Assembly: GCA_012271015.1 (NCBI GenBank)
Contig: JAAXHD010000427.1
Span: 1-62,221, forward strand
Reading direction: 5' to 3'
Length of the DNA stretch: 62,221 bases
Origin: Candidatus Poribacteria bacterium
GTDB taxonomy: Bacteria > Poribacteria > WGA-4E > WGA-3G
This document shows positions 1-62,221 of the stretch, piece by piece; positions within the stretch are counted from its first letter, which is position 1, and each line of letters begins with the position of its first letter. The translations under genes and the position numbers were made by a program. The notes below the pieces were generated by a model. The model saw nothing but the letters and a program-made list of their open reading frames with translations, searched no databases and had not been told where the DNA came from.

Positions 1-54
1 GTTTAATTATCAAACTCACGTTATATACAGGATAACGACCCAGAAGGCATACGC

Positions 55-345
55 ATGGACCATCAAAGATATATACGGTGGATCGCGCGTATCGGGCTCG
101 GCGACCAATACCCGGGTGCCAATTGGCTTTCCCACTATTGGTATGATCGGAATCTCAAAATCTTCGTCAATCTGACGCGAATCACCGAATCTGCTGATGA
201 CCGGATCATGTTGATTATTGGTGCGGGGCATGTCTATCTGATTCAGCAGTTCCTTGAGGAGTCAGGGGATTACATCATCGAAAGTCCACTCAGATACTTG
301 GATGCGGACGCTGCTGACAAACCTGTATCCGAAGAAACAGAATAA
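55..345 (+). CDS. short ORF resembling the C-terminal end of a DUF5694/GumN-like protein (probable gene fragment)
   Basis: The frame is closed by TAA at 4-6, so no longer N-terminus is possible. The motif RNLKIFVNL...MLIIGAGHVYL recalls C-termini of DUF5694-type proteins (from memory, not searched). No clear SD. Confidence 0.3.
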   Translation: MDHQRYIRWIARIGLGDQYPGANWLSHYWYDRNLKIFVNLTRITESADDRIMLIIGAGHVYLIQQFLEESGDYIIESPLRYLDADAADKPVSEETE

Positions 346-679
346 AAATAATGCCCCCTTTTGGTCTCTAAATCGCGTCCTTAACAACAGAACTTGCGTA
401 AATTAAGCCGAGACCCTGTCTTTGGACAACATAGAAGTTCCCTCTCTGGGATCGGTGCGGTTACAAATCGTGAAGAAATGAAGAAACGCCCTATCAAAAA
501 CCCCAAGCAAAACCCTACCTGTGAAGTGCGTAAGTCCTATAAAATAAGACAATCTTTTCGCGATTAAAGTGTATCCATAATACTCGAGAAGAAAGAACAC
601 TTTTTTACGAATATACAACAACTAAAAGATCTAATCGGGAATCAGTAAAAACAGATTTCACTGTGATTTGGAGGATGAA

Positions 680-1981
680 ATGCGTATAGTCGAAGCAGTA
701 TCCGTCGGAATTTCTGCGATGCGTAGCAACAAAATGCGTTCATTGCTGACGATGCTCGGCATTATCATCGGTGTCGCTTCAGTATTAGCGATGATAGCGA
801 TTGGTGATGGTGCCAAGGAGATTGTCCGGCAAGACGCACAGAAGTTAGGTGGTGCAAATCAGTTCTTTGTGTTCCGGAGTTCGTACAAGCGTGTAAACAA
901 TCGCTGGGTCCGTATCCGAAGTAATGAATATCTGAAATATGAAGACGTTTTAGCAATCGAGGCGGAATGTCCAACTGTGAGTGCAGCCACACCCCAAATC
1001 TGGAACTGGGGCGGCGTGCTCATCCAAGCTTCAGGCGGCTCTGAAGTTCGGGCAGGCTGGAACGGCGTAGATGCCACCTATAACACCGCAATGGATTGGG
1101 ACGTTAAAGACGGACGTTTTATTAGCGGTGAAGACGTTAAAAACGCCTCGAAAGTTTGTGTGCTTGGAGGTGAGGTCGCGACCGCCTTGTTCGGTGATAA
1201 GTCTCCATTAGGACAAGAAATTAAAATCGCACGCGGCAGCGGCTATTACAACCGATGGGGACAAAAAGAGGGTAGACGCTACACGGAACGCTTTACGGTC
1301 GTTGGAACATTCGTGCCACGCGGCACAAGCCTTCGGTTCGGTGTCAGTTTTGACAACCTTGTCTTTATTCCTGTATCTACTATCCAAGAACGCTTCACCG
1401 GCAATGACCAGATTCCGAACATTACCGTCTATGCACACACCGTCAAGGAGGTTCCTAAGGCAGTTGAAGAAGTTAAAACCGTCATCCGAAAACGGCATAG
1501 AAATCAAGACGATTTCATCGAGATCTTTGAGATGCACGCCGGTATGGCGCAATTGGATAAAATCAGTAAAATCATAAAAATCACCTTAGGGAGTATCGCC
1601 GGATTCTCGCTCCTTGTCGGCGGTATCGGGATTATGAACATGATGTTAGTCGCTGTCACCGAACGCACCCGTGAAATTGGGCTTCGGAAGGCACTCGGTG
1701 CAAAATCTCTGGATATCCTGCTTCAGTTCCTCATAGAGTCAGTGATTATGTGCGGTGTCGGTGGTGCAATCGGCGTTGGGTTGGGCATTCTCGCGGGCGA
1801 AGGCATGGCACTGCTCGCCGTCAACATCGTCAAAATTGTTCCCGAATGGCCCTCCGTTATCTCCTTGGAGTGGATACTGATTTCGGTATCAGTCTCAGCG
1901 ATAATCGGCATTTCTTTTGGCTTGTATCCCGCCATAAAGGCATCCTCGCTTACCCCGATTGAAGCCCTTCGCAAAGATTAG
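680..1981 (+). CDS. MacB/FtsX-family ABC transporter permease (no fused ATPase), copy 1
   Basis: N-terminal TM helix (LLTMLGIIIGVASVLAMIAIGDGA), large periplasmic domain, and C-terminal FtsX-type helices (TREIGLRKALGAKSLDILLQFLIES). GGAGG lies 5 nt before ATG 680; the track start at 668 is TTG. Confidence 0.85.
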   Translation: MRIVEAVSVGISAMRSNKMRSLLTMLGIIIGVASVLAMIAIGDGAKEIVRQDAQKLGGANQFFVFRSSYKRVNNRWVRIRSNEYLKYEDVLAIEAECPTVSAATPQIWNWGGVLIQASGGSEVRAGWNGVDATYNTAMDWDVKDGRFISGEDVKNASKVCVLGGEVATALFGDKSPLGQEIKIARGSGYYNRWGQKEGRRYTERFTVVGTFVPRGTSLRFGVSFDNLVFIPVSTIQERFTGNDQIPNITVYAHTVKEVPKAVEEVKTVIRKRHRNQDDFIEIFEMHAGMAQLDKISKIIKITLGSIAGFSLLVGGIGIMNMMLVAVTERTREIGLRKALGAKSLDILLQFLIESVIMCGVGGAIGVGLGILAGEGMALLAVNIVKIVPEWPSVISLEWILISVSVSAIIGISFGLYPAIKASSLTPIEALRKD

Positions 1982-2249
1982 AATTTGGAACAACAAAAAT
2001 ATTTATGGTAAAGCCTCTAATTATACATTACGGTTGGCGAGGTTAGGAAACCTCGCCAGCGAAAATGGTGCACCTGAAGAAGAAAGTTGAGCAGGAACGC
2101 ACCAAACAACACGAAATTATTTTCTTGAGTAAATCACGGAATTTGGTTAAGATATGTGTAGTTAGAAAATGAGGCAATTGTTAATTTTCCTTTCAAACGG
2201 CGATACGTTTCTGAAAGGACACCCTCATTTTTCTTTTGTGGCAGAATTA

Positions 2250-2276
2250 TGCACCCTTTTTTTCTTCATTCGCGTC
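2250..2276 (+). promoter_or_regulatory. degenerate copy of TGCAMS-N17-CGTC motif (candidate ECF-type promoter) upstream of permease A1
   Basis: TGCACC (2250-2255), a 17-nt spacer, then CGTC (2273-2276). Flanks are alignable by eye with the copies at 11542, 12927 and 18078. Confidence 0.3.
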
Positions 2277-2363
2277 CCTTTGGATCCTATCTTTCTTAAA
2301 CCGATTGGTGAAGAAGGACATGCCTATCTCGTCATGCCGAAGAAACTTTAGCAAAGAGAAACA

Positions 2364-3923
2364 ATGTTCCTGACCCTGATACGCCAAGAGTTCTTGATTC
2401 ATCTGATGAGTGCGCGTTTTTTTGCTGCGGTCGTCATCACACTCTTGCTTGTCGTTGCCAATACGTTCGTCTTGATCGGTGTGCACGAGGAACGTCTCGC
2501 CGATTATAGCCAGAGGGAGGCGGTGAATCAAGAGAGCATCGCCACGACACCTACCTATTCGTATTTAAAGTTGAAGGTTCAACGTCCGCCCAATCCGTTG
2601 AGTCTCTTTAATGCTGGCTTAGAGACACGTTTCGGTAGTGATATAGACATAGCATTTGACAGCGTGCCTTCCCTCTCAAATCCCATAATTGATGTTAGAC
2701 CGGAAGAAGAACAGTGGGCATTTGGCAGCGAGCCATCCGTCTCAAGCCCCGGCGCACCCCTCGGTTTAAATAATCCATATCTGCGTCTGTTTTCACAGAT
2801 AGATCTCGTCTTTATCTTTCAAGTTGTGTTGAGTCTACTGTCCCTACTTTTCGCTTATGATGCGATTGCGGGTGATTGGGAAACCGGTACCTTACGTTTG
2901 GTGCTCTCGCACCCCGTTGGACGCGGGAGTGTCCTGCTTGCCAAATATATTGCGGCGATGGTTTGCCTGCTACTCCCGGTACTGATGAGCCTGCTGCTCG
3001 CACTGATTCAGTGTTCGTTCGCGCCTTCCCTACAATTCAACACAGATGATTTTCTGAGAGTTGGGGGGATTGTTTTAACAACAGTCGTCTACCTGTCGGT
3101 TTTTTACCTCATCGGTTTGCTCATTTCCACGACAACTCGCCGAGCTGCTACATCCCTGATGCTCTGTCTGTTCTTGTGGGTGGTTTTGGTACTCGTCTAT
3201 CCGAACTGGAGCCGATTTGCCTTGAATCCGGGGGGCGACATGCGTGGTGAAAAAAGATCTGCTGACCAGCAAATAGCACAGATTCGAGAGGAGGCAGATC
3301 GAGATCGGGATCGGTTCTTAGCTAATACCCCGCTTAAGGGAGACCCTCCACTATTTTTTGATACATTTGCAGGTGTCGATTTCTTTAGAAGGGGACAATG
3401 GTATCTCGGGAATTTGCCTCGAATGAACGTCGAATTGAGAGATACCGAAGACCCTCTGGTAACGCACTTGCGCCGTTATTATGAATTCGCAACGACACTG
3501 CAAATCCGGAGTGCTGAAAAGGTCGGCTTTGTCGTCCAGCAACTAGTGGTGCAGACCTCCCTCCGGCAAGCACGATGGGATGAACGACTCATGAAACTCA
3601 GTCCTGCAAGTCTCTACACGTTTGTAACCGCCGCGTGGGCAGGTACCGATTTAGATAGTATGGTGGATTATATCCGAGCCGCGGGAGCGTACCGACTTAC
3701 TCTCGTTGATGCCTTTCATGAGAGAGAGGCATTTGCGAGCCTGCGATGGTTCTCCACGAATCAAGGGGATATAGACTGGTCAATCTTGCCCCACTTTCAC
3801 TATGAGCGTGCAGATGTCGGCATTAACGCGCAGCGCGCCCTGCCTGAGCTGTTTTTGCTGTTATGCACCAATATCGTCCTATTCATGGCAACATTTTTGA
3901 TTTTTATTAAAGTTGAAGTATAG
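2364..3923 (+). CDS. ABC-2-type permease-like membrane protein (DUF3526-like architecture), paralog A1
   Basis: N-terminal TM, extracytoplasmic loop, and a 5-TM ABC-2 core with the motif AYDAIAGDWETGTLRLVLSHPVGRGSVLLAKY. A ~190-aa charged domain and a terminal TM follow, ending KVEV. Paralog of 14795-16318. Confidence 0.75.
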   Translation: MFLTLIRQEFLIHLMSARFFAAVVITLLLVVANTFVLIGVHEERLADYSQREAVNQESIATTPTYSYLKLKVQRPPNPLSLFNAGLETRFGSDIDIAFDSVPSLSNPIIDVRPEEEQWAFGSEPSVSSPGAPLGLNNPYLRLFSQIDLVFIFQVVLSLLSLLFAYDAIAGDWETGTLRLVLSHPVGRGSVLLAKYIAAMVCLLLPVLMSLLLALIQCSFAPSLQFNTDDFLRVGGIVLTTVVYLSVFYLIGLLISTTTRRAATSLMLCLFLWVVLVLVYPNWSRFALNPGGDMRGEKRSADQQIAQIREEADRDRDRFLANTPLKGDPPLFFDTFAGVDFFRRGQWYLGNLPRMNVELRDTEDPLVTHLRRYYEFATTLQIRSAEKVGFVVQQLVVQTSLRQARWDERLMKLSPASLYTFVTAAWAGTDLDSMVDYIRAAGAYRLTLVDAFHEREAFASLRWFSTNQGDIDWSILPHFHYERADVGINAQRALPELFLLLCTNIVLFMATFLIFIKVEV

Positions 3924-4095
3924 AATGGCGGTCAGCGGTCAGGTCGCTGCACTTTCAGCGATCGGTTAAGAAACACATGTGATGGTTGCTCATGTGCTTA
4001 CTACCACAAACTGCTGATTACCGACTGCACTTACTAATATGGTACAACCGCTCTTTGCTGAAGGCTGATTGCTGATAGCCGACAGCCATAAAAAA
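3924..4095. repeat. intercistronic heptamer-array hairpin element
   Basis: The left arm ggcggtcagcggtcaggtcgctg is roughly complementary to the right arm gctgattgctgatagccgacagcc. It occupies the same position as the element between the paralogs at 16319-16532. Confidence 0.7.
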
Positions 4096-5547
4096 ATGAT
4101 TTGGCATATTGTTACACGTGAACTTTTAGACCATCTCACGAGTCTACGCTTTGGCTTAACCACGTTCATCCTCGTGGCATTGATGGTAACCAACGCTGTT
4201 GGGCATCTTCGGACACATCCACAGCGGATTCGGAAGTATTCCGAGAAGGTTAACGCCTCTCAGACTGAGTTGAAATCCCGAACGGAGTTGTATGCGCTGC
4301 TGCAAAAGGGACCCGGTAAACTTTACAAACGTCCCTCATCCCTCGCCTTCATTGCCGATGGAGGCAATGCGCTTCTACCAGACGAAAGCGTGAGCGGGGG
4401 TTTCTGGAGGCTGTACGGGCTTGCCTATATTTGGTCGATGGGCGTTCCACGTCTGAATATAGAGGCAATCAGCAATCTTCGCCCTAACACCACGGTGATC
4501 GATTGGGTTTTTATCACCACGTATCTGCTCTCTTTTGTTCCGCTCCTCTTTACCTTTGACGCGCTTTCGGGGGAACGGGAACGCGGAACGCTGCGGCTGT
4601 GTCTTGCAAATTCCATTTCGCGCACTGCCCTGTTAGTAGGTAAATTCCTCGGTTCTCTCATCACAGTCCTCATCGCCTTCTATTGTGCCGTGTTGTTCAA
4701 TCTCGCCATCATTTCTACCGGGAGTTGGACGCAGCTCGGCGGTGCGGACTGGGGACGTGTGGGACTCATCCTTCTGATTGCTTCTTGCTACGCTGGTATC
4801 TTCGTTGCAATTGGGCTTATCGTCTCCGCTGTGACCCGAGAAAGCCGGTTAAGTCTCGTTATCCTGTTGCTCATCTGGGTGACCGTCGTGGTGTTTACGC
4901 CATCAACCCTCGGCACCCTCTCAACGGAATGGATGCCCCCCGTTCAAACGCATCACCAATTTCAGATGACAAGAGGGACTGCCTTCGACCAAATTAGAAG
5001 CGATTTCCTAAATAAAAGGGAAAATTTAAAAGAACGCCGTCAATCAGCAGAAACCTCGCAGGAAGAGGTCGCGGGAATAGACCCTTCGGAATTGGAGATC
5101 CAGCAGGAGTTCGTCAACAGAGATATGGAGATGCGTGAGCGGATTAGCCGCCAGCATTTCGCGGCGCAAAGTGCTCAAGTCCTACACGCGAGAAGGATAA
5201 CCCGGTGTTCCCCTGCAGCGGTTGTCCAATACGCCCTTGAATCTATGGCAGGCACCGGCTTTAATCGCCATTTACAATTCTTAAACCAGTGTCGTCTTCA
5301 TATCCAACACTTCCGAAACTTCATCGTTGAAATGGATCGGGAGGATCCAGAAAGTCTTCACTTCATTGGTGTCCGAAAAGGCATGTCGGAAAAGCCTGTC
5401 TCACCAGAGGCTATTCCGATATTTGAGGATAAGTTAACCTTTCAAGATACACTCAACCCGGCAATAATGGATATACTGTTGCTGGTTTTATTGCTCAGTG
5501 TGTTTCTTTCAGGAGCGTTCCTCGTTTTCCTACGTTCGGAGGTATAG
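4096..5547 (+). CDS. ABC-2-type permease-like membrane protein (DUF3526-like architecture), paralog B1
   Basis: Motif FDALSGERERGTLRLCLANSISRTALLVGKF. Same topology as A1 and ends RSEV. ATG 4096 (MIWHIV...) aligns with the start of paralog 16533 (MWHIAK...); the track TTG at 4069 lies inside the repeat. Confidence 0.75.
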   Translation: MIWHIVTRELLDHLTSLRFGLTTFILVALMVTNAVGHLRTHPQRIRKYSEKVNASQTELKSRTELYALLQKGPGKLYKRPSSLAFIADGGNALLPDESVSGGFWRLYGLAYIWSMGVPRLNIEAISNLRPNTTVIDWVFITTYLLSFVPLLFTFDALSGERERGTLRLCLANSISRTALLVGKFLGSLITVLIAFYCAVLFNLAIISTGSWTQLGGADWGRVGLILLIASCYAGIFVAIGLIVSAVTRESRLSLVILLLIWVTVVVFTPSTLGTLSTEWMPPVQTHHQFQMTRGTAFDQIRSDFLNKRENLKERRQSAETSQEEVAGIDPSELEIQQEFVNRDMEMRERISRQHFAAQSAQVLHARRITRCSPAAVVQYALESMAGTGFNRHLQFLNQCRLHIQHFRNFIVEMDREDPESLHFIGVRKGMSEKPVSPEAIPIFEDKLTFQDTLNPAIMDILLLVLLLSVFLSGAFLVFLRSEV

Positions 5548-5649
5548 GGCACCGTGAGAAACACAGTGAAAAATTAGGTGATTTACTTTTTTTAAACCGC
5601 CTCCCGAAAAAGTTCACTCTTTAGGTTAAAATCCAATTGGAAACTGTTT

Positions 5650-6879
5650 ATGCGATACGATCTATCAACGCACACCACTCTAACGGATGAAGAACTCATT
5701 GGGCTTGCACAAGTCGGTGATGAGTTGGCATTTGCGGAACTGATGTCGCGTTATAGTCGACGCATCTGGAAAGTGATTATCGCAAATTCGAGACAACCCC
5801 GCGATGCCGAAGAAATTCTCATGGATGTCTGGAGAACCGTCTGGGAAAATATCAGCGGACTGAGAAGTGTTGAGAGTTTTGGCGGATGGGTGCATCGTAT
5901 TGCTTACAACGCTTGCAAGCGGTACTACGCTACTGCCAGTCGTTCAGGGAATAACATTCCTTATAGTGATGCGGATCTGACGGATCGTATCGACCAAGAT
6001 GCAGTCGCACGTTTCAGGGAAACGGAACGCTACGACGATGTCAGGGAAGCCGTACATCACCTCCCGGATAAAGTGCGCCGCGTTGCGGTCCTATACTATC
6101 TGGAATTGTGGAACGTCAAGGAGATCCACACTGAACTCGGATTGGCGATGGGCACAATCAAGACCAAATTAAGACAGACGCGTGAACTCTTGCGCAAGGA
6201 GTTCGGTGTCGAACCTGAAAGAGGGAGAACTATGTCATCCAAACGAGAAGAATCCAAACGCATCCAAACCAGAATCAAGGTGATCGGTGTCGGTGGCGCG
6301 GGCGGCAACGCCGTTAAACGAATGATTGAAGACGGTTTGACGGACATTGAATTTTATGCCGTGAATACAGACCAGCAAGCACTTGATAAACACCCTGCGG
6401 CAACACCGGTACAGATCGGTGCTAACACCACCCAAGGGCTTGGTTGTGGCGCGAACCCAGAGATAGGTAAAAGAGCCGCTGAAGAGGACAAAGAAACGCT
6501 CAACGCCATCGTTGCGGACGCCGATATTGTCTTTATTATAGCCGGTATGGGCGGCGGAACAGGAGCGGGTGCTTCGCCGCTGATCGCATCTCTCGCGCAA
6601 GCACAGGGTGCCTTGGCTGTAGGTGTTGTGACCTGTCCATTCAATTTTGAAGGTCAACGTCGCGCCGAACAAGCGAAACGTTCGCTACAGAAAATTCAAG
6701 AAAATGCTGATTCTGTCGTTGTCGTGTCAAACCAACAGTTGCTCGATTCGATAGAGCAGAAGCAGAAACTGTCAATGACAATACGCGAGGCGTTTCATCT
6801 AAGTGATGAGACGCTGCACCGAAGTGTTGAAAGAAGCATCTCGGAATTTCATGCCAGTACCCTGTCCCAAGCTACTTAA
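5650..6879 (+). CDS. ECF sigma-70 family factor fused to a truncated FtsZ-like GTPase domain
   Basis: Sigma region 2 (FGGWVHRIAYNACKRYY) and region 4 (VAVLYYLELWNVKEIHTELGLAMGTIKTKLRQTR) are followed in the same frame by IKVIGVGGAGGNAV, GLGCGANPEIG, AGMGGGTGAGASP and VVTCPFNFEGQRR. The ORF ends just after the H7-like helix. Confidence 0.8.
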   Translation: MRYDLSTHTTLTDEELIGLAQVGDELAFAELMSRYSRRIWKVIIANSRQPRDAEEILMDVWRTVWENISGLRSVESFGGWVHRIAYNACKRYYATASRSGNNIPYSDADLTDRIDQDAVARFRETERYDDVREAVHHLPDKVRRVAVLYYLELWNVKEIHTELGLAMGTIKTKLRQTRELLRKEFGVEPERGRTMSSKREESKRIQTRIKVIGVGGAGGNAVKRMIEDGLTDIEFYAVNTDQQALDKHPAATPVQIGANTTQGLGCGANPEIGKRAAEEDKETLNAIVADADIVFIIAGMGGGTGAGASPLIASLAQAQGALAVGVVTCPFNFEGQRRAEQAKRSLQKIQENADSVVVVSNQQLLDSIEQKQKLSMTIREAFHLSDETLHRSVERSISEFHASTLSQAT

Positions 6880-6978
6880 CGTTCTCAGGTAGTGCCAGAG
6901 AAACACTTTTTCACCCCTTTTTAAACGTGAATTTAACCTAATACCATTTCTAAGAGGTTATAAAGGAAAGGTAAAATA

Positions 6979-9207
6979 ATGCACACCGAAATGTTAAGAA
7001 ATATAGAGGACATTCTGTCGATAGAACTGCTCACGCTATTCGATCCAATTGCTGTTTCACCGGATGGGACACAACTTGCTGTTGCTGTTCAAAGTTATTC
7101 CAGAAAACGCGTAGGAGCGGAAAATGATACATATCTTCCAACCGGCTTAGCTGGCTTGCAAGAAGGCAGTGAAATTTGGATTATCAATGTTCAGAGTGGT
7201 GGATCGCGAAATCTTACTCCAAATTGGGGGACGAGTTATAGGCCAGCATGGTCTCCGGATGGAAAAAGATTAGCTTTTTATTCCGATAAGCATAAAACCG
7301 CCCAATTGTGGATATGGGAGGTCGGCGAAGATGAACCGTGGCTCGCGAGTGATGTCAGGATTCAGCCGTTTTTGTCGATGGCACAGCCACCGCTCTGGAC
7401 CGTTGATGGAACACGTATTATCGTTAGGTTGCATTCAGCAGCGGAGACAAATGAAGAGGCATCTCCAGACAAGGAAAAGGCATCGGTAACAATCTTTGCC
7501 AGTCCTATTGTTGGACAATCGGAACATGAATTCCGACCGCGGCGGACTTCGTGGTTTGATGCGCGATATCGCGCAGACCTTGGGATGATAAGGGTTGATA
7601 CAGGGGAAGTCGAAACGTTAGCGCAGGGACTCTATCCATCTGGTATCCGTGTTGCCCCTGATGGAGCAACCGCGGCGTTTACGAGTTTTCAAGGGTTAGA
7701 AAGTAATGCTCAACTCCTTTACGAACTCTATCTTTCGCCGCTAAATGGAGGACCTCCGAAATTACTTGCTGACTCGCTGAAATCTGGATGGGGACGTTTG
7801 TTTATTTGGTCGCCAGATGGTCACTACGTTGTGTTTCCGACAGAGAATAAGGTTGCCAAAGATGAACTTTTGCTCATTTCGACAGTTGACGGTAGCCGAT
7901 TGAATCTCACCCAAGACACCGATATTGAACTGACAAATAATTCGCATCCGCCTTTGTGGAGTTCAGATAGTAAACACCTGTTTTGTGTCGCCCGCGGCGA
8001 TCTCTGGCAAATTACCATTGCTGATCGGACTATTGAAAAACTGACAGACGGATTTGATGGGCGTGTTGTTCGGATTGTTCGGCAAGTGGAAGCGGGCACT
8101 GTTTGGTCGCCAGACTGCGCCGAGTCAATATACATTTATACGGTCCATTCAAACAGCGAACAGCACGGCTTTCATCGCGTCAACCTGCAAACGCGCGAGA
8201 TTACACGGTTGGTTCAGGAAAAACGTAATTATAATCCTATGGGTAGAAACATGGATGTTGCACCCCAAACGGGAGATATTTTCTACAGCATTGAGGACGT
8301 AAATCACGCGCCCGATGTGTGGGTAGCGGATGCCGACTTTCAAAATCCACGGCAACTCACTCGACTGAACCCAAACATTGAAACAGAACCCCTGGGGACT
8401 TCTCAACTCGTCACTTGGCAGACACCTTCTGGAAAAGACCTCAGAGGTGCCTTGCTGCTCCCACCAGACTATGTAGAAGGCAAACACTACCCATTAATTA
8501 CGCAGGTCTACGGTGGTTCTTTTCTCTCATATCAATTTAACGATTTCGGTACGGATCGCTATGGGGGCAATTTTCTGCTGACAAACCAAGACTACGTCGT
8601 CTTTCTTCCCGATACCCCTATGGAAACGAATGCGCCGATCCAAGAGTTAGCGGAGATGGTGCTCTCAGGTATAGATACGCTGATTGATATGGGAATTGCC
8701 GATCCCAGCCGTTTAGGAATAATGGGGCATAGTTACGGAGGTTACTGCGTCAACGCTCTGATTACACAAACATCAAGGTTTAGTGCGGCTGTCAGTAGTG
8801 CCCCGCTCGCGAATCTAATCAGTTTCTATGGGCATTTGACGGAAGAGGGAGATAGTCAGTGGATTCACTGGGCGGAAAAAGAACAAGGCAAAATGGGTGG
8901 ATCGCTTTGGGAATTCCGGGACCGGTATATTGAAAACTCCCCTATCTTTTTTCTTGACAAGGTGGAGACGCCGCTGTTGTTAGTTGTTGGTGCCTTAGAC
9001 GGTGTTCCGGCTGTCCCGCAGGCGGGAGAAATGTTCTCCGGTTTGCGTAGACTTGGGAAAAAAGCCGTTTTGGCACGATATGAGGGTGAAGGACATTCAC
9101 AAGTCACAAATTGGCGTTATCCCAATGTGGCTGATTATTGGCAACGGGTGCTTTCTTGGTTTGATGAACATTTGTCGGAATCGTCGGAAGAGGACCAAGG
9201 ACAGTAA
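6979..9207 (+). CDS. S9 family serine peptidase with N-terminal beta-propeller (acylaminoacyl/prolyl oligopeptidase type)
   Basis: PD40-like repeats (PAWSPDGKRLAFYSD, WSPDGHYVVF) and the nucleophile elbow GHSYGGY. C-terminal hydrolase fold ending ...YEGEGHS. Confidence 0.9.
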   Translation: MHTEMLRNIEDILSIELLTLFDPIAVSPDGTQLAVAVQSYSRKRVGAENDTYLPTGLAGLQEGSEIWIINVQSGGSRNLTPNWGTSYRPAWSPDGKRLAFYSDKHKTAQLWIWEVGEDEPWLASDVRIQPFLSMAQPPLWTVDGTRIIVRLHSAAETNEEASPDKEKASVTIFASPIVGQSEHEFRPRRTSWFDARYRADLGMIRVDTGEVETLAQGLYPSGIRVAPDGATAAFTSFQGLESNAQLLYELYLSPLNGGPPKLLADSLKSGWGRLFIWSPDGHYVVFPTENKVAKDELLLISTVDGSRLNLTQDTDIELTNNSHPPLWSSDSKHLFCVARGDLWQITIADRTIEKLTDGFDGRVVRIVRQVEAGTVWSPDCAESIYIYTVHSNSEQHGFHRVNLQTREITRLVQEKRNYNPMGRNMDVAPQTGDIFYSIEDVNHAPDVWVADADFQNPRQLTRLNPNIETEPLGTSQLVTWQTPSGKDLRGALLLPPDYVEGKHYPLITQVYGGSFLSYQFNDFGTDRYGGNFLLTNQDYVVFLPDTPMETNAPIQELAEMVLSGIDTLIDMGIADPSRLGIMGHSYGGYCVNALITQTSRFSAAVSSAPLANLISFYGHLTEEGDSQWIHWAEKEQGKMGGSLWEFRDRYIENSPIFFLDKVETPLLLVVGALDGVPAVPQAGEMFSGLRRLGKKAVLARYEGEGHSQVTNWRYPNVADYWQRVLSWFDEHLSESSEEDQGQ

Positions 9208-9248
9208 GTATAACCAGCAGTGAATTTGATCATTTTCTCAAGGAGACA

Positions 9249-9317
9249 TTCCATCTCAGCAATGAAATGCTACTCTCCAGTGTTGAAAGCATCTCGGAAG
9301 TTCATGCTGCAAATTAG
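9249..9317 (+). pseudogene. relic copy of the 3-prime end of the FtsZ-like ORF
   Basis: Translates to FHLSNEMLLSSVESISEVHAAN-stop, compared with FHLSDETLHRSVERSISEFHAS at 6793-6856. The nucleotide alignment is obvious by eye, with one 3-nt indel. Confidence 0.55.
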
Positions 9318-9366
9318 ATGTTAGTTTGAATATATAGTTAGCGTAGAGATTTAACGTAAAAACGTT

Positions 9367-9405
9367 TTGATGAGGGTTAAGAATCAAGTGCTTAACCCTC
9401 ATCAA
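9367..9405. other. perfect 15-bp-stem hairpin (possible terminator/REP-like)
   Basis: ttgatgagggttaag, a 9-nt loop, then cttaaccctcatcaa. There is no T-tract on the plus strand. Confidence 0.5.
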
Positions 9406-9454
9406 ATTGTAAAGCCAGTTCCTAAACATATTCTGAATCGGAGGAAGTTAATTA

Positions 9455-11506
9455 ATGAAAATGCCGGAGTTGACAACGGCAAAGACTCTCAAAGCTCACA
9501 AGTGTGCCACAAACGAACGGGTAAAACAGAAAAATTACACAATAGTATTGCTCATCGCACTATCGTTTACCTTAATCACAAGTTTACAAACTTCGGCAGT
9601 TGAAAACGCTCAGACCGTCCGGAAAGAACTCCTCGCCGTCAAAACAGATCAGCCTCCCACTATTGACGGTATTCTCGACGATGTTTGTTGGCAAGACGCG
9701 CCGCAAGCCATCGGTTTCACCGACGAACGCACCGAAAAACCCGCAAAGAATCAATCCATCGGTCGTCTCGTTTATACGGGCACAGCCATTTACGTTGGAC
9801 TTCACCTTTATGATGATATGCCTGACAAAATTGTGGCGCGCCAAACCAAAGACCAGGCGCGAATCCGCGGAGAGGACTGGGTCTCCTTCAGTCTTGACCC
9901 CTTTCATACGCACCAGTTTTCGGACAGAAATTTCTTCATTGTAAATCCGCTCGGCACAAAATACGCGCATCTCGCGACGGGACGCGCCGAGAAAAGTGAG
10001 TGGATTGGGCTATGGAAAACCGCAGCGCGGATTGTAGAAGATGGATGGATTGTAGAAATGGAAATCCCGTGGCAGATGCTGGATTACCCCGACACAACCA
10101 AACCAATTCGGATGGGTATCAACCTTGATAGAGAACAGCAACGGACTGGAGAGCGTTCGTGGTGGTGTAATTTAGGAGTGAATGAGTTTCGAGAGAACGA
10201 TGGACATTGGATTGATGTACTACCCCCGCCTCGGAAGCGTGAACTGAAACTGTTACCCTATCTGATAGGCGGTATCGGTGAAACAGGAACCGAAGAAAGA
10301 GAATATACTGCCCGCGCAGGTGCGGATATCCGCTATGAGGTTACCCCATAACTCCGCCTCATCGGCACAGCAAACCCTGATTTTGACAATATTGAACAGG
10401 CTGTAGAAGGTATCGACTTTTCCTACGGTGAACGTTACGTACCCGATCGCCGTCCGTTCTTTTCGGAAGGTGGTAATGTTTATCGCCTCGGTCGCCTGTT
10501 CCATTCGCGGCGGATAATGGATATGGATGGTGGGCTTAAACTTTTTGGGAAAATCGGGAAAAATACATCGGTAGGCACCTTAGGCACTTATCACCGGAAC
10601 AACCAGAACGTTATTCTTCAAGCCTCACAATCGCTCACGGTAACATCCAATATCAGCGCGGCACTCCTTTCGCATCATCACCGTGACACTGGGGCTAATA
10701 ATGTTGGTTATCTTTCTGGAGATGTACGCCACGGTAAATTTTCAGTGGGTTCTAACCTCACCCAAACTTGGGCAGACGAATCGGATGGGAGGAATGGGTT
10801 CATCAGTTTAGGTTACAACGGATCGCTCTTCCAACCCTACCTGTCCGCGTTTTTTGTAGATCCGGATTTCGTCAATAGACTCGGGTACCGTCCGTTTACC
10901 GGCTACCGCGGTATAGGTTTGGGTAGTTTTATCCGAAACGAATGGCGCGAAGGACTCTTTCGCAGAGCATCCGCTTCTATCCAAAGCCAGATCTCTAATA
11001 CTTACGAAGGTAAAGTCTTCCGGCGTGACTTCTATGTATCTTCTCTTGTTCTAATGCATAGTGACTACGCACTTGCGGCTGGCTGGAGGGGTGGGCAATT
11101 TGAAGAATTCAACGATAGTGTTTTCAGCGTTGGATTACGTGCGCGTGCTTCTGACAGGTTCAATAATGTTGGTGTTACCTACAATTGGGGTGAACAGGCG
11201 AGTGAACGAATTCATCGCATCAGCGGAAGTCTGAATCTCCACGCCTACGGTTTCACTGCAGGACTCTCCTCACAAATCCAGTGGCACTTTGAAACACGTT
11301 ATCAACAGATATTCACCCTCACTTATGACTTCAGTCCCGCCTTAAGCCTCGGGAGTCGTTTAATCTGGCAAGTAGAGGGCGTTAATATTTATTTTGCCTT
11401 GCGCCGCTCTGGCTATGCCGGCACCGACTTTTTCATCATCCTCGGCGACCCGAATGCTTCGGAATTCAAACAGCGTTTCGTTGCGAAGGTAATCCGCGCA
11501 TTTTAG
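9455..11506 (+). pseudogene. CBM9-like/DUF5916 outer-membrane-type protein interrupted by a single in-frame TAA (10349-10351)
   Basis: The two track ORFs (9455-10351 and 10517-11506) are in the same frame. The 165 nt between them translate without stops to LRLIGTANPDFDNIEQAVEGIDFSYGERYVPDRRPFFSEGGNVY, the conserved DUF5916 core. The N-terminus has the CBM9 pattern PPTIDGILDDVCWQDA. Confidence 0.75.
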
Positions 11507-11541
11507 ACCTCAAAATCCAACTTTTTCATTTTTCCCCATAA

Positions 11542-11568
11542 TGCACGTTTTCTGATTGAGTTTTCGTC
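11542..11568 (+). promoter_or_regulatory. TGCACG-N17-CGTC motif (candidate ECF-type promoter) with no protein gene downstream
   Basis: TGCACG 11542-11547, a 17-nt spacer, CGTC 11565-11568. About 75 bp is alignable with the sigma-gene upstream regions. Confidence 0.35.
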
Positions 11569-11589
11569 TTTAATAATAGAGAGCGTGAA

Positions 11590-11775
11590 CAACAAACGAA
11601 CCCTCTGTACGTTTGTATATTCTGAAGATTTTAAATAAATAGGACTTACGCAAAATCACAGAATTACGCCTATGCCTACGCGGTAGGTGCGGTTCGAAAC
11701 CGCACTCTACCAGGGGAAGTACGTAAGTCCTAACTAAAATACAAGAAAGGGGCTGCTCCGTGATAGCCCTTTTGG
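11590..11775 (+). ncRNA. candidate small RNA (promoter-like motif, nested hairpins, terminator-like stem + T-run)
   Basis: 10-bp inverted repeats aggacttacg/cgtaagtcct (11641-11650, 11722-11731) enclose the hairpin GTAG-GTGCGG-ttcgaaa-CCGCAC. The stem gggct/agccc at 11750-11769 is followed by TTTT. No credible ORF. Confidence 0.25.
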
Positions 11776-12155
11776 ACTATTTTCGGATTATGCACCCTTT
11801 CTGTCTCAAAATCGTATCTTTGATTATAAAAGGGTAAAGTCATGATGAAAAAATGCAACTGTTTTGGAACTCGTTTGTAGTAACGACAACTGACAAATGT
11901 TTTACTATCTTTTTTGCCTGAACGAACTCTATATAGGCAGAAGGAGGAGAAAAGCAAAGACTGAGAGGTTCGGAGAAGGCATCTTCTATCTCTCGATTCC
12001 TTCAAATTGAGTTCATTTGGTTTCAACACCTTTTTTGAAAATAATGCAACCTTTTGACATCTAAGATGCGTCACCTAAATCAACGGATATAAAATTTTAG
12101 CAAAATTGCCACTTGCAAACTTAAATGCAAGTCTTAGTCTAATAAGGAGAAAAAA

Positions 12156-12341
12156 ATGCGCTTCCTAATGATTAATCTGCTCCTTGTCTGTTTGTTACTC
12201 TTCGGCATTGGTTACCTCGCTTTCGGTTGTGATGAGACTGTCGTGCCTACTGAACAGCGCGATCCTCATACAGAGGAGACCTTGGGGCGTCTTTTGGAAC
12301 ATTCCATAAACTCCTCAAAACGGACGCAGACTTGGATTTGA
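12156..12341 (+). CDS. small membrane-anchored or secreted protein (61 aa)
   Basis: AAGGAG sits 7 nt upstream of the ATG. Hydrophobic N-terminus with a lipobox-like LAFGC. Confidence 0.45.
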   Translation: MRFLMINLLLVCLLLFGIGYLAFGCDETVVPTEQRDPHTEETLGRLLEHSINSSKRTQTWI

Positions 12342-12464
12342 GTTAAAAAGACGGTTTTTTGATAGAGTTTGGGTTAAGTCAATTCATCCTTAAATTGAAG
12401 GTTTGAGTCGTATTAAAAAACAATTAACAGTGACAAAATTCAAAAATAAAAAAAGGAGAAAAAA

Positions 12465-12806
12465 ATGACAACGCAAATTCGCCAGCAAAATGGTATCTCG
12501 ATTTTGAAACCCACTGGAAAGGTGGGCGGACGTTCTGTATCAGACTTACGGAAAGTTATTTTGCCACAAATAGAGGCTTCTGATACCCCACGGATCCTCA
12601 TCAATTTCGAGCAGGTCAATCGGATCGATAGTTCAGGTCTTGGCACCTTGATGGAGGCATACGCTGCTGCGTCACGAAAACAGGGACGCGTAGGTGTCAT
12701 CAATGTCGGGAAACATATCAGAAATCTCATTGTTTTGAGTCGTGTAGTTAATCTGTTTGAACATTTCGACAGTGAGGACGCGGCTGTTGCGGGATTGTCG
12801 GCTTAG
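12465..12806 (+). CDS. STAS-domain anti-sigma-factor antagonist (SpoIIAA/RsbV-like)
   Basis: Motif NFEQVNRIDSSGLGTLMEAY with the conserved phosphorylatable Ser context. AAGGAG SD. Confidence 0.85.
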   Translation: MTTQIRQQNGISILKPTGKVGGRSVSDLRKVILPQIEASDTPRILINFEQVNRIDSSGLGTLMEAYAAASRKQGRVGVINVGKHIRNLIVLSRVVNLFEHFDSEDAAVAGLSA

Positions 12807-12833
12807 CTTTTGAAGTCCAGTAGAATATCCACA

Positions 12834-12864
12834 GGGAACTGGTTTTTTACCGGTTCCCTTTTTT
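12834..12864 (+). terminator. rho-independent terminator after the STAS gene
   Basis: gggaactggt, a ttttt loop, accggttccc, then TTTTTT. Confidence 0.7.
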
Positions 12865-12926
12865 ATTGCCTGACACTCACAAAACAAATTCTAAAAAATT
12901 CAGGCTTTCATTTTTTTTTCCCAGAA

Positions 12927-12953
12927 TGCAAGTTTTCTACCTAAAATTTCGTC
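12927..12953 (+). promoter_or_regulatory. TGCAAG-N17-CGTC motif (candidate autoregulated ECF-type promoter)
   Basis: TGCAAG 12927-12932, a 17-nt spacer, CGTC 12950-12953. Lies between the STAS terminator and the sigma gene. Confidence 0.4.
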
Positions 12954-13071
12954 TTTAATGTAAAGAGGGTGTAAACTCTACCATATTGCTTAATTGCACA
13001 AAATTTGGCGTTTGATTAAACTCTTTGGCGAAGTCATACAGGACCCGATCTATTTATTCGGAGGAAATTTC

Positions 13072-14757
13072 GTGGAAAAAGAAGACGATGTTCAACTGAT
13101 TCGCAAAATTTTATCGGGTGACGACGCAGCGTTTGGCATTTTGGTCGAAAGGTACCAAAAGAGCGTTCATACCCTTGTATGGGGGAAGATCCAAGATTTT
13201 CACTATGCGGAAGAGATTATGCAAGACACCTTCCTTAGGGCATACAAAAAACTTCCGACGCTCAAGAATCCCGATCAATTTGCGGGGTGGCTTCATGTTA
13301 TTGCAAATCGGCTTTGCATTGATTGGATGCGAAGCCAAAAGTCTGTGATGCAATCCTTGGAGGATACACCTATTGAAGAAGTCGAGAAATCTTCTTATGT
13401 ACATCATATCTCGGAACAACGGATGACAGAGAGAACCGAACATTACCGTGAACTTGTGAAAAGACTTTTGGAAAAACTGCCGGAGAGTGAACGTACAGTT
13501 GTAACACTCTTTTACCTCGACGAAATGTCAACCAAAGAGATCGGCAAATTCATAGGCGTGTCGGTGAATACAATTGCGAGTCGACTCCACCGGGCGCGAA
13601 AGCGTCTGCAAACAGATCCAGAATTCTTTGGTCATTTAGAATTATCAGATAATCTGAAGGAGAACATCATGAAACAATTGGAAGAAATTCGTAGCAAGTT
13701 CAATTCATTCATGGAAAATGTGAAATCTGATCCTGCATCAAGAGCGGATATTCTTACAGAAGCCTGCAATGAAATTGAAGATGCGCTTAAGGGTAAAATC
13801 ACACCTGAGTTGGTACATCTTGCAGTTGATGAGATGTACCCGCGTATGGGTAGTCTCGGCATGGAAAAACGGGTACCTCTACTCCGTAAGTATATGGATG
13901 ACGCGCCGGATGATACAGAACGTTACTGGTCGCACAAGTCGTTAGTGCATAGCCTTGGATTTCTTAGGAGAAACCGAGAAGCTATTGAGGAACAGACGCG
14001 CCTTTACCGTTGGGCATGCAAGCACTCAGAAAAATATGTGTTGCGGATTATTTCCAATCTGGGCATGTCTGGATGTTGGGCGGCGGAAGGTCGTATTGAT
14101 GACTGGATTCAACTTTATAATGAGGCATCTAAACGTTTGGAGAACCCTGAAGTGAGTCAGTACAGTCGTTGCGATTTTCTGCAATTCGGAGCAGATATCT
14201 TAATAAAAAACGATAGGTTAGATGCGGCACTCCTCGAAATAGAAAAATTGGAACGTGCCAATGGTGAACCCGGGTGGCGGAGTTATTTTAGATTCTGGTT
14301 GGCTGTAAAGGAAAATCGACTTCGAGTGTATAGCAAACAGGAAGATTGGGATCGTTTCGATCACGCCTGGACGGATGCAAGGACATTTATTGAAGGGGAG
14401 GTAGAAAAACGGAATGCTCGTTATCCCGTAAATATCTACGAGCTTGTTTGTGCTGCCCACAATATCGGTTGTTGTCTGGTATGGGCGAAGAGGTATAACG
14501 AGGGGAGACGTTTGCTACAACTCGCCATCGATTTGGGAAATTACAACGATTATAATCACTTCATGCTTGCTGTGAGCATCTGGGCATCTGAGAGAGATCG
14601 AGAGAAAACTTTACACCATTTGAAAGTCGCTCAGGACGAATATGTGGTTACTTCCTACAACTATCTGGATGGCTACTACTCGTCTTTTCTTGAAACCCCT
14701 GAATTTTCGGACGTAAAGGACGATCCAGAGTTTTTGGAGGTTCTTGGGCAGGAGTAG
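13072..14757 (+). CDS. ECF sigma factor with ~380-aa soluble helical C-terminal extension, copy 1
   Basis: Region 2 (FAGWLHVIANRLCIDWMR) and region 4 (RTVVTLFYLDEMSTKEIGKFIGVSVNTIASRLHRARKRL) are followed by a long extension with no TM segment. GTG 13072 is preceded by GGAGG and aligns with the start of paralog 18222; the track start 12994 is an upstream TTG. Confidence 0.85.
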   Translation: MEKEDDVQLIRKILSGDDAAFGILVERYQKSVHTLVWGKIQDFHYAEEIMQDTFLRAYKKLPTLKNPDQFAGWLHVIANRLCIDWMRSQKSVMQSLEDTPIEEVEKSSYVHHISEQRMTERTEHYRELVKRLLEKLPESERTVVTLFYLDEMSTKEIGKFIGVSVNTIASRLHRARKRLQTDPEFFGHLELSDNLKENIMKQLEEIRSKFNSFMENVKSDPASRADILTEACNEIEDALKGKITPELVHLAVDEMYPRMGSLGMEKRVPLLRKYMDDAPDDTERYWSHKSLVHSLGFLRRNREAIEEQTRLYRWACKHSEKYVLRIISNLGMSGCWAAEGRIDDWIQLYNEASKRLENPEVSQYSRCDFLQFGADILIKNDRLDAALLEIEKLERANGEPGWRSYFRFWLAVKENRLRVYSKQEDWDRFDHAWTDARTFIEGEVEKRNARYPVNIYELVCAAHNIGCCLVWAKRYNEGRRLLQLAIDLGNYNDYNHFMLAVSIWASERDREKTLHHLKVAQDEYVVTSYNYLDGYYSSFLETPEFSDVKDDPEFLEVLGQE

Positions 14758-14794
14758 GATAATGCTGTATCCAGTTCGATTTTAAGGGGAAACC

Positions 14795-16318
14795 ATGTTA
14801 ACAACGCTCATCCGCCGAGAACTCCTTGACAACCTGATGACCTTCCGCTTCGCTGTAGCCGTCCTCATTATGTTGCTGCTTGTGGTCGCCAATACTGCTG
14901 TGCTTATCAAGGATTATGAGCGACGGTTAGAAGCTTATAACACTGCTCTCAAAACCGAGGATCGGCGATCGCAGGAATTGAAAACCTATTCGGGCGGAAG
15001 ATTGAACGTTGCCCGTCCACCAAATCCGTTGAGTATTTTCAATGTCGGGTTGGATAAACGGCTGGGCAACGAGATTTGGATATCTCACAGTTTTGTACCG
15101 ACGCTGTGGGATACTGGCACGTATAAATTGACGAATCCACTTCTTAACCTCTTCACTTCGATTGATATTGTTTTCATGTTTGAAGTCGTTCTGAGTCTAA
15201 TCGCACTTATTTTCGCCTACGATGCCATTACGGGAGAACGCGAGCGCGGCACATTGCGTTTGGTCGTAACACATCCGGTGCGTCGCGGTCAAATCCTGCT
15301 GGCGAAATACATCAGCGCGATGCTCTGCTTGCTTGTTCCGTTGCTGATGAGTCTGCTCCTCGCGATAATTTTGCTGACAACATCCACCGTTATTTCTCTG
15401 AGTACTGGTGATTTTCTCCGTATCGGTGGGATTATCTTGAGTTCAATTGTCTATCTGTCGGTATTCTCCCTCATCGGCATGCTAATTTCGACGGTAACCC
15501 GCAGAACCGGTACCGCGTTGATGCTTGCTATGTTTGTCTGGGGATTTTGGGTGTTGGTGTATCCAAACGCGGTTCTTGCCGCGATTGCACCTCCGCAGAC
15601 TTCTCAACCGCGTATGGTATCCGCTTACGAGGAGATTAAACAGATATGGGAGGCATTCGACAGAGAGCGAAAGCAGTTCCTTGCGAATGATACCTTTCCA
15701 GGAGAAGATCCGGATTTTGGTATGGTAGACGCAGATCCGAATTGGATATGGGGATCAAGTTACGAATACTTTCATAAAGATTCATCAACACTTAGGTATG
15801 ATTACCACGCTGTTTCATACATTGACAAACTGAGTGAAGCCTCTAAACCTCAGGTACCGCACGCGCAGGATTATTACCGCTTCCTCGGACCGCAGATCGT
15901 CAACGCCGCAGAACGCACCTGGCTTGTCCGAAAACAGGCACTCGAAGCCATCTTTGTTCAACCCGCGATTGTCGATCGCATCCTTTTGAGAGGCTCGCCG
16001 GTCGGGATGTACGACGCGGCAACGCAAGCGTGGGTAGGGACAGACCTGCGCGGGCTCAGAGATTTTTTTGAAGCGGCGCGAAGGTATCGACGCGCCTTAA
16101 TTGATTATTACTACGATAAGAACGCGTTCGGGGCTCAGCAATGGTTTTCTGCTGACAACGGTGCGGTAGATTGGGATAGTTTGCCGCAGTTTTCTTTTCA
16201 GAGAAGCGATGTCGCAATAAATGCAGCACGTGCTTTTCCAGATATTTGTCTACTGTTGATAATCAACCTCGTCCTATTCATCGGGATATTTCTGGTTTTC
16301 CAAAGAAGTGAAGTGTAG
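14795..16318 (+). CDS. ABC-2-type permease-like membrane protein, paralog A2
   Basis: Collinear with 2364-3923 (MLTTLIRRELLDNLMTFRF vs MFLTLIRQEFLIHLMSARF; AYDAITGERERGTLRLVVTHPVRRGQILLAKY). Ends RSEV. Confidence 0.75.
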   Translation: MLTTLIRRELLDNLMTFRFAVAVLIMLLLVVANTAVLIKDYERRLEAYNTALKTEDRRSQELKTYSGGRLNVARPPNPLSIFNVGLDKRLGNEIWISHSFVPTLWDTGTYKLTNPLLNLFTSIDIVFMFEVVLSLIALIFAYDAITGERERGTLRLVVTHPVRRGQILLAKYISAMLCLLVPLLMSLLLAIILLTTSTVISLSTGDFLRIGGIILSSIVYLSVFSLIGMLISTVTRRTGTALMLAMFVWGFWVLVYPNAVLAAIAPPQTSQPRMVSAYEEIKQIWEAFDRERKQFLANDTFPGEDPDFGMVDADPNWIWGSSYEYFHKDSSTLRYDYHAVSYIDKLSEASKPQVPHAQDYYRFLGPQIVNAAERTWLVRKQALEAIFVQPAIVDRILLRGSPVGMYDAATQAWVGTDLRGLRDFFEAARRYRRALIDYYYDKNAFGAQQWFSADNGAVDWDSLPQFSFQRSDVAINAARAFPDICLLLIINLVLFIGIFLVFQRSEV

Positions 16319-16532
16319 AATAGTCGTCAGTTATCAGTTGTCAGTTAAGAGGTGTTTTGTGGAGACAACAGCAACTGCCGCTGCCACGAAGCATTGGCTG
16401 ATGACTGAAGGGATTACGCAGTAATCCGTTGCCACGAAGCATTGGCTGATGACTGAAGGGATTACGCAGTAATCCGTACCAAGAACTGAAAACTATTAAA
16501 ACTGACAACCGACAACCAACAACTGATAACCA
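16319..16532. repeat. intercistronic heptamer-array element containing a 48-bp tandem duplication
   Basis: Left arm gtcagttatcagttgtcagtt (16326-16346) and complementary right arm actgacaaccgacaaccaacaactgataacc (16501-16531). The core holds two 48-bp-period units at 16383-16477. Confidence 0.85.
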
Positions 16533-17936
16533 ATGTGGCATATTGCGAAACGAGAAATTTACGACAATCTGAATAGCCTTCGGTTTGCGCTGACAACAGT
16601 ATTGCTTCTCGGCTTGATGCTGATCAATGCGATTGTGCATCTCCAGGAGCATCCTGTGCGGATGCAGAAATATCACGATGCCGCGACAGAATCGTTGAAT
16701 CGCTTAAAATCTCGAACACATTTGTATCAGATTGCACAAGAGGGTCCCGGCTATCTTTACAAAAAGCCGTCGTCTCTCCATTTCTGTGCAGATGGCGGTG
16801 AGGACTTTTTGGCTGACAATGTCTACGGCGGATTTTACGCTTGGGCCACCGATGACTTAGCAGGCTTCTGGCAGTTAGATTATATGCCTGCGACTCTCAA
16901 TCGACAAAATATTCGTCCGGACACTATCAAAATAGATTGGGGGTTTGTGATCGGGTACGTCTTGAGTCTCATCGCGATTCTGTTCACCTTTGATTCGATT
17001 TCTGGCGAACGCGAGCATGGCACACTACGTTTGACATTGGCAAACTCTGTCCCGCGTCATACCGTGTTGATAGGGAAATTTTTAGGCGCGTTGGTAAGTA
17101 TTAGCGTCCCGTTTGTGCTCGCGATTTTGATGAACCTGTTGGTAATTTCCACTGCCAGCGAGGTCCAACTTGGTACCGATGCGTGGAGCCGCTTAGGCAT
17201 TATCCTTTTCATTGCGATGCTGTACCTGTGCCTGTTTCTTGCGTTAGGTTTGTTGGTGTCGTCGCGTGTGCGGCAAAGTGCCGCAAGCCTTGTGATCCTT
17301 CTATTGATGTGGGTCACTTTCGTGGTTTTCATGCCGAGTACACTTGCCTCTATTGCCAGCGGATTTTCACCATCGATGACTTATGATGAATTCAACGAAC
17401 GCGCGATACAACTTGTAAGTGAACTTAAGGGTGAATACGACGCTCGTTTGCAAGACATGGATGAGCATCCAGCGCAAAAAATGGCGTTCGCGGGTGAATA
17501 TGTTATCAAAGATGTGACGGAGCGGGAACGTTTGATCCACGAATACTTAACGCAGCAACATGCCCAAATTCAACTGGCGCGTTCTGTCACCCGCGTTTCA
17601 CCGGTTGTGCTTGTTCGGCACCTTCTTGAGGTTTTTGCTGGCACTGGGTTTGAACGGCACCAACAATTTGTGGAGAACGTGCAGCGTTACGCCCGTGAAT
17701 ACCGCGAATTTGTCACGGATATGGATAGAGCAGATCCCGAGAGTCCCCATATCATTGGGACTTATGAGGGTATGTCAAAAAAGCCCATCCGCCCAGAATC
17801 AATACCGACGTTTGAAGACACGCTCAGCCTCGGTCGCGATTTCAACGCTGCAGCAATAGATCTGCTGTTGCTAACGCTGTTTTTCGTTGTTTTTCTTTCC
17901 GGGGCGTTCCTTGCCTTTGTAGGCGTTGAAGTTTAG
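16533..17936 (+). CDS. ABC-2-type permease-like membrane protein, paralog B2
   Basis: Collinear with 4096-5547 (FDSISGEREHGTLRLTLANSVPRHTVLIGKF). Ends GVEV. Confidence 0.75.
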   Translation: MWHIAKREIYDNLNSLRFALTTVLLLGLMLINAIVHLQEHPVRMQKYHDAATESLNRLKSRTHLYQIAQEGPGYLYKKPSSLHFCADGGEDFLADNVYGGFYAWATDDLAGFWQLDYMPATLNRQNIRPDTIKIDWGFVIGYVLSLIAILFTFDSISGEREHGTLRLTLANSVPRHTVLIGKFLGALVSISVPFVLAILMNLLVISTASEVQLGTDAWSRLGIILFIAMLYLCLFLALGLLVSSRVRQSAASLVILLLMWVTFVVFMPSTLASIASGFSPSMTYDEFNERAIQLVSELKGEYDARLQDMDEHPAQKMAFAGEYVIKDVTERERLIHEYLTQQHAQIQLARSVTRVSPVVLVRHLLEVFAGTGFERHQQFVENVQRYAREYREFVTDMDRADPESPHIIGTYEGMSKKPIRPESIPTFEDTLSLGRDFNAAAIDLLLLTLFFVVFLSGAFLAFVGVEV

Positions 17937-18077
17937 CGCGTAGTTTTCAAGTTCCCATCTTGCAAAGAGCCAAGTGTTCCTTTTTTCAAACACTGTACGA
18001 GCAAAAAACATTTGTGCTGCCCCTTTCGCTGTTCCATCCGTAAAAAATTCAGATTTCTTTCATTTTTTTCAACAAGA

Positions 18078-18104
18078 TGCACGTTTTTTGATTGAACTTT
18101 CGTC
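18078..18104 (+). promoter_or_regulatory. TGCACG-N17-CGTC motif (candidate autoregulated ECF-type promoter)
   Basis: TGCACG 18078-18083, a 17-nt spacer, CGTC 18101-18104. Confidence 0.4.
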
Positions 18105-18221
18105 CTTAATAATAGAAGGTGTGAATCGGACTGTATTGCTTAATTTTACAAAGTTTGGCATTTGATTAAATCTTTTGGTAAAGGCATATATGATCTAATC
18201 TGTTCGTGAGGAGGAAGTCTC

Positions 18222-19940
18222 GTGGAAAGAGAAGACGATGTTCAATTGATCCGCACAATTTTATCGGGCGACGACACGGCATTCAGCATTTTGGTCGAAA
18301 AGTACCAAAAGAGCGTTCATGCGCTGGCATGGCGGAAGATCCAAGATTTTCACCATGCGGAAGAGATTATGCAGGACACCTTCCTGAGGGCATACAAAAA
18401 ACTTCCGACCCTCAGGAACCCCAATCAATTTGCTGGGTGGCTTCATGTCACCGCAAATCGGCTTTGCATTGATTGGTTACGAAAGCAAAAGCGACAGCAA
18501 GAACAAAAACTTGTGATGCAATCGTTGGAGGACACACGCCCGGAAGAAATCGAGGAATCCTCTTATACACATCATATATCGGAACAGCGAATGACAGAGA
18601 GCACCGAACATTACCATAAACTTGTCCAAAAACTTTTGGAAAAACTGCCGGAGAATGAACGCGCAGTTGTAACACTCTACTATCTCGACGAAATGTCAAC
18701 GAGAGAGATCGGCAAACTCTTGGGAGTGTCGGTGAATACAATTACGAGTAGACTCCAACGCGCGCGAAAGCGTTTACGAACAGACCAAGAATTCTTAGAT
18801 CAAGAATTCTTCGGTCATTTGCAATTATCAGATAACCTGAAGGAGAATGTCATGAGACAATTAGAAGAAATTCGCAGCAAGTTCGATGCATTCATGGAGA
18901 AAGTGAAATCCGATCCCGCATCAAGAGCGGATATTCTTACAGAAGCCTGTAACGAGATTGAAGATGCACTTAAGGGTGAAATCACACCTGAGTTGGTGCA
19001 TCTTGCTGCAGATGAGATATACCCCTATATGGGTAAACTTGGGTTGGAAAAACGGATACCCCTACTTCGTAAGTATATGGATGACACTCCGGATGATGCG
19101 GAGCGTTTCTGGTCCCATGAGGCGTTGGTCTATAGTCTCGCTTCTCTTGAAAGAAATCGGGAGGCTATTGAGGAACACGCTCGGCTTTACCGTTGGACGT
19201 GCCAGCACTTGCCAGATAAATATGTGTTAGAGGCTGCCTCTACTCTGAGCGTAGCTGGATGTTGGGCGGCGGAAGATCGTATTGATGACTGGATTCAACT
19301 TTATAATAATGCCTCTGAACGATTAGAGAACCCTGGCGTGAGCTACTTCAGTCGTGGCGAGTTCCTGCAAACCGGAATAGATGTCCTACGAGGCAACGAC
19401 AGGTTCGATGAAGCACTCCTTGAAATAGAAAAGTTGGAACGCGCTAACAATGAACCCGATTCAAAGCATTATTTTCAATTCTGGTTGATTGCGAAAGAAA
19501 ATCGACTTCTCATGTACGGTAAACAGGGAGATTGGGATCGTTTCGATCAAATTTTTACGGAAGTGAGTGCATATCTGGAAGGAGAGTTGAAAAAACGGGA
19601 CGCTGGTCAACCTGTAAATCTCAGCAACCTTATGTGGCTTGCTCACGATATCGGTTGTTGTCTGTTGTGGTCAAAGAAGTATAACGATGCGAAACACTTC
19701 CTACAAGCCGCCATTGATTTGGAAGATGACAACCATTATGCCCACTTCCAACTTGCCGCAAGCATCTGGGCTTCTGAGAAGGACAAAGAAAAAACTTTAC
19801 ATCATCTAAAAGTCGCTCAGGACTACTACGTGAGAAATCCTTATAATCAGGATACGTACTACCCGAATTTCCTTGAGATCCCTGAATTCTCAGACGTAAA
19901 GGATGATGAGGAGTTTCTGAAGGTTCTCGGACAAAAGTAG
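18222..19940 (+). CDS. ECF sigma factor with ~380-aa soluble helical C-terminal extension, copy 2
   Basis: Close paralog of 13072-14757 along the full length. GTG start preceded by GAGGAGG. Confidence 0.85.
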   Translation: MEREDDVQLIRTILSGDDTAFSILVEKYQKSVHALAWRKIQDFHHAEEIMQDTFLRAYKKLPTLRNPNQFAGWLHVTANRLCIDWLRKQKRQQEQKLVMQSLEDTRPEEIEESSYTHHISEQRMTESTEHYHKLVQKLLEKLPENERAVVTLYYLDEMSTREIGKLLGVSVNTITSRLQRARKRLRTDQEFLDQEFFGHLQLSDNLKENVMRQLEEIRSKFDAFMEKVKSDPASRADILTEACNEIEDALKGEITPELVHLAADEIYPYMGKLGLEKRIPLLRKYMDDTPDDAERFWSHEALVYSLASLERNREAIEEHARLYRWTCQHLPDKYVLEAASTLSVAGCWAAEDRIDDWIQLYNNASERLENPGVSYFSRGEFLQTGIDVLRGNDRFDEALLEIEKLERANNEPDSKHYFQFWLIAKENRLLMYGKQGDWDRFDQIFTEVSAYLEGELKKRDAGQPVNLSNLMWLAHDIGCCLLWSKKYNDAKHFLQAAIDLEDDNHYAHFQLAASIWASEKDKEKTLHHLKVAQDYYVRNPYNQDTYYPNFLEIPEFSDVKDDEEFLKVLGQK

Positions 19941-20040
19941 GACAACATTTATTTTGGTGATTGGTAATTCCGGAAGATCTGTTGGATTTCAAGCACATTG
20001 GTAGGTCTTTTCGGGTTCTGAGGCAGGAGAAGGTGCGACA

Positions 20041-21306
20041 ATGAAACTTCGTGATGCTATCATCGCGGGCGTAAAGCCTCTCGCTCAAAATAGGCTCCGT
20101 GCTGGATTGTCCATTCTCGGCATCTTCATCGGGATTGCGGGAGTGCTGTGCATGGTCGCTATCGGCGATGGTGCGAAACGTATTATCGCTCAAAACCTGG
20201 AAATGATGGGCGGTGCCAACCAAATCGCGTTCTGGACACGGACTTCTATTTGGAAGGGACCGCGGCTCGTCCGGCGCACTACGGAGCGATATACGCTTGA
20301 GGACGCTTCTGCAGTTGAGGCAGAATGCCCCAATGTGCTGTATGTCTTGCCTAAGGTGGAAGACTTCAACACCTTTGTTAGCAGTCGAAACGGGAATCAG
20401 GCGAAAGCGCGTTTAGAAGGTATCACAGTAGATTACGCTCTCGGCATGGGTTGGGAAGTTCACACCGGGAGATTCTTTTCCGACAACGATATAGAGAATG
20501 CAAAGCAGGTCTGTGTCTTGGGTGCTAACGCCGCCAGTGAGCTTTTTGGGGAAACATCGCCTATTGGGCAAGAGGTGAAGGTTCGGTATCATTGGCGGCA
20601 ATCGCAGATTAGGTTACGGGTTATCGGGGTGATGGCAACAAAAGGCATGAGTCTCAGCGACACGTACTCTTTAGATGATGCGATTTCTGTGCCGTTGACG
20701 ACCTATCAACAACGGGTGAAAGGCTCTCGTTACGTTGACTACTTGCTCGTCTTTTTTAAAAAAGGCGCGGAGATGGACGGTATTATTGATTCTGTTAAAA
20801 ATACGCTGCGGAAAAGACACCGAGGAAAAGATGAATTTATCGGTGTTTGGATGGCGAAACTGACGGCTCAGCGACTTTTCCACATTCAAAAAGTGATAAA
20901 AATCACCTTGGGCAGCCTTGCGGGTTTCTCGCTGTTCGTCAGCGGCGTTGGCATCATGAATATCTGTCTCGTCTCTGTCGGTGAAAAGACGCGGGAGATA
21001 GGTTTACGGAGATCGGTGGGTGCGAAACGGATTCACATTTTTTCCCAATTTTTGACGGAGTCGATCTGCCTCTGTTTGTGTGGTGGGGTGCTCGGTATTG
21101 CGGGCGGTTGGGGCGCAGCACACGGAATGGCATGGCTTGCGGTTCGGATTGTGCCAGTTGTGGACGTGTGGCCCGTCGTCCTCTCCCTTCCCTGGGTATT
21201 GACTTCTGTTATTTTCTCGATTGTTATGGGTGTAGGGTTCGGGGTCTATCCTGCGATGCGGGCGGCGCGGCTTTCACCTGTCGATGCACTTCGGAGCGAG
21301 AATTAG
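20041..21306 (+). CDS. MacB/FtsX-family ABC transporter permease (no fused ATPase), copy 2
   Basis: Same architecture as 680-1981 (LSILGIFIGIAGVLCMVAIGDGA; TREIGLRRSVGAKRIHIFSQFLTES). Confidence 0.85.
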   Translation: MKLRDAIIAGVKPLAQNRLRAGLSILGIFIGIAGVLCMVAIGDGAKRIIAQNLEMMGGANQIAFWTRTSIWKGPRLVRRTTERYTLEDASAVEAECPNVLYVLPKVEDFNTFVSSRNGNQAKARLEGITVDYALGMGWEVHTGRFFSDNDIENAKQVCVLGANAASELFGETSPIGQEVKVRYHWRQSQIRLRVIGVMATKGMSLSDTYSLDDAISVPLTTYQQRVKGSRYVDYLLVFFKKGAEMDGIIDSVKNTLRKRHRGKDEFIGVWMAKLTAQRLFHIQKVIKITLGSLAGFSLFVSGVGIMNICLVSVGEKTREIGLRRSVGAKRIHIFSQFLTESICLCLCGGVLGIAGGWGAAHGMAWLAVRIVPVVDVWPVVLSLPWVLTSVIFSIVMGVGFGVYPAMRAARLSPVDALRSEN

Positions 21307-21357
21307 CATTTACAAAGAGATGGGCCCCTGTAATCCCGTCAATCTTCTGACATATAA

Positions 21358-21987
21358 ATGATTGTAGGTTTTACGATAAAGTTCTTGTGCCGTTTCTATG
21401 AGCCAACAACGGGACAAATATTCATTGACGACATCCCGTTACATCAGTATCGCCTTGAGAGTTTACGCCAGAAAATTGCCCCAGTCTTTCAGGATTTTTC
21501 ACATTTTTTCCTGACTGCGGGAGAAAACATCGGTATCGGGAATGTGGAGCACGTCAACGACGCGTCCGCGGTGATTCAGGCAGCAGCACAAGGTCAAGCA
21601 GATACAGTCGTTTCACAACTTTCTGACGGATACCAGACCTTACTCGGACGGCATTTTGACGGTGGCACTGATTTATCTGGCGGTGAATGGCAAAAAATCG
21701 CTATCTCGCGTGCCTTTATGAGGGATGCAGAAATCCTGATCCTTGATGAGCCGACAGCCGCACTCGACGCAGAATCCGAATATGCCCTCTTTCAACGCTT
21801 CAAAATACTCACGCAGGGTATGACGACACTGTTGATCTCCCATCGCTTCTCGACAGTCCGCATGGCAGACAGGATTCTCGTTATTGACGAAGGGAAAATT
21901 CTTGAGGAAGGCACCCATGAGCAGTTGATGAACAGAAGTGGTAGGTATGCAACGCTCTATCGAATGCAATCGGAAAAGTACAAATAA
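21358..21987 (+). pseudogene. 5-prime-truncated ABC exporter ATPase remnant (no TMD, no Walker A)
   Basis: Starts at ...CRFYEPTTGQIFIDD, the segment that normally follows Walker A. It retains the Q-loop, signature LSGGEWQK, Walker B ILILDEPT and H-loop LLISHR. A TAA lies immediately upstream in frame at 21355-21357. Confidence 0.75.
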
Positions 21988-22221
21988 TTAGCAAACAACT
22001 AAAGACTGTGATGTCAATATTTACGCGTCGCAGGGAAAAAGGAGTTCACATGCAAACCAAAAAATCGGAAGAATCTCGAAGATTACTAAGATCTGTAAAA
22101 GAATTTTTCAATGGATCCAAGGAACTGAATCTCCGCCGAGACGAATTGAGAAGGGTTTATCAGATGATCCCAGTTTTTCCGGTTCGGCTTAAAGCGGGGA
22201 GGAACCTTCGTCCCTTTCTTC

Positions 22222-22250
22222 TTGACAATCTTCGTTAAACCCATTATCAT
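22222..22250 (+). promoter_or_regulatory. sigma-70-type promoter candidate for the LamG gene
   Basis: TTGACA (22222-22227), 17 nt, TATCAT (22245-22250). Confidence 0.4.
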
Positions 22251-22283
22251 TTCTGCAACTATGGACTAAGGAGGAATAACCAG

Positions 22284-23084
22284 ATGAAGATCAAATTGTT
22301 GTGGATCGGTATGGTCGTCCTATTTATCGTTGGGACGTTAGCCGCTTCAAGTTATGCGGTGTTGGACCCTGACACCATCGTGGGCGTATGGAAATTTGAT
22401 GAGGGTAAGGGAAATACTGCAAAAGATTCCTCGGGAAATGGAAATGATGGGACGCTCACGAATAAACCCAAGTGGGTAGATGGTAAATTTGGCAAGGCTC
22501 TTGAGTTTGATGGCACATCTTTTGTGGATATGGGAAATGATGAATCACTTCAGTTCCACGGAGATGTGACAATTGTTTTTTGGGTTAAACCTGAAAGCGT
22601 AGCTAGTGGTCGCCAAAACATCGTTTGCAAATCTTATGGCGGCGAAGGTTGCTTGACACAGGAACCCGATGGTCGGTTAAGTTTTTATTGGGGCGATTGT
22701 GGCGGAAATTGTCAACCGTATGTGGAGGTTAGAAGACCTGTCCCAGGAACGTTTGTAGATGACGAGTGGATTCACGTGGCTGAGACGCGTAATGTCAAAA
22801 AACGTGAGTATAAGATGTACAAGGATGGCGAGGTCGCGTCTGAGGATAAATGGTTAAAATGTGGGGCGCACCCCTGCGGAGATTCCAGTCCCAGCGGTCT
22901 TAATCTGCTCATCGGTTCCGGTTATGCGGGTAAGTATAGAGGCATCATTGACGATGTGGCTATCTTTAACGTGGTTCTGAGTGAGGATGAAATTCAGAGT
23001 ATCATGGATGATGGATTGGAGGCGGCTTTCGACGTTTCTCCCACCGACAGACTCACCACCACATGGGCGGTCCTAAAGCAATAA
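22284..23084 (+). CDS. secreted LamG/concanavalin-A-like lectin domain protein
   Basis: Signal peptide MKIKLLWIGMVVLFIVGTLAASSYA. The Laminin_G_3-type pattern DSSGNGNDGTL...KWVDGKFGKALEFDG is present. GGAGG SD. Confidence 0.8.
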   Translation: MKIKLLWIGMVVLFIVGTLAASSYAVLDPDTIVGVWKFDEGKGNTAKDSSGNGNDGTLTNKPKWVDGKFGKALEFDGTSFVDMGNDESLQFHGDVTIVFWVKPESVASGRQNIVCKSYGGEGCLTQEPDGRLSFYWGDCGGNCQPYVEVRRPVPGTFVDDEWIHVAETRNVKKREYKMYKDGEVASEDKWLKCGAHPCGDSSPSGLNLLIGSGYAGKYRGIIDDVAIFNVVLSEDEIQSIMDDGLEAAFDVSPTDRLTTTWAVLKQ

Positions 23085-23200
23085 CGGATTAGGCATAGAG
23101 GCGGGAACACAACGTTCTTGCCTCTTTGATAATCCGCAATTCAGACAAACAGTGGCTATATTAACCTGTAGATACAACACCCTCCTCTAAATTGATACCC

Positions 23201-24646
23201 ATGGATCACTCCCAAGACAACTTTATGCAAAACCTGTGGAAACCACACAAGTTGGTGTTGGTTCTGTCCATATTTGTTTTCCTCCACTCAACGGCACCGG
23301 GAGCTAAATCCCAAGAAGATGCAAAAATGAAAAAAGAACGGATCCAGGTTTATACAGAGAACCCACGTTACTGGCAGTATAAAGCGGAGCCGATTCTGCT
23401 CATCGGCGGTTCAGTTGAAGATAACCTATTTCAGATTCCGAATCTCAAAGCGCACCTCGAACTGCTGAAATCCGTCGGTGGCAATTATGTGCGAAGTACG
23501 ATGAGTTGGGTTGATGAAGGCGATGTGCCGCCCTTCAAAAAAGTTGGCGATCAATATGACTTAAATCAGTGGAATGATGAATTTTGGAGACGTTTTCGGA
23601 ACTTCATGGTGTGGACCCACGAGATGGATATTATCGTCCAGATTGAGGTGTGGGCGACCTTCAACTATTACCGCGAGCCTTGGGATGCCAATCCTTTCAA
23701 TCCAAAAAATAATAGCAACTATACTGCGGAAGAAACAGGATTACCCACCGTTGTCAAAAGCCATCCGACTGCAACGGAGAACAACTTTTTCTGGTCTGTC
23801 CCGAAAGAGCACAATCAGCAGATCGTCTTGAAATACCAACAAAAATTTGTAGATAAGCTTCTCTCCGAGACGCTCCAGTACGGGCATGTGTTCTACTGCA
23901 TGGACAACGAGACTTCTGTCACGCCTGCTTGGGGAGAGTACTGGGCAACGTATATCCAAAAACAGGCAGCAGCAGTTGGGCGAGTCGTTGAAACGACAGA
24001 GATGTGGGATCCCTGGGATTTATCACACGAGATGCATAAAGCAACATTCGACCATCCTGAAACCTATTCATTTTGTGATATATCACAGAATAACCATCGG
24101 AAGCGGCAGCGGCATTGGGATAACGCCCAGAAAATTCGAGCAAAGCTTTCACCGATCCGTCCCATCAATAATATTAAAATTTACGGTGCTGATGGCGGAC
24201 GGTTCGGCAGTACGCAGGATGGGTTGGAGCGGTTTTGGCGAAATATTTTCGGCGGATTCGCATCAGCTCGGTTTCACCGTCCCGACAGCGGGGTTGGTTT
24301 GAATGAAATAGCACAAGCACACATCAAGAGTATGCGAATCCTCACGGATAGTATGGACATTTTTACGTGCGAACCTCACAATGACTTGCTTTCCAACAGA
24401 GCAGAAAACGAAGCGTATATCATCGCAAATCCAGGACGGGAATACGCTGTCTACTTCCCGAATAACGGCTCGGTTGACATCAAGTTGAATACAGGTGAAG
24501 AGATAAGCACCAAAATGGTAGCGATAAGGTGGTTAAATATCGCTAAAAGTGAATGGACACAGGAAGCGGAAATTCCCTTCGGAGATAGCATAACATTATC
24601 TGCTCCAACCGAAGATCATTGGGCAGTCTTGATTCAGTTGCAATAA
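23201..24646 (+). CDS. secreted TIM-barrel glycoside-hydrolase-like protein (clan GH-A-like; function uncertain)
   Basis: N-terminal hydrophobic signal. CMDNETS resembles the conserved NE acid/base motif of clan GH-A. Start choice among 23192 (TTG), 23201 and 23228 is uncertain. Confidence 0.5.
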   Translation: MDHSQDNFMQNLWKPHKLVLVLSIFVFLHSTAPGAKSQEDAKMKKERIQVYTENPRYWQYKAEPILLIGGSVEDNLFQIPNLKAHLELLKSVGGNYVRSTMSWVDEGDVPPFKKVGDQYDLNQWNDEFWRRFRNFMVWTHEMDIIVQIEVWATFNYYREPWDANPFNPKNNSNYTAEETGLPTVVKSHPTATENNFFWSVPKEHNQQIVLKYQQKFVDKLLSETLQYGHVFYCMDNETSVTPAWGEYWATYIQKQAAAVGRVVETTEMWDPWDLSHEMHKATFDHPETYSFCDISQNNHRKRQRHWDNAQKIRAKLSPIRPINNIKIYGADGGRFGSTQDGLERFWRNIFGGFASARFHRPDSGVGLNEIAQAHIKSMRILTDSMDIFTCEPHNDLLSNRAENEAYIIANPGREYAVYFPNNGSVDIKLNTGEEISTKMVAIRWLNIAKSEWTQEAEIPFGDSITLSAPTEDHWAVLIQLQ

Positions 24647-24715
24647 CTGTAATCCCTCTAACCCTCTCTACTTGCATCCGACGAACCCTTAATTCAGAAA
24701 CTATTCTATTTTTTT

Positions 24716-24744
24716 TTGCATTCCCTATATCTGCGTGTTATAAT
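24716..24744 (+). promoter_or_regulatory. sigma-70-type promoter candidate for the atp operon
   Basis: TTGCAT (24716-24721), 17 nt, TATAAT (24739-24744), preceded by a T-tract. Confidence 0.5.
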
Positions 24745-24808
24745 ATATACCGTTGTTTGATGAGCGGCTACCATCTGTAAACATGTTCCATTTTTTGAAG
24801 GTACAGCG

Positions 24809-25108
24809 ATGTTTATATTTAAGGATCGACTGAAACAGGTGAAAAATGACAACATTGGGATGTTTGACCTCGCTTCCATCGGGATAACACTTGCGCTCGC
24901 GATTTGTATTGGCTATTTCGGGGGCAAGTGGATCGGTGGAAAATTAGGCAACGCAGCAGTTGGATCCTACATCGGTTTCGGAATGGGGGTTGCCGCTGGA
25001 TTCATGGAGATGTTTCGCGCGGTAGCACGCTGGAACCGCCAACTCGAACGGCTGGAAAAACAGCGTCGTGCCACTTCAGAACAAACACAGGACACTGAAG
25101 AAGGATAA
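24809..25108 (+). CDS. AtpZ-like small membrane protein (putative F0F1-ATPase accessory subunit family)
   Basis: Two TM helices with FDLASIGITLALAICIGYFGGKWIGGKLG, typical of the ATPase_gene1/AtpZ family. First gene of the atp cluster. Confidence 0.55.
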   Translation: MFIFKDRLKQVKNDNIGMFDLASIGITLALAICIGYFGGKWIGGKLGNAAVGSYIGFGMGVAAGFMEMFRAVARWNRQLERLEKQRRATSEQTQDTEEG

Positions 25109-25182
25109 CATCTGAAAGCAATCGAGATCCAGAAATTTCGGCAATCATAATTTGCTGTAATTTTGACAAAGGAGTCGCTTGG

Positions 25183-25590
25183 ATGGGTCCGGTTTTGGAA
25201 ATTGGTGACCGATTTATCCGCCACGTCTATATCTTGACAATCTGCCTCACGGTCGTCATTTCGGCAGCGTTGTTAGGATTTAAACGCGGCGCGCTCCCCA
25301 GTTTTCTGATCGGTAGTGCTATCAGTCTGAGTCTCTTCTGGTCCATCGAATTTGTGGTTCGACGACTTGTTCGACCCGGGAAAACGAAGCGCACGAAGTA
25401 CTTGCTCGGTTTCATTGCGATCGGTAAATACACAGTACTCGCTGGGTTCCTCTATCTCTTGTTTAAAATGGAGTGGATGAATATATACGCGTTCGCTGGT
25501 GGGATTGCTTTAGTACAAGTTACCATCATTATCAAAGCGATTGGTTTGATGGTGACTATTCTGTCAAATAAGGATCCTAATCAACCTTGA
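25183..25590 (+). CDS. atpI: ATP synthase protein I-like membrane protein
   Basis: 135 aa with four predicted TM helices, immediately upstream of atpB. Confidence 0.5.
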   Translation: MGPVLEIGDRFIRHVYILTICLTVVISAALLGFKRGALPSFLIGSAISLSLFWSIEFVVRRLVRPGKTKRTKYLLGFIAIGKYTVLAGFLYLLFKMEWMNIYAFAGGIALVQVTIIIKAIGLMVTILSNKDPNQP

Positions 25591-25669
25591 AGCGAAACTG
25601 GCAAGTAGATTTCAAGCGGGAAGTGTGCGAAACTATCCCTACATTACTTAAAAGACATAACGACAAAAT

Positions 25670-26500
25670 ATGAAAAAAATACCATTTATCTGCTTGGTTG
25701 TCGGACTCAGTTTGGCGGCAGTAGCCGGGGGGTTCGCAGCCGAGAACGGTCACCGTAGTTTGCTCTATCCGGTTTCAAGAATTTTGCCAGATGAGATTAT
25801 TCCTGAACCGACTCGGTGGCATCAGCCCGATCTAATTCCCAACACATACTTTGCTGTTCTCGTCTTAGTGCTGTTTTTTATCTTCGCTACCCGGAAGTTG
25901 AAACGGATACCTGAAGGGAAAGGACAAACTCTATTGGAGTTGTTTGTTGGGGGTATCATGGACTTCTTCGGGGGTATTTTAGGTGATCACGGCAAAAAAT
26001 ATATTCCATTCGTTGGCTCTTACTTCATCTTCATTCTCTTTCTGAATTATCTTGGTGTCATTCCGGGGCTTCAACCCCCAACAGCAGATTTGAATACAAC
26101 GCTTGCGCTCGGCATAACGGCTGTGTTGGGCGTTCAAATTATCGCTATTAAAGAGAATGGGATAATCGGGTATCTCAAGCATCTCATCGGTAATCCACCG
26201 TTGATGGGTATTTTGATGTTTCCACTTGAGGTAATTGCGCAATTATCGCGTGCAGGCTCGCTTGCTGTCAGGCTTTTCGGAAACATTTTTGGCGAAAAAT
26301 CGGTTGTTATTGAACTGACGAAACTCGGACTTATCGTGCTGATTGCAGATGCCATACCGATTATTCCGGTGCAAGTGCCTATGCTGTTCTTCGGACTGTT
26401 TGCTGGCTTCCTGCAAGCGTTCGTTTTCACTATTTTAACATCTATCTATATCGTGCTTTTCATAGAACACGATGAAGAAGCGCATGAAGCGCATCACTAA
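25670..26500 (+). CDS. atpB: F0F1 ATP synthase subunit a
   Basis: PGLQPPTADLNTTLALGITAV and the essential-Arg helix LAVRLFGNIFGEK. Confidence 0.92.
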   Translation: MKKIPFICLVVGLSLAAVAGGFAAENGHRSLLYPVSRILPDEIIPEPTRWHQPDLIPNTYFAVLVLVLFFIFATRKLKRIPEGKGQTLLELFVGGIMDFFGGILGDHGKKYIPFVGSYFIFILFLNYLGVIPGLQPPTADLNTTLALGITAVLGVQIIAIKENGIIGYLKHLIGNPPLMGILMFPLEVIAQLSRAGSLAVRLFGNIFGEKSVVIELTKLGLIVLIADAIPIIPVQVPMLFFGLFAGFLQAFVFTILTSIYIVLFIEHDEEAHEAHH

Positions 26501-26550
26501 TTTGTGGGACACGTGTAAACTGTCCCTTATCCGTCCAAGGAGGACATTTC

Positions 26551-26856
26551 ATGATTTATTTAGCAGTGTTGGCGTTTGGTGTAACTTTAGGGTTGCCAAT
26601 CGCTGTTATTTTTGCCTCAACGGCGCAAGGTAGGGCGACAAGTACTGCTCTTGAAGGAATTGCACGTCAACCCGATGCCGCGCCGCGTATCCAAACCGCA
26701 ATGATTATCGGTTTGGCACTCATCGAGTCGCTCGTTATCTATGCGCTCTTAATGTTCTTTATCTTGCAAGCAAAACTCCCCGCAGATGCTATGCTGAGAG
26801 GGATGATTGAGGCAGACGCGCAACGAGTTGCGACAGATGTCGGAGACGGAAATTAA
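26551..26856 (+). CDS. atpE: F0F1 ATP synthase subunit c (atypical: no Gly-motif helix 1, ~30-aa C-terminal tail)
   Basis: Loop EGIARQPDA and the carboxylate helix GLALIESLVIYALLMFF. AAGGAGG SD. Confidence 0.88.
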   Translation: MIYLAVLAFGVTLGLPIAVIFASTAQGRATSTALEGIARQPDAAPRIQTAMIIGLALIESLVIYALLMFFILQAKLPADAMLRGMIEADAQRVATDVGDGN

Positions 26857-26873
26857 TATATTGCTTGACTTCA

Positions 26874-26957
26874 GTGGTTGTCGGTTTTAACCATCAACTC
26901 GCCTCCGTTATAAATGTTAAAGCACGAGTTGATGGTTAAAGTTGTCGGTTGTCAGTG
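26874..26957. repeat. hairpin element flanked by GGTTGTC heptamer arrays
   Basis: Perfect 15-bp stem ttaaccatcaactcg (26887-26901) / cgagttgatggttaa (26925-26939), flanked by gtggttgtcggtt and gttgtcggttgtcagtg. Confidence 0.85.
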
Positions 26958-27056
26958 ACTCGTGTGGTATTGACAATCGTTTGCAACTGCCACAACGTTC
27001 TCTTTACCGAAAACCGAAGACCGATAACCATTTCAACAACAGAGTACGGTAAATTT

Positions 27057-27698
27057 ATGCGAAACATCAAATATAGACTTTCGCTCTGCAAGGGACGCTT
27101 GCAAACGGCTCGCTATATGACTTTATATGGCTGCTGCTTTGTTTTAATGAGTACCTGCCTCAGTAGTGCTTTCGCCGCTGAAGCTCCTGCCGGCGAAGGT
27201 GGGCTTTTGGCACTGCTCGGCATCGATCCGAAGACGATTATCATCCAAGCCATCGGTTTCCTTGTTGTGCTCTTGGTGCTTTGGAAATTTGTCTTCGGCA
27301 AGGTAGGTGGACTTTTAGAGGAACGTCGCACTGAAATCGCTACGCAGTCGGAACAATTGAAGGCGGATCGAGAAGAGTTGGACCGACTCACCGCAGAGAC
27401 GCGCCAACGCTTAGCCGATATTGAGACTGAAGCACAAGCCAAAATCCAGGCGGCGATTGAACAGGGAAATGCTGAACGTCAGCAAATTCTCACGCAAGCG
27501 CGACAAGAGGCGGACGACGAAGTCGCAAGAGCCAGATCGGAAATTCAGCGTGAAAAGAACGAGGCGATCTCGGAACTGCGAGGTGTTGTCGCTGAACTCG
27601 CAATTGATGCCGCCAGCAAAATCATAAGTGAAGAACTCACTGCAGAGAGACATCAGCATATCATTGATGCATCTATTAGCAGGTTGCCAATTTCTTAA
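27057..27698 (+). CDS. atpF: F0F1 ATP synthase subunit b
   Basis: A single N-terminal TM helix, then a long charged coiled coil (LEERRTEIATQSEQLKADREEL...). The track start 26949 reads through the repeat element. ATG 27057 or 27117 is more plausible. Confidence 0.85.
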   Translation: MRNIKYRLSLCKGRLQTARYMTLYGCCFVLMSTCLSSAFAAEAPAGEGGLLALLGIDPKTIIIQAIGFLVVLLVLWKFVFGKVGGLLEERRTEIATQSEQLKADREELDRLTAETRQRLADIETEAQAKIQAAIEQGNAERQQILTQARQEADDEVARARSEIQREKNEAISELRGVVAELAIDAASKIISEELTAERHQHIIDASISRLPIS

Positions 27699-27889
27699 CT
27701 ATTAAATCTGGTCATCGTTCCTTTTGCAAGCCTATAGAGGCTTGCAGGACAATGTTTCACGATGGTTTTCGGTTAATTCCAACCGTCCCTGGATTCTGAA
27801 GGCTTCAGCGAACCCAATCCAGCTGCAACTTTACCAGAAACCTGCCCGAAACGAAGTGGAGGGCAGCCCAGTGGGACATAATTAGAAAT

Positions 27890-28432
27890 ATGAGAGACAT
27901 TCGGGTTGCAAAACCTTATGCACGCGCCCTATACGAGGCAGCGGTGGAACAGAACGTCTTGGTGCCTATCGTCGCAGATGTAGATAGACTGCGAGAGTTG
28001 ATTGAAGGGTCTGAGGAATTCACGCAGTTAATCCACAATCCTATTCTATCTCCGCAATTTAAGAGCGAGACGTTTCAGCAACTTTTCGCCGATGCGATGC
28101 AACCTCTGACGGTTAATTTTTTCCAACTCCTCGCGTTGAAGCAGCGTGAACGTTATCTCGTCGCGATAATGGATGTATTTTCAGCAATCGTTGACGAAGC
28201 TGCCGGTAGGCTCGTCGCAACAGTGACAACGGCTGTACCGATAACAGCGGAGCAAGAGGAAAGACTCGCGCAGCAGTTAAGCACGTATTCAGGAAAACAG
28301 GTGCGATTGGAAACCATAACTGACCCACAAATTCAGGGTGGATTCATCGTGCAGTTAGACGACACCGTTTTTGATGCAAGCGTTGCAACACAACTTCAAC
28401 GCTTGAAGCAACAACTTGCGAGGGGGTCTTAA
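27890..28432 (+). CDS. atpH: F0F1 ATP synthase subunit delta (OSCP)
   Basis: AKPYARALYEAA N-terminus and ...IQGGFIVQLDDTVFDASV C-terminus, typical of delta. Confidence 0.9.
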   Translation: MRDIRVAKPYARALYEAAVEQNVLVPIVADVDRLRELIEGSEEFTQLIHNPILSPQFKSETFQQLFADAMQPLTVNFFQLLALKQRERYLVAIMDVFSAIVDEAAGRLVATVTTAVPITAEQEERLAQQLSTYSGKQVRLETITDPQIQGGFIVQLDDTVFDASVATQLQRLKQQLARGS

Positions 28433-28435
28433 ACG

Positions 28436-28649
28436 AACCTCTAACTCACCTGACCGAACCGCAAGGAATAATTAAAAATGGGTTTGTGTATCTTGGAAGC
28501 GTGAACCACATTTGTAGCCTGCAACAATACGCAGAGACACTTTCTTCGCATTGGATTTCAGCGTTTGCAAAAACACGCAGGTGGATATACGGAGAGAAGA
28601 TCAAACCTCTAATTCACCTGACCGAACCGCAAGGAATAATTAAAAAATG
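28436..28649 (+). repeat. two direct copies of the leader repeat (28436-28480, 28604-28649) 168 bp apart
   Basis: aacctctaa[c/t]tcacctgaccgaaccgcaaggaataattaaaaa(a)tgg occurs twice. The second copy contains the atpA ATG; the first is followed by an 8-codon ORF. Confidence 0.9.
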
Positions 28650-30161
28650 GCAAGAGAAGTCCGACCGGACGAAATATCAAATATCCTTAAACAACAACTG
28701 CAACAGTTTGAACAGGACGTGGATGTCTATGACTCCGGCACGGTGCTGGAGGTAGGCGATGGCATCGCGCGGGTACATGGGCTTGCCAACGCTATGGCAA
28801 GTGAAATGATCGAATTTCCTAACGACATCTACGGCATCGCTTTCAACCTCGAAGAAGACAACGTCGGTTGTGTCCTGTTCGGAGAAGATCAGCTCATACA
28901 CGAAGGTGATACTGCCAAACGCACAGGACGGCTCCCCGAAGTCCCTGTAGGTGAAGCGCTTCTCGGACGAATTGTCGATGCACTCGGTCAACCTATTGAC
29001 GGCTTGGATGATATTGAAACAGAGCATCGACTTCCAGTCGAACAGAAAGGTCTCGGCATCGTCCAACGGCAACCGGTGAGCGAGCCTCTTTACACAGGTT
29101 TAAAAGCGATTGACAGCTTAACACCCATCGGGAGAGGGCAACGTGAACTGATTATTGGTGACCGTCGGACTGGCAAAACCGCTATTGCCTTGGATACCAT
29201 CTTGAGTCAGAAAGATACAGACGTTTATTGTATCTATGTCGCTATTGGTCAAAAAGGTTCCACTTTAGCACAAGTTGCAGCAACGCTTCGTGAGCATAAC
29301 GCGATGGAGTATACGACGATCGTCTCCGCGCCTGCAAGTGCACCGTCACCACTTCAGTACCTCGCCCCCTATTCTGGTACTGCAATGGGTGAATACTTCA
29401 GAGACAACGGTAAACACGCCGTCATTATCTATGATGACCTGACGAAGCACGCCTGGGCATACCGTCAAATGTCCTTGCTTTCACGAAGACCTCCAGGGAG
29501 GGAAGCCTATCCGGGTGATGTCTTCTACCTGCACTCGCGTCTGTTGGAACGCGCCGCGAAATTGAGCGATGAATTGGGTGGCGGTTCTCTCACTGCGCTG
29601 CCGATTATTGAAATCTTTGAAGGCGATTTGACGACCTATATCCCGACGAATGTAATCTCCATCACCGATGGACAGATATACCTCACAACTGACCTGTTTA
29701 ACCAAGGTGTGAGACCCGCGATTGATGTTGGTCTATCTGTTTCGCGAGTCGGCGGAGATGCGCAAGTGAGAGCCATGAAATCCGATGAGGTTGCGGGTAC
29801 CCTTAAATTGGATCTCGCGAGTTTCCGGGAAGTCGCTGCATTTGCGCAATTTGGATCGGATTTGGACGCGATGACACAATCCTTGCTTCTACGCGGCACG
29901 CGGCTTGTTGAATTGCTGAAACAACCCCAATATGAACCGATGTCTGTCGAGCGTGAAGTCGCCTCTATCTTCTGTGGCACCAACGGCTATCTCGACGATG
30001 TTGAGGAGACAGAAGTGGCAAGGTTTGAATCCGAATTTTTGCAATACCTTGACCGGAATCATCCTGAACTTCTCACAGAAGTCGCGGAAACGGGTTTGTT
30101 GGGTGATGAACTCCTGGAGACCTTACATGCTGCCGTGAAGACCTTCAAGGAAAATTTTTAA
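28647..30161 (+). CDS. atpA: F0F1 ATP synthase subunit alpha
   Basis: Walker A GDRRTGKT. Full-length similarity to alpha subunits. Confidence 0.97.
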
Positions 30162-30265
30162 TTTTACCTTGCGGTTCGGTGAGGTGGGTTTGGCAAACGA
30201 AGTGCCTTTCCGTAGATCAGAAGAAACACCCCAGCAAAAACCCCTCCGCTACGCTTACGGGCTGC
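30158..30265 (-). repeat. full-length copy of the leader-repeat element in inverted orientation, overlapping the atpA stop codon
   Basis: The reverse complement aligns by eye with 50631-50743 (ggaggggtttttgctggggtgtttcttctgat[c/a]tacgga...ccacct[c/g]accgaaccgcaagg). Confidence 0.85.
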
Positions 30266-30361
30266 TGTTCGGTCTAAGGCTTTGGAATATTGTAGGTTGG
30301 GTTCAACGGAGTGAAACCCAACAAATGTAGGAGAGAACTTCGATTCCCCATAGTTAAAAAT

Positions 30362-31240
30362 ATGGCAACTTTACGAGAAATTCGACGGCGTATCGCCAGC
30401 ATTCAAAATATTGAGCAAGTCACCGATGCAATGCGCGTCGTGGCTGCTGCGCGGCTCCGCCGTGCCCAAGAGAATATTAATGCGACGCGTCCTTACGCCG
30501 ATAAACTCAACACGATCTTGGGACACCTCATCTCGCAGATGGATACTGAAAGTGAAGCACTGACGCACCCGTTGCTTGAAAGGCGTGAGATACAGCATGT
30601 CTGCATCATTTCCGTCTCCGCAGATCGAGGACTGTGTGGGAGTTTCAACAGTAACGTTATTCGAACAACGACACAACGCATAGAACATTATCAAGAGAGT
30701 GGCGCAGATGTAACGCTTATCTGTATCGGTAGACGATCGCAAGAGCATTTTGCTCGGCGTGGTTACGACATCACCGATGCCTACATCAATATTTTTCGCC
30801 AGCTTGAGTTCCAAACGGCTGTTGACGTTGTCCACGAATTTGAACATCTTTATACGGATGAAAGAATCGATAAAGTCGAGGTTATCTATAACAACTTTAG
30901 GTCCGCTATTCTTCAGACGGTGCTTGTTGAGCAGCTTCTCCCGTTAGAACCCGAAATCCCAGTGGGTGATGAACTCTTTCTGGATTATATTTATGAACCG
31001 GGACAAGTGGAACTCTTTGAAATGCTACTCGGCAAACACCTGAATATGCAAATGTGGAAAGTCCTTCTGGATTCCAACGCGGCGGAGCAAGCCGCGCGAA
31101 TGGCAGCGATGGAGAATGCCACACAGAAAGCAAAAGAATTAATCGATGAACTTATTCTCCAACGCAACAGGGCACGTCAAACACAGATCACGACAGAAAT
31201 TTCCGAGATTGTAAGTGGGGCAGCCGCACTGGAGGGTTAA
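30362..31240 (+). CDS. atpG: F0F1 ATP synthase subunit gamma
   Basis: MATLREIRRRIASIQNIEQVTDAMRVVAAARLRRAQ is the canonical gamma N-terminus. The track start 30311 lies in a REP-like hairpin. Confidence 0.93.
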   Translation: MATLREIRRRIASIQNIEQVTDAMRVVAAARLRRAQENINATRPYADKLNTILGHLISQMDTESEALTHPLLERREIQHVCIISVSADRGLCGSFNSNVIRTTTQRIEHYQESGADVTLICIGRRSQEHFARRGYDITDAYINIFRQLEFQTAVDVVHEFEHLYTDERIDKVEVIYNNFRSAILQTVLVEQLLPLEPEIPVGDELFLDYIYEPGQVELFEMLLGKHLNMQMWKVLLDSNAAEQAARMAAMENATQKAKELIDELILQRNRARQTQITTEISEIVSGAAALEG

Positions 31241-31406
31241 GGGTTTTTAAACTATCGGCCTCCGATCTGCCTTCTATTCCATTACGTGCGGGTTTCTGGT
31301 TAAGGCTCAACTGTATTTGAGAGTTTGGTGGAAACACTAAGTCCAGAACTGTAGCCTGCAACAACGGCGCAGGCGGATGAATGTCGATTAACGTTATTCG
31401 CTTAAT

Positions 31407-31442
31407 TTACCTGACCGAACCGCAAGGGAAAATTAAAAAATG
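31407..31442 (+). repeat. leader-repeat terminal copy supplying the start of the DUF1992 gene
   Basis: tttacctgaccgaaccgcaagggaaaattaaaaaATG. Confidence 0.85.
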
Positions 31443-31913
31443 CCTATCGATGTCAACAAACAGATTGAGGAAGCGATGGAACGTGGCGAATTCACAAATT
31501 TGCCCGGCAAAGGTAAACCACTCAAATTAGACACGAATCCTTATCTCACACCCCAGACACGAATGGTGAACCGACTCCTGAAAGAGAACGGATTCGCGCC
31601 ACGGTGGGTTGAATTAGAAAAAGAAATCAAGGAAAAAAAAGCACAACTTGAAAGAATCCTCATAAACCTAAAAGCCCGACGAGAACGGTTGTCGTCTATC
31701 GTCCAACAATATCCACATCGGCGTGAGGTCATCAGTCAGACTTTTGAACAGGAACGGGCTCGCGCTATGGCACAATACAGTGAAAAACTCGAAAACTTGA
31801 ATCGGAAAATTCAACGCGTGAATCTCCTCATGCCAACCCGAAATCGGCAATACGCGTTAATCAATCAGGCACAGGCACTCGCCCACTTCCAGGAGGCGTG
31901 TCCAAGTCTCTGA
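31440..31913 (+). CDS. DUF1992 (DnaJC28-like) domain protein inserted between atpG and atpD
   Basis: GEFTNLPGKGKPLKLDTNPY...RLLKENGFAPRWVELEKEI matches the DnaJC28 conserved domain pattern from memory. Confidence 0.75.
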   Translation: MPIDVNKQIEEAMERGEFTNLPGKGKPLKLDTNPYLTPQTRMVNRLLKENGFAPRWVELEKEIKEKKAQLERILINLKARRERLSSIVQQYPHRREVISQTFEQERARAMAQYSEKLENLNRKIQRVNLLMPTRNRQYALINQAQALAHFQEACPSL

Positions 31914-32000
31914 CTATTCATAGAATGGTGCAGTATTTATCTCTGGTGCGAAACAGAAATGCCAGGAAATTTGAGTGTAACTAAAGGTCAACGACTCTGA

Positions 32001-33428
<1,428 letters not shown>

Positions 33429-33430
33429 TA

Positions 33431-33487
33431 GTTATCAGTTATCGGTTATCAGTTATTGGTTTGTAGGGGCATTCCTTGTGGATGCCC
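33431..33487 (+). repeat. GTTATCR heptamer array followed by a GTAG-headed REP-like hairpin
   Basis: gttatca gttatcg gttatca gttattg (33431-33458), then GTAG-GGGCAT-tccttgtgg-ATGCCC (33463-33487). Confidence 0.85.
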
Positions 33488-33547
33488 GCAAACTCACTGA
33501 TCACAGTGCCCAAGTAATTCTAAAATCTATCATAAAACAGAGTAGAC

Positions 33548-33955
33548 ATGCTAAACAGAAGTTTTCATCTTGAAATTCGGACACCGGAACAGCTGGTTTA
33601 CGAAGGCGATGTGACGAGCGTTAACGCACCGGGAGTTGAAGGCAACTTTCAGATTCTCGCCGGACACATTCCGTTTCTGACCGCCTTGGAGGTCGGTGAG
33701 ATCCGCGTTCGTGAATCGGAAACACCGCAGTTAATGGCGACAAGCGGCGGTGTCTTTGAGGTGCTCCGTACAGGTGTCACTGTCTTAGTTGAAACCGCGG
33801 AATGGGCATCGGAAATCGATGTAGAGCGTGCTGAAAACGCGCTCGCCCGCGCAGAAGCACAACTCACAGCAAATGCACCGGATCTGAATCGTCCGCGGGC
33901 AGAAGCGGCACTCGCCCGCGCACAAAACCGAATCAAAGTCGCAAGTAATTTGTAA
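33548..33955 (+). CDS. atpC: F0F1 ATP synthase subunit epsilon
   Basis: Beta-sandwich N-terminus (GNFQILAGHIPFLTAL) and a helical Ala/Arg-rich C-terminus. Confidence 0.9.
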   Translation: MLNRSFHLEIRTPEQLVYEGDVTSVNAPGVEGNFQILAGHIPFLTALEVGEIRVRESETPQLMATSGGVFEVLRTGVTVLVETAEWASEIDVERAENALARAEAQLTANAPDLNRPRAEAALARAQNRIKVASNL

Positions 33956-34011
33956 TCACACTTCTCCCAATTCCCTGATAGGCGTGCTTTGTAATTGCGT
34001 CTTTTTCTGAA

Positions 34012-34182
34012 TCAGGATTTATCAGATGTGATAAAAACATCAAACTCAGCTGAGGCTTTTCGCAAGAGTTCTCCATTTTTTAAACCTTTCCACCCCTGAT
34101 ATCCAACTGTGACAACTTCAATGGGAGCTGCGAAAAGTTGTCTCAGTCTCTAAGGTAGATGCTCATCAAGCAACACGCGCAT
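34012..34182 (-). pseudogene. remnant of a small PIN-like (DUF5615-type) toxin gene with in-frame TAG and C-terminal truncation
   Basis: Translates MRVLLDEHLP-TAG-RLRQLFAAPIEVVTVGYQGWKGLKNGELLRKASAEFDVFITSDKS-stop. The TAG is at 34150-34152. The pattern MxxLLDENLP...GxKNGELL...FDVFxTxD is recalled for this family. Confidence 0.45.
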
Positions 34183-34244
34183 CAGCCGAATGCTGTGTGC
34201 TGTTCGGTGTCGATTCGACGCTTTGTAAGCGCACCTGATCATCC

Positions 34245-35069
34245 TCACACCGTCAGTGTAACCTCATCCTGCTTCACAATTTCCTTGATATGTCCATATC
34301 CCGTAGATTCTACCAATTCCAACGTCTCTGGAGATAACCGATTCAGAATAGGTTCCGGAAAGTTATGTTTACCGGTGTATTGGGGGAAATACCGCAAGAC
34401 GAGAAACCGTCGATCCCGATCCTTCGGTTTCCAACGCAGTACACCGTGCGTCAGTAACTCCGAAATAATTACGATGTCGCCCGCCTTTGGTGTAATATTG
34501 ATGAAAACGGGATCGTCAAGTGGATCGATGCCATCCTCTTCGTCAAGTGTCAGTAGCTGCTCTGGTCGCTTAAATTCGCTCTTATGCGAACCCGGAATTA
34601 CGATAAGTCCACCATCTCCCGGATAGACATCCGTAAAATACGGGAAACAGACGAAGTTATCACAGTAGATACGTCCGTTATCAATTTCATAGCGAGTGCT
34701 ATACCATCCGTAATCGTCACGAGCGCAGTGTAATCCACCCGGATTCACTGTCGCCCGCTCTCCCGCTTCCCACAAATCGTGCCTGTCGTGTTTCAGAGAT
34801 CCTCTACCGAATCGTGGCTGATTGTCTGTTAGTTCTTTGATAATCGGCCATATCGCTTTGTGCACCGTTAAACGTTCAAGCGATTTATCAAAGGCGAATC
34901 CGTGCTGGTGAAGTCCCTGTATCTCAAAGCCTGGAGGCAGTTCATCGGAAGGTGTCATGATATATCTATCAACTGCCTCAGCCGCCTCTGCTAACGCATC
35001 GCCGGTGATAACATTTTCCAAGTGAAGGTATCCGGTTACATCAAATAGATAGCGTTGTTTCGGTGTCAT
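34245..35069 (-). CDS. phytanoyl-CoA dioxygenase (PhyH) family protein
   Basis: QRYLFDVTGYLHLENV N-terminus and the PGSHK motif. ATG 35069 follows the leader repeat. The track N-terminus (MKWKADLRNVKTTKPPNRTARKIRK) is a translation of the repeat. Confidence 0.8.
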   Translation of the reverse strand: MTPKQRYLFDVTGYLHLENVITGDALAEAAEAVDRYIMTPSDELPPGFEIQGLHQHGFAFDKSLERLTVHKAIWPIIKELTDNQPRFGRGSLKHDRHDLWEAGERATVNPGGLHCARDDYGWYSTRYEIDNGRIYCDNFVCFPYFTDVYPGDGGLIVIPGSHKSEFKRPEQLLTLDEEDGIDPLDDPVFINITPKAGDIVIISELLTHGVLRWKPKDRDRRFLVLRYFPQYTGKHNFPEPILNRLSPETLELVESTGYGHIKEIVKQDEVTLTV

Positions 35070-35132
35070 TTTTCTAATTTTCCTTGCGGTTCGGTTAGGT
35101 GGTTTGGTGGTTTTCACGTTCCGTAGATCCGC
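35070..35132 (-). repeat. leader-repeat copy supplying SD/start context of the PhyH gene
   Basis: The minus strand reads ggatctacggaacgtgaaaaccaccaaaccacctaaccgaaccgcaaggaaaattagaaaaATG. Confidence 0.85.
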
Positions 35133-35200
35133 TTTCCACTTCATTCCGAGCTACGCGCTATTTTAACTCAAAGGAGCGCGAACCGAGCGCGCTCCTATAA

Positions 35201-35252
35201 GCGACCGCTGAAAGGATTTTTTTGTAAAAAATCCGCTCTGACCGCTGACAGC
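35201..35252. repeat. heptamer-array element (GACCGCT units around an A/T palindrome)
   Basis: gcgaccgctgaaaggatttttttgtaaaaaatccgctctgaccgctgacagc. Its reverse complement matches the core of 37205-37260. Confidence 0.8.
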
Positions 35253-35255
35253 TAT

Positions 35256-36143
35256 TCATAGTGCCATGTCGAACTTCGTGCCGGTTACGTTGCCTTTGAC
35301 GTAAGCCTCACGGAAGAGCGTCTGGCGTTTCGGTGGCATTTCGTCAAGTTGTGCCTGTGGTGGCTTTGAAAGACTCCACCGTTTGTCTACCGAGTTATAA
35401 GCGTTGAAAACAGCGACTCGGTCGGTGTCAGGATTTTGCCACGGCTGTCCGCTATGCGTGATTGCCTCTGTGAAGATGATGACAGATCCAGCTGGACAGG
35501 AATAGGTATCCCAGAACTCCCAATCTTGTGTATGGGCACCTTCTGGAGCCGTATAAGCCGCCTTGTGGCTTCCTGTAATGAACATCGTGCCGCCATCACC
35601 CTTCTCCACGGGGTTAAGTTCCCAGACAACACGCGTCAAACCGCTGTAAGCTTGACCGGGAAGGCATGAATACTGATGACAGTCTCCCGGCATACGTAAC
35701 ATACCATTGCCGTTATGGGCATGGAATTTGAAAGGCATTTCGTCCGTTGTGGAGCGCAGTGCCAAAAAGCTCATCTCCATGCGGAATCCGTAACAGGTAT
35801 CCGATGCGAGATAGGACGACGCGAGAAATTCGTTTCCGAATGCCACGACGACAGGATGGTCTGTCAATGTCTCCAAAGGACCCCCGTAGGTTGAGCGATG
35901 GTGTTGGGGAATCGTTTCGGGGTCGTGCTTTAATCGGTAACAGAAATCGCGCATCTTCTTGATCTCTGACTCCGTCAGGACCCCTGGAAACAAAAGCCAA
36001 CCGTTCTTATCAAACAGATATTTCTGTTCCTGTGTTAGAGGAACAACCGATTTGCCATCAGCATTTGTTTGCGTGAGATCCTCAGGTGCTGTTCCCAACG
36101 GACTTCCTAAGTCTTTGTTAAATTTACCTAACTGTTCCACCAC
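35256..36143 (-). CDS. phytanoyl-CoA dioxygenase (PhyH) family protein
   Basis: QKYLFDKNGWLLFPGVL and ITGSHKA. GTG start preceded by GGGAGG. Confidence 0.8.
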   Translation of the reverse strand: MVEQLGKFNKDLGSPLGTAPEDLTQTNADGKSVVPLTQEQKYLFDKNGWLLFPGVLTESEIKKMRDFCYRLKHDPETIPQHHRSTYGGPLETLTDHPVVVAFGNEFLASSYLASDTCYGFRMEMSFLALRSTTDEMPFKFHAHNGNGMLRMPGDCHQYSCLPGQAYSGLTRVVWELNPVEKGDGGTMFITGSHKAAYTAPEGAHTQDWEFWDTYSCPAGSVIIFTEAITHSGQPWQNPDTDRVAVFNAYNSVDKRWSLSKPPQAQLDEMPPKRQTLFREAYVKGNVTGTKFDMAL

Positions 36144-36197
36144 AAATTCCTCCCTTTCTAACTGCCTGTGGGGCAGAATACACTCGCTGATGCAAGA

Positions 36198-37181
36198 CTA
36201 ATGAATCTTTGCCCCTGTGAAATAGTCTGGGTTTGCTCCCATTTTTTCTAAAAGCGGTGCGGTTACTGTGTCAAGACTCTCAATGACATCAGCGGACGGC
36301 GTGTATTCAGCAACGTGCAGGTTTTGGGTCAGTTCATTTATGTTTCGGGTACCAACGAGCATACAGGTGATACCGGGGCGTGCCATCGCCCAAGCAATAG
36401 CCAGTCGGCTCATCGGGATCTGTTCGGCTTCCGCGATGTGTCGAATAGCCTCTAAGGTCTCAAACATTTCTTCTTCGGCACCTGCCTCGCCGTGCGAAGC
36501 CTGCGCCCGGTCCTCTCGAAAATGGCGAAATCGAGAATGCACCGGTGGTATCTCCTCCGCGCTTTTGTACTGCCCCGTCAAAATTCCCTGTAGCAGGGGC
36601 ATATACCCCAAAATACCGACGTTATGCTCTCGGCACAGCGGAAGCAATTCCGGTTCTATTGCCCGCGACAAAAGATTATAGCAAAGTTGATTCACAGCAA
36701 TTGTCGCACCCGTGTTGAGAGCCGCTGTGAGTTGCTCCACTCCGAAGTTGCTTACACCGATGGCACGGATGAGCCCATCCTCTTGCAAGCGTGTTAATTC
36801 AGCCATGCTTTCTTCGATGGCAATATCGTCGTCGGGCCAATGAATCATATAGATGTCAACATGATCTGTTTGCAACCGACTGAGACTCGCTTCGCAGTGT
36901 TCCCGTATCGTAGCAGGATCGGGTCTGCTTACCTTTGTGCCGATGACTGCTTCGTGCCTTCTACCGTTCAGTGCGACGGCGAGTGCCTCCTCGCTTCGTC
37001 CTTCGTTATATCCTTCCGCTGTATCGAAAAAATTGATGCCAGCGTCCAATGCGGCGTTGGCAACAGTGGTAACGTCTGATTGTGCCTGCGGTCCCCAGTA
37101 GTCGCCACCACCGTATGACCAGCATCCAATCCCCATCGTTGAGATTTCAATTCCAGATTTTCCACACGTCCGCATCTCCAT
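36198..37181 (-). CDS. aldo/keto reductase
   Basis: GIGCWSYGG...INFFDTAEGYNEGRSEE...IGVSNF pattern. Confidence 0.9.
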   Translation of the reverse strand: MEMRTCGKSGIEISTMGIGCWSYGGGDYWGPQAQSDVTTVANAALDAGINFFDTAEGYNEGRSEEALAVALNGRRHEAVIGTKVSRPDPATIREHCEASLSRLQTDHVDIYMIHWPDDDIAIEESMAELTRLQEDGLIRAIGVSNFGVEQLTAALNTGATIAVNQLCYNLLSRAIEPELLPLCREHNVGILGYMPLLQGILTGQYKSAEEIPPVHSRFRHFREDRAQASHGEAGAEEEMFETLEAIRHIAEAEQIPMSRLAIAWAMARPGITCMLVGTRNINELTQNLHVAEYTPSADVIESLDTVTAPLLEKMGANPDYFTGAKIH

Positions 37182-37204
37182 TTTTCAGCCTCCATGATGT
37201 AGGG

Positions 37205-37330
37205 CGATCAGCAGTCAGGTCGGATTTTTCCAAAAAATCCTTTCAGCAGTCAGCGGTCAGTGCTTGGAAGGAAGGACTTCCAGTCTTTCCCTCTTTGCTG
37301 ATGGCTGACTGCTATTCCGCTGATGGCTAA
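37205..37330. repeat. heptamer-array hairpin element
   Basis: Left arm cagcagtcagcggtcag versus right arm gctgatggctgactgctattccgctgatggc. It shares cctctttgctgatggctga with 51297-51316. Confidence 0.8.
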
Positions 37331-37339
37331 TATTACGGC

Positions 37340-38176
37340 CTATGCCAATTCCGCGCAGAGTTCCGTAACCAGCTGTGCGTTCTGACCGATCTGATCGCCA
37401 AATTGTTGATACATACCGAGCAAAAGTGGGTCAATCGGCTTAGTGTTTTCTATCGCGAATTTCACCTCTTCCCGAATCTGATCTGGATTTCCGATGGTTC
37501 TGCCTGCTGCAAGGACCTTGAAGATGAGGCACGGCTTATCTGTGCGCTGTATTGCTTTACACATTTCATCGCGATCCTCGCGCGCGTAAATTTCGCCCAG
37601 AGCCGCGTAGCCGAATTTCTCCCTAAATTTTTCGGCACCGCCGTGAAGATTGTAAAGTCCAGTCATGTAATAGTCTATATCCCAATCCTCGTCTTCAGCG
37701 ATATGCAGGAGTCTCGGATCATGGACGGATAAGCCAACGAGAGTTCCGGTATCACGGACCCGTTTGAGAATGTCTTGCAGGTGATCGAGTCTGTTTTCGC
37801 GTAAGCACCTGTGACCAACGCCACCACCGTGTGGTGCCATACCGAACGGGTCGTGCTTTGCCGCTTCAAAAACAGCGTCCGGTTCCTCATACCAAAGTCC
37901 ACCCGGACTGAGACAGAACCAGTTCAATGTACCACCTTCGTTTCGGTACCGCTGCAAGTCGGAGAGCGAGCGTTCCGTTAGGCTATTCTGCCACGCATTA
38001 AGTCCTGCCTCTTCTGCCCGCTTCAGCGTTGCCACAACTCGTTCGGGGGTATGGTATTCCTGCTGATGCTGCGAGAGGAGTTGGTTGAAGTGGGAATAGC
38101 CATAGATCGGATTATCCCCAATCACCAGTTTACTGATTTGATGTCCACAAAACGAGATTTTCGGTAAGGTTGTCAT
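37340..38176 (-). CDS. conserved hypothetical protein (AKR/TIM-barrel-like N-terminus; function unknown)
   Basis: Long ORF with coding-like composition. No motif recognised with certainty. Confidence 0.6.
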   Translation of the reverse strand: MTTLPKISFCGHQISKLVIGDNPIYGYSHFNQLLSQHQQEYHTPERVVATLKRAEEAGLNAWQNSLTERSLSDLQRYRNEGGTLNWFCLSPGGLWYEEPDAVFEAAKHDPFGMAPHGGGVGHRCLRENRLDHLQDILKRVRDTGTLVGLSVHDPRLLHIAEDEDWDIDYYMTGLYNLHGGAEKFREKFGYAALGEIYAREDRDEMCKAIQRTDKPCLIFKVLAAGRTIGNPDQIREEVKFAIENTKPIDPLLLGMYQQFGDQIGQNAQLVTELCAELA

Positions 38177-38240
38177 TGCTTATCCTCCAATAATGAAGTG
38201 CGTGACGCTAAAACGAACTAACAGTGAACGAACCGAGTGT

Positions 38241-39311
38241 CTAACCGAACAAAAATCCTTCCAGAGCAGTTGCGTCAATCTCACGCACAAGGCGCATCGT
38301 CAAATCCAATGCGGCGTTGTAGTCATCAATGTTAATTATTGAAACATGGCTATGGATATAGCGCGACGGTACACCGAGCACGACGGACGGCACACCTCTG
38401 CCGGATTGATGAATGGCACCACCATCCGTTCCACCGGACTGACGCACTCCAAGTTGGTACGGTATCTCATGTTTCTTTGCCGTCTCAATCGCAAAATCTG
38501 CCAACTTCGGATTGACAATCATTGAAGAATCGATTATCCGAATTTGTACACCGCCGCCAAGTTTCCCTTGTGTCGCACCGACGCTTAATCCTGGGGTATC
38601 ATCAGCAGGCGGTCCCTCAAGCACAATTGCGAGATCGGGTTCCACACTTGCGGCTACCGTCCTCGCCCCTCGTAATCCTACTTCTTCTTGCACACTTCCT
38701 GCCCCAATAACAGTATTCGGATGTTCATCAAGTCTCAAGAGTGCCTCAATTACAATCGCAACACCGACACGATTATCGAACGCTTTGGCGGAGAACAGTT
38801 TATCATTTTTCAACGGCATGAAAGGTCCGTAGGGGGCAATTGGGCATCCCGGTAACACCCCAAATTCCTCAGCCGCCTGTTCTTCGCTCTCCGCACCTAT
38901 GTCGATAAAAAGGTCTTTCATGTCTAAGACCTTATCGCGCGATCCTGAGAGCAGATGCGGCGGTGTAGAGCCGACCACTCCAGGCACTTTACCCAACTTC
39001 GTTGTGATCGTGACACGTTGTGCTAAGAGAGTGTGTGCCCACCATCCACCGAGGGGTAGAAACTTAACGAACCCGTTATCCGTGACGTTTTGCACAACAA
39101 AACCGATCTCGTCTAAATGTGAATCCAGCAAAATTCGGGGCTGTTCAGCATTTCCAGCGCGCGTGCAGAAGATACTCCCTAATCTATCTGTTCCAATTGG
39201 ACCAACACCAGTAACAGCATCACGAAAAATCTCGCGGACTTCTGTTTCGTAACCGGGAATTCCATCTGCTTGTGTCAATGATTTGAGCAGTTCAATTGAT
39301 GTTTCGCTCAT
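38241..39311 (-). CDS. M42 family metallo-aminopeptidase (FrvX/CelM-like)
   Basis: LTQADGIPGYE...HLDEIGF...AFDNRVG...SVQEEVGLRGA pattern. Confidence 0.9.
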   Translation of the reverse strand: MSETSIELLKSLTQADGIPGYETEVREIFRDAVTGVGPIGTDRLGSIFCTRAGNAEQPRILLDSHLDEIGFVVQNVTDNGFVKFLPLGGWWAHTLLAQRVTITTKLGKVPGVVGSTPPHLLSGSRDKVLDMKDLFIDIGAESEEQAAEEFGVLPGCPIAPYGPFMPLKNDKLFSAKAFDNRVGVAIVIEALLRLDEHPNTVIGAGSVQEEVGLRGARTVAASVEPDLAIVLEGPPADDTPGLSVGATQGKLGGGVQIRIIDSSMIVNPKLADFAIETAKKHEIPYQLGVRQSGGTDGGAIHQSGRGVPSVVLGVPSRYIHSHVSIINIDDYNAALDLTMRLVREIDATALEGFLFG

Positions 39312-39503
39312 CTATGCATTCCTTTGAAGATTATGCTATTATTTTCGAGCATTATAGCACGCCTCCGATTTTGTGCCAACTTTTAAGTGGTTGGGTCCGA
39401 GGATATGAGATTGGCGTGCGGTTCTGGTTTATGTTATAATTTTCCAAACGACGTATTTAAAGCACTAAATTAAAAACACAAACTTCTAAATAGGACTTTA
39501 ATT

Positions 39504-40541
39504 ATGAAAAACTACATGCTCATTCTCATACTACTACTTGCCACCACCGCCTGTGCAAGTGCCGAAGATTCTGAAGATTATAGCAACGACGAAATCCGGA
39601 CCCTATTGCCCTTCGATGCGATCCCTGCTATCACCGATCCGCAATTCGTTTCTGCCGGTGCCGCGAAATTAGACGCAGATGCCCCCGTCATCGGCGTGAC
39701 CTTTAACGGCGAAAGCCATGCCTATTCGCTTTATCTGTTGAATGGACATGAGATCGTCAACGATGTTGTGGGCGGAATGAATATCGCTACCACGTGGTGA
39801 CCGCTCTGCAATACGGCTATCGTGTATAGTCGGGATCTTGACGGTAAGACGTATACATTTGGTGTTAGCGGTAAATTGTGGCGGGATGCGTTGTTGATGT
39901 ATGACCATCAGACACGTTCCCTCTGGTCGCATATCACTGGCGAGGCGATACAGGGTCCGCTCACCGGTAAGCAATTGAAACCCCTCGCCTCCATGCCACA
40001 GATCGCATGGAAAACGTGGCAGTTAAACTATCCAGAGACCGAGGTATTGTCTGTGCCTACCAGAGGTGGTATGCGCGAGAGCATAAACCAAGATGCTTAT
40101 GCAGACTACCATGCCAGTCAGCGTGCTGGTGTCAGCGGGATGAAATATACCGATAATAGACTGCCGAATAAATCCCTTGTGATCGGTGTTCAAGCACCAG
40201 CGAAAGGTGGCAATACACAATTTCGCGCATATCCACTGATACTCTTTACGAAAACCGCTATCATCAACGATACACTTGATGGAGTGCCGCTGCTCATTTT
40301 TCACGATAAAAGGTCGTTCGCAACGGCAGTCTTCACGCGGAACGTGGCAGGGAAAGTCCGAACCTTTAGCCAGAAAGACAGACACTTTGCAGAAGACGAT
40401 ACCGGAACACGCTGGAATCTCATTACAGGTGAGGCAGGATCGGGTAAGGATGGAGGCGCGCGTTTAGAGCGGCTGCCTGCTATCAATATCTATTGGTTCG
40501 CATGGGCGCGCTACCATCCTGAAACCTCTATCTATCGGTAA
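39504..40541 (+). CDS. DUF3179 family protein interrupted by in-frame TGA (39798-39800) at the first Cys of the conserved CPLC motif: selenocysteine candidate or pseudogene
   Basis: Track ORFs 39504-39800 and 39822-40541 share one frame. The read-through gives ...HEIVNDVVGGMNIATTW-[TGA]-PLCNTAIVYSRDLDGKTYTFGVSGKLWRDALLMYDHQTRSLWSH, collinear with DUF3179. A hairpin lies at 39814-39832. Confidence 0.6.
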
Positions 40542-40577
40542 CTATAGTAGATTTTACAATTGACGATGCCTTCAATC

Positions 40578-40601
40578 GGCGCGCTTACAAAGCGCGCCTA
40601 C
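40578..40601 (-). repeat. GTAG-headed REP-like palindrome
   Basis: The minus strand reads GTAG-GCGCGCT-ttgta-AGCGCGCC. Confidence 0.7.
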
Positions 40602-40655
40602 CGGTGGATGTCTACATGTTTTATATTTTGCCCTAACTTGGCAACTACAAAGACT

Positions 40656-41417
40656 TTAATTGTCCAGTTCGACGATTTCACCTGTCATATTGCGGTGCAT
40701 CGTCGGACGAATGACTAATTCCGGGATATTGCTCCGTTGTGGCAGCGTTGCGATTAGCAGAATCGCCGCTGAAGTCTCATCGACATCTACCATTGTCTCA
40801 CGGGCGGCGGCATCCGGAGGAACCGGACGTTTGTCCAGAATCGGCGTTGCTACCTCACCGGGGACAACGACACTTGCTCGGATACCGGTGTTCCGTAAAT
40901 CGGCGTTGAGGAATTCGGTGAAATTGATAACCGCCGCCTTCGCTGCGCCGTAGGCAAACCCGCTAAACGGACCGGGCGTGACCGCCGCAAGCGACGAGAT
41001 ATTAATAATCGTCCCCGATTTCGCTTCCAGCATCGCTGGTACAACCGCTTTCGTACAGAAAAATGTGCCCATTAGATTTGAATCGATAACCGAGCGCATC
41101 TCTTCAGGGGGGGTGTTGAGGAGTCGTCGATGCTGTGAACTGTGTCCGGCATTGTTCACAAGTACATCAATCCGTCCGAACTTGTCAAGCACATCGGCAA
41201 CCATCTGTTCGACAGCATCGTAGTCAGCCACGTCAAACGCGTAACTCACCGCTGTCCCGCCTGCTGCTTCAACTTCAGCCTTGACGGAGACCAACTTCGA
41301 TTCTGTTCTACCGTTAATGACAACCGTCGCACCCTCTTGTGCCATTGCGAGGGCGGCACCGCGGCCTATACCACTGCCACCCCCCGTAATAATACAAACA
41401 TTTCCTTCTAAACGCAT
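40656..41417 (-). CDS. SDR family oxidoreductase
   Basis: TGGGSGIG cofactor motif, NNAG, and YGAAK catalytic motif. Confidence 0.92.
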   Translation of the reverse strand: MRLEGNVCIITGGGSGIGRGAALAMAQEGATVVINGRTESKLVSVKAEVEAAGGTAVSYAFDVADYDAVEQMVADVLDKFGRIDVLVNNAGHSSQHRRLLNTPPEEMRSVIDSNLMGTFFCTKAVVPAMLEAKSGTIINISSLAAVTPGPFSGFAYGAAKAAVINFTEFLNADLRNTGIRASVVVPGEVATPILDKRPVPPDAAARETMVDVDETSAAILLIATLPQRSNIPELVIRPTMHRNMTGEIVELDN

Positions 41418-42250
41418 TCTTTTCCTCCATTGGGTAAAATAGGTTTAACTGCCGCTTTTACCTCTTTTGATAACGATTCTAATTCATATTGTGCATCCGA
41501 TATTTTATCGCGATGTTCGTCAAGCGGGTATCCACCCTTTCCAGTTTCATTGAAATAAGCACTCAATTGATAGCGTTGAAAGATGTTCATCCGCGGATAA
41601 TCCTCTGTCCAAGGACTCGCATCGTGGAGCAGGTTCGTCGAGAAGATCGCCACATCACCCGCTTCCATCGGTAGCGTAATTGAGGTCGGTGGATCGTGCT
41701 TCACGGGTAGGTTCTCTGGGGTCTGGAACAGAGATTTATGACTACCGGGGACGAGGCAAAAGCCGGTGCCAGAGGGTACATCTACGAGTGCAACCCACGT
41801 CGCAATGTGGCTGCAATAGATGTGTCCCGCGGCGGCTTGGTAATCGTTGTGTGGATTGCGGAACCCGGGTGGGAATTTGAATCCGCTGTCGTCACGATGA
41901 AAGTGTTGAGGGGCATCGTGTTTCGTCATCATCGTAAAATTGCAGTGAAACAGACGCGGAGCATTCATTGTCAACCCCGCCACAACTCGCATAATGTCAG
42001 GATTCATCGCGAGGTCTTCAAAGAGACGATGTCCGTACTGGATGTGTCCAATGTGTGTTTTGCAAGGCTCCTGTTGCCCGCGATCGAGCGGTGGTGGAAT
42101 GTCGGCTTCACCAATTGTCAACCAATGCTGAAGTCCCTTTACCATCTCTTCAATTGCGTCTTTTGGGATAACGTTTCTTAAAACGAGGAACCCGTGTAAA
42201 TCGAAATACCACTTCTCCGCTTCCGTCAAAGTGGAATGGATTGTATACAT
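41408..42250 (-). CDS. phytanoyl-CoA dioxygenase (PhyH) family protein
   Basis: EKWYFDLHGFLVLRNVI, HFHRDD and PGSHKS. Its last codons contain the SD and ATG of the SDR gene (10-nt overlap). Confidence 0.8.
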   Translation of the reverse strand: MYTIHSTLTEAEKWYFDLHGFLVLRNVIPKDAIEEMVKGLQHWLTIGEADIPPPLDRGQQEPCKTHIGHIQYGHRLFEDLAMNPDIMRVVAGLTMNAPRLFHCNFTMMTKHDAPQHFHRDDSGFKFPPGFRNPHNDYQAAAGHIYCSHIATWVALVDVPSGTGFCLVPGSHKSLFQTPENLPVKHDPPTSITLPMEAGDVAIFSTNLLHDASPWTEDYPRMNIFQRYQLSAYFNETGKGGYPLDEHRDKISDAQYELESLSKEVKAAVKPILPNGGKECV

Positions 42251-42326
42251 TAATTCTTCTCCGCTATTTCTATGAGTTTTGCGAATACAGATTAGCAGAA
42301 TTCGACAAAATTTTCAAGACTACGGA

Positions 42327-43361
42327 TTAGTGTTCAGGTTGCTTTATCTCTCCCCAGAGGGTCGTCAACTTCCCATGCGGTGAAACAGCTAAGGAGCCTT
42401 CTATCCAGTCGGGCCACTTCTCATCACTCGGCTCACGCGTCAACCGTCTCAGCCCCTGTGTCTCGAGTCCATAACGATAGAGGTTATAATGTGAGATGGA
42501 TTTATCCAGGAACTTGAGTGCGAACAGGATCGCACGGTCCTGCTCCATCCAACACGCCCCTGCGATCAGAAAATGGTTGCCGAGTCGGTCATTAATATCT
42601 GTTATTTTATGCGTCCCACCCCCGATCCGTTGAACGATGAATCGCTTGACATCTCCATCGCGAAACCATTTCGATTCATAGAAGAGGATGCGTTGTCCAT
42701 CGGCAGACCAGCGGGGAAAGTATCTGAACGTGGACGGGTCGTTGGGACCTGGATCCGGGAGGACAGGACGCTGGTGCTGCCCCTCCGCAGACATCACGTA
42801 GATCGTTTTCGGGACTATCCCGGGCTTTCGGATGAACCGCTCAAAAGCGATCTGTCTGCCATCGGGCGACCAGTCGGGGGACGCGGAAGCTGTATCCTCG
42901 TCCTCACCTGTTAATTGTGTGACGGTGTGCGTTGCAAGTTCTATGACGAACACCTCCCATCTTCCGCTTCGGGTACTCGTAAAAACGAGGGAGTGTCCAT
43001 CGGGCGACCAAGATGGATACACATCGATGACGTTGTTATAGGTAAAGCGTTGCGGGTCTGTGCCATCAGCGTTCATGATGAATATCTCCGACGTGGTTTG
43101 TGTTTGCGTCCTGTCCATGTATCTGGTAAAAGCGATCTGTGTGCCATCGGGCGACCAACGAGGATACCGGTGTGTCGCCTGCGTGCTGTGTGTGAGCCTG
43201 CGTCTGCGTGAGCCGTCATCGTTCATGACGCAAATATCACCATCGAGACAAAACACGATCTTTGCATCAACGGAAGTTGTCGCACCTGTGAGCCAGAGCA
43301 GACAGCAAGAAAGGAAAAAACGTATTGTTTTTGAAAGATGGGTTGTTTTTAGGGAGTTCAT
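42327..43361 (-). CDS. secreted PD40/TolB-like beta-propeller protein, copy 1
   Basis: Signal peptide and repeated WSPDG motifs (RWSPDGTQIAF, SWSPDGHSLVF, DWSPDGRQIAF). AAGGAGG sits 6 nt before ATG 43361. Confidence 0.85.
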   Translation of the reverse strand: MNSLKTTHLSKTIRFFLSCCLLWLTGATTSVDAKIVFCLDGDICVMNDDGSRRRRLTHSTQATHRYPRWSPDGTQIAFTRYMDRTQTQTTSEIFIMNADGTDPQRFTYNNVIDVYPSWSPDGHSLVFTSTRSGRWEVFVIELATHTVTQLTGEDEDTASASPDWSPDGRQIAFERFIRKPGIVPKTIYVMSAEGQHQRPVLPDPGPNDPSTFRYFPRWSADGQRILFYESKWFRDGDVKRFIVQRIGGGTHKITDINDRLGNHFLIAGACWMEQDRAILFALKFLDKSISHYNLYRYGLETQGLRRLTREPSDEKWPDWIEGSLAVSPHGKLTTLWGEIKQPEH

Positions 43362-43465
43362 TGTGTGCCTCCTTCTGCACAAGGGATGCTTTGAGAGACC
43401 CGCGGCGATGCGATGACTACCCTCGCCGCGGGTGTTATCAGAGAGTCGCTCCTGGGGACCGACCC

Positions 43466-43939
43466 CTAAAGTTCAAAATTAGTGGAGCATGACGCAGTGG
43501 GCCACGCGACCTTCTCCTTCGTCGCAAGGTCTCTTACCTCCAAGCCTGTCCACGCATCAATCCAGCCGGGTCCTTCTTCTTTATTTCTCAGAAGGAACGA
43601 GAAGTTGTGGTGGGCAGACCCAAAACTATTCCCCGGTACCTCTTTCTCTTTTGTTTCGGGGAGTGGTGTAATAGACCCGCCGTTCCAATGCACTTCCACC
43701 GTGAACGTCCCATACAATTTGACCTTCCCGATGCCATAGTTGTCAACGGCGACCGAATGACTGCTGTGAGCAGTTTCAGTGAGGGTATCAAACCAGGTGC
43801 AGACGTAGGTGGATCCATACACATTTCCAGCAAATTCAGTGCTCGATCTAAAATCCTGATCAAGCGCGTAGAGGTCCGTTAGAAGTAAACAGGTTGTTGC
43901 AAAAAGAAGCGTCAGTGTGAAAACAACAAAGCATTTCAT
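43466..43939 (-). CDS. small secreted protein of unknown function, cassette partner 1
   Basis: Signal peptide MKCFVVFTLTLLFATTCLLL and AAGGAG SD. Weak similarity to 45204-45764 (AHSSHSVAVDNYG vs AYSTHSAYIGNYAG). Confidence 0.65.
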   Translation of the reverse strand: MKCFVVFTLTLLFATTCLLLTDLYALDQDFRSSTEFAGNVYGSTYVCTWFDTLTETAHSSHSVAVDNYGIGKVKLYGTFTVEVHWNGGSITPLPETKEKEVPGNSFGSAHHNFSFLLRNKEEGPGWIDAWTGLEVRDLATKEKVAWPTASCSTNFEL

Positions 43940-44117
43940 TTTAGTATCTCCTTTTGACTCGCTCTAAGGCGTCTTCATTTACGCAGGCGGTGTGATAATA
44001 AATCACGGCTCTGCTGCTACTAAATCCCATCTATGTAAGGTATCAATAATATCAACGAGAGGCTCCGTGGTGCCTGTGAGGTTCCAGCCCAGAATCGAGG
44101 GGCATCGACAGATCGAT

Positions 44118-45146
44118 TCAATTTGAGTGCTTCTCGCCGACTTTCAACTTACTCCACTGCGTGCTTTTTTTTCCGTTTGCGGATGCGTCAAGCGTGCCTG
44201 CTATCCATCGAGGTAATAAGTCTTCTGCGGGGTGTGTGGTGAGTTGCGTTAGTGTGCTGCTGATGAAGTTATAGCGATAGATGTCGTAATTGCCGCGTTC
44301 TTTGGTTATTAATCCTGTGGCATCCGCGGATAAAAGTATCTCTTTATTGTTTATCCAACAAGATGCCCCAGGGCGAAATCCTTTTGGAAGTACCACCCGT
44401 TCTGTTCTTTTTGCGGCAAGGTGATAAATAAAAATGTTGCTTTCTCTGATAACAAGGTCTGTATCAGCTCCGTCTTTATTTACTATAATATCAAATCTAT
44501 CCTCAACAAACATGAGGCGTTTGCTATCCGGGGCCCAGCGCGGGTACATACGAATGACAAGGAAATCAGGGTTAGCATTCGGGGGGAAGATCGGTTTCTC
44601 ACCACGTCCATCTAGCGCGACAATGTGAATGTTCTTTTCAAAGCCGGGTGTCTTTTCAAAAGCGATGAAACGGCCATCTGCAGAAATATCTGATTCGGTT
44701 ATCTTCTCAACGCCCTGGAGGGGGCGTGTCACGCCGGTCTCTATGTCGATAAAGAAAAGCCGATAGGTACGCTTATCAAAGTCCCATGTTGTGATCGCCA
44801 ATTCCTGTCCATCTGGTGTGAAGAAATTGAGCCACTGAAATGAAAGTGCTTCATCTTCATTTGTTAGAACCTGCTCATCGCTACCATCCGCTTTCATGAG
44901 AATGACCTCTGATATTTTTTGTCTATCTTGCATGCTGCTGCGCAGAAATGTGAGTGTTTGACCGTCTGGTGCCCATAAAGGAACATAGTCACCAGCCGGA
45001 TTGTTCGTTATTCTGCGAAGGTGGCTGCCATTATCATTCATCGTATAAATTTCGGAGTTGCCATCGCGTTTAGAATAAAACACGATTTTGGTGTTCGCTA
45101 CAGTGGCAAACATCAACAAAAGACATGAAAGAAAAATAGTTTTCAT
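44118..45146 (-). CDS. secreted PD40/TolB-like beta-propeller protein, copy 2
   Basis: Signal peptide and PD40 repeats (LWAPDGQTLTF, FFTPDGQELAI). AAGGAG SD. Confidence 0.85.
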   Translation of the reverse strand: MKTIFLSCLLLMFATVANTKIVFYSKRDGNSEIYTMNDNGSHLRRITNNPAGDYVPLWAPDGQTLTFLRSSMQDRQKISEVILMKADGSDEQVLTNEDEALSFQWLNFFTPDGQELAITTWDFDKRTYRLFFIDIETGVTRPLQGVEKITESDISADGRFIAFEKTPGFEKNIHIVALDGRGEKPIFPPNANPDFLVIRMYPRWAPDSKRLMFVEDRFDIIVNKDGADTDLVIRESNIFIYHLAAKRTERVVLPKGFRPGASCWINNKEILLSADATGLITKERGNYDIYRYNFISSTLTQLTTHPAEDLLPRWIAGTLDASANGKKSTQWSKLKVGEKHSN

Positions 45147-45203
45147 GAGAATCTCCTTAGGGAGAGCGAGAACATAAATGCCCTCGCTCAGAACTACACC
45201 GAA

Positions 45204-45764
45204 TTATTGGACAGTAAACGGTATATCACCTTCCGCGTGCCACCGTGCTTTTAGCCCGGCATCGTCTTGATCTCTCGCCTGAATGTTGGTATATGCCGTG
45301 AAAAGGTGGGGCCCCGGTTGAAGCCCGCTAGTAGAAACGCTCTGTTGATAATGATATTCGCTCCAATAATAATCTGCCCATCCATCATAGTAAGGCTGTA
45401 GTTTTCTTGAACGTATCCTGGGATTCCTATTGGTCCGGTTGAGATCCTCACCATTGGGGCCTCGAACTGAGGTGAGATAAACGAGATCAAACAAAATGTC
45501 TTGATCTCCAAAGTCACCACCAGCGTAGTTGCCAATGTAGGCCGAGTGTGTGCTATATGCCCGATTGTTGGCAGACCACATATTCTCCACAAAAACCTGA
45601 CCGTAGGTATTCGGCAATTTCTCGAACAAAGGGTCCTCCAAATAATCTGTGTCGCCATAACTTATATCAGAGGCAAGTGCAGCTTCGGTGTGCATTGAGA
45701 CGGAACTTAATCCTACACAGAGCATAGCGATAAAAAGTATCGCGTGAAAGAAGGAATGGGTCAT
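45204..45764 (-). CDS. small secreted protein of unknown function, cassette partner 2
   Basis: Signal peptide MTHSFFHAILFIAMLCVGLSSVSMHTEA. AAGGAG sits 6 nt upstream of ATG 45764; the track start 45809 has no SD. Confidence 0.65.
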   Translation of the reverse strand: MTHSFFHAILFIAMLCVGLSSVSMHTEAALASDISYGDTDYLEDPLFEKLPNTYGQVFVENMWSANNRAYSTHSAYIGNYAGGDFGDQDILFDLVYLTSVRGPNGEDLNRTNRNPRIRSRKLQPYYDGWADYYWSEYHYQQSVSTSGLQPGPHLFTAYTNIQARDQDDAGLKARWHAEGDIPFTVQ

Positions 45765-45915
45765 AATCATCTCCTTTGTTTGCGAAGGGCATGGATGTGT
45801 GTAATACATTTTCGCTTTTGTGTGAGTAACGGTGATAGTTTTAGTTTCCGCGCGAAAATCGCCGCAGAAACATTTTTATATGCTGAGCATTGCTCAATAG
45901 CGTCATAATAATAGG

Positions 45916-45933
45916 TAGCAATTATCGTGCCAA
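45916..45933 (-). promoter_or_regulatory. sigma-54 (-24/-12) promoter, consensus match
   Basis: The minus strand reads TTGGCACGATAATTGCTA, i.e. TGGCAC-N5-TTGCT. It lies ~150 nt upstream of the start at 45764. Confidence 0.75.
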
Positions 45934-45975
45934 TTTGAAAACCTATACAGTTACAGGGATCAGATCATTTACCAA

Positions 45976-46030
45976 CCCTCCAAAATTTGGAAATTTTCTA
46001 AATTTTGGAGGGTTACCCTCTAAATTTTGG
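45976..46030. promoter_or_regulatory. palindromic upstream sites (candidate enhancer/UAS for the sigma-54 activator)
   Basis: CCCTCCAAAATTT (45976-45988), 11 nt, AAATTTTGGAGGG (46000-46012), plus a third half-site CCCTCTAAATTTTGG (46016-46030). The sites lie 45-100 bp upstream of the -24 element. Confidence 0.5.
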
Positions 46031-46130
46031 AATCTGCCTCACATTAAACCTTTATACGCGCCCAGGGTGATTTCGTTTTGGGTTTCGATCTTGGTTTTCA
46101 TTTACATAAGTTAAGGTTTTGGCACAAAAT

Positions 46131-46152
46131 CGCGAGCACCGCTCGCGCCTAC
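46131..46152 (-). repeat. GTAG-headed REP-like palindrome
   Basis: The minus strand reads GTAG-G-CGCGAGC-ggt-GCTCGCG. Confidence 0.65.
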
Positions 46153-46224
46153 AGTGGAGAAATAGTCACATATATAAAGGGAATCTTTAAAACGAAATGG
46201 CCCTGTATACGCGCCGTATTCCAC

Positions 46225-46252
46225 TTGACGTATTCTGAGAGTGTGTTAAAAT
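46225..46252 (+). promoter_or_regulatory. sigma-70-type promoter candidate for the activator gene
   Basis: TTGACG, 16 nt, TAAAAT. Confidence 0.35.
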
Positions 46253-46293
46253 AAACAAAATCAGATACTCTAAAATTAGAGCGGAGAAGGACT

Positions 46294-47379
46294 ATGAAAG
46301 GCAGTACGAAAGAAAATATGGTAGATTCAGGGCATCGTGATGCGGAGGCGACTGCCAGGCGCAGTCGCCCGGCTCGGCACGGATTACACGGGGAGTATAC
46401 GGATATCCTCGGCGAAAGCCCGGAGATGATTGAAGTCCTTGAAAAAATAGAAGTGGTTGCGGATACAGATGCGGCGGTGCTGATTCAAGGAGAAACTGGA
46501 ACCGGTAAAGAGTTAATAGCATACGCCTTACACCGAAACAGTTCTCGTGCGGCAGAGGAGTTGGTTGTCGTTAACTGCGCAGCGATACCGGAAAATTTAT
46601 TGGAGAGCGCACTCTTTGGACATGAGAAAGGCGCGTTCACCGGGGCCACGGAGCGACAGATCGGTAAGTTTGAAAGTGCGCACCGGAGCACAATTTTCCT
46701 TGATGAAATCGGGGAGATGCCGCTGTCTCTTCAGCCGAAGTTGCTACGGACGCTTCAGGATCGGAAGATTGAACGCATCGGCGGCACGAAACCGATTCCC
46801 GTAGATTTTCGAGTGGTCGCGGCTACCAACCGGGACCTGCAGCACGCCGTTAGAGATGGCACTTTCCGCGAAGACCTCTATTATCGGTTGAAGGTCGTTT
46901 CGCTCTCACTGCCCCCCTTGCGAGAACGGCGAGAGGATATCCGTCTCTTAACAAACCACTTTCTGCAAAAGCATGCTCAGGACCGAAGCCCCTTACCGAT
47001 AAAGATAGCCTCCAGCACCCTAAACCTTCTCTACACCTACCCCTGGCCCGGAAATATACGTGAATTAGAAAACGCCATTTTTTACGTCTGCCTTTTTGGC
47101 AAAACAGATGCTATCTTGCCGAAGCACCTCCCCAAGGATATTCAAGACTTCAACGGAGAAAGATGGCGTTCAGCGGTAGAAGTTGCTGGCGGACTTTATA
47201 CGCAAGATACAATAGACCTCCCTCTCGGATTAACGTTGAAGGAGGTCGAAAGGGAGTGGATTCTGCAAACGTTGGCATATTTGGACGGAAATCGGACAAA
47301 GACCGCAAAGGCTTTGGGAATGAGCCTAAGTTCTTTGTATAATAAGTTAAACAGTTATGCAGCGGAACCGAAGTTTTAG
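46294..47379 (+). CDS. sigma-54-dependent transcriptional activator lacking an N-terminal sensory/receiver domain (PspF/HrpR-like architecture)
   Basis: The AAA+ core starts ~37 aa from the N-terminus: GETGTGKE (Walker A), GAFTGA loop, IFLDEIGEM (Walker B). C-terminal Fis-type [24 protein letters not shown]. Confidence 0.92.
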
Positions 47380-47421
47380 GCAACGGTACTTCTTGGACCT
47401 CTTCCTATTCTCAAAAAGCAC

Positions 47422-47449
47422 TTGACAAAAATCTCGAAACCCCTATAAT
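47422..47449 (+). promoter_or_regulatory. near-consensus sigma-70 promoter
   Basis: TTGACA (47422-47427), 16 nt, TATAAT (47444-47449). Confidence 0.55.
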
Positions 47450-47489
47450 GGACATCACAATATGGTTGAGTCTTAAGGAGGTCCTCCCA

Positions 47490-48155
47490 GTGTCTTTAAA
47501 ACAACGTATCCATAATAAAGAAGCGATTAACATTGCATCCGGTGTCTCGTTCGGCTGCACCCGCGACGAGATGGAGGCGGTTCTCGGTCAGGGCAACTAC
47601 GATTTGATCAGTACCGACCATCAGCACGGTGCCGCGAATGAAGATAAACTTGTTGAATATTGTGCTATGGCGAGTGAATTCGATGTAGGCGTGCAGCTTC
47701 GCATCAAACACACGCGCAACGCGTATCTCATCGGCAATCTGTTAGATCTCGGTCCCCAGGCGATTGTCGTGCCACAGGTCGAGAGCGTTGAAACGGTGGA
47801 CGAAGCAATCGATTTTTTCTACTATCCTCAGAAGGGAAAACGGAGTTGGGGTCCCAGCAGTGCTTACGGCATAAAACAGGGCTTGGACCGCCTTGAGTAC
47901 GCCGAGTGGTGGAACAATACCGGCATTCTCATCTTACAGATCGAATCTGTGGATGCCGTGATTAACGTCAGCAAATTCGCGAAACCCGGCGTGGATATGG
48001 TAACCTTCGGTGAGAATGACCTGAATTTTAGTATAGAATCGTATCCGAGTTCCCCATTTAAAAATCTTCAGGAGTGCATTGCACACGTGCAAACACAGCT
48101 CGCAGATACCCACGTCAAGGTAGGTGCGGGGCATACACCGTCAGGGCGGTTGTAG
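47490..48155 (+). CDS. HpcH/HpaI-family aldolase
   Basis: DHQHG..., LRIKH..., IVVPQVESVETVDEAI pattern. GTG 47490 is preceded by AAGGAGG (47474-47480). The track ATG 47448 overlaps the -10 box. Confidence 0.8.
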   Translation: MSLKQRIHNKEAINIASGVSFGCTRDEMEAVLGQGNYDLISTDHQHGAANEDKLVEYCAMASEFDVGVQLRIKHTRNAYLIGNLLDLGPQAIVVPQVESVETVDEAIDFFYYPQKGKRSWGPSSAYGIKQGLDRLEYAEWWNNTGILILQIESVDAVINVSKFAKPGVDMVTFGENDLNFSIESYPSSPFKNLQECIAHVQTQLADTHVKVGAGHTPSGRL

Positions 48156-48241
48156 GAGTAAAGTCTAATTCTCCGTGGGAGGGGTTTTTAACCCCGATTG
48201 CATGAACTTTAGGCAATTTAATCCTGAGAAGGAGTGTTATA

Positions 48242-49486
48242 ATGTCAAAACGAATTAAAATCGGGATTATTGGATGCGGTATGGTAGCCGGTTCACATGT
48301 CAATGGGTATCTTGACCATCCACAGCATGCCGAAATCGTTGCTGTTTGCGATACGGTGGAAGCGAATGTAAAGCGCCGACATGCGGAAGCCCTTTCTGGT
48401 GCTGCATCGCGCGCGGAAGCCGCAAAAGCCGACGCAGAAAAGGCAGATACAACGGAAGCACGCGAGCAGTTGGAGGCAGACGCTGCTCTCTGGTCAGAAT
48501 ATAGCGACAACGGTGTCAAAATCTTTAGCGACTACAACGAAATGTTGAGGGACTGTGATTTAGACGCCGTCAGCCTTGCCCTACCACCGTTTGTCCATGA
48601 GCCTGCCACCGTCGCAGCCGCTCAGGCCGGAAAGCACGTCTTCTGCGAAAAACCGATGGCGCGCACCGCAACAGAGGCGAGAAATATGCGGGATGCCTGT
48701 GATGCCGCTGGCGTTAAACTCGCATACCAGAGCGGCGGTACATGCCTTGATCCGACAAGTTTCGCCATTCGGGACTATATCACCTCTGGGAAACTCGGTG
48801 ATGTCTATTACGGCAGACTCACCAGTTACCGGGTCCGTGGCAGGCCGAATGTAGATATGTTCGGCTACGGCAGATGGTTCCTCCATTCGGTTTACAGTGG
48901 AGGCGGCACCATATACGACACAGGGGTCTACCTTATCAACCGCTCCATCTATCTGCTCGGTTCACCACAGCCCGCTACTATCAGTGGTATCGCCTACCGC
49001 GGCATGCTTCCTGAATATACGGGTGAGCCCATCAACGACGTTGAGGAACACGTCTCCGTGTTTGTCCGGTTTACAAATGGGATGTCGTTCACGTATGAAA
49101 ACGGTTGGTCGAGCAATATGGCAGGACAACCACAGGGCATCTTCATTTTCGGATCCAAGGGTTCGTTTAGCAACGACAAACTCTTCCTTGAAAACGGGGA
49201 GTGGGATACCGATGACCAGGGCAATCGCAGACGCTATCAAGGCAATCTCGTCGAAACGCCGTTAGAGTTACCAGATAGGTCCATCCCCGATAAGTTCCGT
49301 GATTTCCTTGATGCGTGTAACAGCGATGCGCAGCCTGTCAGCAATGGGGACATCGGTCTGAAGGTTACGGAGATTATGAGTGGTGCACTCTTGTCAGCGA
49401 AACTCGGTCGTGAAGTCAGCGTAGAAGAACTTTATGAATTGGAAGGACTCCGCGCCGAACCGATACCCGGTTGGCATATCCCATAA
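48242..49486 (+). CDS. Gfo/Idh/MocA family oxidoreductase (with Ala/Glu-rich insertion after the Rossmann beta2-alpha region)
   Basis: KIGIIGCGMVAGSHVNGY, VFCEKPMA. Confidence 0.9.
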   Translation: MSKRIKIGIIGCGMVAGSHVNGYLDHPQHAEIVAVCDTVEANVKRRHAEALSGAASRAEAAKADAEKADTTEAREQLEADAALWSEYSDNGVKIFSDYNEMLRDCDLDAVSLALPPFVHEPATVAAAQAGKHVFCEKPMARTATEARNMRDACDAAGVKLAYQSGGTCLDPTSFAIRDYITSGKLGDVYYGRLTSYRVRGRPNVDMFGYGRWFLHSVYSGGGTIYDTGVYLINRSIYLLGSPQPATISGIAYRGMLPEYTGEPINDVEEHVSVFVRFTNGMSFTYENGWSSNMAGQPQGIFIFGSKGSFSNDKLFLENGEWDTDDQGNRRRYQGNLVETPLELPDRSIPDKFRDFLDACNSDAQPVSNGDIGLKVTEIMSGALLSAKLGREVSVEELYELEGLRAEPIPGWHIP

Positions 49487-49623
49487 GAGCGCATTCAGCG
49501 AATTTAATGTTGACAAATTACCCTTCAATCGGGTATGCTTTAAAAGGTGTCGTTGGGTGTGCAGAAGCATGTGTAAGTTGAAATATTATCTTGAAAGAAC
49601 GTGAATGAAACGGAGGATTAGAT

Positions 49624-50472
49624 TTGAAAGGTTTTGAGTTTTTTGAACCTACTACCCTCGCAGAGGCATCTCGGTTATTCGCAGGGGAACACGCGCAGCT
49701 CCTTGCAGGCGGGACAGACCTCGTTATCGGTATGAAAGCACTCACCGAAACGCCGCAGTCCGTGATTAGTTTACAGAAAATTCCGGGATTGGCGGGTGTC
49801 ACTGCCGAAGCCGATGGCAGTATTAGTGTCGGCGCAATGACAAAGGTGCGGGAGATCGAGTTATCAGCAGATATCCAGAAACACCACACTGCACTGGCAG
49901 AAGGTGCCACAGAAATAGGCTCTATCCAGATTCGCAATCTTGCAACTATCGGTGGAAACATTGCGCACGCTTCTCCTGCTGCGGACACTGTTGCCGGTTT
50001 ACTCGTCGCCGATGCGCAGGTCGACATCGCAAGTGCGGATGGTGAGCGTACCGTATCGATTGATGAACTTTTCACGGGACCCGGACAGACCATCTTAGCA
50101 CCCGGTGAGATTATCACACGCTTTCGCCTACCGAATCCTGCGTCTGGCTCCCACTATATTAAGCATAAAATCCGTGAAGTAATGGATCTGGCATTCATCG
50201 GTGTTGCCGCTGCCGTTAATCTCGATAATGGAACAATCACGGATGCCCGAATTGGACTCGCAGCCGTTGCCCCTACGCCAATTCGTGCGACGGCGGCAGA
50301 GAATCTTCTAAGGGGAAATGAACCGACAGCGGAACTCTTGGAACAAGCCGGTGAAGCCGCGGCAGCTGCTTCAAGCCCGATATCTGATTTACGATGCTCC
50401 GCAGAACATCGCAGAGAGATGGTCGATGTACTTACGAGACGAACCTTACAAGAGGCAGTCGCGAGGGTATAA
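49624..50472 (+). CDS. molybdenum hydroxylase FAD-binding subunit (CoxM/XdhB-like)
   Basis: FEFFEPTTLAEA...LLAGGTDL...ATIGGNIAHASPAAD. TTG start 7 nt after GGAGG. Confidence 0.88.
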   Translation: MKGFEFFEPTTLAEASRLFAGEHAQLLAGGTDLVIGMKALTETPQSVISLQKIPGLAGVTAEADGSISVGAMTKVREIELSADIQKHHTALAEGATEIGSIQIRNLATIGGNIAHASPAADTVAGLLVADAQVDIASADGERTVSIDELFTGPGQTILAPGEIITRFRLPNPASGSHYIKHKIREVMDLAFIGVAAAVNLDNGTITDARIGLAAVAPTPIRATAAENLLRGNEPTAELLEQAGEAAAAASSPISDLRCSAEHRREMVDVLTRRTLQEAVARV

Positions 50473-50578
50473 GTTCAATTAATTGTTTTTATTGCTCTCC
50501 TACAATCGGAGCAGAAGCCTGCAAAAACGGTGCAGGCGGCTTCCGGGCAGATAACGCCAAACTATTAACCTACGTTGT

Positions 50579-50743
50579 TTAACCGCAAGGTAAAAATAGT
50601 TGTCAGTTAAGAGGTTTTTGTTAAACCGAAGCGCGTAGCCCGTAACGTAGTGGAGGGGTTTTTGCTGGGGTGTTTCTTCTGATATACGGAGAGGGACTTC
50701 ATTTATCCAACCCACCTGACCGAACCGCAAGGAATAATTAAAA
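50579..50743 (+). repeat. leader-repeat element, full copy (50631-50743) plus partial copy (50579-50598), inside the coxM-coxS spacer
   Basis: gcgcgtagcccgtaacgtagtggaggggtttttgctggggtgtttcttctgatatacggagagggacttcatttatccaacccacctgaccgaaccgcaaggaataattaaaa. Confidence 0.9.
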
Positions 50744-50761
50744 TAAAAAAGGAGAAGAAAT

Positions 50762-51241
50762 ATGGCAAAACACCCTGTCAGTCTAAAGGTTAACGGGGAC
50801 GAATACGATTTACTCATTGAACCGCGCAAAACCCTGTTGGCTGTACTTCGCGATACGATCGGTTTGACGGGAACTAAAGAAGGGTGTAGTACAGGCGACT
50901 GTGGTGCCTGCACCGTTATTGTTGAGGGTCAAGCCGTTACGTCTTGTATGGTGCTCGGTGTCACCGCTTCCGAAAAAGAGATTACCACTATTGAAGGTTT
51001 AGCCAGTGACGGTGAACTCCATCCTGTTCAACAGGCGTTTATTAACACAGGCGGCTATCAATGTGGTTTTTGTACCCCCGGTTTCATCATGGCGTCGAAA
51101 GCACTCTTGGACGAAAATCCGGACAGAACTGAAGAAGAATTCAGGCACGCACTCGGTGGGAATATCTGCCGTTGCACCGGGTACACAAAAATTCTTGAAG
51201 CAATTTTGAATGCCGCGGAAGAAGTCAAAACATCTGCATAA
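50762..51241 (+). CDS. molybdenum hydroxylase [2Fe-2S] small subunit (CoxS/XdhC-type ferredoxin subunit)
   Basis: GCSTGDCGACTV and CGFCTPG...CRCTGY cluster motifs. Confidence 0.93.
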   Translation: MAKHPVSLKVNGDEYDLLIEPRKTLLAVLRDTIGLTGTKEGCSTGDCGACTVIVEGQAVTSCMVLGVTASEKEITTIEGLASDGELHPVQQAFINTGGYQCGFCTPGFIMASKALLDENPDRTEEEFRHALGGNICRCTGYTKILEAILNAAEEVKTSA

Positions 51242-51248
51242 AAGTTAT

Positions 51249-51335
51249 CGGCGGTCAGCGGTCAGCGGTCAGCAAGAAGACGTATCTTCACCAGAAACCT
51301 CTTTGCTGATGGCTGATAACCGACAGCCGACAGCC
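51249..51335. repeat. heptamer-array hairpin element in the coxS-coxL spacer
   Basis: cggcggtcagcggtcagcggtcagc (51249-51273) versus gctgatggctgataaccgacagccgacagcc (51305-51335). Confidence 0.85.
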
Positions 51336-51354
51336 ATGAAAAAAGGAGAATTAG

Positions 51355-53652
51355 ATGTCAGAATATACTGTTGTTGGACAAAAGGTTGCCCGCGTTGATG
51401 CTGTTGAAAAGGTAACGGGTGCCGCCCAATACGGTGCCGATGTTCATCCGCCCGGTATGCTCTACGGCAAAATCGTCCGCAGTAAACATCCCCACGCCAA
51501 CATACTCAGTATTGACACCAGCGAAGCCGAAAAACTTCCGGGTGTCCGGGCGATTGTTACGCAAGACGACGTGCCAAGCGGTAGAAGAGTTTTCGCAACG
51601 GATAAGGTGCTTTACTTAGGCGAACCGCTTGCTGCCGTTGCGGCAACCGATCCCGATATTGCCGAGGAAGCCGCTGAACTCGTTAAGATTGAATACGAAG
51701 TGCTACCGGTTGTGCAAGATGTTATGGAAGCGATTCAGCCATCAGCACCACGCTTGCAAGGTGATGCCACAAAGGATGGTCCCAATCGCCGGGAAATCAG
51801 CACACAAATCCGGAGACTCACTCGTGATAAGGAAAACGATCACAGCGACGAAATCAGCAAGCTTGAGGCGGCATTAGAGGATTACCCGGATGAGGTTTAC
51901 TATAACATCTCTGCCGAAAGCCACTCCGAAGCGGGTGATGTTGAGAAAGGGTTCGCTGAATCTGATATCGTTGTTGAAGATACCTATGTGATTCCGAGAG
52001 TCCACCAAACTTACATGGAGCCACACGTCTCTGTCGCCAGCGCGGACTCATCCGGCAAAGTCACTGTTTGGGCATCCACGCAAGGTCCGTTCGCTATCCG
52101 TTCGGGTATCGCTGGGACGCTCGGTATTCCATTGACGCAAATTAATGTCATCGGTACAACAATGGGCGGTGGTTTTGGTGGACGTTTTGGCGTTATTATT
52201 ACACACGTTCCAGCCGTATTGCTTTCGCAAAAAACAGGGCGTCCCGTCCGTGTCCAGATGACGCGTGAAGAGGAATTCATTGATGGTAGACCCGCACCCG
52301 GATGTGTTATTAAAATCAAGACAGGTGCCACGAAAGACGGGCGTCTTATGGCACGGGAAGCACTCGCTTTTTGGGATTCCGGTTCTGTCTCCGGTGCATC
52401 GATCGGTAGCACGATTCGAGTCCGTGGAGTCTACAAAATTCCGAATCTCAAGGTAGACGCTTATGGTGTTCACACCAATAAATCTGGTACTGCTGCCTAC
52501 AGAGCACCCGGTGCCCCGCAAGCCATTTTCGCAGGTGAGTCCCAGCTCGACGAAATTGCTGAACGCATCGGTATGGATCCCGTTAAATTCCGTCTGATGA
52601 ATATGCGCGAAGAAGGTGACCTTGTCCCCGCAGGTGCTGCGGAACCCAAAGTGGGTTACAAAGAAACTTTGGAAGCGGTCGCTGATGCCGCTGGATGGTG
52701 GGATCGGGAAGCGGGTGAAAACCAAGGATGGGGCGTTGCTGTTGGGGATTGGACAAACGGTTGCGGACCGGGTGGTGTTTATGTTTCTGTCCATGAAGAC
52801 GGGAGTGTTCGTATCTTCCATGGATCTATGGACATCACTGGAACGGATACCGCGATTTCACAGATTATCGCCGAGATCCTGACAGTGCCGTATGAAAGCG
52901 TTACAATTCGGCGCGGTGATACAGATTCCGCTCCGTACTCTACCGGTTCCGGTGGAAGTGTCGTTACCTTCACAATGGGCAACACCGCAAAATTGGCGGC
53001 TGAAGATGCACACCGACGGATTCTCGAACTCGCCTCAGAGCGTCTCAATATGAGTGTGGACAACCTTGAACTCAAGGATGGAGGGGTCCATGTTGTTTCC
53101 GCAGATCCGCCGAAATCCATTTCGTTGGGTGAACTTGCTGCGTATAGTTTGTCCACAACCGGTGGTCCTATCGTTGGAAAGGGTTCCTTCGCTCGACAAC
53201 CAAGCACACCGGCACTCGCGGCGCAGATCGCGAAAGTCGAAGTAGACCCGGGCACCGGCAGAACGAGAGTCCTCAAACTTGTCGCTTCGCAAGATGTCGG
53301 CTACGCCATCAACCCGATGGCTGTTGAAGGGCAAATCGAAGGTGGCACAGTGCAAGGGTATGCATGGGCAATGATGGAAGAGATGCAGTACGGCGAAAAC
53401 GGTAACATCAATCCGGGTTTTGTCGATTACCGCGTCCCAACCTCAGCAGACCTCCCAACGGTCGAGTCTGTCATTGTTGAAGTGCCCGCACCCAACGGTC
53501 CCTATGGTGCGAAAGGTGTTGGTGAACCGCCTATCACGCCGACATTGGCGACGATGGCAAACGCCGTCAAAGATGCCATCGGTGTGCGGATTAGTGAATT
53601 GCCGATCAAACCGGAGAAAGTTGTTGAAGCGTTGAAGGGTAATGGACACTAA
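51355..53652 (+). CDS. molybdopterin-binding large subunit of xanthine dehydrogenase/aldehyde oxidase/CoxL family
   Basis: Full-length similarity (VTGAAQYGADV..., AAYRAPGAPQ, GVGEPPITP). Substrate not assignable. Confidence 0.92.
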   Translation: MSEYTVVGQKVARVDAVEKVTGAAQYGADVHPPGMLYGKIVRSKHPHANILSIDTSEAEKLPGVRAIVTQDDVPSGRRVFATDKVLYLGEPLAAVAATDPDIAEEAAELVKIEYEVLPVVQDVMEAIQPSAPRLQGDATKDGPNRREISTQIRRLTRDKENDHSDEISKLEAALEDYPDEVYYNISAESHSEAGDVEKGFAESDIVVEDTYVIPRVHQTYMEPHVSVASADSSGKVTVWASTQGPFAIRSGIAGTLGIPLTQINVIGTTMGGGFGGRFGVIITHVPAVLLSQKTGRPVRVQMTREEEFIDGRPAPGCVIKIKTGATKDGRLMAREALAFWDSGSVSGASIGSTIRVRGVYKIPNLKVDAYGVHTNKSGTAAYRAPGAPQAIFAGESQLDEIAERIGMDPVKFRLMNMREEGDLVPAGAAEPKVGYKETLEAVADAAGWWDREAGENQGWGVAVGDWTNGCGPGGVYVSVHEDGSVRIFHGSMDITGTDTAISQIIAEILTVPYESVTIRRGDTDSAPYSTGSGGSVVTFTMGNTAKLAAEDAHRRILELASERLNMSVDNLELKDGGVHVVSADPPKSISLGELAAYSLSTTGGPIVGKGSFARQPSTPALAAQIAKVEVDPGTGRTRVLKLVASQDVGYAINPMAVEGQIEGGTVQGYAWAMMEEMQYGENGNINPGFVDYRVPTSADLPTVESVIVEVPAPNGPYGAKGVGEPPITPTLATMANAVKDAIGVRISELPIKPEKVVEALKGNGH

Positions 53653-53750
53653 TCCGCTATCCGTCTTGTAAAGTGACGAAAATTAGCAGTAGCGTGGCTT
53701 CTCGCGCTGCTGCTAATGTGTTTGAAATGATGTCATGATACATAACACTG

Positions 53751-53972
53751 ATGAACAAGCGACACAGAAGAATATTTGAAGCCATCTTTGCACAACCAAT
53801 CTCGGGCAACATCAAATGGAGGGATGTAGAATCTTTGCTAAGAACCTTAGGGGCTGTCCTGACAGAACGTGCAGGTTCGAGGGTCTCTGTATCGCTTAAT
53901 GATCACGTTATCGTGTTTCATAGACCACACCCAAGTCCGAATATGGATAAAGGTGCAGTCAGGGATCTATGA
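53751..53972 (+). CDS. hicA: HicA-family mRNA interferase toxin
   Basis: IKWRDVESLLRTLGAVLTERAGSRVSV...VFHRPHP pattern. 4-nt ATGA overlap with the next gene. Confidence 0.75.
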   Translation: MNKRHRRIFEAIFAQPISGNIKWRDVESLLRTLGAVLTERAGSRVSVSLNDHVIVFHRPHPSPNMDKGAVRDL

Positions 53973-54331
53973 AGGTTTCTCCAAAGGACAGGGATTACAC
54001 TATGATCGAGTACAAAGGTTATATCGGAGTCGTTGATTTTGATCCAGAAATAGACCTCTTCCATGGAACTGTGATCAATACACAAGATGTAATTACATTC
54101 TATGGCGCATCCGTAACCGAACTTCGGGCAGAGATGCAGAAGTCACTTGAGGTTTACTTTGAAGTCTGCGAAGAACAAGGAAAAATACCAGATAAACCTT
54201 TCTCAGGGACACTCACGATCGAAACAACCCCTGAGTTGTACAGTCGGATTGCATTGAACGCAGCGCGTCGTCAATTAGAAATAGATGTCTACCTTCAAGA
54301 AGTCTTAGAGAAGGTTGTTTCGGCAGATTAG
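53969..54331 (+). CDS. hicB: HicB-family antitoxin
   Basis: YKGYIGVVDFDPEIDLFHGTVINTQDVITFYGASVTELRAEMQKSLEVYFE... followed by an RHH-like tail. Confidence 0.8.
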   Translation: MKVSPKDRDYTMIEYKGYIGVVDFDPEIDLFHGTVINTQDVITFYGASVTELRAEMQKSLEVYFEVCEEQGKIPDKPFSGTLTIETTPELYSRIALNAARRQLEIDVYLQEVLEKVVSAD

Positions 54332-54468
54332 TACAATTTCCGTTGAAGTTGGGGAACCTCACTGGCAACCCATCCCTATTTAACCGAAAATCTGCCTGAA
54401 ACATTGTCCCGCAAGCCTCTATAGGAAATCTGCGCAAGCAAGACAGCCCAGGAGCTATAAATTAAAAA

Positions 54469-55185
54469 ATGTTTGGTGAAATTAGAAATGGACACGGTGA
54501 ACGCCTCGATTACTCCTTTCATGAAGGCGAAGGCGATAGAATAGTAGTGATTGGACACGGGGTCACCGGCAACAAGGACAGACCTGCGCTTGTCGCTTTA
54601 GCAGAGGGACTCGCTGCTGCTGGTATTTCTGCACTGCGCTTCTCCTTCTCCGGCAACGGTGGATCGGATGGGGCATTTACAGATTCCACGATCACAAAAG
54701 AGGTAGCAGACCTTGGAAACGTCATTGACGCGCTTGATGGGTACAACGTCTGCTACGTCGGGCATAGCATGGGGGGTGCGGTTGGTGTGCTGCGTGCCGC
54801 CACCGATGAACGCATCCAACTGCTGGTTTCGCTCGCGGGGATGGTACACACGAAAGCGTTTGCACAACGTGAATTCGGTGATGTCACACCCGATGAAGGC
54901 TTTATGTGGGATGAACCGGATTGTCCGCTCTCACAGGCGTATGTAGATGACATGGCAACGATTGACAGTGTCGCAAAAAGCGCAAGTAAATTTGCGGTTC
55001 CGTGGCTTTTGGTTCACGGCACAGAGGACGATATCGTTCCACCTGAAGATAGCCACGACATCCTGCAGTACGCAAACGAAGATACGGAGCTTCTCGAACT
55101 ACCGGGCGTGGACCACGTTTTTTCTGGTGATTCCACGGCAGTTATGGTCGAAAAAGTCGTCGCATGGATTGACCAAAAGTTATGA
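54469..55185 (+). CDS. alpha/beta hydrolase
   Basis: GHSMGG nucleophile elbow and a C-terminal HG...D / DH pattern. Confidence 0.85.
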   Translation: MFGEIRNGHGERLDYSFHEGEGDRIVVIGHGVTGNKDRPALVALAEGLAAAGISALRFSFSGNGGSDGAFTDSTITKEVADLGNVIDALDGYNVCYVGHSMGGAVGVLRAATDERIQLLVSLAGMVHTKAFAQREFGDVTPDEGFMWDEPDCPLSQAYVDDMATIDSVAKSASKFAVPWLLVHGTEDDIVPPEDSHDILQYANEDTELLELPGVDHVFSGDSTAVMVEKVVAWIDQKL

Positions 55186-55194
55186 TTGAATAAA

Positions 55195-56376
55195 ATGAGT
55201 CAAGCACATTTAGGGTATGAGAGCAGAGTGAATTTGGGTAGTTACTATACTCCCACTGAAATTGTGAATATAGCGTGGGAGATGATTGCGCCTTATGTGC
55301 ATTCACAGACCTTTATTATTGATAGTGCCTGTGGGTACGGAGATTTTCTGAAAAAAAATTGTGGGCAGTGTATCACAATTGGATGTGATATAGATGAAAC
55401 TGCAATCAATGTAGCGAAAAAAAACAACGATAAAGTTTGGTTTTTTCAAACGAACGCTTTATACAATGTATCAAGAGCAAAATTCGCTATTCCTCAGCGT
55501 TCCAATTTGATAGTCGTTGGAAACCCACCCTATAATGATAAAACATCTCTTATTCGTCACAGTATCAAAAGTATTGATTTTGACATTGATGAAGATATAG
55601 CAAGTCGGGACTTAGGGATATCATTTCTCCGTTCCTACAATAAACTCGAAGCAGACCTTATTTGTGTATTGCATCCATTATCCTATTTAATAAAGCCTAC
55701 CAATTTTAGACGATTAAAGGAGTTCACTGCAAATTACAGATTGATAGATGGGCTATTAATCAGTAGTTGTGAATTCCCCGAATCGGCGAAACGGACGCCT
55801 TTTCCAATTATCATTGCCTTGTATCGGCGTGACACCCTGGGAATGGAATACAGTTTTATACGTTCCTTCCGATTTAGAGCAATAGACGGTCTACATTTCT
55901 GTCTTAATGATTTTGATTATGTTACTAGTTACATTGATAAATATCCGAAGAAGAATCGCTCGACATCTGATGATTCCTTATTTTCATCAGTAGAGGGAGG
56001 GGACCATAGCTCTGAAAAAGACGATTCTCTATTTTTTTGGACACTGCGAGACATCAACGCGCTAAAAAGGAATCGCACTTTTGTCGAAAGTTATAGCGCG
56101 AATACGATTGTAATTGACAAGCGAAAATTAGAGTATTACGCATACATAGATGTGTTCAAAAGGAACCTGCATAGACTTCCTTTCTATTTTGGTAATTGTG
56201 ATGTTCTTATAGATGATAATCTATTCAGAGAATATAAATCCTGTTTCATCAGCGATACTATTAGACATCATCCATTTCTGGAAAAGCACTTTCAAGTAAA
56301 TCTGGTGGAGAAGGAGCAGGTGGAGTCTAAACTTGATATTTATTTCAAAAAACTATTAGGAAAATATCATGTTTGA
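55195..56376 (+). CDS. gamma-class N6-adenine DNA methyltransferase (TaqI/Eco57I-like), in a low-GC islet
   Basis: GSYYTPTEIV, IIDSACGYGDFL (AdoMet motif I) and VVGNPPYN (motif IV). The C-terminal half could be the target-recognition domain. Visibly AT-rich relative to the flanks. Confidence 0.8.
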   Translation: MSQAHLGYESRVNLGSYYTPTEIVNIAWEMIAPYVHSQTFIIDSACGYGDFLKKNCGQCITIGCDIDETAINVAKKNNDKVWFFQTNALYNVSRAKFAIPQRSNLIVVGNPPYNDKTSLIRHSIKSIDFDIDEDIASRDLGISFLRSYNKLEADLICVLHPLSYLIKPTNFRRLKEFTANYRLIDGLLISSCEFPESAKRTPFPIIIALYRRDTLGMEYSFIRSFRFRAIDGLHFCLNDFDYVTSYIDKYPKKNRSTSDDSLFSSVEGGDHSSEKDDSLFFWTLRDINALKRNRTFVESYSANTIVIDKRKLEYYAYIDVFKRNLHRLPFYFGNCDVLIDDNLFREYKSCFISDTIRHHPFLEKHFQVNLVEKEQVESKLDIYFKKLLGKYHV

Positions 56377-56752
56377 TGAAAAGAACAAGAGAATTCTTGT
56401 AGATATTCCCCTCACAACACCTACAGGAAAAATAAGAATTAAGTCAAGAAGCATGTTTTATGAGTATGGCGCGCCGCATGCTACCAGAACAGAACCTTTC
56501 ACCCAAAACAATTATGTTGAGTGGCAAATAGGTTATGATTTGGAGGACAAGCAAAAGGACAAGTCTAGCTTGCCTCATATATCGTTTAGTGCGTATAACC
56601 GTACAAAGAAGGTGCTATATGAGTTATCTGAATATTTGTATTATTTTTCTTCTTGGGGTATGATTACTTCTTCAGAATTAAAAGGGACTCTTGAGTCTTT
56701 ATCTAAGCTGGAGGAGAAAACTTACTCTCTAATCATCCGGATTGCCAGATAA
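56369..56752 (+). CDS. hypothetical protein (127 aa), overlaps the methyltransferase stop by 8 nt
   Basis: AT-rich ORF in the islet, with no recognisable motif. Confidence 0.45.
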   Translation: MFDEKNKRILVDIPLTTPTGKIRIKSRSMFYEYGAPHATRTEPFTQNNYVEWQIGYDLEDKQKDKSSLPHISFSAYNRTKKVLYELSEYLYYFSSWGMITSSELKGTLESLSKLEEKTYSLIIRIAR

Positions 56753-56802
56753 CGAGAACACATCCTGTTGAGAAACAAATCAATAATACTACATTTTTCG
56801 GG

Positions 56803-57108
56803 ATGACGCTGAAGTATCCGCAACTCGTTTATAAATTTGGGAAATATGAAATTATTGCTGAGATTACTATTCGAGAAAAGCAAAGAGCAATTGGCATCCA
56901 ACCAATGCTTTATTTGTGTTTTCCAATAACAGAACTTCGGGCAAGTGAAAACCTAATTGGTCGTATCGCACGAATAAAAGAAACAGCGCAATTTGTAATA
57001 GATAAGACTAACTACAAGATAGTTCCTGAGATGGTGAAAATATTCGGGATGCTTAGCCCTTCACACCATAAGGATATTCTTGAGATACTAAAATCTATAC
57101 TCACATAA
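56803..57108 (+). CDS. hypothetical protein (101 aa); may be the frameshifted continuation of 56369-56752
   Basis: Its reading frame is open back to 56707, overlapping the end of the previous ORF. Confidence 0.4.
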   Translation: MTLKYPQLVYKFGKYEIIAEITIREKQRAIGIQPMLYLCFPITELRASENLIGRIARIKETAQFVIDKTNYKIVPEMVKIFGMLSPSHHKDILEILKSILT

Positions 57109-57172
57109 GCCCATTTTAAGTATCCATATAATGGCACAACGGAGTGTGCCTACTACTTTGGAGAAGTAAACT

Positions 57173-57997
57173 ATGTCAACACCTCGACTCTCAGTCTCAA
57201 CGTGGAGTTTGCATCGACAACTCGGAAAACCCGGGTTCACTGGCCCCGCGCACGGCATGCAAATCCCAGTTGAAACCCACAACAAGGGACCTATTTCACT
57301 TCTGGAGTTACCTGCACGTGTCGCCGAATTCGGTATTCACACCTTAGAGATTTGCCATTTCCATCTACCTTCTGTTGAGAAAACATATCTCACGGAACTT
57401 CGCGCCGCACTCGCGGATGCGGACGTTGAGCTTTTTTCTCTGTTGATTGACGATGGCGACATTACCCATCCTACTGATGCCGCACGCGACATCGCGTGGA
57501 TTGAAAAATGGATTGACATCGCTGGCGAACTCGGTGCAAAATGTGCACGCGTCATTGGTGGTAAAGCCGATCCGTCCGCGGAAACCGTGGCACAGAGCCG
57601 CGCTGTCCTCGCACAATTCACCGAACGGGCTGATACCGCGGGCATCCGTTTAATGAGTGAAAACTGGTTCTCCATCTTTTCTACGCCTGAAAACGTCAAT
57701 ACCATTTTAGATGGGTTGGACGGTAAGGTAGGGCTATGTCTCGACTTCGGCAACTGGCGTGGCGATACAAAATATAAAGATCTCGCCGCGATCGCTTCGT
57801 GGGCAGAGTCGTGTCATACCAAAGCGCATTTCGCAGCCCCGCGTGAAATGGACAAGGAAGATTACGTCCAATGCCTTGATCTCGCCCAGAAAGCAGGTTT
57901 CGCTGGACCGCATACCCTCATCTATGACGGCCCCGGCGACGATGAATGGGAAGGCTTGGCACTGGAGCGTGAAGTCGTGAACCCATACCTCAATTAG
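57173..57997 (+). CDS. sugar phosphate isomerase/epimerase (xylose isomerase-like TIM barrel)
   Basis: FGIHTLEICHFH...ENWFS...LCLDFGNW pattern. Confidence 0.8.
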   Translation: MSTPRLSVSTWSLHRQLGKPGFTGPAHGMQIPVETHNKGPISLLELPARVAEFGIHTLEICHFHLPSVEKTYLTELRAALADADVELFSLLIDDGDITHPTDAARDIAWIEKWIDIAGELGAKCARVIGGKADPSAETVAQSRAVLAQFTERADTAGIRLMSENWFSIFSTPENVNTILDGLDGKVGLCLDFGNWRGDTKYKDLAAIASWAESCHTKAHFAAPREMDKEDYVQCLDLAQKAGFAGPHTLIYDGPGDDEWEGLALEREVVNPYLN

Positions 57998-58104
57998 AGA
58001 CGACGTTCTCGTGTGGGTATGATGGATGTTACAATCCTATAACCTCAGCGAATTGCTTGCTCGTGGCAAAGCACCGAGCCAGGAAATTGGAAGGTGAAGA
58101 TAGG

Positions 58105-58869
58105 ATGAATAACGAATTTATCTCAATCATGACAGACCGCATTGTGCGCGAGTTTGACCCGCTACAGATTATCCTCTTCGGTTCACAAGCACGCGGAGAC
58201 GCAGATCAGCATAGCGATATAGATCTATTGGTCGTTTTTTCGGAACTCACGGATAAACGGAAAACTGCCATTGACATTGGGCGCGCACTATCTGATGTGC
58301 CCGTGGCAAAGGACATCATCGTATCAACACCGGAAGAGTTGGAACGCGGTCGCACGCGGATCGGATCCGTGCTGCGGTATGCCCAACAAGAGGGTAAAAT
58401 CCTTTGGAAGAACTTGAACACAGTCACGCACAAAGAGGTAAAGTCTTCTATACAAACAGCCGATAGACTTGCCGACACTGCCCGCTGGCTCCGCTATGCA
58501 GAAGAGGACTTGGTAACCGCCGAAACTCTTTTAAAACAGCCACACGTACCGCCTCGCCAATCCTGTTGGCACGCGCAACAAGCTGCTGAAAAGGCACTAA
58601 AAGCAGCATTAATTTTCTTACAGATCGATTTTCGAAGAACGCATAACTTGAATGTTCTACGGGATTTGTTGCCTGATAACTGGCAACTCAAGACCGCACC
58701 GTCAAATTTGGGGGACCTAAACAGATGGGCAGTAGAAGCCCGCTACCCGGAGCACACGCGAGAAGCCACCACAGCAGATGCATCCAAGTCTGTTGAACAA
58801 GCACGCGCTGTCTGGACATCTATATCTACTGCGCTCGCACAACACGGTTATCAGGCAGAGCAAGATTAG
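58105..58869 (+). CDS. fused nucleotidyltransferase (MNT) - HEPN domain protein
   Basis: N-terminus: LFGSQARGDADQHSDIDLLVV (GS...D.D minimal NTase). C-terminus: AQQAAEKALKAALIF...RRTHNLNVL...EARYPE (HEPN). ATG 58105. Confidence 0.85.
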   Translation: MNNEFISIMTDRIVREFDPLQIILFGSQARGDADQHSDIDLLVVFSELTDKRKTAIDIGRALSDVPVAKDIIVSTPEELERGRTRIGSVLRYAQQEGKILWKNLNTVTHKEVKSSIQTADRLADTARWLRYAEEDLVTAETLLKQPHVPPRQSCWHAQQAAEKALKAALIFLQIDFRRTHNLNVLRDLLPDNWQLKTAPSNLGDLNRWAVEARYPEHTREATTADASKSVEQARAVWTSISTALAQHGYQAEQD

Positions 58870-58878
58870 GAATAAAAA

Positions 58879-59721
58879 ATGTTTTCATTCTCACAGACAC
58901 AAAACAGTTTAACCGTTGCTTGGGATGGACAACAGGTCTTAGGCTATCATTTCCCTGAAGACGGCAACCGTCCTTTTTGCCATCCATTGAACTTACCCGG
59001 TGCCCCACCGCTCACGATGAACGAGCCCGGGGACCACGTCCACCATCAAGGTCTATGGGTGGCTTGGAAAAAGGTGAACGAAGTCAATTTTTGGGAACAA
59101 CCGACACCCGGTAGCGATCCAACAGGTTTCGGCAAAATCGTCCATCAGCGGATTGTCGCGCAAACTGCAGATGCCGACAGTGCACATTTGGTAGCTGAGA
59201 ACGCGTGGATAGATTGGCAAGGCATGACGCATCTAACGGAACAGCGCGAGATAACCGTCCATCCACCGACAATGGATACTATGCAGATTTCCGTGTCGTT
59301 GACGTTGCATCCAAACGAGCGTGAGGTCGTTTTGGATCTACGGCGCGGTGAGCCCGGTGCAGACGGCAGATTCTACAGCGGTTTGGCGATCCGATTTGAC
59401 AATATCATCACACCGGGGAACCTATTGGATGCCGATGGACGTACCGAACCGATGGACATCTTCGGTGAGCAGAGTCGTTGGTGCAGCTTCACTTCACAAC
59501 ACCCCACTGACAACGAAACCTACGGGGTCGCTATCGTTGATCACCCCGATAATCCGCGTTATCCGACGACGTGGTGGGTACGCAACCGGGAGAACTACTG
59601 TTTAATCCATCCCTCACTTGTCTACTACGAACCGCTCCGGCTTGCCCCCGATGAAACTTTGAATCTGCGGTATCGTGTTGTTCTTTATCGCGGTGAACCC
59701 AACGCAGCGTTATTTGAATAG
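58879..59721 (+). CDS. PmoA-like DUF6807 family protein
   Basis: FCHPLNLPGAPPLT...GDHVHHQGLWVAWKKVN pattern recalled for this family. Confidence 0.6.
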   Translation: MFSFSQTQNSLTVAWDGQQVLGYHFPEDGNRPFCHPLNLPGAPPLTMNEPGDHVHHQGLWVAWKKVNEVNFWEQPTPGSDPTGFGKIVHQRIVAQTADADSAHLVAENAWIDWQGMTHLTEQREITVHPPTMDTMQISVSLTLHPNEREVVLDLRRGEPGADGRFYSGLAIRFDNIITPGNLLDADGRTEPMDIFGEQSRWCSFTSQHPTDNETYGVAIVDHPDNPRYPTTWWVRNRENYCLIHPSLVYYEPLRLAPDETLNLRYRVVLYRGEPNAALFE

Positions 59722-59912
59722 ATTTTCTGACCCTTTTGATAAGTCGGTTTTGGTGGAGTTTAGAAAGGTTTTTCTGTCCTAAAATTCTCTTGCAATTTTC
59801 TGCGAATCCACGTATGCTTTAAAGGTAACTTAAGTTAACATCTGTATTCTAAAGAGTGGTTTTTAATACCTGTAGCGATAAGAAACAGAGGACCTACAAC
59901 GGGAGGTGCATT

Positions 59913-61757
59913 GTGAATACTTCAACCCCTACCCTTGAAGAAACCAGCGTCGGTTCCATCCACGTTGAAGAACTGCCACCCATAGAAATAGACGAAACTG
60001 AACTTGTATACCACCAACTCTGTCCCGCTGATGATTTTCAGGAACTGGAAGGGAAACCTTTTCATATCAACGGTACGCATCTGGCTGTTTTCAAGTCCGG
60101 TGACAAATTTTACGCCGTTGACAATCGTTGCCCACATATGGGGTATCCGATGTCCAAAGGGAGTGTCCGCGATGGTGTGCTTATCTGTCACTGGCACCAT
60201 TGGGAATTCGATCTCAAGTCAGGGGCGTGTTTTTTGGCATTCGGGGATGACCTGAAAGCGTTTCCGGTTGAAGCGCGGGATGATGGTTATTTGTACGTCG
60301 GGTTAGCAAAAGGTGAGAAAGAGGCAGCAAAACGGCGAGTCATTGACCGTGGCAAACGCGCACTTGAGCGTGGACTCAAAGACCGCAGTACCTTCTTTAT
60401 CGCCAAAGCCGTTACAGCACTGCGTGATGCCGGTGCGGCACCAGCGGAGATTATTCAACAGGGACTCCACTATGGAGCACATAAAAGTAGTGATGGATGG
60501 TCGTCAGGTGTCGCTATCCTCACACTCGCCGCGAACCTATGGGATGACATTGACCCGAAAGACCATAATCTGTTCCTCGTGCACGGGTTAAGCCAGATTA
60601 GCCGTAGGACAACGGGAAGTTCACGTCCCTACCGCGCACCCTTTCCAAGAGTGAGCGAGGAACACGACTTGGAAACATTGAAGCGATGGTTCCGCTATTT
60701 TGTCGATAAACGCCACGCTGGTGCCGCGGAACGCATTTTGCTAACGCTTAATGATCGGGACTACGATAAATCGGTCATCGCAGATTTCGTATACACGGCA
60801 GCAACGGACTTCTACTTCACCGGCGACGGGCACGCCCTTGATTTTGCCAACAAGATGTTTGAAGCGCTGGATTACGTCAAGTGGGAAGGATCACACGAGA
60901 TTTTACGCCCGATTGTTGTTGATTTGGTCAGTAGAACACGGCATGAAGAGACCTCTCGATGGGCTGACGCTGTACCTGTCTTAGAGCCTGTCTTTGAGAG
61001 ACTCGATAGTATATGGGAAGACAATCAAGCGAACGAAGCAGATCTGGATATTTCGGACTTTACGCAGACCCTGCTCGGTGACGATTTTGAACCCATTGTC
61101 GCGGAAGTTGAGCGGAACATTCGTAAAGGGGTCAAGTTGACCGAGATCTGCCGAGCGATGACCTATGCCTCGGCAGTGCGTACTGCCCGTTTCCATCTCA
61201 AAAACGAAGGGGACTGGCACGATGTCGCGAACATTTACTCGTACGCTCACGCCCTTTATCACGCTTTCCAGTATGCACCGAGTGCGAATCTCCTGCGCGG
61301 AATCTTTCATGGTGTCGTTTACTTGGCATATCTACGTTGGTTGAACATGCCTGCCGCCCGCGTTCCGAGACCCGGACAACGGATACCTGATGAAACTTAC
61401 GACTCCGTTGGCAAAATGTTGGATCGACTCCAAGAGTTCGCTGACTTCCAAAAGGTTTACGAGGCGGAAATTCTTGTGAATCAGTATCTCGAAGAAGGGC
61501 ATGACATTGGCGCGCTGAAACAAGCACTCGCACACATTCTGCTACGTGAAGATGCCGAGCTTCACATGTTCCAGGTCCTCGAAGTCGCCTTCCGACATTA
61601 CGAATTGTCAGACGATTTTGAAGAACAACGGATGCATTTGTTAGCAGCGACACGTTACATCACGGCTCAGAAACTGATGAAGAACATTTTGTGGTCTACT
61701 GAGAACGCGGAACGTCTCGCGCGCGGTGAGTTGCTTAGCGAACGCGACGATGATTAA
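59913..61757 (+). CDS. Rieske [2Fe-2S] domain protein fused to a ~480-aa helical domain of unknown function
   Basis: CPHMGYPM...CHWHHWEF Rieske ligands. GTG 59913 is preceded by GGGAGG. Confidence 0.8.
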   Translation: MNTSTPTLEETSVGSIHVEELPPIEIDETELVYHQLCPADDFQELEGKPFHINGTHLAVFKSGDKFYAVDNRCPHMGYPMSKGSVRDGVLICHWHHWEFDLKSGACFLAFGDDLKAFPVEARDDGYLYVGLAKGEKEAAKRRVIDRGKRALERGLKDRSTFFIAKAVTALRDAGAAPAEIIQQGLHYGAHKSSDGWSSGVAILTLAANLWDDIDPKDHNLFLVHGLSQISRRTTGSSRPYRAPFPRVSEEHDLETLKRWFRYFVDKRHAGAAERILLTLNDRDYDKSVIADFVYTAATDFYFTGDGHALDFANKMFEALDYVKWEGSHEILRPIVVDLVSRTRHEETSRWADAVPVLEPVFERLDSIWEDNQANEADLDISDFTQTLLGDDFEPIVAEVERNIRKGVKLTEICRAMTYASAVRTARFHLKNEGDWHDVANIYSYAHALYHAFQYAPSANLLRGIFHGVVYLAYLRWLNMPAARVPRPGQRIPDETYDSVGKMLDRLQEFADFQKVYEAEILVNQYLEEGHDIGALKQALAHILLREDAELHMFQVLEVAFRHYELSDDFEEQRMHLLAATRYITAQKLMKNILWSTENAERLARGELLSERDDD

Positions 61758-61872
61758 TATCGATTAAACGGATTTAGCGATTTCTAACGTTTCGGGCTTC
61801 CCACTACTTTCGTGGTAGGCGGAAGCCCGTCTCCTTTCGCATTCCGGCTTACCCGATAGCACTGGGAGATAA

Positions 61873-62127
61873 GTCCCTGTCGAGGATATGCGCATCGCGA
61901 CTGCATGGCGAGTTAAGTCGCACATCACCCGTCCCGAACCAAATCTGGAATTCGGTGCAGGCGTTCCAATACAGGTGGGGGGACACGCATGGGCAGGTGA
62001 AAACCGGATTGATAAAGTTATGGTCTCCACAGATTTCGGTCTGCAGTGGCAAGAAACCGAATTGATTCCTCCATCAAACAGATACGCTTGGTATCATTGG
62101 GAAACCGAGCTCATTCGCGAAACCTAA
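61873..62127 (+). pseudogene. isolated Mo-co oxidoreductase dimerisation (sulfite-oxidase C-terminal Ig-like) domain remnant
   Basis: VKSHITRPEP...VPIQVGGHAWAGENRIDKVMVSTDFGLQWQETELIPPSNRYAWYHWE. The frame is closed by TAA at 61870-61872, so the catalytic Mo domain is missing. Confidence 0.6.
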
Positions 62128-62142
62128 GCCCGTAATGTGAAT

Positions 62143-62197
62143 GGTTGTCGGTGGTCAGTTGTTGGTAAAGAGGTTTTCGTTTAACAAAACCCTCTTT
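62143..62197. repeat. heptamer array plus aagaggtttt hairpin module
   Basis: ggttgtc ggtggtc agttgtt ggt, then aaagaggttttcgtttaacaaaaccctcttt. The same module occurs at 16332-16362 and 50593-50625. Confidence 0.75.
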
Positions 62198-62221
62198 ACG
62201 TGAGTTTGAAAATAAAAATTG

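What the first reader, a model, noticed from the sequence alone, without database searches (positions are those of the whole stretch)
5650..6879. ECF sigma factor fused in frame to a truncated FtsZ GTPase domain
Residues ~1-190 carry ECF sigma region 2 (FGGWVHRIAYNACKRYY) and region 4 (VAVLYYLELWNVKEIHTELGLAMGTIKTKLRQTR). After a ~20-aa basic linker, the same frame continues into a clear FtsZ N-terminal domain: IKVIGVGGAGGNAV, AVNTDQQAL, GLGCGANPEIG, the tubulin signature AGMGGGTGAGASP, and VVTCPFNFEGQRR. It runs through an H7-like helix (IREAFHLSDETLHRSVERSISEF).

The ORF stops about 10 residues before the position of the FtsZ T7 synergy loop (NxDxxD). It also lacks the C-terminal domain and tail. 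It could therefore bind GTP but could not complete a filament active site, which suggests a GTP-sensing or capping module rather than a division protein.

An internal ATG at 6232 preceded by GAGGGAG could also express the FtsZ-like part alone. The gene is not in a dcw (ftsQAZ) context. ECF sigmas regulated by C-terminal extensions are established. I know of no FtsZ-type extension.
Basis: partly seen in the sequence, partly recalled or inferred. Interest (0 to 1): 0.85.

Follow-up and report, generated by a model that had tools for sequence, protein, structure and literature searches.

The report
Sigma factor fused to truncated FtsZ
This is a real gene, kept across the sponge-symbiont phylum Poribacteria, that joins an alternative sigma factor to the GTP-binding half of the division protein FtsZ; the FtsZ half probably caps the cell's own FtsZ filaments and so links a stress-type transcription switch to cell division, but no experiment has tested this.

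Summary
Window 5650..6879 (+) is one 409-aa ORF: an ECF sigma factor (sigma2 aa 31-98, sigma4 aa 130-183), a 20-aa linker, and an FtsZ GTPase domain (aa 208-400). The FtsZ part ends at helix H7, just before the T7 loop.

It is not a chimera or a pseudogene:
- The same architecture, 399-419 aa long, occurs in more than 100 protein clusters and about 50 Poribacteria species genomes. These include complete chromosomes and a single-cell genome.
- dN/dS is 0.1-0.3 in both halves.
- A normal full-length ftsZ sits in the dcw cluster of the same chromosomes.

The FtsZ half arose from the Poribacteria FtsZ lineage and keeps all GTP-binding loops.

The gene has its own conserved ECF-type promoter, TTTTTTTAAACC-N18-CTCTTTA. 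In the sequence examined this motif occurs only upstream of paralogous sigma genes, which carry other C-terminal domains (full FtsZ, FtsZ-DnaE, WD40).

An internal Shine-Dalgarno plus ATG at M195 is conserved at synonymous sites. In one lineage it serves as the only start codon.

Most likely mechanism (inferred, not shown): the FtsZ module has no bottom face, so it caps native FtsZ filaments, tethers the sigma factor to them and/or slows division.

The parts
5587..5598 (+). -35-like promoter box: a T-run plus AAACC (TTTTTTTAAACC)
   Evidence: Present at a fixed 55-57 nt before the ATG in 48 of 51 orthologous loci, although the sequence further upstream is unrelated. TAAACC-N18-CTCT occurs 81 times in 1.69 Mb, against 0-7 times at other spacings.
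5617..5623 (+). -10-like promoter box CTCTTTA, 18 nt after the AAACC box
   Evidence: The spacer varies while both boxes stay invariant. There is no sigma-70-type promoter in 5400-7100.
5650..6879 (+). Full ORF of the sigma-FtsZN fusion protein (409 aa plus stop)
5740..5943 (+). Sigma region 2 (aa 31-98)
   Evidence: Pfam PF04542. AlphaFold pLDDT is 73-89 here. Column conservation in the family is 0.90.
6037..6198 (+). Sigma region 4 (aa 130-183)
   Evidence: Pfam PF08281 and PF04545; TIGR02937. Column conservation is 0.92.
6205..6270 (+). Linker (aa 186-207), predicted to be disordered
   Evidence: pLDDT is below 50 for aa 187-205. This is the stretch of lowest synonymous diversity in the whole gene: codons 189-202, 0.19 against 0.55 elsewhere, permutation p = 0.0004.
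6220..6234 (+). Internal Shine-Dalgarno-like AGAGGGAGA followed by an in-frame ATG (M195)
   Evidence: M195 is conserved in 98% of sequences. R193 is always AGA and E190 always GAA. A purine-rich SD plus ATG sits at the same place in every clade-A paralogue, whatever the C-terminal domain. The stand-alone FtsZN gene (P0135) starts at this ATG and keeps the junction sequence as its 5' UTR.
6271..6849 (+). FtsZ N-terminal GTPase domain, loops T1-T6 through helix H7 (aa 208-400)
   Evidence: The motifs match the Poribacteria canonical FtsZ (GGAGGNAV, NTD, GLGCGANP, GGGTGAG, PFNFEG, NQ). pLDDT is 74-93, and aa 378-408 form one long helix.
6850..6879 (+). Short variable tail (aa 401-409) and stop codon. 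The T7 loop, the C-terminal subdomain and the C-terminal peptide are all absent.
   Evidence: Column conservation is 0.57. The stop falls 5-12 aa after 'SISEFH' in 51 species. Alignment to full-length FtsZ confirms the missing parts.

Best explanation
**Shown.** The gene encodes a genuine two-module protein that is conserved across the phylum Poribacteria. The N-terminal module is an ECF (group 4) sigma factor. The C-terminal module is a paralogue of the organism's own FtsZ, reduced to the GTP-binding N-terminal domain. It keeps the 'top' face and nucleotide loops T1-T6 and helix H7. It lacks the T7 loop, the C-terminal subdomain and the membrane-anchor peptide. The gene has its own ECF-type promoter, which it shares with paralogous sigma genes. 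It also carries a conserved internal ribosome-binding site and ATG at M195.

**Inferred.**
1. The promoter is read by this sigma clade itself, giving positive autoregulation and cross-regulation.
2. The mRNA yields both the full-length sigma-FtsZN protein and free FtsZN.
3. The FtsZ module binds GTP. Through its intact top face it docks onto the T7-bearing growing end of native FtsZ protofilaments. It can neither accept the next subunit nor trigger hydrolysis, so it behaves as a cap or poison subunit.
4. This ties the sigma factor to the state of the division filament, by sequestration or localisation. It also lets the ECF response slow cell division.
For: **Architecture and conservation**
- Domain architecture.
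- More than 100 clusters at 75-99% identity, and 51 species loci at 50-97% identity, all with an uninterrupted ORF of 399-419 aa and the same stop position.
- dN/dS is 0.12-0.27 for the sigma part and 0.08-0.27 for FtsZN.

**Paralogue status**
- A canonical FtsZ (424-449 aa, in the dcw cluster, with the C-terminal peptide DWDIPAFLR) lies on the same contigs. For example, ERZ25084387:ctg36550l carries both genes.
- The FtsZ module groups with Poribacteria FtsZ (bootstrap 95) and is 64% identical to it. Its T1-T6 loops match those of canonical Poribacteria FtsZ, apart from one substitution each in T3 and T4.

**Promoter**
- The two boxes are conserved with a variable spacer. The motif is found only upstream of clade-A sigma genes in 1.69 Mb.

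**Internal start**
-. The natural sigma-less derivative uses this start as its only start.

**Selection on the tether**
- No stop codon ever separates the two modules in any of the 51 species.

**Capping logic**
- Monomers add through their GTP-bound top face to the bottom (T7) end of the filament. Bottom-face mutants are toxic cappers (PMC8936486).
- Defective cell-division domains, including rare FtsZ/tubulin domains, have been proposed as effectors elsewhere (PMC7159879).
Against: - There is no experimental or structural test of FtsZN binding to FtsZ, of GTP binding, or of sigma activity.
- The loops conserved on the top face are also needed simply to bind GTP, so their conservation does not separate capping from nucleotide sensing.
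- Most members have a 4-residue insertion in the H6-H7 loop, which could alter the interface.
- No regulon genes other than the sigma paralogues were found. Only about 20 kb per genome could be searched.
- Sister fusions to WD40 propellers show that the sigma cassette tolerates unrelated cargo, so a specific link to division is not required.
- A covalently attached division inhibitor would have to be kept at very low levels. Nothing is known about its expression.
Confidence: 0.4

Rival explanations
1. Nucleotide-sensing regulatory extension. The FtsZ GTPase domain acts within the same molecule, like the C-terminal extensions of ECF41, ECF42 and ECF238. It switches sigma2/sigma4 between inactive and active conformations according to bound GTP or GDP, and has no contact with native FtsZ.
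For: - All GTP-binding loops are retained and under purifying selection.
- No anti-sigma gene lies nearby.
Against: - FtsZ binds GTP at micromolar or tighter affinity (general knowledge), far below cellular GTP levels. An isolated N-domain cannot hydrolyse GTP, so it would stay saturated and sense poorly.
- The same sigma clade works with unrelated cargo domains. This argues against an evolved intramolecular interface.
- The linker is predicted to be disordered.
- The conserved internal start, which would make free FtsZN, is left unexplained.
Confidence: 0.17
2. Effector arm of a self-activating sigma circuit that arrests growth. Clade-A sigma factors with WD40 propellers sense a trigger such as invader, host or stress. 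They switch on the shared promoter, which produces dominant-negative fragments of essential machines: FtsZ without its bottom face, DnaN lacking domain I, and DnaE/PHP. These stop division and replication. The fusion mainly ensures co-expression and feedback.
For: - One promoter is shared by all paralogues and, in 1.69 Mb, is found nowhere else.
- Every paralogue has the internal SD-ATG that could release the cargo.
- The cargoes are truncated or degenerate forms of essential proteins.
- Conflict systems with inactive cell-division domains as effectors are a precedent.
Against: - No PADLOC match for the gene or its neighbours.
- No relatives in viral contigs.
- No evidence that the WD40 paralogues sense anything.
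- The fused state is strictly conserved, which simple co-expression would not require.
- The regulon is undefined.
Confidence: 0.15
3. Fortuitous capture without a mechanistic link. A duplicated promoter-plus-sigma cassette landed upstream of an ftsZ paralogue and read through into it, as in scenario (d) of Pinto et al. 2020 for Planctomycetes. The sigma factor works as an ordinary ECF, and the FtsZ remnant is a passive appendage or does something unrelated.
For: - The sigma domains of paralogues are 52-59% identical but carry unrelated C-termini joined at the same point.
- The described precedent is PMC7671368.
- Local gene order is highly shuffled.
Against: This explains the origin, not the persistence.
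- The FtsZ half has dN/dS 0.08-0.27, intact GTP motifs and a fixed truncation point across about 50 species, down to 50-57% identity.
- A sigma-less FtsZN survives as a gene of its own.
Confidence: 0.15
4. Integrated decoy. The FtsZ module mimics native FtsZ so that phage or toxin proteins, or small molecules, that attack FtsZ bind it and so release or activate the sigma factor.
For: - It stays 64% identical to native FtsZ, with the same loops.
- Sister fusions carry other classic targets, DnaN and DnaE.
Against: - No defence-system signature.
- No association with mobile or defence islands was seen.
- The module evolves faster than native FtsZ: 71% against 90% identity within each group.
- No candidate ligand is known.
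Confidence: 0.08
5. Artefact: an assembly chimera, a missed frameshift or a decaying pseudogene.
For: None was found. The only irregular case is P0147, a separate sigma-FtsZ protein on a 2-kb contig whose C-terminus looks frameshifted.
Against: - The same ORF is recovered from more than 100 independent assemblies, from complete long-read chromosomes and from the single-cell genome WGA-3G.
- Both halves are under purifying selection.
Confidence: 0.01

Closest known systems
ECF sigma factors with regulatory C-terminal extensions: ECF41 (SnoaL-like), ECF42 (TPR), ECF238/CorE (Cys-rich), ECF57 (WD40-like)
   Same: - A minimal sigma2-sigma4 core with a fused soluble C-terminal domain.
- No adjacent anti-sigma gene.
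- Own ECF-type promoter.
- The sister paralogues carry WD40 repeats, as ECF57 does.
   Different: The extension is a recognisable half of an essential cytoskeletal GTPase. No FtsZ, tubulin or Poribacteria entry appears in the ECF reclassification paper. An internal translation start that could release the extension is not a described feature of those groups, as far as I know.
Planctomycetes ECF duplicates that capture adjacent DNA or genes as C-terminal extensions (Pinto et al. 2020, PMC7671368)
   Same: Closely related sigma2-sigma4 modules carry unrelated C-terminal domains, and the extension is homologous to a stand-alone gene.
   Different: - This is a different phylum.
- The cassette also includes a conserved promoter and an SD-ATG at the junction.
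- This particular capture is ancient, fixed across the phylum and under purifying selection. It is not a recent lineage-specific accident.
FtsZ filament cappers: bottom-face FtsZ mutants, MciZ, SulA
   Same: A molecule that occupies the T7-bearing end of a protofilament and cannot be extended would block growth at sub-stoichiometric levels. FtsZN has the top face and no bottom face.
   Different: - MciZ and SulA are unrelated small proteins.
- The capping mutants were made in the laboratory.
- Here the candidate cap is a natural FtsZ fragment covalently joined to a transcription factor.
- Binding is inferred, not shown.
SpoIIE-FtsZ coupling of sigma-F activation to asymmetric septation in Bacillus subtilis
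   Same: Sigma-factor activity is tied to the division machinery (papers listed, e.g. PMC10990147; the mechanism is from general knowledge).
   Different: The Bacillus link is indirect: a phosphatase binds FtsZ and acts through an anti-anti-sigma and anti-sigma cascade. Here the sigma factor itself carries an FtsZ domain.
Canonical FtsZ (TIGR00065) and truncated or FtsZ-like paralogues
   Same: The N-terminal GTPase fold and all nucleotide-binding motifs are shared, and the domain descends from the Poribacteria FtsZ lineage.
   Different: It has no T7 loop, no C-terminal subdomain and no C-terminal anchor peptide, and it is not in the dcw cluster. Its score falls below the equivalog cut-off.
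Conflict systems with inactive cell-division domains as effectors (Kaur, Burroughs, Iyer, Aravind 2020, PMC7159879)
   Same: A crippled division protein domain (MinD/ParA, FtsK, rarely FtsZ/tubulin) is deployed as a module inside a regulatory or defence protein.
   Different: Those systems are built on STAND or other NTPase cores, not on sigma factors. No such components lie near this gene.

Membership tests
ECF (group 4) sigma-70 family | A sigma2 domain is present | tested here: met
   PF04542, aa 31-98, 32.3 bits against a cut-off of 24.
ECF (group 4) sigma-70 family | A sigma4 domain is present | tested here: met
   PF08281 scores 24.9 bits, just under its 25.7 cut-off. The whole-family model TIGR02937 scores 66.8 bits against a cut-off of 42.9 over aa 27-184. 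PDB SigW and SigE hits reach E 6e-13 to 1e-10.
ECF (group 4) sigma-70 family | No region 1.1 or region 3 (minimal two-domain sigma) | tested here: met
   The sigma part spans about 185 aa. No Sigma70_r1 or Sigma70_r3 hit appears at E <= 0.1.
ECF (group 4) sigma-70 family | Directs RNA polymerase to a bipartite AAC-type promoter, usually its own | tested here: inconclusive
   A conserved TAAACC-N18-CTCT motif lies upstream of this gene and of all its paralogues, and is specific to that spacing. Recognition by this sigma factor was not tested.
ECF sigma factors with a regulatory C-terminal extension | A fused C-terminal domain and no cognate anti-sigma gene nearby | tested here: met
   The domain is fused in 51 species. 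The neighbours are ABC-2 permeases, an S9 peptidase and CBM9/DUF5916 proteins, and none has an anti-sigma domain.
ECF sigma factors with a regulatory C-terminal extension | The extension controls sigma activity | not testable with these tools
   This needs in vitro transcription or genetics.
FtsZ (cell division protein, TIGR00065) | N-terminal GTPase domain with the tubulin signature and loops T1-T6 | tested here: met
   PF00091, E 4e-45. The motifs align with the Poribacteria and S. aureus FtsZ.
FtsZ (cell division protein, TIGR00065) | T7 synergy loop (NxDxxD) that completes the neighbouring subunit's active site | tested here: not met
   The ORF ends before it.
FtsZ (cell division protein, TIGR00065) | C-terminal subdomain (FtsZ_C) and conserved C-terminal anchor peptide | tested here: not met
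   There is no PF12327 hit. It is absent in the alignment, whereas the canonical protein has DWDIPAFLR.
FtsZ (cell division protein, TIGR00065) | Whole-protein score above the equivalog cut-off; dcw (ftsA-ftsZ) context | tested here: not met
   The score is 241.9 bits against a cut-off of 295.2. The gene is not in a dcw context. The true ftsZ sits in the dcw cluster elsewhere on the same chromosomes.
Captured-gene ECF extensions (Pinto et al. 2020) | Near-identical sigma2-sigma4 paralogues with unrelated C-termini, and an extension homologous to a stand-alone gene | tested here: met
   The sigma parts are 52-59% identical while the cargo is FtsZ, FtsZ-DnaE, DnaN, PHP or WD40. The FtsZ part is nearest to the Poribacteria FtsZ.
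Known anti-phage defence systems (PADLOC) | Match to a defence-system protein model | tested here: not met
   No hits for the gene or for 7 neighbours.

The most novel reading that the evidence does not exclude
Poribacteria may run a previously undescribed circuit. A clade of self-activating ECF sigma cassettes is covalently wired to parts of the cell-cycle machinery. The cargoes seen are FtsZ without its polymerising bottom face, FtsZ-DnaE, DnaN fragments, and WD40 'sensor' versions. In this reading sigma-FtsZN is both a transcription factor and a cap on FtsZ filaments. From its internal start it also yields a free cap. The result would be a direct physical checkpoint or growth-arrest switch between transcription, division and replication.
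Probability: 0.3. Interest if true: 0.85.

Novelty: new variant of a known kind. Interest (0 to 1): 0.7.

Why it matters
Sigma factors are normally controlled by anti-sigma proteins, or by small sensor domains fused to them. A sigma factor that carries half of the cytokinetic GTPase would be a new way to couple gene expression to cell division. It would join the few direct links known between transcription and the divisome.

It would also be a natural version of the laboratory FtsZ 'capping' mutants. That makes it useful for studying filament polarity and treadmilling.

For ECF biology, the case shows that captured genes can become fixed functional extensions across a whole phylum. It also points to a portable unit made of promoter, sigma and internal start.

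For sponge symbiosis, a built-in brake on division could bear on how dominant, slow-growing symbionts control their proliferation.

The protein is small and soluble, so all of this can be tested in vitro even though Poribacteria are uncultured.

Tried and rejected
1. **Assembly chimera, frameshift or pseudogene.** Rejected.
2. **This is the organism's only FtsZ.** Rejected. A canonical dcw ftsZ lies on the same contigs.
3. **M195 is simply the ancestral ftsZ start codon.** Revised. The SD-ATG is at the same position in paralogues with WD40 or PHP cargo, so it belongs to the cassette junction.
4. **The G-to-A change in T1 and the D-to-Q change in T6 relative to S. aureus mark degeneration.** Rejected. 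The canonical Poribacteria FtsZ has the same residues.
5. **Conserved operon partner.** Rejected. The S9 peptidase downstream in the window is present in only some genomes. Neighbours are a shuffled set of modules, and none carries the promoter motif.
6. **Regulon search.**
   - A PWM and regex scan of the window and 1.69 Mb of loci found the motif only at clade-A sigma genes.
It returned only chance matches, none with a sigma homologue.
7. **Phage or defence link.** No relatives in viral contigs and no PADLOC hits.
8. **First tree attempt.** It was spoiled by a faulty domain-extraction rule. I redid it with phmmer-defined domains.
9. **Independent sigma-FtsZ fusion P0147.** It comes from another lineage, but sits on a 2-kb contig and has a C-terminus that looks frameshifted. 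It is too weak to count as convergence.
10. **Literature.** Searches for sigma-FtsZ fusions, or for Poribacteria ECF sigma factors, found no prior description.
Full report
**1.

Window 5650..6879 (+) is a single 409-aa ORF.

- Pfam finds Sigma70_r2 (aa 31-98), Sigma70_r4_2 (aa 130-180) and the Tubulin/FtsZ GTPase domain (aa 208-368, E 4e-45).
- NCBIfam finds the ECF superfamily model above its cut-off (aa 27-184).
- NCBIfam also finds the ftsZ equivalog, but only over profile positions 8-204 of 353 and below its cut-off, because half the protein is missing.
- The best solved structures are FtsZ proteins (S. aureus, E 1e-52, residues 5-192 of the chain) and ECF sigma factors (SigW, SigE).
- The internal ATG is at 6232, preceded by AGAGGGAGA.
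- An AlphaFold model built on a 63-sequence alignment folds sigma2 and the FtsZ domain with confidence. It leaves aa 187-205 disordered and ends in one long helix, aa 378-408, which is H7.

**2. It is real, old and selected**

- The protein database holds at least 120 clusters at 75-99% identity with the same three Pfam domains and lengths of 382-419 aa. Many sit on megabase contigs. NCBI names them only 'sigma-70 family RNA polymerase sigma factor [Candidatus Poribacteria bacterium]'.
- A scan of one genome per GTDB species returned about 55 Poribacteria genomes with the full fusion at 50-97% identity. These include complete chromosomes and the single-cell genome WGA-3G. Every named record is Poribacteria.
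- In 51 species-level loci the ORF is uninterrupted and 399-419 aa long. It stops 5-12 residues after 'SISEFH'.
- Column conservation is equal in the two halves, 0.90-0.92 for sigma and 0.89 for FtsZN.
- Pairwise dN/dS is 0.12-0.27 for sigma and 0.08-0.27 for FtsZN.

A chimera, a frameshift and a pseudogene are therefore excluded.

**3. It is a paralogue, not the division FtsZ**

- Full-length FtsZ proteins (424-449 aa, Tubulin plus FtsZ_C), named as Poribacteria FtsZ, occur on contigs of exactly the same lengths as those carrying the fusion. There are eleven such matches.
- One case was checked directly. Record ERZ25084387:ctg36550l carries the fusion at 2.42-2.44 Mb. It also carries ftsW-murG-murC-ftsA-ftsZ at 2.49 Mb.
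- In a neighbour-joining tree of N-domains, fused, stand-alone and canonical Poribacteria FtsZ sequences form one clade (bootstrap 95). The FtsZ module was therefore duplicated from the phylum's own ftsZ.
- It is 64% identical to the canonical N-domain.
- Its loops match the canonical ones: T1 GGAGGNAV, T2 NTD, T5 PFNFEG and T6 NQ are identical, T3 reads GLGCGANP and T4 GGGTGAG. The apparent departures from S. aureus in T1 and T6 are traits of the lineage, not decay.
- Homology stops 7-8 residues before the canonical T7 loop 'GEINVDFADV'. The C-terminal subdomain and the anchor peptide DWDIPAFLR are absent.

**4. Transcription unit**

Upstream sequences of the orthologues cannot be aligned except for the last 70 nt or so. 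That stretch contains TTTTTTTAAACC, an 18-nt spacer that varies among distant members, then CTCTTTA, at a fixed 55-57 nt from the ATG. This holds in 48 of 51 loci. In the window the boxes are at 5587-5598 and 5617-5623.

- In 1.69 Mb of Poribacteria DNA, on both strands, TAAACC-N18-CTCT occurs 81 times. At spacings of 12-24 nt other than 18 it occurs 0-7 times.
- Every copy followed by an ORF precedes a member of the same sigma clade. The few others are ORF-less extra copies upstream of sigma-FtsZN genes.
- The window has one copy.
- No sigma-70-type promoter and no intrinsic terminator flank the gene.

This is the signature of an ECF-type promoter that is probably autoregulated. That the clade itself reads it is an inference.

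**5. The family context changes the picture**

An exhaustive search of 50%-identity representatives shows that the sigma module (aa 1-200) belongs to a clade of paralogues 52-59% identical to it. I call this clade A. Its members carry different C-termini:

| Cargo | Length / examples |
|---|---|
| Full-length FtsZ | P0123, 595 aa |
| FtsZ plus a DnaE-type polymerase | P0122 and L063-L065, 1425-1442 aa, in three or more species |
| DnaN lacking its first domain | P0128 |
| A PHP domain | P0131 |
| WD40 propellers | 700-905 aa, often several per genome |

- L056 and L057 (556-561 aa) end in a decayed DnaE start, 'FVHFPNYSEY', so they derive from the triple fusion.
- All share the promoter.
- All share the junction '...LRKEF-GVEP-x-RG-x-x-M-S/T...'.
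- This matches the pattern reported for Planctomycetes, where duplicated sigma2-sigma4 modules insert and take a downstream gene as a C-terminal extension (PMC7671368).
- WD40-type extensions are known from ECF57 (PMC8999054).
- The ECF reclassification paper does not mention FtsZ, tubulin or Poribacteria. Other searches found no description of this fusion.

**6. The internal start**

- M195 is present in 98% of orthologues.
- R193 is always AGA and E190 always GAA.
- Codons 189-202 have the lowest synonymous diversity in the gene, 0.19 against 0.55 elsewhere (permutation p = 0.0004).
- dS in the linker is often depressed.
- The amino acids at the junction differ among clade-A paralogues. Even so, all keep a purine-rich Shine-Dalgarno-like run 5-8 nt before an in-frame ATG.
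- A 212-aa stand-alone FtsZN (P0135, Poribacteria) nests inside the sigma-FtsZN clade (bootstrap 84 for the joint clade). It begins exactly at this Met.
- P0135 also keeps the last 25 nt or so of the linker as its 5' UTR: GGTCGAACCATAAAGGGTAATTATG, compared with GGTGTCGAACCTGAAAGAGGGAGAACTATG in the fusion.

So the site serves as a start codon in at least one lineage. The fused genes very probably make both the fusion protein and the free domain.

**7. Mechanism**

What the sequence shows is a sigma factor tethered by a flexible linker to an FtsZ domain that has the nucleotide pocket and top face but no bottom face.

Current models hold that GTP-bound monomers add through their top face to the T7-bearing growing end, and that bottom-face mutants are toxic cappers (PMC8936486). 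From this I infer that FtsZN caps native FtsZ filaments.

The strict retention of the fusion argues that the tether matters. The conserved internal start argues that the free domain matters too.

My preferred reading (confidence about 0.4) is that this protein links an ECF response to the division filament. It would do so by sequestering or localising the sigma factor and by slowing division.

Rival readings, each with roughly 0.1-0.2 confidence:
- a GTP-sensing extension;
- the effector arm of a sensor-effector growth-arrest circuit, for which conflict systems with inactive division domains are a precedent (PMC7159879);
- neutral capture;
- an integrated decoy.

No defence signature and no viral relatives were found.

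**8. Limits**

- The regulon is unknown, because only about 20 kb per genome was available. The metagenome motif scan returned only chance hits.
- GTP binding, FtsZ binding, sigma activity and isoform production are all untested.
- The gene neighbourhood is a shuffled set of ECF sigma genes, ABC-2 permease pairs, CBM9/DUF5916 proteins, MacB/FtsX and an S9 peptidase. It gives no functional clue.

**9. Verdict**

[quoted passage not shown] It is conserved across a phylum and belongs to a remarkable clade of sigma cassettes fused to cell-cycle proteins.

Interest: 0.7.

Noticed in passing
L001:1-1246; L004:3111-4841 (and about 4.5 kb upstream of the fusion in L012-L031 and L055): A second kind of fusion: an ECF sigma factor of a different clade joined to a full three-domain DnaN sliding clamp (576 aa). 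It lies a few kb upstream of sigma-FtsZN in many related genomes but is absent from this window. It recalls the coupling of the T4 gp45 clamp to the gp55 sigma factor (from general knowledge).
   Followed up: partly
L063:10001-14284; L064:10001-14326; L065:10001-14329; L008:424-4701: Triple fusions of 1425-1442 aa: sigma, full-length FtsZ (the T7 loop NxDxxD is intact in L063-L065) and a DnaE-type polymerase (PHP, pol3_alpha, finger, HHH). They are conserved in at least three species and use the same promoter.
   Followed up: partly
L067-L090 (e.g. L075:9941 and L075:13017; L077:2315 and L077:9941): Many sigma-WD40 paralogues of 840-905 aa, often in tandem. They share the TTTAAACC-N18-CTCT promoter and the internal SD-ATG junction.
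   Followed up: partly
window 12994-14757 and 18222-19940: Two more paralogous ECF sigma factors (587 and 572 aa). Each has a C-terminal extension of about 380 aa, rich in predicted helix and with no Pfam hit. Each is followed by a pair of ABC-2/DUF3526 permease genes. Their sigma domains are about 50% identical to that of the sigma-DnaN fusion.
   Followed up: partly
L009:8001-8639 (also L010, L011): A stand-alone 212-aa FtsZ N-domain gene (P0135) that arose from sigma-FtsZN by loss of the sigma part. It lies after three DUF5694 genes and before DUF5916 and two 565-aa ECF sigma genes.
   Followed up: yes
L016:8921; L017:9412; L031:9827: Extra copies of the promoter motif with no ORF behind them, lying about 170 nt to 1 kb upstream of the sigma-FtsZN gene. 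In L031 the proximal promoter is disrupted by an insertion.
   Followed up: no
L048:7452-8663 and L048:11469 onward: One chromosome (OZ244821.1) carries two sigma-FtsZN-type genes about 2.8 kb apart, of 403 and 427 aa, each with the promoter. Other genomes hold both sigma-FtsZN and a sigma-FtsZ long form: OY764016.1 (L016 and L056) and JAJEIP01 (L014 and L057).
   Followed up: no
P0125, P0129, P0138, P0143 (no locus fetched): Proteins of 731-840 aa with two Tubulin and two FtsZ_C domains, i.e. tandem double FtsZ. They were among the best non-sigma hits. Their taxon is unknown.
   Followed up: no
L091:660-2030 (GCA_004196255.1): P0147 is a 456-aa sigma-plus-FtsZ N-domain protein with an unrelated sigma part. 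Its FtsZ part is nearest to a non-Poribacteria FtsZ, so it may be an independent fusion. It sits on a 2-kb contig, and its C-terminus looks frameshifted after the start of T7.
   Followed up: partly
window 1-20000 compared with L012-L066: Gene order around the fusion is reshuffled even between strains whose fusion proteins are 97% identical. The S9 peptidase, MacB/FtsX, the CBM9 plus orf329 pair, the ABC-2 pairs and the sigma genes swap positions, all on one strand. The CBM9_298 plus orf329 pair of the window corresponds to a single DUF5916 gene of about 657 aa elsewhere. L001 has an IS605 OrfB/TnpB gene in the array.
   Followed up: no

Follow-up and report, generated by a model that had tools for sequence, protein, structure and literature searches.

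A modular repeat dispersed through one genus of Poribacteria probably provides adjoining genes with their translation-initiation region

Introduction

Small repeats that bring a ribosome-binding site to the genes behind them have been described as REP2 in Neisseria meningitidis and Neisseria gonorrhoeae and as IR-A/IR-B on plasmids of Borrelia (Parkhill 2000; Morelle 2003; Dunn 1994; reviewed by Delihas 2011, PMC3184786). According to that review, these elements are about 100 to 150 nt long and without terminal inverted repeats; stem-loops lie close to their 5' end, and the 3' end carries a ribosome-binding site right before open reading frames (ORFs). They constitute the 5' UTR of the gene and may be included in annotated ORFs. 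The repeat analyzed here, from the genome of a sponge symbiont of the Poribacteria, shares these traits, and Neisseria REP2 appears to be its closest described analogue, by likeness in working and not by membership through descent; it may be regarded as the rare REP2 type on a bigger scale and in a less tidy form. REP2 has 23 to 26 copies in the same review, compared to 217 (pattern search) to 248 (nhmmer) in the genome studied here, which is about ten times more. In contrast to REP2, the Poribacteria repeat lies mostly inside strings of co-directional genes, with no convincing promoter of its own found; the ATG lies outside the repeat, the repeat is a mosaic of exchangeable hairpins and nested inserts, its inverted copies give stop codons, and its downstream genes show no sign of being a co-regulated set.

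The mycobacterial interspersed repetitive units (MIRU; Supply 1997, summarized in PMC3184786) are, in that summary, also located between cistrons within polycistronic mRNAs, overlap flanking stop and start codons with their ends and have empty as well as filled orthologous sites, but they form tandem minisatellite arrays, carry short direct repeats at the filled sites and occupy some 40 to 50 loci. The copies in Poribacteria are mostly single, no target duplication was seen, and they carry a defined module of Shine-Dalgarno (SD) sequence plus tail. The TAACTGA direct repeats of marine Beggiatoaceae, cyanobacteria and some Bacteroidetes, for which a role in translation was proposed (MacGregor 2015, PMC4679880), are likewise abundant, intergenic and placed a few nucleotides from the starts of unrelated genes, including essential ones, but they consist of short arrays of a 7-nt unit and have no SD sequence. 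The genome studied here has 69 sets of NAACTGA arrays, a module separate from the repeat.

REP/BIME elements, which are mobilized by RAYTs, resemble the repeat in having short hairpins preceded by GTAG (in REPs, a GTAG or CGTC tag at the 5' foot of the palindrome), often as inverted pairs, and in forming mosaics with other motifs. However, the RAYT-like genes in this genus (ten examined) are flanked by GCCCCAGCGGGGCGAcAGGTGTATAG and not by the hairpins of the repeat, the pattern of classical REPs is reversed (loops are conserved and stems co-vary), and 49% of the copies abut start codons, whereas REPs are mainly found in gene-distal (3') extragenic positions. To our knowledge, a ribosome-binding-site module is not found in any REP. 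Correia elements and other MITEs, as well as the Rickettsia palindromic elements, are also small, non-coding and co-transcribed, can alter the expression of neighbors and are sometimes read through in ORFs. A MITE, however, is bounded by terminal inverted repeats and duplicates its target site (TA for Correia); in the repeat, neither terminal inverted repeats nor a duplicated flank at filled compared to empty sites were found.

Results

Architecture of the repeat

The repeat is roughly 90 to 130 bases long, with a consensus running from GTAGCC... to ...AATTAAAAA. Its 5' part typically consists of GTAG, which itself or as a 1-base variant stands before the stem in most full copies, and of a 5- to 6-bp hairpin with the conserved loop AACAACGGC or GUAAUGAAAUGGAG, optionally followed by nested mini-inserts. 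Then come the linker CGGATATACGGAGAGG, a spacer with a fixed length of about 18 nt and a variable sequence, and a nearly invariant, ribosome-binding-site-like 3' module, ACCTGACCGAACCGC-AAGGA-aTAATTAAAAA, of which the last 11 nt are the A/T-rich tail. TAA stops within the tail terminate upstream reading frames in most copies. The SD-plus-tail submodule is sometimes tandemly duplicated, copies of the repeat being otherwise mostly single, and other small modules crowd the spacers of the element-bearing genus.

The 5' hairpin is the sole structured part: the 6-bp stem and the 9-nt loop are retained in 31 aligned copies, the stem co-varying, with compensatory changes at two pairs, around a conserved loop. 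Four leaders were folded: the AAGGA-tail-AUG stretch was unpaired in one and engaged in weak pairing in three, and none of the four was significantly more stable than shuffled sequence. No inverted repeat joining both ends was found in the copies at 31351-31439 and 50635-50743. The Rfam 15 covariance models gave no match in the window at the gathering score, and over 27600-31500 with E up to 5 they gave two chance matches only, both outside the repeat.

Copies in the window

In the window, i.e., the whole stretch of 62,221 nt that was analyzed, the exact core CCGAACCGCAAGG occurs six times; with up to two mismatches allowed there are nine matches versus 1.6 expected, a number reached by none of 100 shuffles. 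An nhmmer profile of the 3' module gave six matches and a weaker seventh (Table 1). All copies listed in the preliminary description lie where it had placed them, as does the longer shared part GGAGGGGTTTTTGCTGGGGTGTTTCTTCTGAT[A/C]TACGGA (50658-50676 and, inverted, 30223-30241); missing from its list were the related copies at atpH (27890) and at 50517-50597.

Table 1. Copies of the repeat and related modules in the window
Feature	Coordinates	Strand	Exact core CCGAACCGCAAGG	nhmmer match of 3' module	Composition and remarks
Short related variant directly 5' of atpH (ATG 27890)	27841..27889	+			Without CCGAACCGC core; hairpin with conserved-type loop (CCTGCCC-GAAACGAAGTGGA-GGGCAG), then CCAGTGGGAC, then tail ATAATTAGAAAT
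Orphan partial copy just 3' of atpH stop	28437..28478	+	28454	28437-28478 (partial)	3' module only; E=3.6e-12, model 28-69 of 69
Full element adjoining atpA ATG (28647)	28514..28646	+	28622	28581-28646	By sequence and nhmmer; GTAG + hairpin split by nested insert (28527-28600), linker GGATATACGGAGAG, variable spacer, 3' module ACCTGACCGAACCGCAAGGAATAATTAAAAA
Long-form element, inverted, behind atpA	30155..30268	-	30167	30220-30155	E=6.8e-18
Hairpin module, inverted, in atpG-DUF1992 spacer	31258..31299	-			Second loop type; loop2 match 31272-31285
Short-form full element adjoining DJC28_CD/DUF1992 ATG (31440)	31351..31439	+	31415	31372-31439	Hairpin GTAG-GCCTGC/AACAACGGC/GCAGGC, linker, spacer, 3' module
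Full element adjoining PhyH ATG (35069, minus)	35070..35154	-	35082	35123-35071	Copy open in frame
Tandem upstream copy 5' of coxS	50517..50599	+		50535-50597 (weaker)	Second subfamily, core TTAACCGCAAGG; E=0.004
Long-form element 5' of coxS-like gene	50635..50743	+	50720	50679-50743	E=1.1e-18

Variants of the kind found before atpH (hairpin + CAGGAG..ATAAATTAAAA + ATG) are also present at orthologous sites in relatives, and the second subfamily stands at other orthologous starts in relatives. Behind the orphan copy, the previously described mini-ORF of 8 codons is indeed present (28478 ATG GGT TTG TGT ATC TTG GAA GCG TGA). For the inverted element behind atpA, the reverse complement of the tail gives the gene its stop TAA (30159-30161), and AtpA has the C terminus KENF* here and in L001 and L003 compared to KENW(A/T/V)xS* in element-free relatives.

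The ATG positions of atpA, DUF1992 and PhyH directly behind the repeat agree with the preliminary description. At the DJC28_CD/DUF1992 start, relatives have a native spacer of 33 to 41 nt ending in AGGAGGTTCCAG-ATG. At PhyH, the longest ORF (34245..35144, minus) runs through the repeat, so that ORF calling was misled as had been stated; the copy is open in frame, which leads to a spurious extension to 35144, and in four relatives the start is always at ATGACACC(G/A)AAA matching 35069, with a different upstream sequence in each. The repeat also stands upstream of the coxS-like gene, with 18 nt between its end and the ATG at 50762, and the gene retains an AGGAG of its own behind the repeat (50750-50754), 7 nt before the ATG.

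Genome-wide junctions

Junction classes were counted on the 202 copies with enough flank, with an ORF threshold of at least 100 amino acids. The preference for start codons is strong, since 99 of these copies (49%) abut an ATG compared to 2.3% of random positions, and in the pattern set the first ATG is exactly 12 nt past AAGG in 82 copies and 10 to 14 nt past it in 114. The upstream neighbor of start-abutting copies is co-directional in 85 of 96 cases (89%); atpH-atpA is an example of a conserved operon with the repeat between its genes. The downstream genes are functionally unrelated, a random sample comprising those for a MoxR ATPase, PurE, HisRS, a sulfatase and AtpA. A second junction class is made up by 25 copies (12%, compared to 0.9% at random positions) whose tail contains the stop codon of a convergent gene. 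Copies also lie in tandem, inside ORFs, or 17 to 150 nt 5' of starts that retain their own SD sequence, as in coxS. At comparison site 8, the tail-like stretch ATAAATTAAAAA gives the upstream gene its TAA in the same spacer.

In tandem and stop-abutting copies the tail is followed by other sequence and not by ATG, and the orphan copy lacks it as well. The ATG belongs to the gene, not to the repeat, and the part of the preliminary description that had the repeat supply it does not stand; its view of a portable initiation region is supported by the comparison below, and the ORF-calling artifact is confirmed.

Orthologous sites and phyletic range

Of the 57 genomes of one Poribacteria genus, 54 contain the strict pattern, with 0 to 170 matches per genome across the genus, and outside the genus 1 or 2 copies were present in five of 94 other Poribacteria genomes searched and none in the rest. 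For 45 element-bearing starts, 116 orthologous sites were compared in six relatives. Ordinary native leaders stand at 55 of these sites, mostly with GGAGG, AGGAG or GAGG at a modal gap of 6 nt to the ATG, and species G153 (= G115), with 2 copies genome-wide, has the native leader at all of its 19 sites. Among 43 Poribacteria loci, 3 have the element in front of atpA; the remaining ones show ..CACAGAGGACTGAAAAT-ATG, a native leader common to more than 35 loci across the phylum. Element-bearing alleles lack the native GGAGG-type SD sequence, and the AAGGA of the repeat alone remains. This comparison supports the portable initiation region for unrelated genes; about 100 of them have a start codon directly adjoined by the putative ribosome-binding site of the repeat, which appears to have replaced the original one.

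Natural deletions give further insight. Where the outgroup has the full element (sites 0, 1, 3 and 17), a conspecific genome retains AAGGA plus tail at sites 1, 3 and 17 and the whole 3' module at site 0. In the deletion derivatives with AAGGA plus tail, the 11-nt distance is unaltered and ACCTGACCGAACCGC is gone, which is evidence against CCGAACCGC being required for expression. Divergence in 32 orthologous copies, partly anchor-biased, was 1.9% in the SD sequence and 10% in the block ACCTGACCGAACCGC, compared to 11% for synonymous positions and 15% for the spacer. At unrelated loci, linker and spacer are 85 to 97% identical between copies while the flanks are random. Judged from these comparisons, the repeat is modular, recently spreading and specific to one genus.

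Discussion

In sum, our data point toward a dispersed repeat that is specific to one genus, works like REP2 and resembles BIMEs in being a mosaic of modules; its last 16 to 17 nt would be the translation-initiation region of the adjoining gene, a reading to which we assign a probability of about 0.7. In our model, the repeat is transcribed within mRNAs as 5' UTR or intercistronic spacer, its AAGGA may pair with UCCUU at the 3' end of the 16S rRNA (which ends in GGATCACCTCCTTTCT and has a canonical anti-SD), and the A/U-rich, unstructured tail would set the spacing to the AUG; in start-abutting copies, AAGGA sits 11 nt before the ATG. Copies may spread among loci, their modules being reshuffled one by one, and where a copy adjoins a start codon the native SD sequence is gone, which would leave the gene dependent on the repeat; the tail of an inverted copy can give a TAA stop to a convergent gene. 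AAGGA and tail would then act as a functional ribosome-binding site. Compared to the native GGAGG and its gap of about 6 nt, AAGGA with a gap of 11 nt is a weaker and longer arrangement, and a related variant has its purine block 13 to 15 nt from the ATG, so that the A/U-rich tail could be more important than the SD sequence.

The tail also fits a -10 box positioned for a leaderless transcript. If the 3' module was a promoter, alone or additionally, as in the promoter-bearing Neisseria REP2, [T/A]A[T/A]AAT would be the -10 element, placed exactly 6 nt ahead of the A in ATG, and the mRNAs would be leaderless. This is unlikely. The sequence logo at +12 to +17 does read [A/T]A[A/T]AAT (A2 94%, T6 95%), followed by TAAAAA and the ATG, and a consensus scan finds TTCACC-16-AATAAT in the atpA copy and CTGACC-17-TAAAAT in the coxS copy, both weak with 9 of 12 positions; furthermore, promoters are described in REP2 and Borrelia IR repeats (PMC3184786). 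However, the consensus has a poor CCCACC at the -35 position, a co-directional gene precedes 89% of the start-abutting copies, often within conserved operons such as atpH-atpA, and near-consensus sigma-70-type promoters stand 5' of the repeat in several long divergent spacers, one with TTGACA-N17-TATAAT and three with similar sequences. In RNA-derived contigs, which are assembled contigs with DNA carry-over possible, the 3' module is contiguous with coxS (50716-51001) and the upstream gene with the first copy (50150-50632), and contig depth over the atp operon, a weak measure, does not rise past the module. Most likely, the 3' module is an SD sequence with an A/U-rich leader within mRNAs rather than a promoter.

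Ribosome binding does not account for the near-invariance of ACCTGACCGAACCGC, and paralogous copies agree much more closely in ACCTGACCGAACCGC(AAGGA) than in the spacer next to it. It is imaginable, though rather improbable, that this block is, in line with the second idea of the preliminary description, the operator for a genus-specific trans factor, i.e., an RNA-binding protein of the CsrA, S1 or Csp kind or a small RNA, with about 100 genes in one post-transcriptional regulon. GCAAGGA is similar to the GGA-centered sites of CsrA-type regulators. The start-abutting TAACTGA repeats of Beggiatoaceae were read as such operators (PMC4679880). On the other hand, the downstream genes have no common function, copy numbers range from 0 to 170 among congeneric species, orthologous genes manage without the repeat, natural deletions remove the block and leave AAGGA plus tail alone, and in orthologous copies the block diverges at about the synonymous rate (10% versus 11%). 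Its conservation among paralogues would be equally explained if the copying machinery recognizes it.

We consider it very unlikely that the repeat is nothing more than selfish or neutral filler, its likeness to a ribosome-binding site being incidental and the junction fixed since any other would kill the gene. Copies that abut stops, occur in tandem or inside ORFs or stand 17 to 150 nt 5' of starts with their own SD sequence would suit such a filler, as would the other small modules that fill the spacers of the genus, but the essential atpA and hisS have no other SD sequence in reach after loss of the native one, the deletion derivatives retain exactly AAGGA plus tail at the unaltered distance of 11 nt, and the SD sequence is the slowest-evolving part of orthologous copies. 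That the repeat was never mobile and is an ancestral conserved leader, which selection maintained and some lineages have lost, is extremely unlikely despite the nearly invariant 3' module, given that it is absent from sister genera except for 1 or 2 copies in a few genomes, that the native atpA leader stands in more than 35 loci phylum-wide versus the element in 3, that linker and spacer are nearly identical at unrelated loci, and that distinct subfamilies and tandem and nested copies exist.

As to the spread of the repeat, the comparison of filled and empty orthologous sites gave no target-site duplication or target motif. Y1 (PF01797) transposases, including RAYT-like ones, occur throughout the genus, but a cognate RAYT was not found: hairpins with AACAACGGC or GTAATGAAATGGAG were absent from the flanks of 10 RAYT-like Y1 genes (157 to 173 amino acids) in ten genomes of the genus and from those of eight genes of the IS200/IS605 type. 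The different repeat that flanks the ten RAYT-like genes has the form GCCCCAGCGGGGCGA..GTGTATAG.

RESULTS

Copies in the window and anatomy of the repeat

Contig C199, which makes up the window, belongs to an assembly of 4.95 Mb (439 contigs, 47.7% G+C), and the AtpA loci nearest to its own all come from 'Candidatus Poribacteria' MAGs. At the coordinates for which the preliminary description had reported copies of a dispersed repeat, the sequence agrees with that report. The exact 13-mer CCGAACCGCAAGG occurs 6 times in the window, and with up to 2 mismatches it gives 9 matches compared to 1.6 expected, a number reached in 0 of 100 shuffles. A profile of the 3' part, built from the genome's own copies, located the matches listed in the table, and Pfam assigned the adjoining genes to atpH (OSCP), atpA, atpG, DJC28_CD (formerly DUF1992), PhyH, and a CoxS-like [2Fe-2S] protein.

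Profile matches to the repeat in the window
Feature	Position	Strand	Evidence
3' part of repeat	28437-28478		profile match
3' part of repeat	28581-28646		profile match
3' part of repeat	30220-30155	(-)	profile match
3' part of repeat	31372-31439		profile match
3' part of repeat	35123-35071	(-)	profile match
3' part of repeat	50679-50743		profile match
Weaker repeat copy	50535-50597		profile match

Sequence logos and alignments divide the repeat into four parts: a GTAG-hairpin, a linker, a spacer, and a 3' module. The first consists of GTAG and a hairpin of 5 to 6 bp with a conserved loop (AACAACGGC or, in other copies, GTAATGAAATGGAG) and a covarying stem (CCTGC/GCAGG, CTTGC/GCAAG, CCCGC/GCGGG); nested inserts, GTTTTTGCTGGGGTGTTTC among them, may stand at its 3' foot or, inverted, in the loop. 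The linker CGGATATACGGAGAGG is followed by a spacer of about 18 nt that is fixed in length and weak in consensus, and then by the almost invariant 3' module ACCTGACCGAACCGCAAGGaAtAATTAAAAA. These modules are separable. Within 200 nt upstream of 3' modules, a hairpin of the first type is found in about one-quarter and one of the second type in about one-third, the others having another hairpin or none, and only 48 of the 143 first-type hairpins have a 3' module behind them. We found no terminal inverted repeat joining the two ends of the element, no Rfam match to the repeat even at E values up to 5, and no leader fold more stable than shuffled sequence (z of +0.2 to -1.5). Two ideas about individual parts were rejected: the variable spacer does not look like a gene-specific guide, its complementarity to the first 80 nt of its own gene being no greater than to those of other genes (duplex energies of -9.94 and -9.96 kcal/mol, respectively; P = 0.55), and an extended pairing of ACCTGACCGAACCGC, the near-invariant block 5' of AAGGA, with the 16S rRNA 3' end covers 10 of 15 positions by eye, which are scattered and incompatible with simultaneous Shine-Dalgarno (SD) pairing.

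In the atpA copy (window 28527-28600), the nested insert TACGCAGAGACACTTTCTTCGCATTGGATTTCAGCGTTTGCAAAAACAC interrupts the hairpin loop; it recurs at other loci of this genome (contigs C364 and C350), is absent from the orthologous copies in the related loci L001 and L004, and has a shorter form, the inverted mini-insert GTTTTTGCTTGGGTGTTTC.

Position of the repeat against start codons

This genome contains 217 copies by pattern (core with at most 1 mismatch plus A/T-rich tail) and 248 by nhmmer (E < 0.01). The distance from AAGG to the first ATG is exactly 12 nt in 82 copies and 10 to 14 nt in 114, and the junction between repeat and ATG is fixed at 12 ± 1 nt. Junction classes were counted on the 202 copies whose flanks measure 400 nt or more: 99 adjoin an ATG at the head of an ORF of 100 or more amino acids, compared to 2.3% of random positions, only 2 adjoin a GTG or TTG start, and 25 adjoin, inside the tail, the stop codon of a convergent gene (random, 0.9%); 27 sit 17 to 150 nt upstream of a start, and the others are tandem, intragenic, or unclassified. 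The genome-wide distribution of distances to start codons, proposed as a check in the preliminary description, thus revealed a very strong preference of the copies for sites right before start codons, so that the outcome named there as refuting the idea did not come about.

The element takes the place of native Shine-Dalgarno sequences

Forty-five element-bearing starts of this genome were compared with the orthologous starts of six relatives. In the resulting 116 comparisons, the relative had the same core in 43, a variant core in 11, a partial module only in 7, and an ordinary leader in 55; one species (G153, apparently the same as G115, which has 2 copies in total) was native at 19 of 19 sites. 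Native leaders at these starts carry GGAGG, AGGAG, GAGG, or GGAG, most commonly 6 nt from the ATG, and the 16S rRNA 3' end reads ..GGATCACCTCCTTTCT. The element-bearing alleles are without a native SD, and the sole purine block near their ATG is the AAGGA of the repeat, 11 nt upstream. For example, the native atpA leader GAGGACTGAAAAT-ATG becomes ..CGCAAGGAATAATTAAAAA-ATG with the element, and that of the DUF1992 gene changes from AGGAGGTTCCAG-ATG to ..CGCAAGGGAAAATTAAAAA-ATG. Genes changed in this way include atpA, hisS, and purE. A contrasting case is coxS, which has two tandem copies upstream and yet keeps its own AGGAG 7 nt from the ATG.

Natural deletions narrow down the part that is kept. 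In the conspecific complete genome G162 (AtpA 99.6% identical), several sites differ from those of this genome: remnants precede three starts (AAGGAATAATTAAAAC-ATG at site 1, AAGGAACATTAAAAA-ATG at site 3, and AAGGAAGATTAAAAAT-ATG at site 17, the last inside the end of the upstream gene), and at site 0 exactly the 32-nt 3' module is kept. In G163, which is less closely related, the element is complete at sites 0, 1, 3, and 17, and therefore deletion in G162 is the parsimonious reading. AAGGA and the tail are always kept in these deletions, and the 11-nt distance is unchanged. Among 32 orthologous copies, the SD changes most slowly, with a divergence of 1.9%; third codon positions diverge by 11%, ACCTGACCGAACCGC by 10%, and the spacer by 15%, values that are partly biased by the anchor of the alignment. 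A site-wise check for purifying selection on ACCTGACCGAACCGC gave about 10% divergence versus 11% at synonymous positions, in an alignment that is anchored on the core and hence biased. The deletion remnants, the slowly changing SD, and the loss of native SDs are our main argument that AAGGA and the tail would constitute the working ribosome-binding site (RBS) and that the upstream block would be dispensable for expression. The earlier proposal of a portable translation-initiation region is supported by comparative evidence, namely, the lost native SDs, the retained AAGGA and tail, and the start codon preference. Its companion claim, that the repeat supplies the ATG, is not supported; the ATG has no place in the element, unlike in the REP2 repeat of Neisseria.

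Promoter or leader

The tail could alternatively be a -10 box from which a leaderless mRNA is launched. Its arrangement, [T/A]A[T/A]AAT-TAAAAA-ATG, has the geometry of such a box, and a simple promoter scan flags it. However, the sequence at the -35 position is CCCACC, and a co-directional gene precedes 85 of the 96 start-abutting copies (median spacer, 184 nt). Furthermore, several long divergent spacers have near-consensus sigma-70-type promoters upstream of the repeat (one of them TTGACA-N17-TATAAT, three more close to it). RNA contigs also carry parts of the repeat joined to neighboring genes, although these are assembled contigs broken at repeats rather than reads, and DNA carry-over is possible: in four sponge metatranscriptome assemblies, one contig (50150-50632) reaches from the upstream gene across the first copy near coxS, another (50716-51001) begins inside the 3' module and continues into coxS, and a contig from atpH extends 40 nt into the orphan module. 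A promoter function of the tail is therefore unlikely, and we favor its role as part of an RBS-bearing leader.

The strain present in four sponge metatranscriptomes (RNA runs X15, X18, X19, and X20) has 96 other letters in place of the 199-nt atpG-DUF1992 spacer (window 31240-31440), and one contig covers this spacer together with both flanking genes, atpG and the DUF1992 gene. The spacer is thus polymorphic at the strain level, and the two genes are apparently cotranscribed.

Stop codons, start codons, and misread ORFs

In 63 of 100 start-abutting copies, the tail gives an in-frame stop, usually TAA AAA ATG, no more than 12 nt away from the ATG. Some 20 copies are open, so that an ORF caller can extend the gene. 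One of these is the copy at the PhyH gene, for which ORF calling was indeed misled: the gene was called at 34245..35144, and its true start is 35069. The inverted tail reads TTTTTAA. AtpA ends in KENF*, with the TAA taken from the tail, in the three genomes with an inverted copy (window 30140-30161; L001 and L003), and in KENW(A/T/V)xS* in those without (L002, L004-L028), but KENMTNS* in L002; the inverted repeat has thus rewritten the AtpA C terminus. At another locus (site 8), the upstream co-directional gene takes its TAA from a tail-like stretch that lies in one spacer with the repeat.

The listed atpG ORF opens at GTG 30311, but homology with all relatives begins only at residue 16 to 18, and the real start is therefore ATG 30362, which is preceded by the GTAG-hairpin of a further repeat type (GTAGGTTGGGTT..AACCCAAC). 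At position 2285 of contig C81 (+), the tail is followed by a RuvC-like gene (..IILGIDPGIANTGYGVVE) that shows no ATG, GTG, or TTG start; either it starts at ATA/ATT, or its start codon was removed by the repeat.

DISCUSSION

Spread of the repeat

The strict pattern is present in 54 of the 57 genomes of the window's genus, with 0 to 170 matches per genome; among 94 other Poribacteria genomes searched, five have 1 or 2 copies and the remainder none. In complete genomes of one genus, the counts are 2 in G115 (L005), 89 in G056 (L004), and 140 in G050 (L003). Only 3 of the 43 Poribacteria loci have the element upstream of atpA; the native leader ..GACTCCACAGAGGACTGAAAAT-ATG is common to more than 35. 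At unrelated loci, copies are 85 to 97% identical in linker and spacer and have random flanks, and distinct subfamilies exist (e.g., core TTAACCGCAAGG). The restricted distribution, the native alleles, and the near-identical copies at unrelated loci are the signature of a spreading family and not of an inherited regulatory site.

As to how copies move, near-identical strains differ in internal parts of copies with flanks and 3' module unchanged (sites 11 and 19), which points to an exchange of modules between copies. On contig C163 (site 13), a full unit is inserted into a resident 3' module, which is thus duplicated on both sides, as would result if copies recombined within the module or if a circle integrated. 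At this place (C163 (+) 4856-4977), the orthologous 3' module of G162 is read through inside an ORF; in this genome, an ATG follows the inserted unit. One may imagine a self-propagating "translation-initiation cassette" that is site directed to position -1 of start codons and overwrites the native RBS, with ACCTGACCGAACCGC as the site recognized by the copying machinery or by a shared regulator and with a tail that could double as a leaderless -10 box. We regard this scenario as improbable; if true, the cassette would rewire how translation starts at more than 100 genes in each genome, essential ones included.

Other models were rejected. An "ATG-to-ATG deletion" that brings the module to the start codon fails at the single recent case that was studied, on the minus strand of C139 (reverse coordinate of the ATG, 14594), where a 138-nt element reaches from stop codon to ATG, because two relatives have a 1.5-kb two-gene, element-free stretch there. 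In these relatives (L251 in G162 and L252 in G163), 1.5 to 1.8 kb with a STAS-type anti-sigma antagonist and a sigma factor-like gene separate the PhyH-like gene from the next gene. An "exact replacement from stop to start" is in large part only apparent, since spacers that turn over fast, as is ordinary, probably stand out against conserved coding DNA, and strains recombine with one another; between this genome and L001, the DUF1992 protein is 91% and AtpA 99.6% identical. Nearly every genome of the genus (60 of 61) encodes Y1 transposases (PF01797), and yet a REP/RAYT label does not fit the element despite the GTAG-tagged hairpins: ten RAYT-like Y1 genes from ten genomes (157 to 173 amino acids, MADTYTQLYIHIVF..; L233-L242) have another, classical REP, GCCCCAGCGGGGCGAcAGGTGTATAG, on both sides, and eight IS200/IS605-type genes examined have none of the element's hairpins in their flanks. 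The genus thus has a second repeat system, distinct from the element, in the classical REP (40 copies in this genome) and the RAYT-like genes. A MITE was dismissed for want of terminal inverted repeats and target site duplications, neither of which, nor a target motif, is visible in the sites and copies compared.

Relation to known repeats and significance

Literature searches for repeats and RNA motifs of Poribacteria gave no paper that describes the element. Among described repeats, its nearest counterparts are Neisseria REP2 and the similar IR repeats of Borrelia, which are 120 to 150 bp long, have no terminal inverted repeats, carry two 5' stem-loops, a promoter, an RBS, and an ATG, and lie immediately upstream of genes in 23 to 26 copies, their route of proliferation being unknown (PMC3184786). 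Like REP2, the Poribacteria element provides a 5' untranslated region (UTR) and an RBS; it differs in having neither a convincing promoter nor an ATG, in its larger scale and mosaic build, and in also serving as a stop codon. With MIRUs it shares the intercistronic position and ends that overlap flanking codons (PMC3184786), and with the TAACTGA arrays of Beggiatoaceae the position against start codons (PMC4679880). The element is thus a rare, already known kind of repeat in a new form. RBS-bringing repeats are otherwise known from few cases of low copy number, Neisseria REP2 and Borrelia IR, and here, in a phylum that is uncultured, the same principle is seen at about 100 genes of each genome. 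Many natural alleles of one gene with and without the element exist across dozens of complete genomes, and therefore it is testable whether a selfish repeat can take over translation initiation at housekeeping genes and what this costs. Furthermore, AAGGA with AUAAUUAAAAA is a compact natural 5' UTR module that could be tried for expression work. On the practical side, annotation of about one-fifth of the element-bearing genes may contain a false N-terminal extension, and genome assemblies of these organisms break at the repeat.

A further kind of short repeat, not reported for Poribacteria, resembles the TAACTGA repeats of Beggiatoaceae and cyanobacteria (PMC4679880): this genome has 69 sets of at least two NAACTGA heptamers in direct orientation, many of them very close (a few nucleotides) to a start codon. 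Examples are found at 50600-50615 of the window and in the atpA-atpG spacer of L001.

Follow-up and report, generated by a model that had tools for sequence, protein, structure and literature searches.

A DUF3179 gene of a Candidatus Poribacteria sponge symbiont whose internal stop codon, upstream of a conserved RNA hairpin, is almost certainly read as selenocysteine

The DUF3179 gene and its in-frame UGA

The window, i.e. the whole stretch of DNA analysed here (62,221 nucleotides of a Candidatus Poribacteria genome), harbours at 39504-40541 two same-frame open reading frames separated by a TGA. A preliminary description, made from the sequence alone, proposed that read-through of this TGA (39798-39800) joins them into a full-length DUF3179 protein, and translation together with a PF11376 match bears this out. 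The frame starts with the ATG at 39504 and ends with the TAA at 40539-40541; its single in-frame TGA is codon 99 (...GMNIATTW-[TGA]-PLCNTAIVYSRD...). The 345-aa product, with a Cys placeholder at the TGA, matched PF11376 (DUF3179) from end to end (E = 4.3e-76; residues 38-341 aligned to positions 2-292 of the 292-position profile) with a score of 256.6 bits, against a gathering cut-off of 27. The features of the locus are as follows:

39504..40541, + strand: complete coding sequence of the probable DUF3179 selenoprotein, 345 codons plus TAA, read through the UGA at codon 99
39504..39563, + strand: predicted N-terminal Sec-pathway signal peptide (MKNYMLILILLLATTACASA; A-S-A before E21), from reading the sequence
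39798..39800, + strand: UGA, proposed selenocysteine (Sec) codon, residue 99; TGA in orthologs and distant homologs, aligned with Cys in others
39798-39809, + strand: U-P-L-C motif with the Sec codon in first position; the window reads W-U-P-L-C
39814..39832, + strand: upper stem (39814-39820/39826-39832) and apical loop CGUGU (39821-39825) of the bSECIS element, from invariance and covariation
39800..39845, + strand: possible lower stem of the SECIS, 39800-39803/39842-39845 plus 39805-39806/39840-39841, from the minimum free energy (MFE) structure of UGA..+50
39822..39824, + strand: GTG (Val107) in the SECIS loop, a false start codon (called ORF 39822..40541)

The N-terminus of the product is predicted to be a signal peptide, with a positive n-region, a hydrophobic core and an AxA site; once this was cleaved, the mature protein would have about 325 aa. 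Residues 1-22 of the homolog P0001, which match the signal peptide of the window protein, were disordered in the AF2 model (pLDDT < 50).

A 97%-identical ortholog lies on chromosome OZ244804.1 at 3,557,643-3,558,677. TGA stood at the codon homologous to codon 99 in each of the 57 species genomes found for Candidatus Poribacteria (proteins 58-99% identical). It was the sole internal stop in each of the 57 orthologs, and the terminators were always TAA or TAG. Scattered stops, which the preliminary description had named as a sign of a decaying gene, were sought in the orthologs and none was found, nor was there any frameshift. Purifying selection was equal on both sides of the UGA (third-position divergence of 0.44 upstream and 0.47 downstream; 0.13 and 0.15, respectively, for positions 1+2). 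In 45 distant homologs from metagenomes, this codon was likewise TGA.

The alignment of DUF3179 homologs at this site agreed with the earlier placing of the UGA at the first Cys of the CPLC motif: the UGA aligned with Cys in P0001 and in 37 further homologs. P0001 is the positional ortholog at the syntenic locus L144, and carries TGT (Cys) at the Sec site with an intact hairpin, while the 37 Cys-type homologs carry [Y/F]-C-P-L-C. Among the homologs sampled, the TGA-type genes made up a single clade to which the window gene belongs, and there were only two reversions across the TGA-type genes. The second motif position was variable in TGA-type genes (UxxC in 41, UxxA in three and UxxT in two) and in Cys-type genes (CxxC in 32, CxxT in four and CxxV in one).

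The residue preceding the site was strictly Trp ahead of Sec and Tyr or Phe ahead of Cys; this difference could reflect an active-site or codon-context need specific to Sec.

The hairpin downstream of the UGA

The hairpin that the preliminary description had drawn at 39814-39832 (CGGCUAU-CGUGU-AUAGUCG) was confirmed: its stem has 7 bp, one of them a G-U pair, and its loop has 5 nt. The stem lies about 13-14 nt past the UGA, the loop begins 20 nt past it, and loop position 2 is G. The bSECIS model has a loop of 3-9 nt, an upper stem of 4-16 bp, G at loop position 1 or 2, a UGA-to-loop distance of 16-37 nt and an MFE of -7.5 kcal/mol or lower (PMC13188914). The window hairpin lies within all of these limits (loop 5 nt, stem 7 bp, spacing 20 nt, MFE of UGA..+50 -13.2 kcal/mol), in line with the earlier suggestion that its spacing suits a bacterial SECIS element, and the MFE was -7.5 kcal/mol or lower in 56 of the 58 orthologs.

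By single-sequence folding the window hairpin was unremarkable. Its pair probabilities were 0.81-0.92 in the fold of UGA..+60, the 66-nt segment 39795-39860 had a folding z of 0.41 against shuffles and an MFE structure without the hairpin, and synonymous-codon resampling gave p ~0.06. As the single-sequence fold is context-dependent, comparative analysis was used, and by comparison the hairpin is far beyond chance. The block 39815-39829 was invariant in 58/58 sequences, including four consecutive synonymous sites. Only four of 191 conserved degenerate codons were fixed in all the orthologs; these are consecutive (Sec+6 to Sec+9) and form the top of the hairpin. Third-position divergence was 0.17 over the SECIS codons, compared to 0.44-0.47 elsewhere.

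Within Poribacteria the helix is invariant and no covariation was found; for this reason, the covariation evidence comes from distant homologs only. The hairpin was in the same place across the 45 distant TGA-type homologs, with compensatory changes. In 49 diverse TGA-type genes, 97.7% of the helix cells were paired (23-54% in slid controls), and compensatory changes affected four of the seven helix pairs. The covariation score was 0.429 (0.135 in shuffles) and double-sided changes were found in 46 cells (10.6 ± 2.5 in shuffles); neither value was reached by any of 500 shuffles. All seven pairs were formed by 42 of 46 TGA-type genes, while none of the 37 Cys-type genes formed more than five, and local MFE was lower in the TGA-type genes (-10.0 vs. 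-4.8 kcal/mol, p = 6e-10). G occupied loop position 2 in all 46 TGA-type genes. The conserved downstream structure that the preliminary description expected of TGA-bearing orthologs is, then, present, covarying and specific to the TGA genes. The SECIS consensus of the family, located 13 nt past the UGA, reads C-G-G-N-N-N-U / loop (C)GUG(U) / A-N-N-N-C-C-G.

The possible lower stem would enclose a 7+7-nt internal loop. It was 89.9% paired among the Poribacteria orthologs; the pair 39803/39842 was often broken and there was no covariation. This lower stem might be part of the SECIS.

The proposed scan of the hairpin region with Infernal SECIS models (Rfam) gave no match. No SECIS family was detected anywhere in the window at gathering thresholds, nor any SECIS model in 39700-39950 at E <= 10; the sole match was a spurious snoRNA (E = 6.3). 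Membership of the Rfam SECIS families was rejected, there being no covariance-model match near the gathering score. Bacterial SECIS elements are heterogeneous in general, and the Rfam miss is consequently weak counter-evidence.

Probable selenocysteine decoding and alternative explanations

Judging from these comparisons of sequence, the internal "stop codon" almost certainly codes for selenocysteine, and the conserved RNA hairpin downstream of it would direct the insertion. We consider it highly probable that 39504-40541 is one gene of this sponge symbiont, that its product is an exported DUF3179 selenoprotein and that the UGA is read as Sec via the SECIS. The preliminary description had offered the same reading, Sec in a UxxC motif of DUF3179 and the hairpin as SECIS, and it is supported by the Sec/Cys pairs, the conservation of TGA, the covarying TGA-specific hairpin and the fit to the bSECIS model. 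Decoding would be SelB-dependent: as in E. coli fdhF, the ribosome would pause on reaching the UGA, the hairpin 39814-39832 would recruit SelB·GTP·Sec-tRNA(Sec) to it, and Sec would be put in at 39798-39800 in place of termination.

The literature documents selenocysteine usage in the phylum Poribacteria: SelA and SelB COGs are in a table for Ca. Poribacteria WGA-3G (PMC5649159 Table S4), and Sec-type group 4 hydrogenases are reported from Poribacteria (PMC13582414). A tblastn search with E. coli SelA/SelB/SelD, covering the 62-kb window and ~1.2 Mb of sequence flanking the DUF3179 orthologs, found neither selA, selB nor selD, and ARAGORN found no tRNA-Sec in the window or in 57 ortholog loci; these negatives, which cover the surroundings of a single gene, are uninformative. 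The symbiont is uncultured, and experimental selenium incorporation was found for no DUF3179 protein in the searchable literature.

A pseudogene created by a TGY-to-TGA mutation, or a sequencing or assembly error, is scarcely credible. A single substitution would be enough, and the preliminary description held that other genes of the window are disrupted by nonsense codons. However, the same TGA recurs in 57 independent species-level assemblies and in 45 unrelated metagenome contigs, no TGA-bearing sequence has an extra stop or a frameshift, and the pseudogene counter-argument is refuted by the conserved TGA, the intact flanks and the equal purifying selection on both sides. The other disrupted genes were not reproduced, the long same-frame ORF pairs being adjacent intact genes only, and the window has a coding density of 84% with intact housekeeping genes (e.g. 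ATP synthase). A split gene would comprise a 98-aa N-terminal fragment ending at the UGA and a separate 239-aa protein starting at GTG 39822, with the hairpin acting in translational coupling or re-initiation. Although all the database entries of the clade are called in this way and the GTG is invariant, we regard this as very improbable. The 21 nt from the UGA to the GTG are conserved as the codons P-L-C-K/N-T-A-I, and what varies between genomes is synonymous and lies in the third positions (CCG/CCA/CCC, CTC/TTG/CTT, TGC/TGT), which indicates that they are translated in frame, and the cut would fall inside a beta-hairpin, at the most conserved Cys of the family. Moreover, the Cys-type homologs are single polypeptides without the hairpin, and some TGA-type homologs have no GTG or ATG in that register; on contig L063 the called start is a GUG one codon earlier (the first Val of V-V-Y), 18 nt from the UGA instead of 21.

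Genome-wide reassignment of UGA to Trp or Gly (genetic codes 4 and 25) would fit with TGA being the least used of the stop codons there, closing 7 of 52 ORFs in the window, but it can practically be dismissed. Those seven ORFs are well formed, and since TGA still closes them the recoding of UGA is local; the alpha/beta-hydrolase gene, for instance, ends with TGA at 55185 and the next gene follows directly. In 1.2 Mb of screened Poribacteria sequence no other protein-like family with a conserved in-frame TGA was detected, only off-frame shadow ORFs, and thus no second selenoprotein that would back up Sec use; and codon 99 aligns with Cys, with neither Trp nor Gly. Another alternative, improbable yet somewhat less so than a split gene, accepts SECIS/SelB-dependent recoding and has it deliver cysteine, through a tRNA(ReC)-type allo-tRNA or through Cys/Ser mischarging at low selenium. 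Evidence from the TGA and the SECIS sequence is silent on the amino acid delivered, Cys is tolerated at the site (P0001), and part of the Sec-utilising genomes contain tRNA(ReC)-like tRNAs, whose anticodon is UCA or GCA and which are cited as SECIS-dependent recoders (PMC13582414). Against this, plain TGT or TGC would be a cheaper way to a Cys product, yet TGA has been kept in 57/57 species and in the 45-member clade with two reversions, which argues for selection for Sec itself; ARAGORN found no tRNA of any kind in the window or the ortholog loci.

Product, family and comparison with known systems

With codon 99 read as selenocysteine, the DUF3179 protein is tentatively placed among the thiol/selenol redox proteins, most likely exported and acting in the periplasm or otherwise outside the cytoplasm. 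Nucleophilic attack would fall to Sec99, while Cys102 would resolve the intermediate through a selenenylsulfide and be dispensable. Redox motifs that can do without their resolving Cys typically vary at the second position, and the variability observed here (UxxC/UxxA/UxxT and CxxC/CxxT/CxxV) thus supports the redox reading. A TlpA/AhpC-type thioredoxin-fold partner may recycle the protein; Redoxin/AhpC-TSA domains were fused to DUF3179 in two homologs (P0125 and P0164), and Redoxin/AhpC-TSA proteins accounted for 4 of 55 flanking ORFs. The neighbours in the window (M42 peptidase, SDR, PhyH, aldo-keto reductase and PD40) gave no operon clue.

The AF2 model (pLDDT 90.9) was mostly beta and two-lobed, with the motif on the turn between strands 94-101 and 106-111; U-P-L-C would accordingly sit at the tip of a beta-hairpin in a domain built mostly of beta strands. 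No Trx-family Pfam domain was found in the window product. A thioredoxin-fold oxidoreductase was rejected on this lack of a Trx Pfam match and on the mostly-beta model with its motif on a strand-to-strand turn. Foldseek against the PDB gave a best E of 0.028, with no match reaching 0.001, and the DUF3179 family profile found nothing among the PDB sequences. The local Foldseek matches to Rieske/NirD-like beta domains had probabilities of 0.9-1.0 over ~90-115 residues at E >= 0.028 (3gce, 5cxm, 4aiv and 2jo6, TM 0.45-0.62 normalised to the target). They could point to metal binding instead of redox chemistry.

A broader proposal is put forward tentatively, and we think it rather unlikely as a whole: DUF3179 would be a new class of exported selenoenzymes with an all-beta, Rieske-like, two-lobed fold, the W-U-P-L-C knuckle being either a selenenylsulfide centre (TlpA/AhpC-recycled) or a Sec-ligated metal site, and the Sec form having arisen once and being universal in Poribacteria. 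This single-origin Sec form may have spread over soil, marine and sponge-symbiont bacteria. Its universal retention in Poribacteria suggests a Sec-dependent extracytoplasmic function that is important to the sponge-symbiont lifestyle. An exported UxxC selenoprotein without the thioredoxin fold, kept by all the sponge symbionts sampled, is a reasonable target for biochemistry.

The preliminary description did not recall DUF3179 as a described selenoprotein family; it is, however, already in the catalogues, where it is tabulated with the motif UxxC/T (Zhang et al., Biomolecules 2022, PMC9312934; Appl Environ Microbiol 2026, PMC13188914). Both reviews credit Zhang & Gladyshev 2007 (NAR 35:4952, PMC1976440; on the Olavius algarvensis symbiont metagenome). 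The names in that paper differ (OS_HP1/OS_HP2, PMC1976440), and from the order of the review tables these would correspond to DUF3179. The window gene is therefore not a new discovery: it is a routinely mis-annotated member of a known selenoprotein family. The false start at GTG 39822 produces a truncated 239-aa 'DUF3179' fragment in databases, and close database homologs are nearly all fragments of 214-240 aa. On contigs L060-L063 the N- and C-terminal fragments are called separately, and all the database entries seen for the clade are split at the UGA into two fragments. As NCBIfam also has no model for the DUF3179 family, we conclude that annotation pipelines mis-call these genes systematically. 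A covariance model together with a protein model for DUF3179 would mend thousands of entries, and this practical value for annotation exceeds the scientific gain. The latter is modest: a catalogue family is confirmed as a selenoprotein by unusually clean comparative evidence, its Sec form is fixed throughout the candidate phylum Poribacteria (57/57 species genomes), and a family-specific SECIS consensus is supplied.

The published DUF3179 selenoproteins share with the window gene the Pfam family, the position of Sec (first of UxxC), the existence of Cys homologs and a predicted SECIS directly downstream. They are table rows with example accessions, and the Poribacteria clade, the SECIS consensus of the family and its function are absent from the searchable literature.

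Rieske/NirD-like proteins were the sole recurrent high-probability local Foldseek matches and cover about a quarter of the protein. The C/U-P-x-C turn resembles the Rieske C-P-x-H knuckle, but the Rieske CxH...CxxH ligand set is absent from the window protein.

Thioredoxin-fold UxxC/CxxU families (thiol:disulfide interchange, DsbA-like and Prx/AhpC-like) dominate prokaryotic selenoproteomes (PMC1976440). DUF3179 has in common with them the redox-type U-x-x-C, the dispensable second Cys (UxxT, UxxA) and the Sec/Cys pairs, and is tied to AhpC-TSA/Redoxin by fusion and neighbourhood; unlike them, it has an all-beta, two-lobed AF2 model.

With respect to the RNA element, the closest systems are the SECIS/SelB pair of E. 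coli fdhF and the bSECISearch model (Zhang & Gladyshev 2005, via PMC13188914 Fig. 2). The window hairpin has no sequence similarity to that of fdhF and its upper stem has no evident bulged U; binding by SelB is put forward by analogy. By contrast, the architecture is the same, a stem-loop within the coding sequence right after the UGA, with a small apical loop of G then U and with loop and stem within the ranges of the model.

Conservation of the in-frame TGA

The preliminary description proposed that the TGA in the CPLC motif of a DUF3179 protein encodes selenocysteine (Sec), and its ORF, TGA and hairpin coordinates match the window sequence.

Features of the DUF3179 gene
39504-40541, +, DUF3179 ORF (ATG 39504, TAA 40539-40541, one in-frame TGA)
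39798-39800, +, in-frame TGA, codon 99 (...GMNIATTW-TGA-PLCNTAIVYSRD...)
39814-39832, +, hairpin CGGCUAU-CGUGU-AUAGUCG

The 345-aa product (placeholder Cys) matched PF11376 (DUF3179) over profile positions 2-292 of 292 (E = 4.3e-76). To a gene finder, it appears as two ORFs, 39504-39800 (98 aa) and 39822-40541 (239 aa, GTG start). Public gene calls of homologs (P0002-P0120) are likewise systematically truncated, with starts assigned to the SECIS-loop GTG or to ATGs further downstream and products of 214-240 aa, such as the NCBI entry 'DUF3179 domain-containing protein [Candidatus Poribacteria bacterium]'. Nearly all of the nearest relatives found by protein search (72-94% identity) were C-terminal fragments of 214-240 aa; the sole full-length one, P0001, reads ...ATTW-C-PLCKTAIVYSR... 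at the site.

A scan with one genome for each GTDB species found 57 orthologous loci. All were in Candidatus Poribacteria MAGs, and many of these are closed chromosomes of 4-6.7 Mb. The homologous codon was TGA in 57/57, without scattered stops: no locus had another internal stop, and the genuine terminator was invariably TAA or TAG. The frame was open for ~90-150 codons upstream of the TGA and 240-325 downstream, with 58-99% protein identity between ortholog pairs. Divergence at third versus first and second positions was similar upstream (0.44/0.13) and downstream (0.47/0.15) of the TGA; therefore, both parts are translated under the same purifying selection. Together, these observations exclude a pseudogene or a base-calling error. 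Other nonsense-disrupted genes, which had been counted against the Sec reading, were not found in the window: all long same-frame ORF pairs were adjoining intact genes. The alpha/beta-hydrolase at 54469-55185, for instance, ends in TGA (55183-55185) and the next gene begins three codons on. Coding density was ~84%. TGA still works as an ordinary terminator, closing 7/52 window ORFs (the rarest stop there), and in the 1.2 Mb of Poribacteria sequence examined an in-frame TGA was conserved in no other protein-like family; genome-wide UGA reassignment is therefore excluded as well.

The window carries genes typical for Poribacteria and looks healthy. Among them are three dioxygenase paralogs of the PhyH family, two PD40/TolB-like beta-propeller proteins, the alpha and beta subunits of F-type ATP synthase, a sigma-54 activator, the large subunit of a Mo-hydroxylase (CoxL/xanthine dehydrogenase-like) and a Rieske-domain protein of 633 aa (gene groups, listed jointly: 34245-36143, 41408-42250; 42327-45146; 28647-33428; 51355-53652; 59856-61757). 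Several ORFs of 270-480 aa had no Pfam match (37340-38176, 23192-24646, 55186-56376).

The hairpin downstream of the TGA

Taken alone, the window RNA does not stand out. Segment 39795-39860 (66 nt) folded no better than shuffles (z = 0.41), with the hairpin absent from the MFE structure, and neither the window scan nor a local scan matched an Rfam RNA family. Folding from the UGA to +50 gave the hairpin plus a weak lower stem (-13.2 kcal/mol), but 5.7% of synonymous-codon resamples were equally stable, a marginal excess only. The bacterial SECIS (bSECIS) consensus comprises a 3-9-nt loop with G as its first or second base (the next base usually being G or U), a 4-16-bp upper stem, 16-37 nt from UGA to loop and MFE <= -7.5 kcal/mol (PMC13188914). 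The window element agrees on every count (loop CGUGU, 7 bp, 20 nt, -13.2 kcal/mol), as do 56/58 orthologs; the lower stem is weakly supported.

A codon alignment of the 57 orthologs contained 191 columns with a conserved amino acid and a degenerate codon (mean synonymous entropy 1.07 bits). A single codon was used in every sequence at just four of them, which are consecutive: GCU-AUC-GUG-UAU (Ala-Ile-Val-Tyr, Sec+6..+9), forming the top of the stem and the loop. Within Poribacteria no covariation was detected because the helix, 99% paired, is invariant; therefore, the search was extended to distant homologs. Searched exhaustively with P0001, 1.84 billion cluster representatives gave 9,046 DUF3179 clusters. 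About 14 of the best 150 (only 39-46% identity) were fragments of ~235 aa with their start at that same Val codon, and their contigs showed the same W-TGA-P-L-C split.

The comparison set (80 diverse loci from a metagenome scan, the window and loci L060-L063) held 46 TGA-type and 37 Cys-type sequences, the latter serving as control for hairpin specificity. Every TGA-type gene had a hairpin at +16..+34, with differing stems (CGGCUAU/AUAGYCG, CGGGCAU/AUGCCCG, CGGGAAU/AUUCCCG, CUGGAAU/AUUCCAG, CGGUCGU/ACGACCG, CGGCGGU/ACCGCCG, or 8-bp stems with GUC or GUU loops). Across 49 sequences, 97.7% of helix cells were paired (23-54% in slid controls), 4/7 pairs showed compensatory changes, and cells changed on both sides numbered 46, versus 10.6 ± 2.5 in shuffles. 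The covariation score (0.429 vs. 0.135) was reached by 0/500 shuffles. All seven pairs formed in 42/46 TGA-type genes, while more than five formed in 0/37 Cys-type homologs; local MFE was -10.0 vs. -4.8 kcal/mol (Mann-Whitney p = 6e-10). The conserved structure downstream of the TGA is a covarying helix that none of these 37 Cys-type homologs forms in full. With a conserved TGA and a covarying, TGA-specific hairpin that fits bSECIS criteria, these comparisons make it very probable that the window TGA encodes Sec.

Evolution and putative function

In a neighbour-joining tree of the C-terminal region (motif excluded), one clade of 47 leaves held all 45 TGA-type sequences and two Cys-type leaves, L087 and L144; thus, the Sec form looks like a single old invention, rarely lost. 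L144, the locus encoding P0001, is syntenic with window 36198-53652 (aldo-keto reductase, M42 peptidase, DUF3179, SDR, PhyH, GFO/IDH/MocA, Mo-hydroxylase subunits). It carries TGT instead of TGA, with the hairpin whole (L144:6301-6352, 7/7 pairs, core identical to that of the window), and represents a recent reversion from Sec to Cys that left a fossil SECIS.

The residue just ahead of Sec/Cys followed the gene type strictly: it was Trp in 44/46 TGA-type genes (window codon 39795-39797, Trp98; loci L060-L143), whereas the 37 Cys-type genes had Tyr or Phe and never Trp. Phylogeny, the UGG-UGA codon context or a requirement of the active site may explain this split. Duplications and fusions of DUF3179 genes are common: locus L086 has a tandem pair of TGA-type copies, one UPLA and one UPLC (1122-1135, 1927-1940), six DUF3179 stretches occur in P0121 (1587 aa), and other fusions involve NHL, WD40, ArsP permease and Fn3/VWA domains. 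A collagen-like (Gly-X-Y)n insertion of ~29-54 residues (e.g. APGRDGADGQDGADGG...) occurs in 15/57 Poribacteria orthologs (including L030, L031, L034, L035 and L037-L040; Pfam Collagen, PF01391, in P0083). It lies at a surface position equivalent to window ~40212 (after residue ~236); the window gene has no such insertion.

On inspection of the sequence, MKNYMLILILLLATTACASA|ED at the N-terminus looks like a cleavable signal peptide. A confident AlphaFold2 model (P0001 plus 55 diverse homologs; pLDDT 90.9, pTM 0.87) was mostly beta, with two similar lobes and C/U-P-L-C on a turn between strands 94-101 and 106-111. Foldseek found no significant PDB match (best E = 0.028), its high-probability local matches being only Rieske/NirD-like beta domains. 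Sequence search found no solved structure, NCBIfam has no model for the family, and on its function the literature searched yielded nothing beyond review tables. The fourth motif residue varies (UxxC 41, UxxA 3, UxxT 2; CxxC 32, CxxT 4, CxxV 1) and, judged from these motifs, is dispensable. P0125 and P0164 have N-terminal AhpC-TSA/Redoxin domains fused to DUF3179. Separate AhpC-TSA/Redoxin proteins account for 4/55 ORFs flanking TGA-type genes, where few other neighbours recur. These three features point to thiol/selenol redox chemistry. The window neighbours (M42 peptidase, SDR, PhyH, aldo-keto reductase, PD40) gave no functional hint; the M42 peptidase and SDR genes lie on the opposite strand. 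Our best guess is an exported redox protein in which Sec99 would be the nucleophile and Cys102 the resolving residue; alternatively to a redox centre, Sec/Cys might form a metal site on a Rieske-like knuckle.

Sec machinery and known selenoprotein families

No tRNA, SelA, SelB or SelD homologs were found in the window or the ortholog flanks, which says little because the DNA sampled was the surroundings of one gene. The reference genome Ca. Poribacteria WGA-3G has SelA (COG1921 = 2) and SelB (COG3276 = 1), both enriched in sponge-symbiont bins (PMC5649159, Table S4), and Sec-containing group 4 [NiFeSe] hydrogenases are reported in Poribacteria (PMC13582414). Sec machinery in the genome of the window is therefore plausible from this phylum-level literature.

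The analysis also yielded a well-supported SECIS consensus for the DUF3179 family and showed that public annotations systematically split its selenoprotein genes. Contrary to the preliminary description, which did not count DUF3179 among described selenoprotein families, review tables already list it with motif UxxC/T (PMC9312934, PMC13188914). Both reviews cite the Olavius symbiont metagenome paper (PMC1976440), which gave its six new selenoprotein families different names; DUF3179 is presumably its OS_HP1 or OS_HP2. The window gene adds a new Poribacteria member to a selenoprotein family that had been described before.
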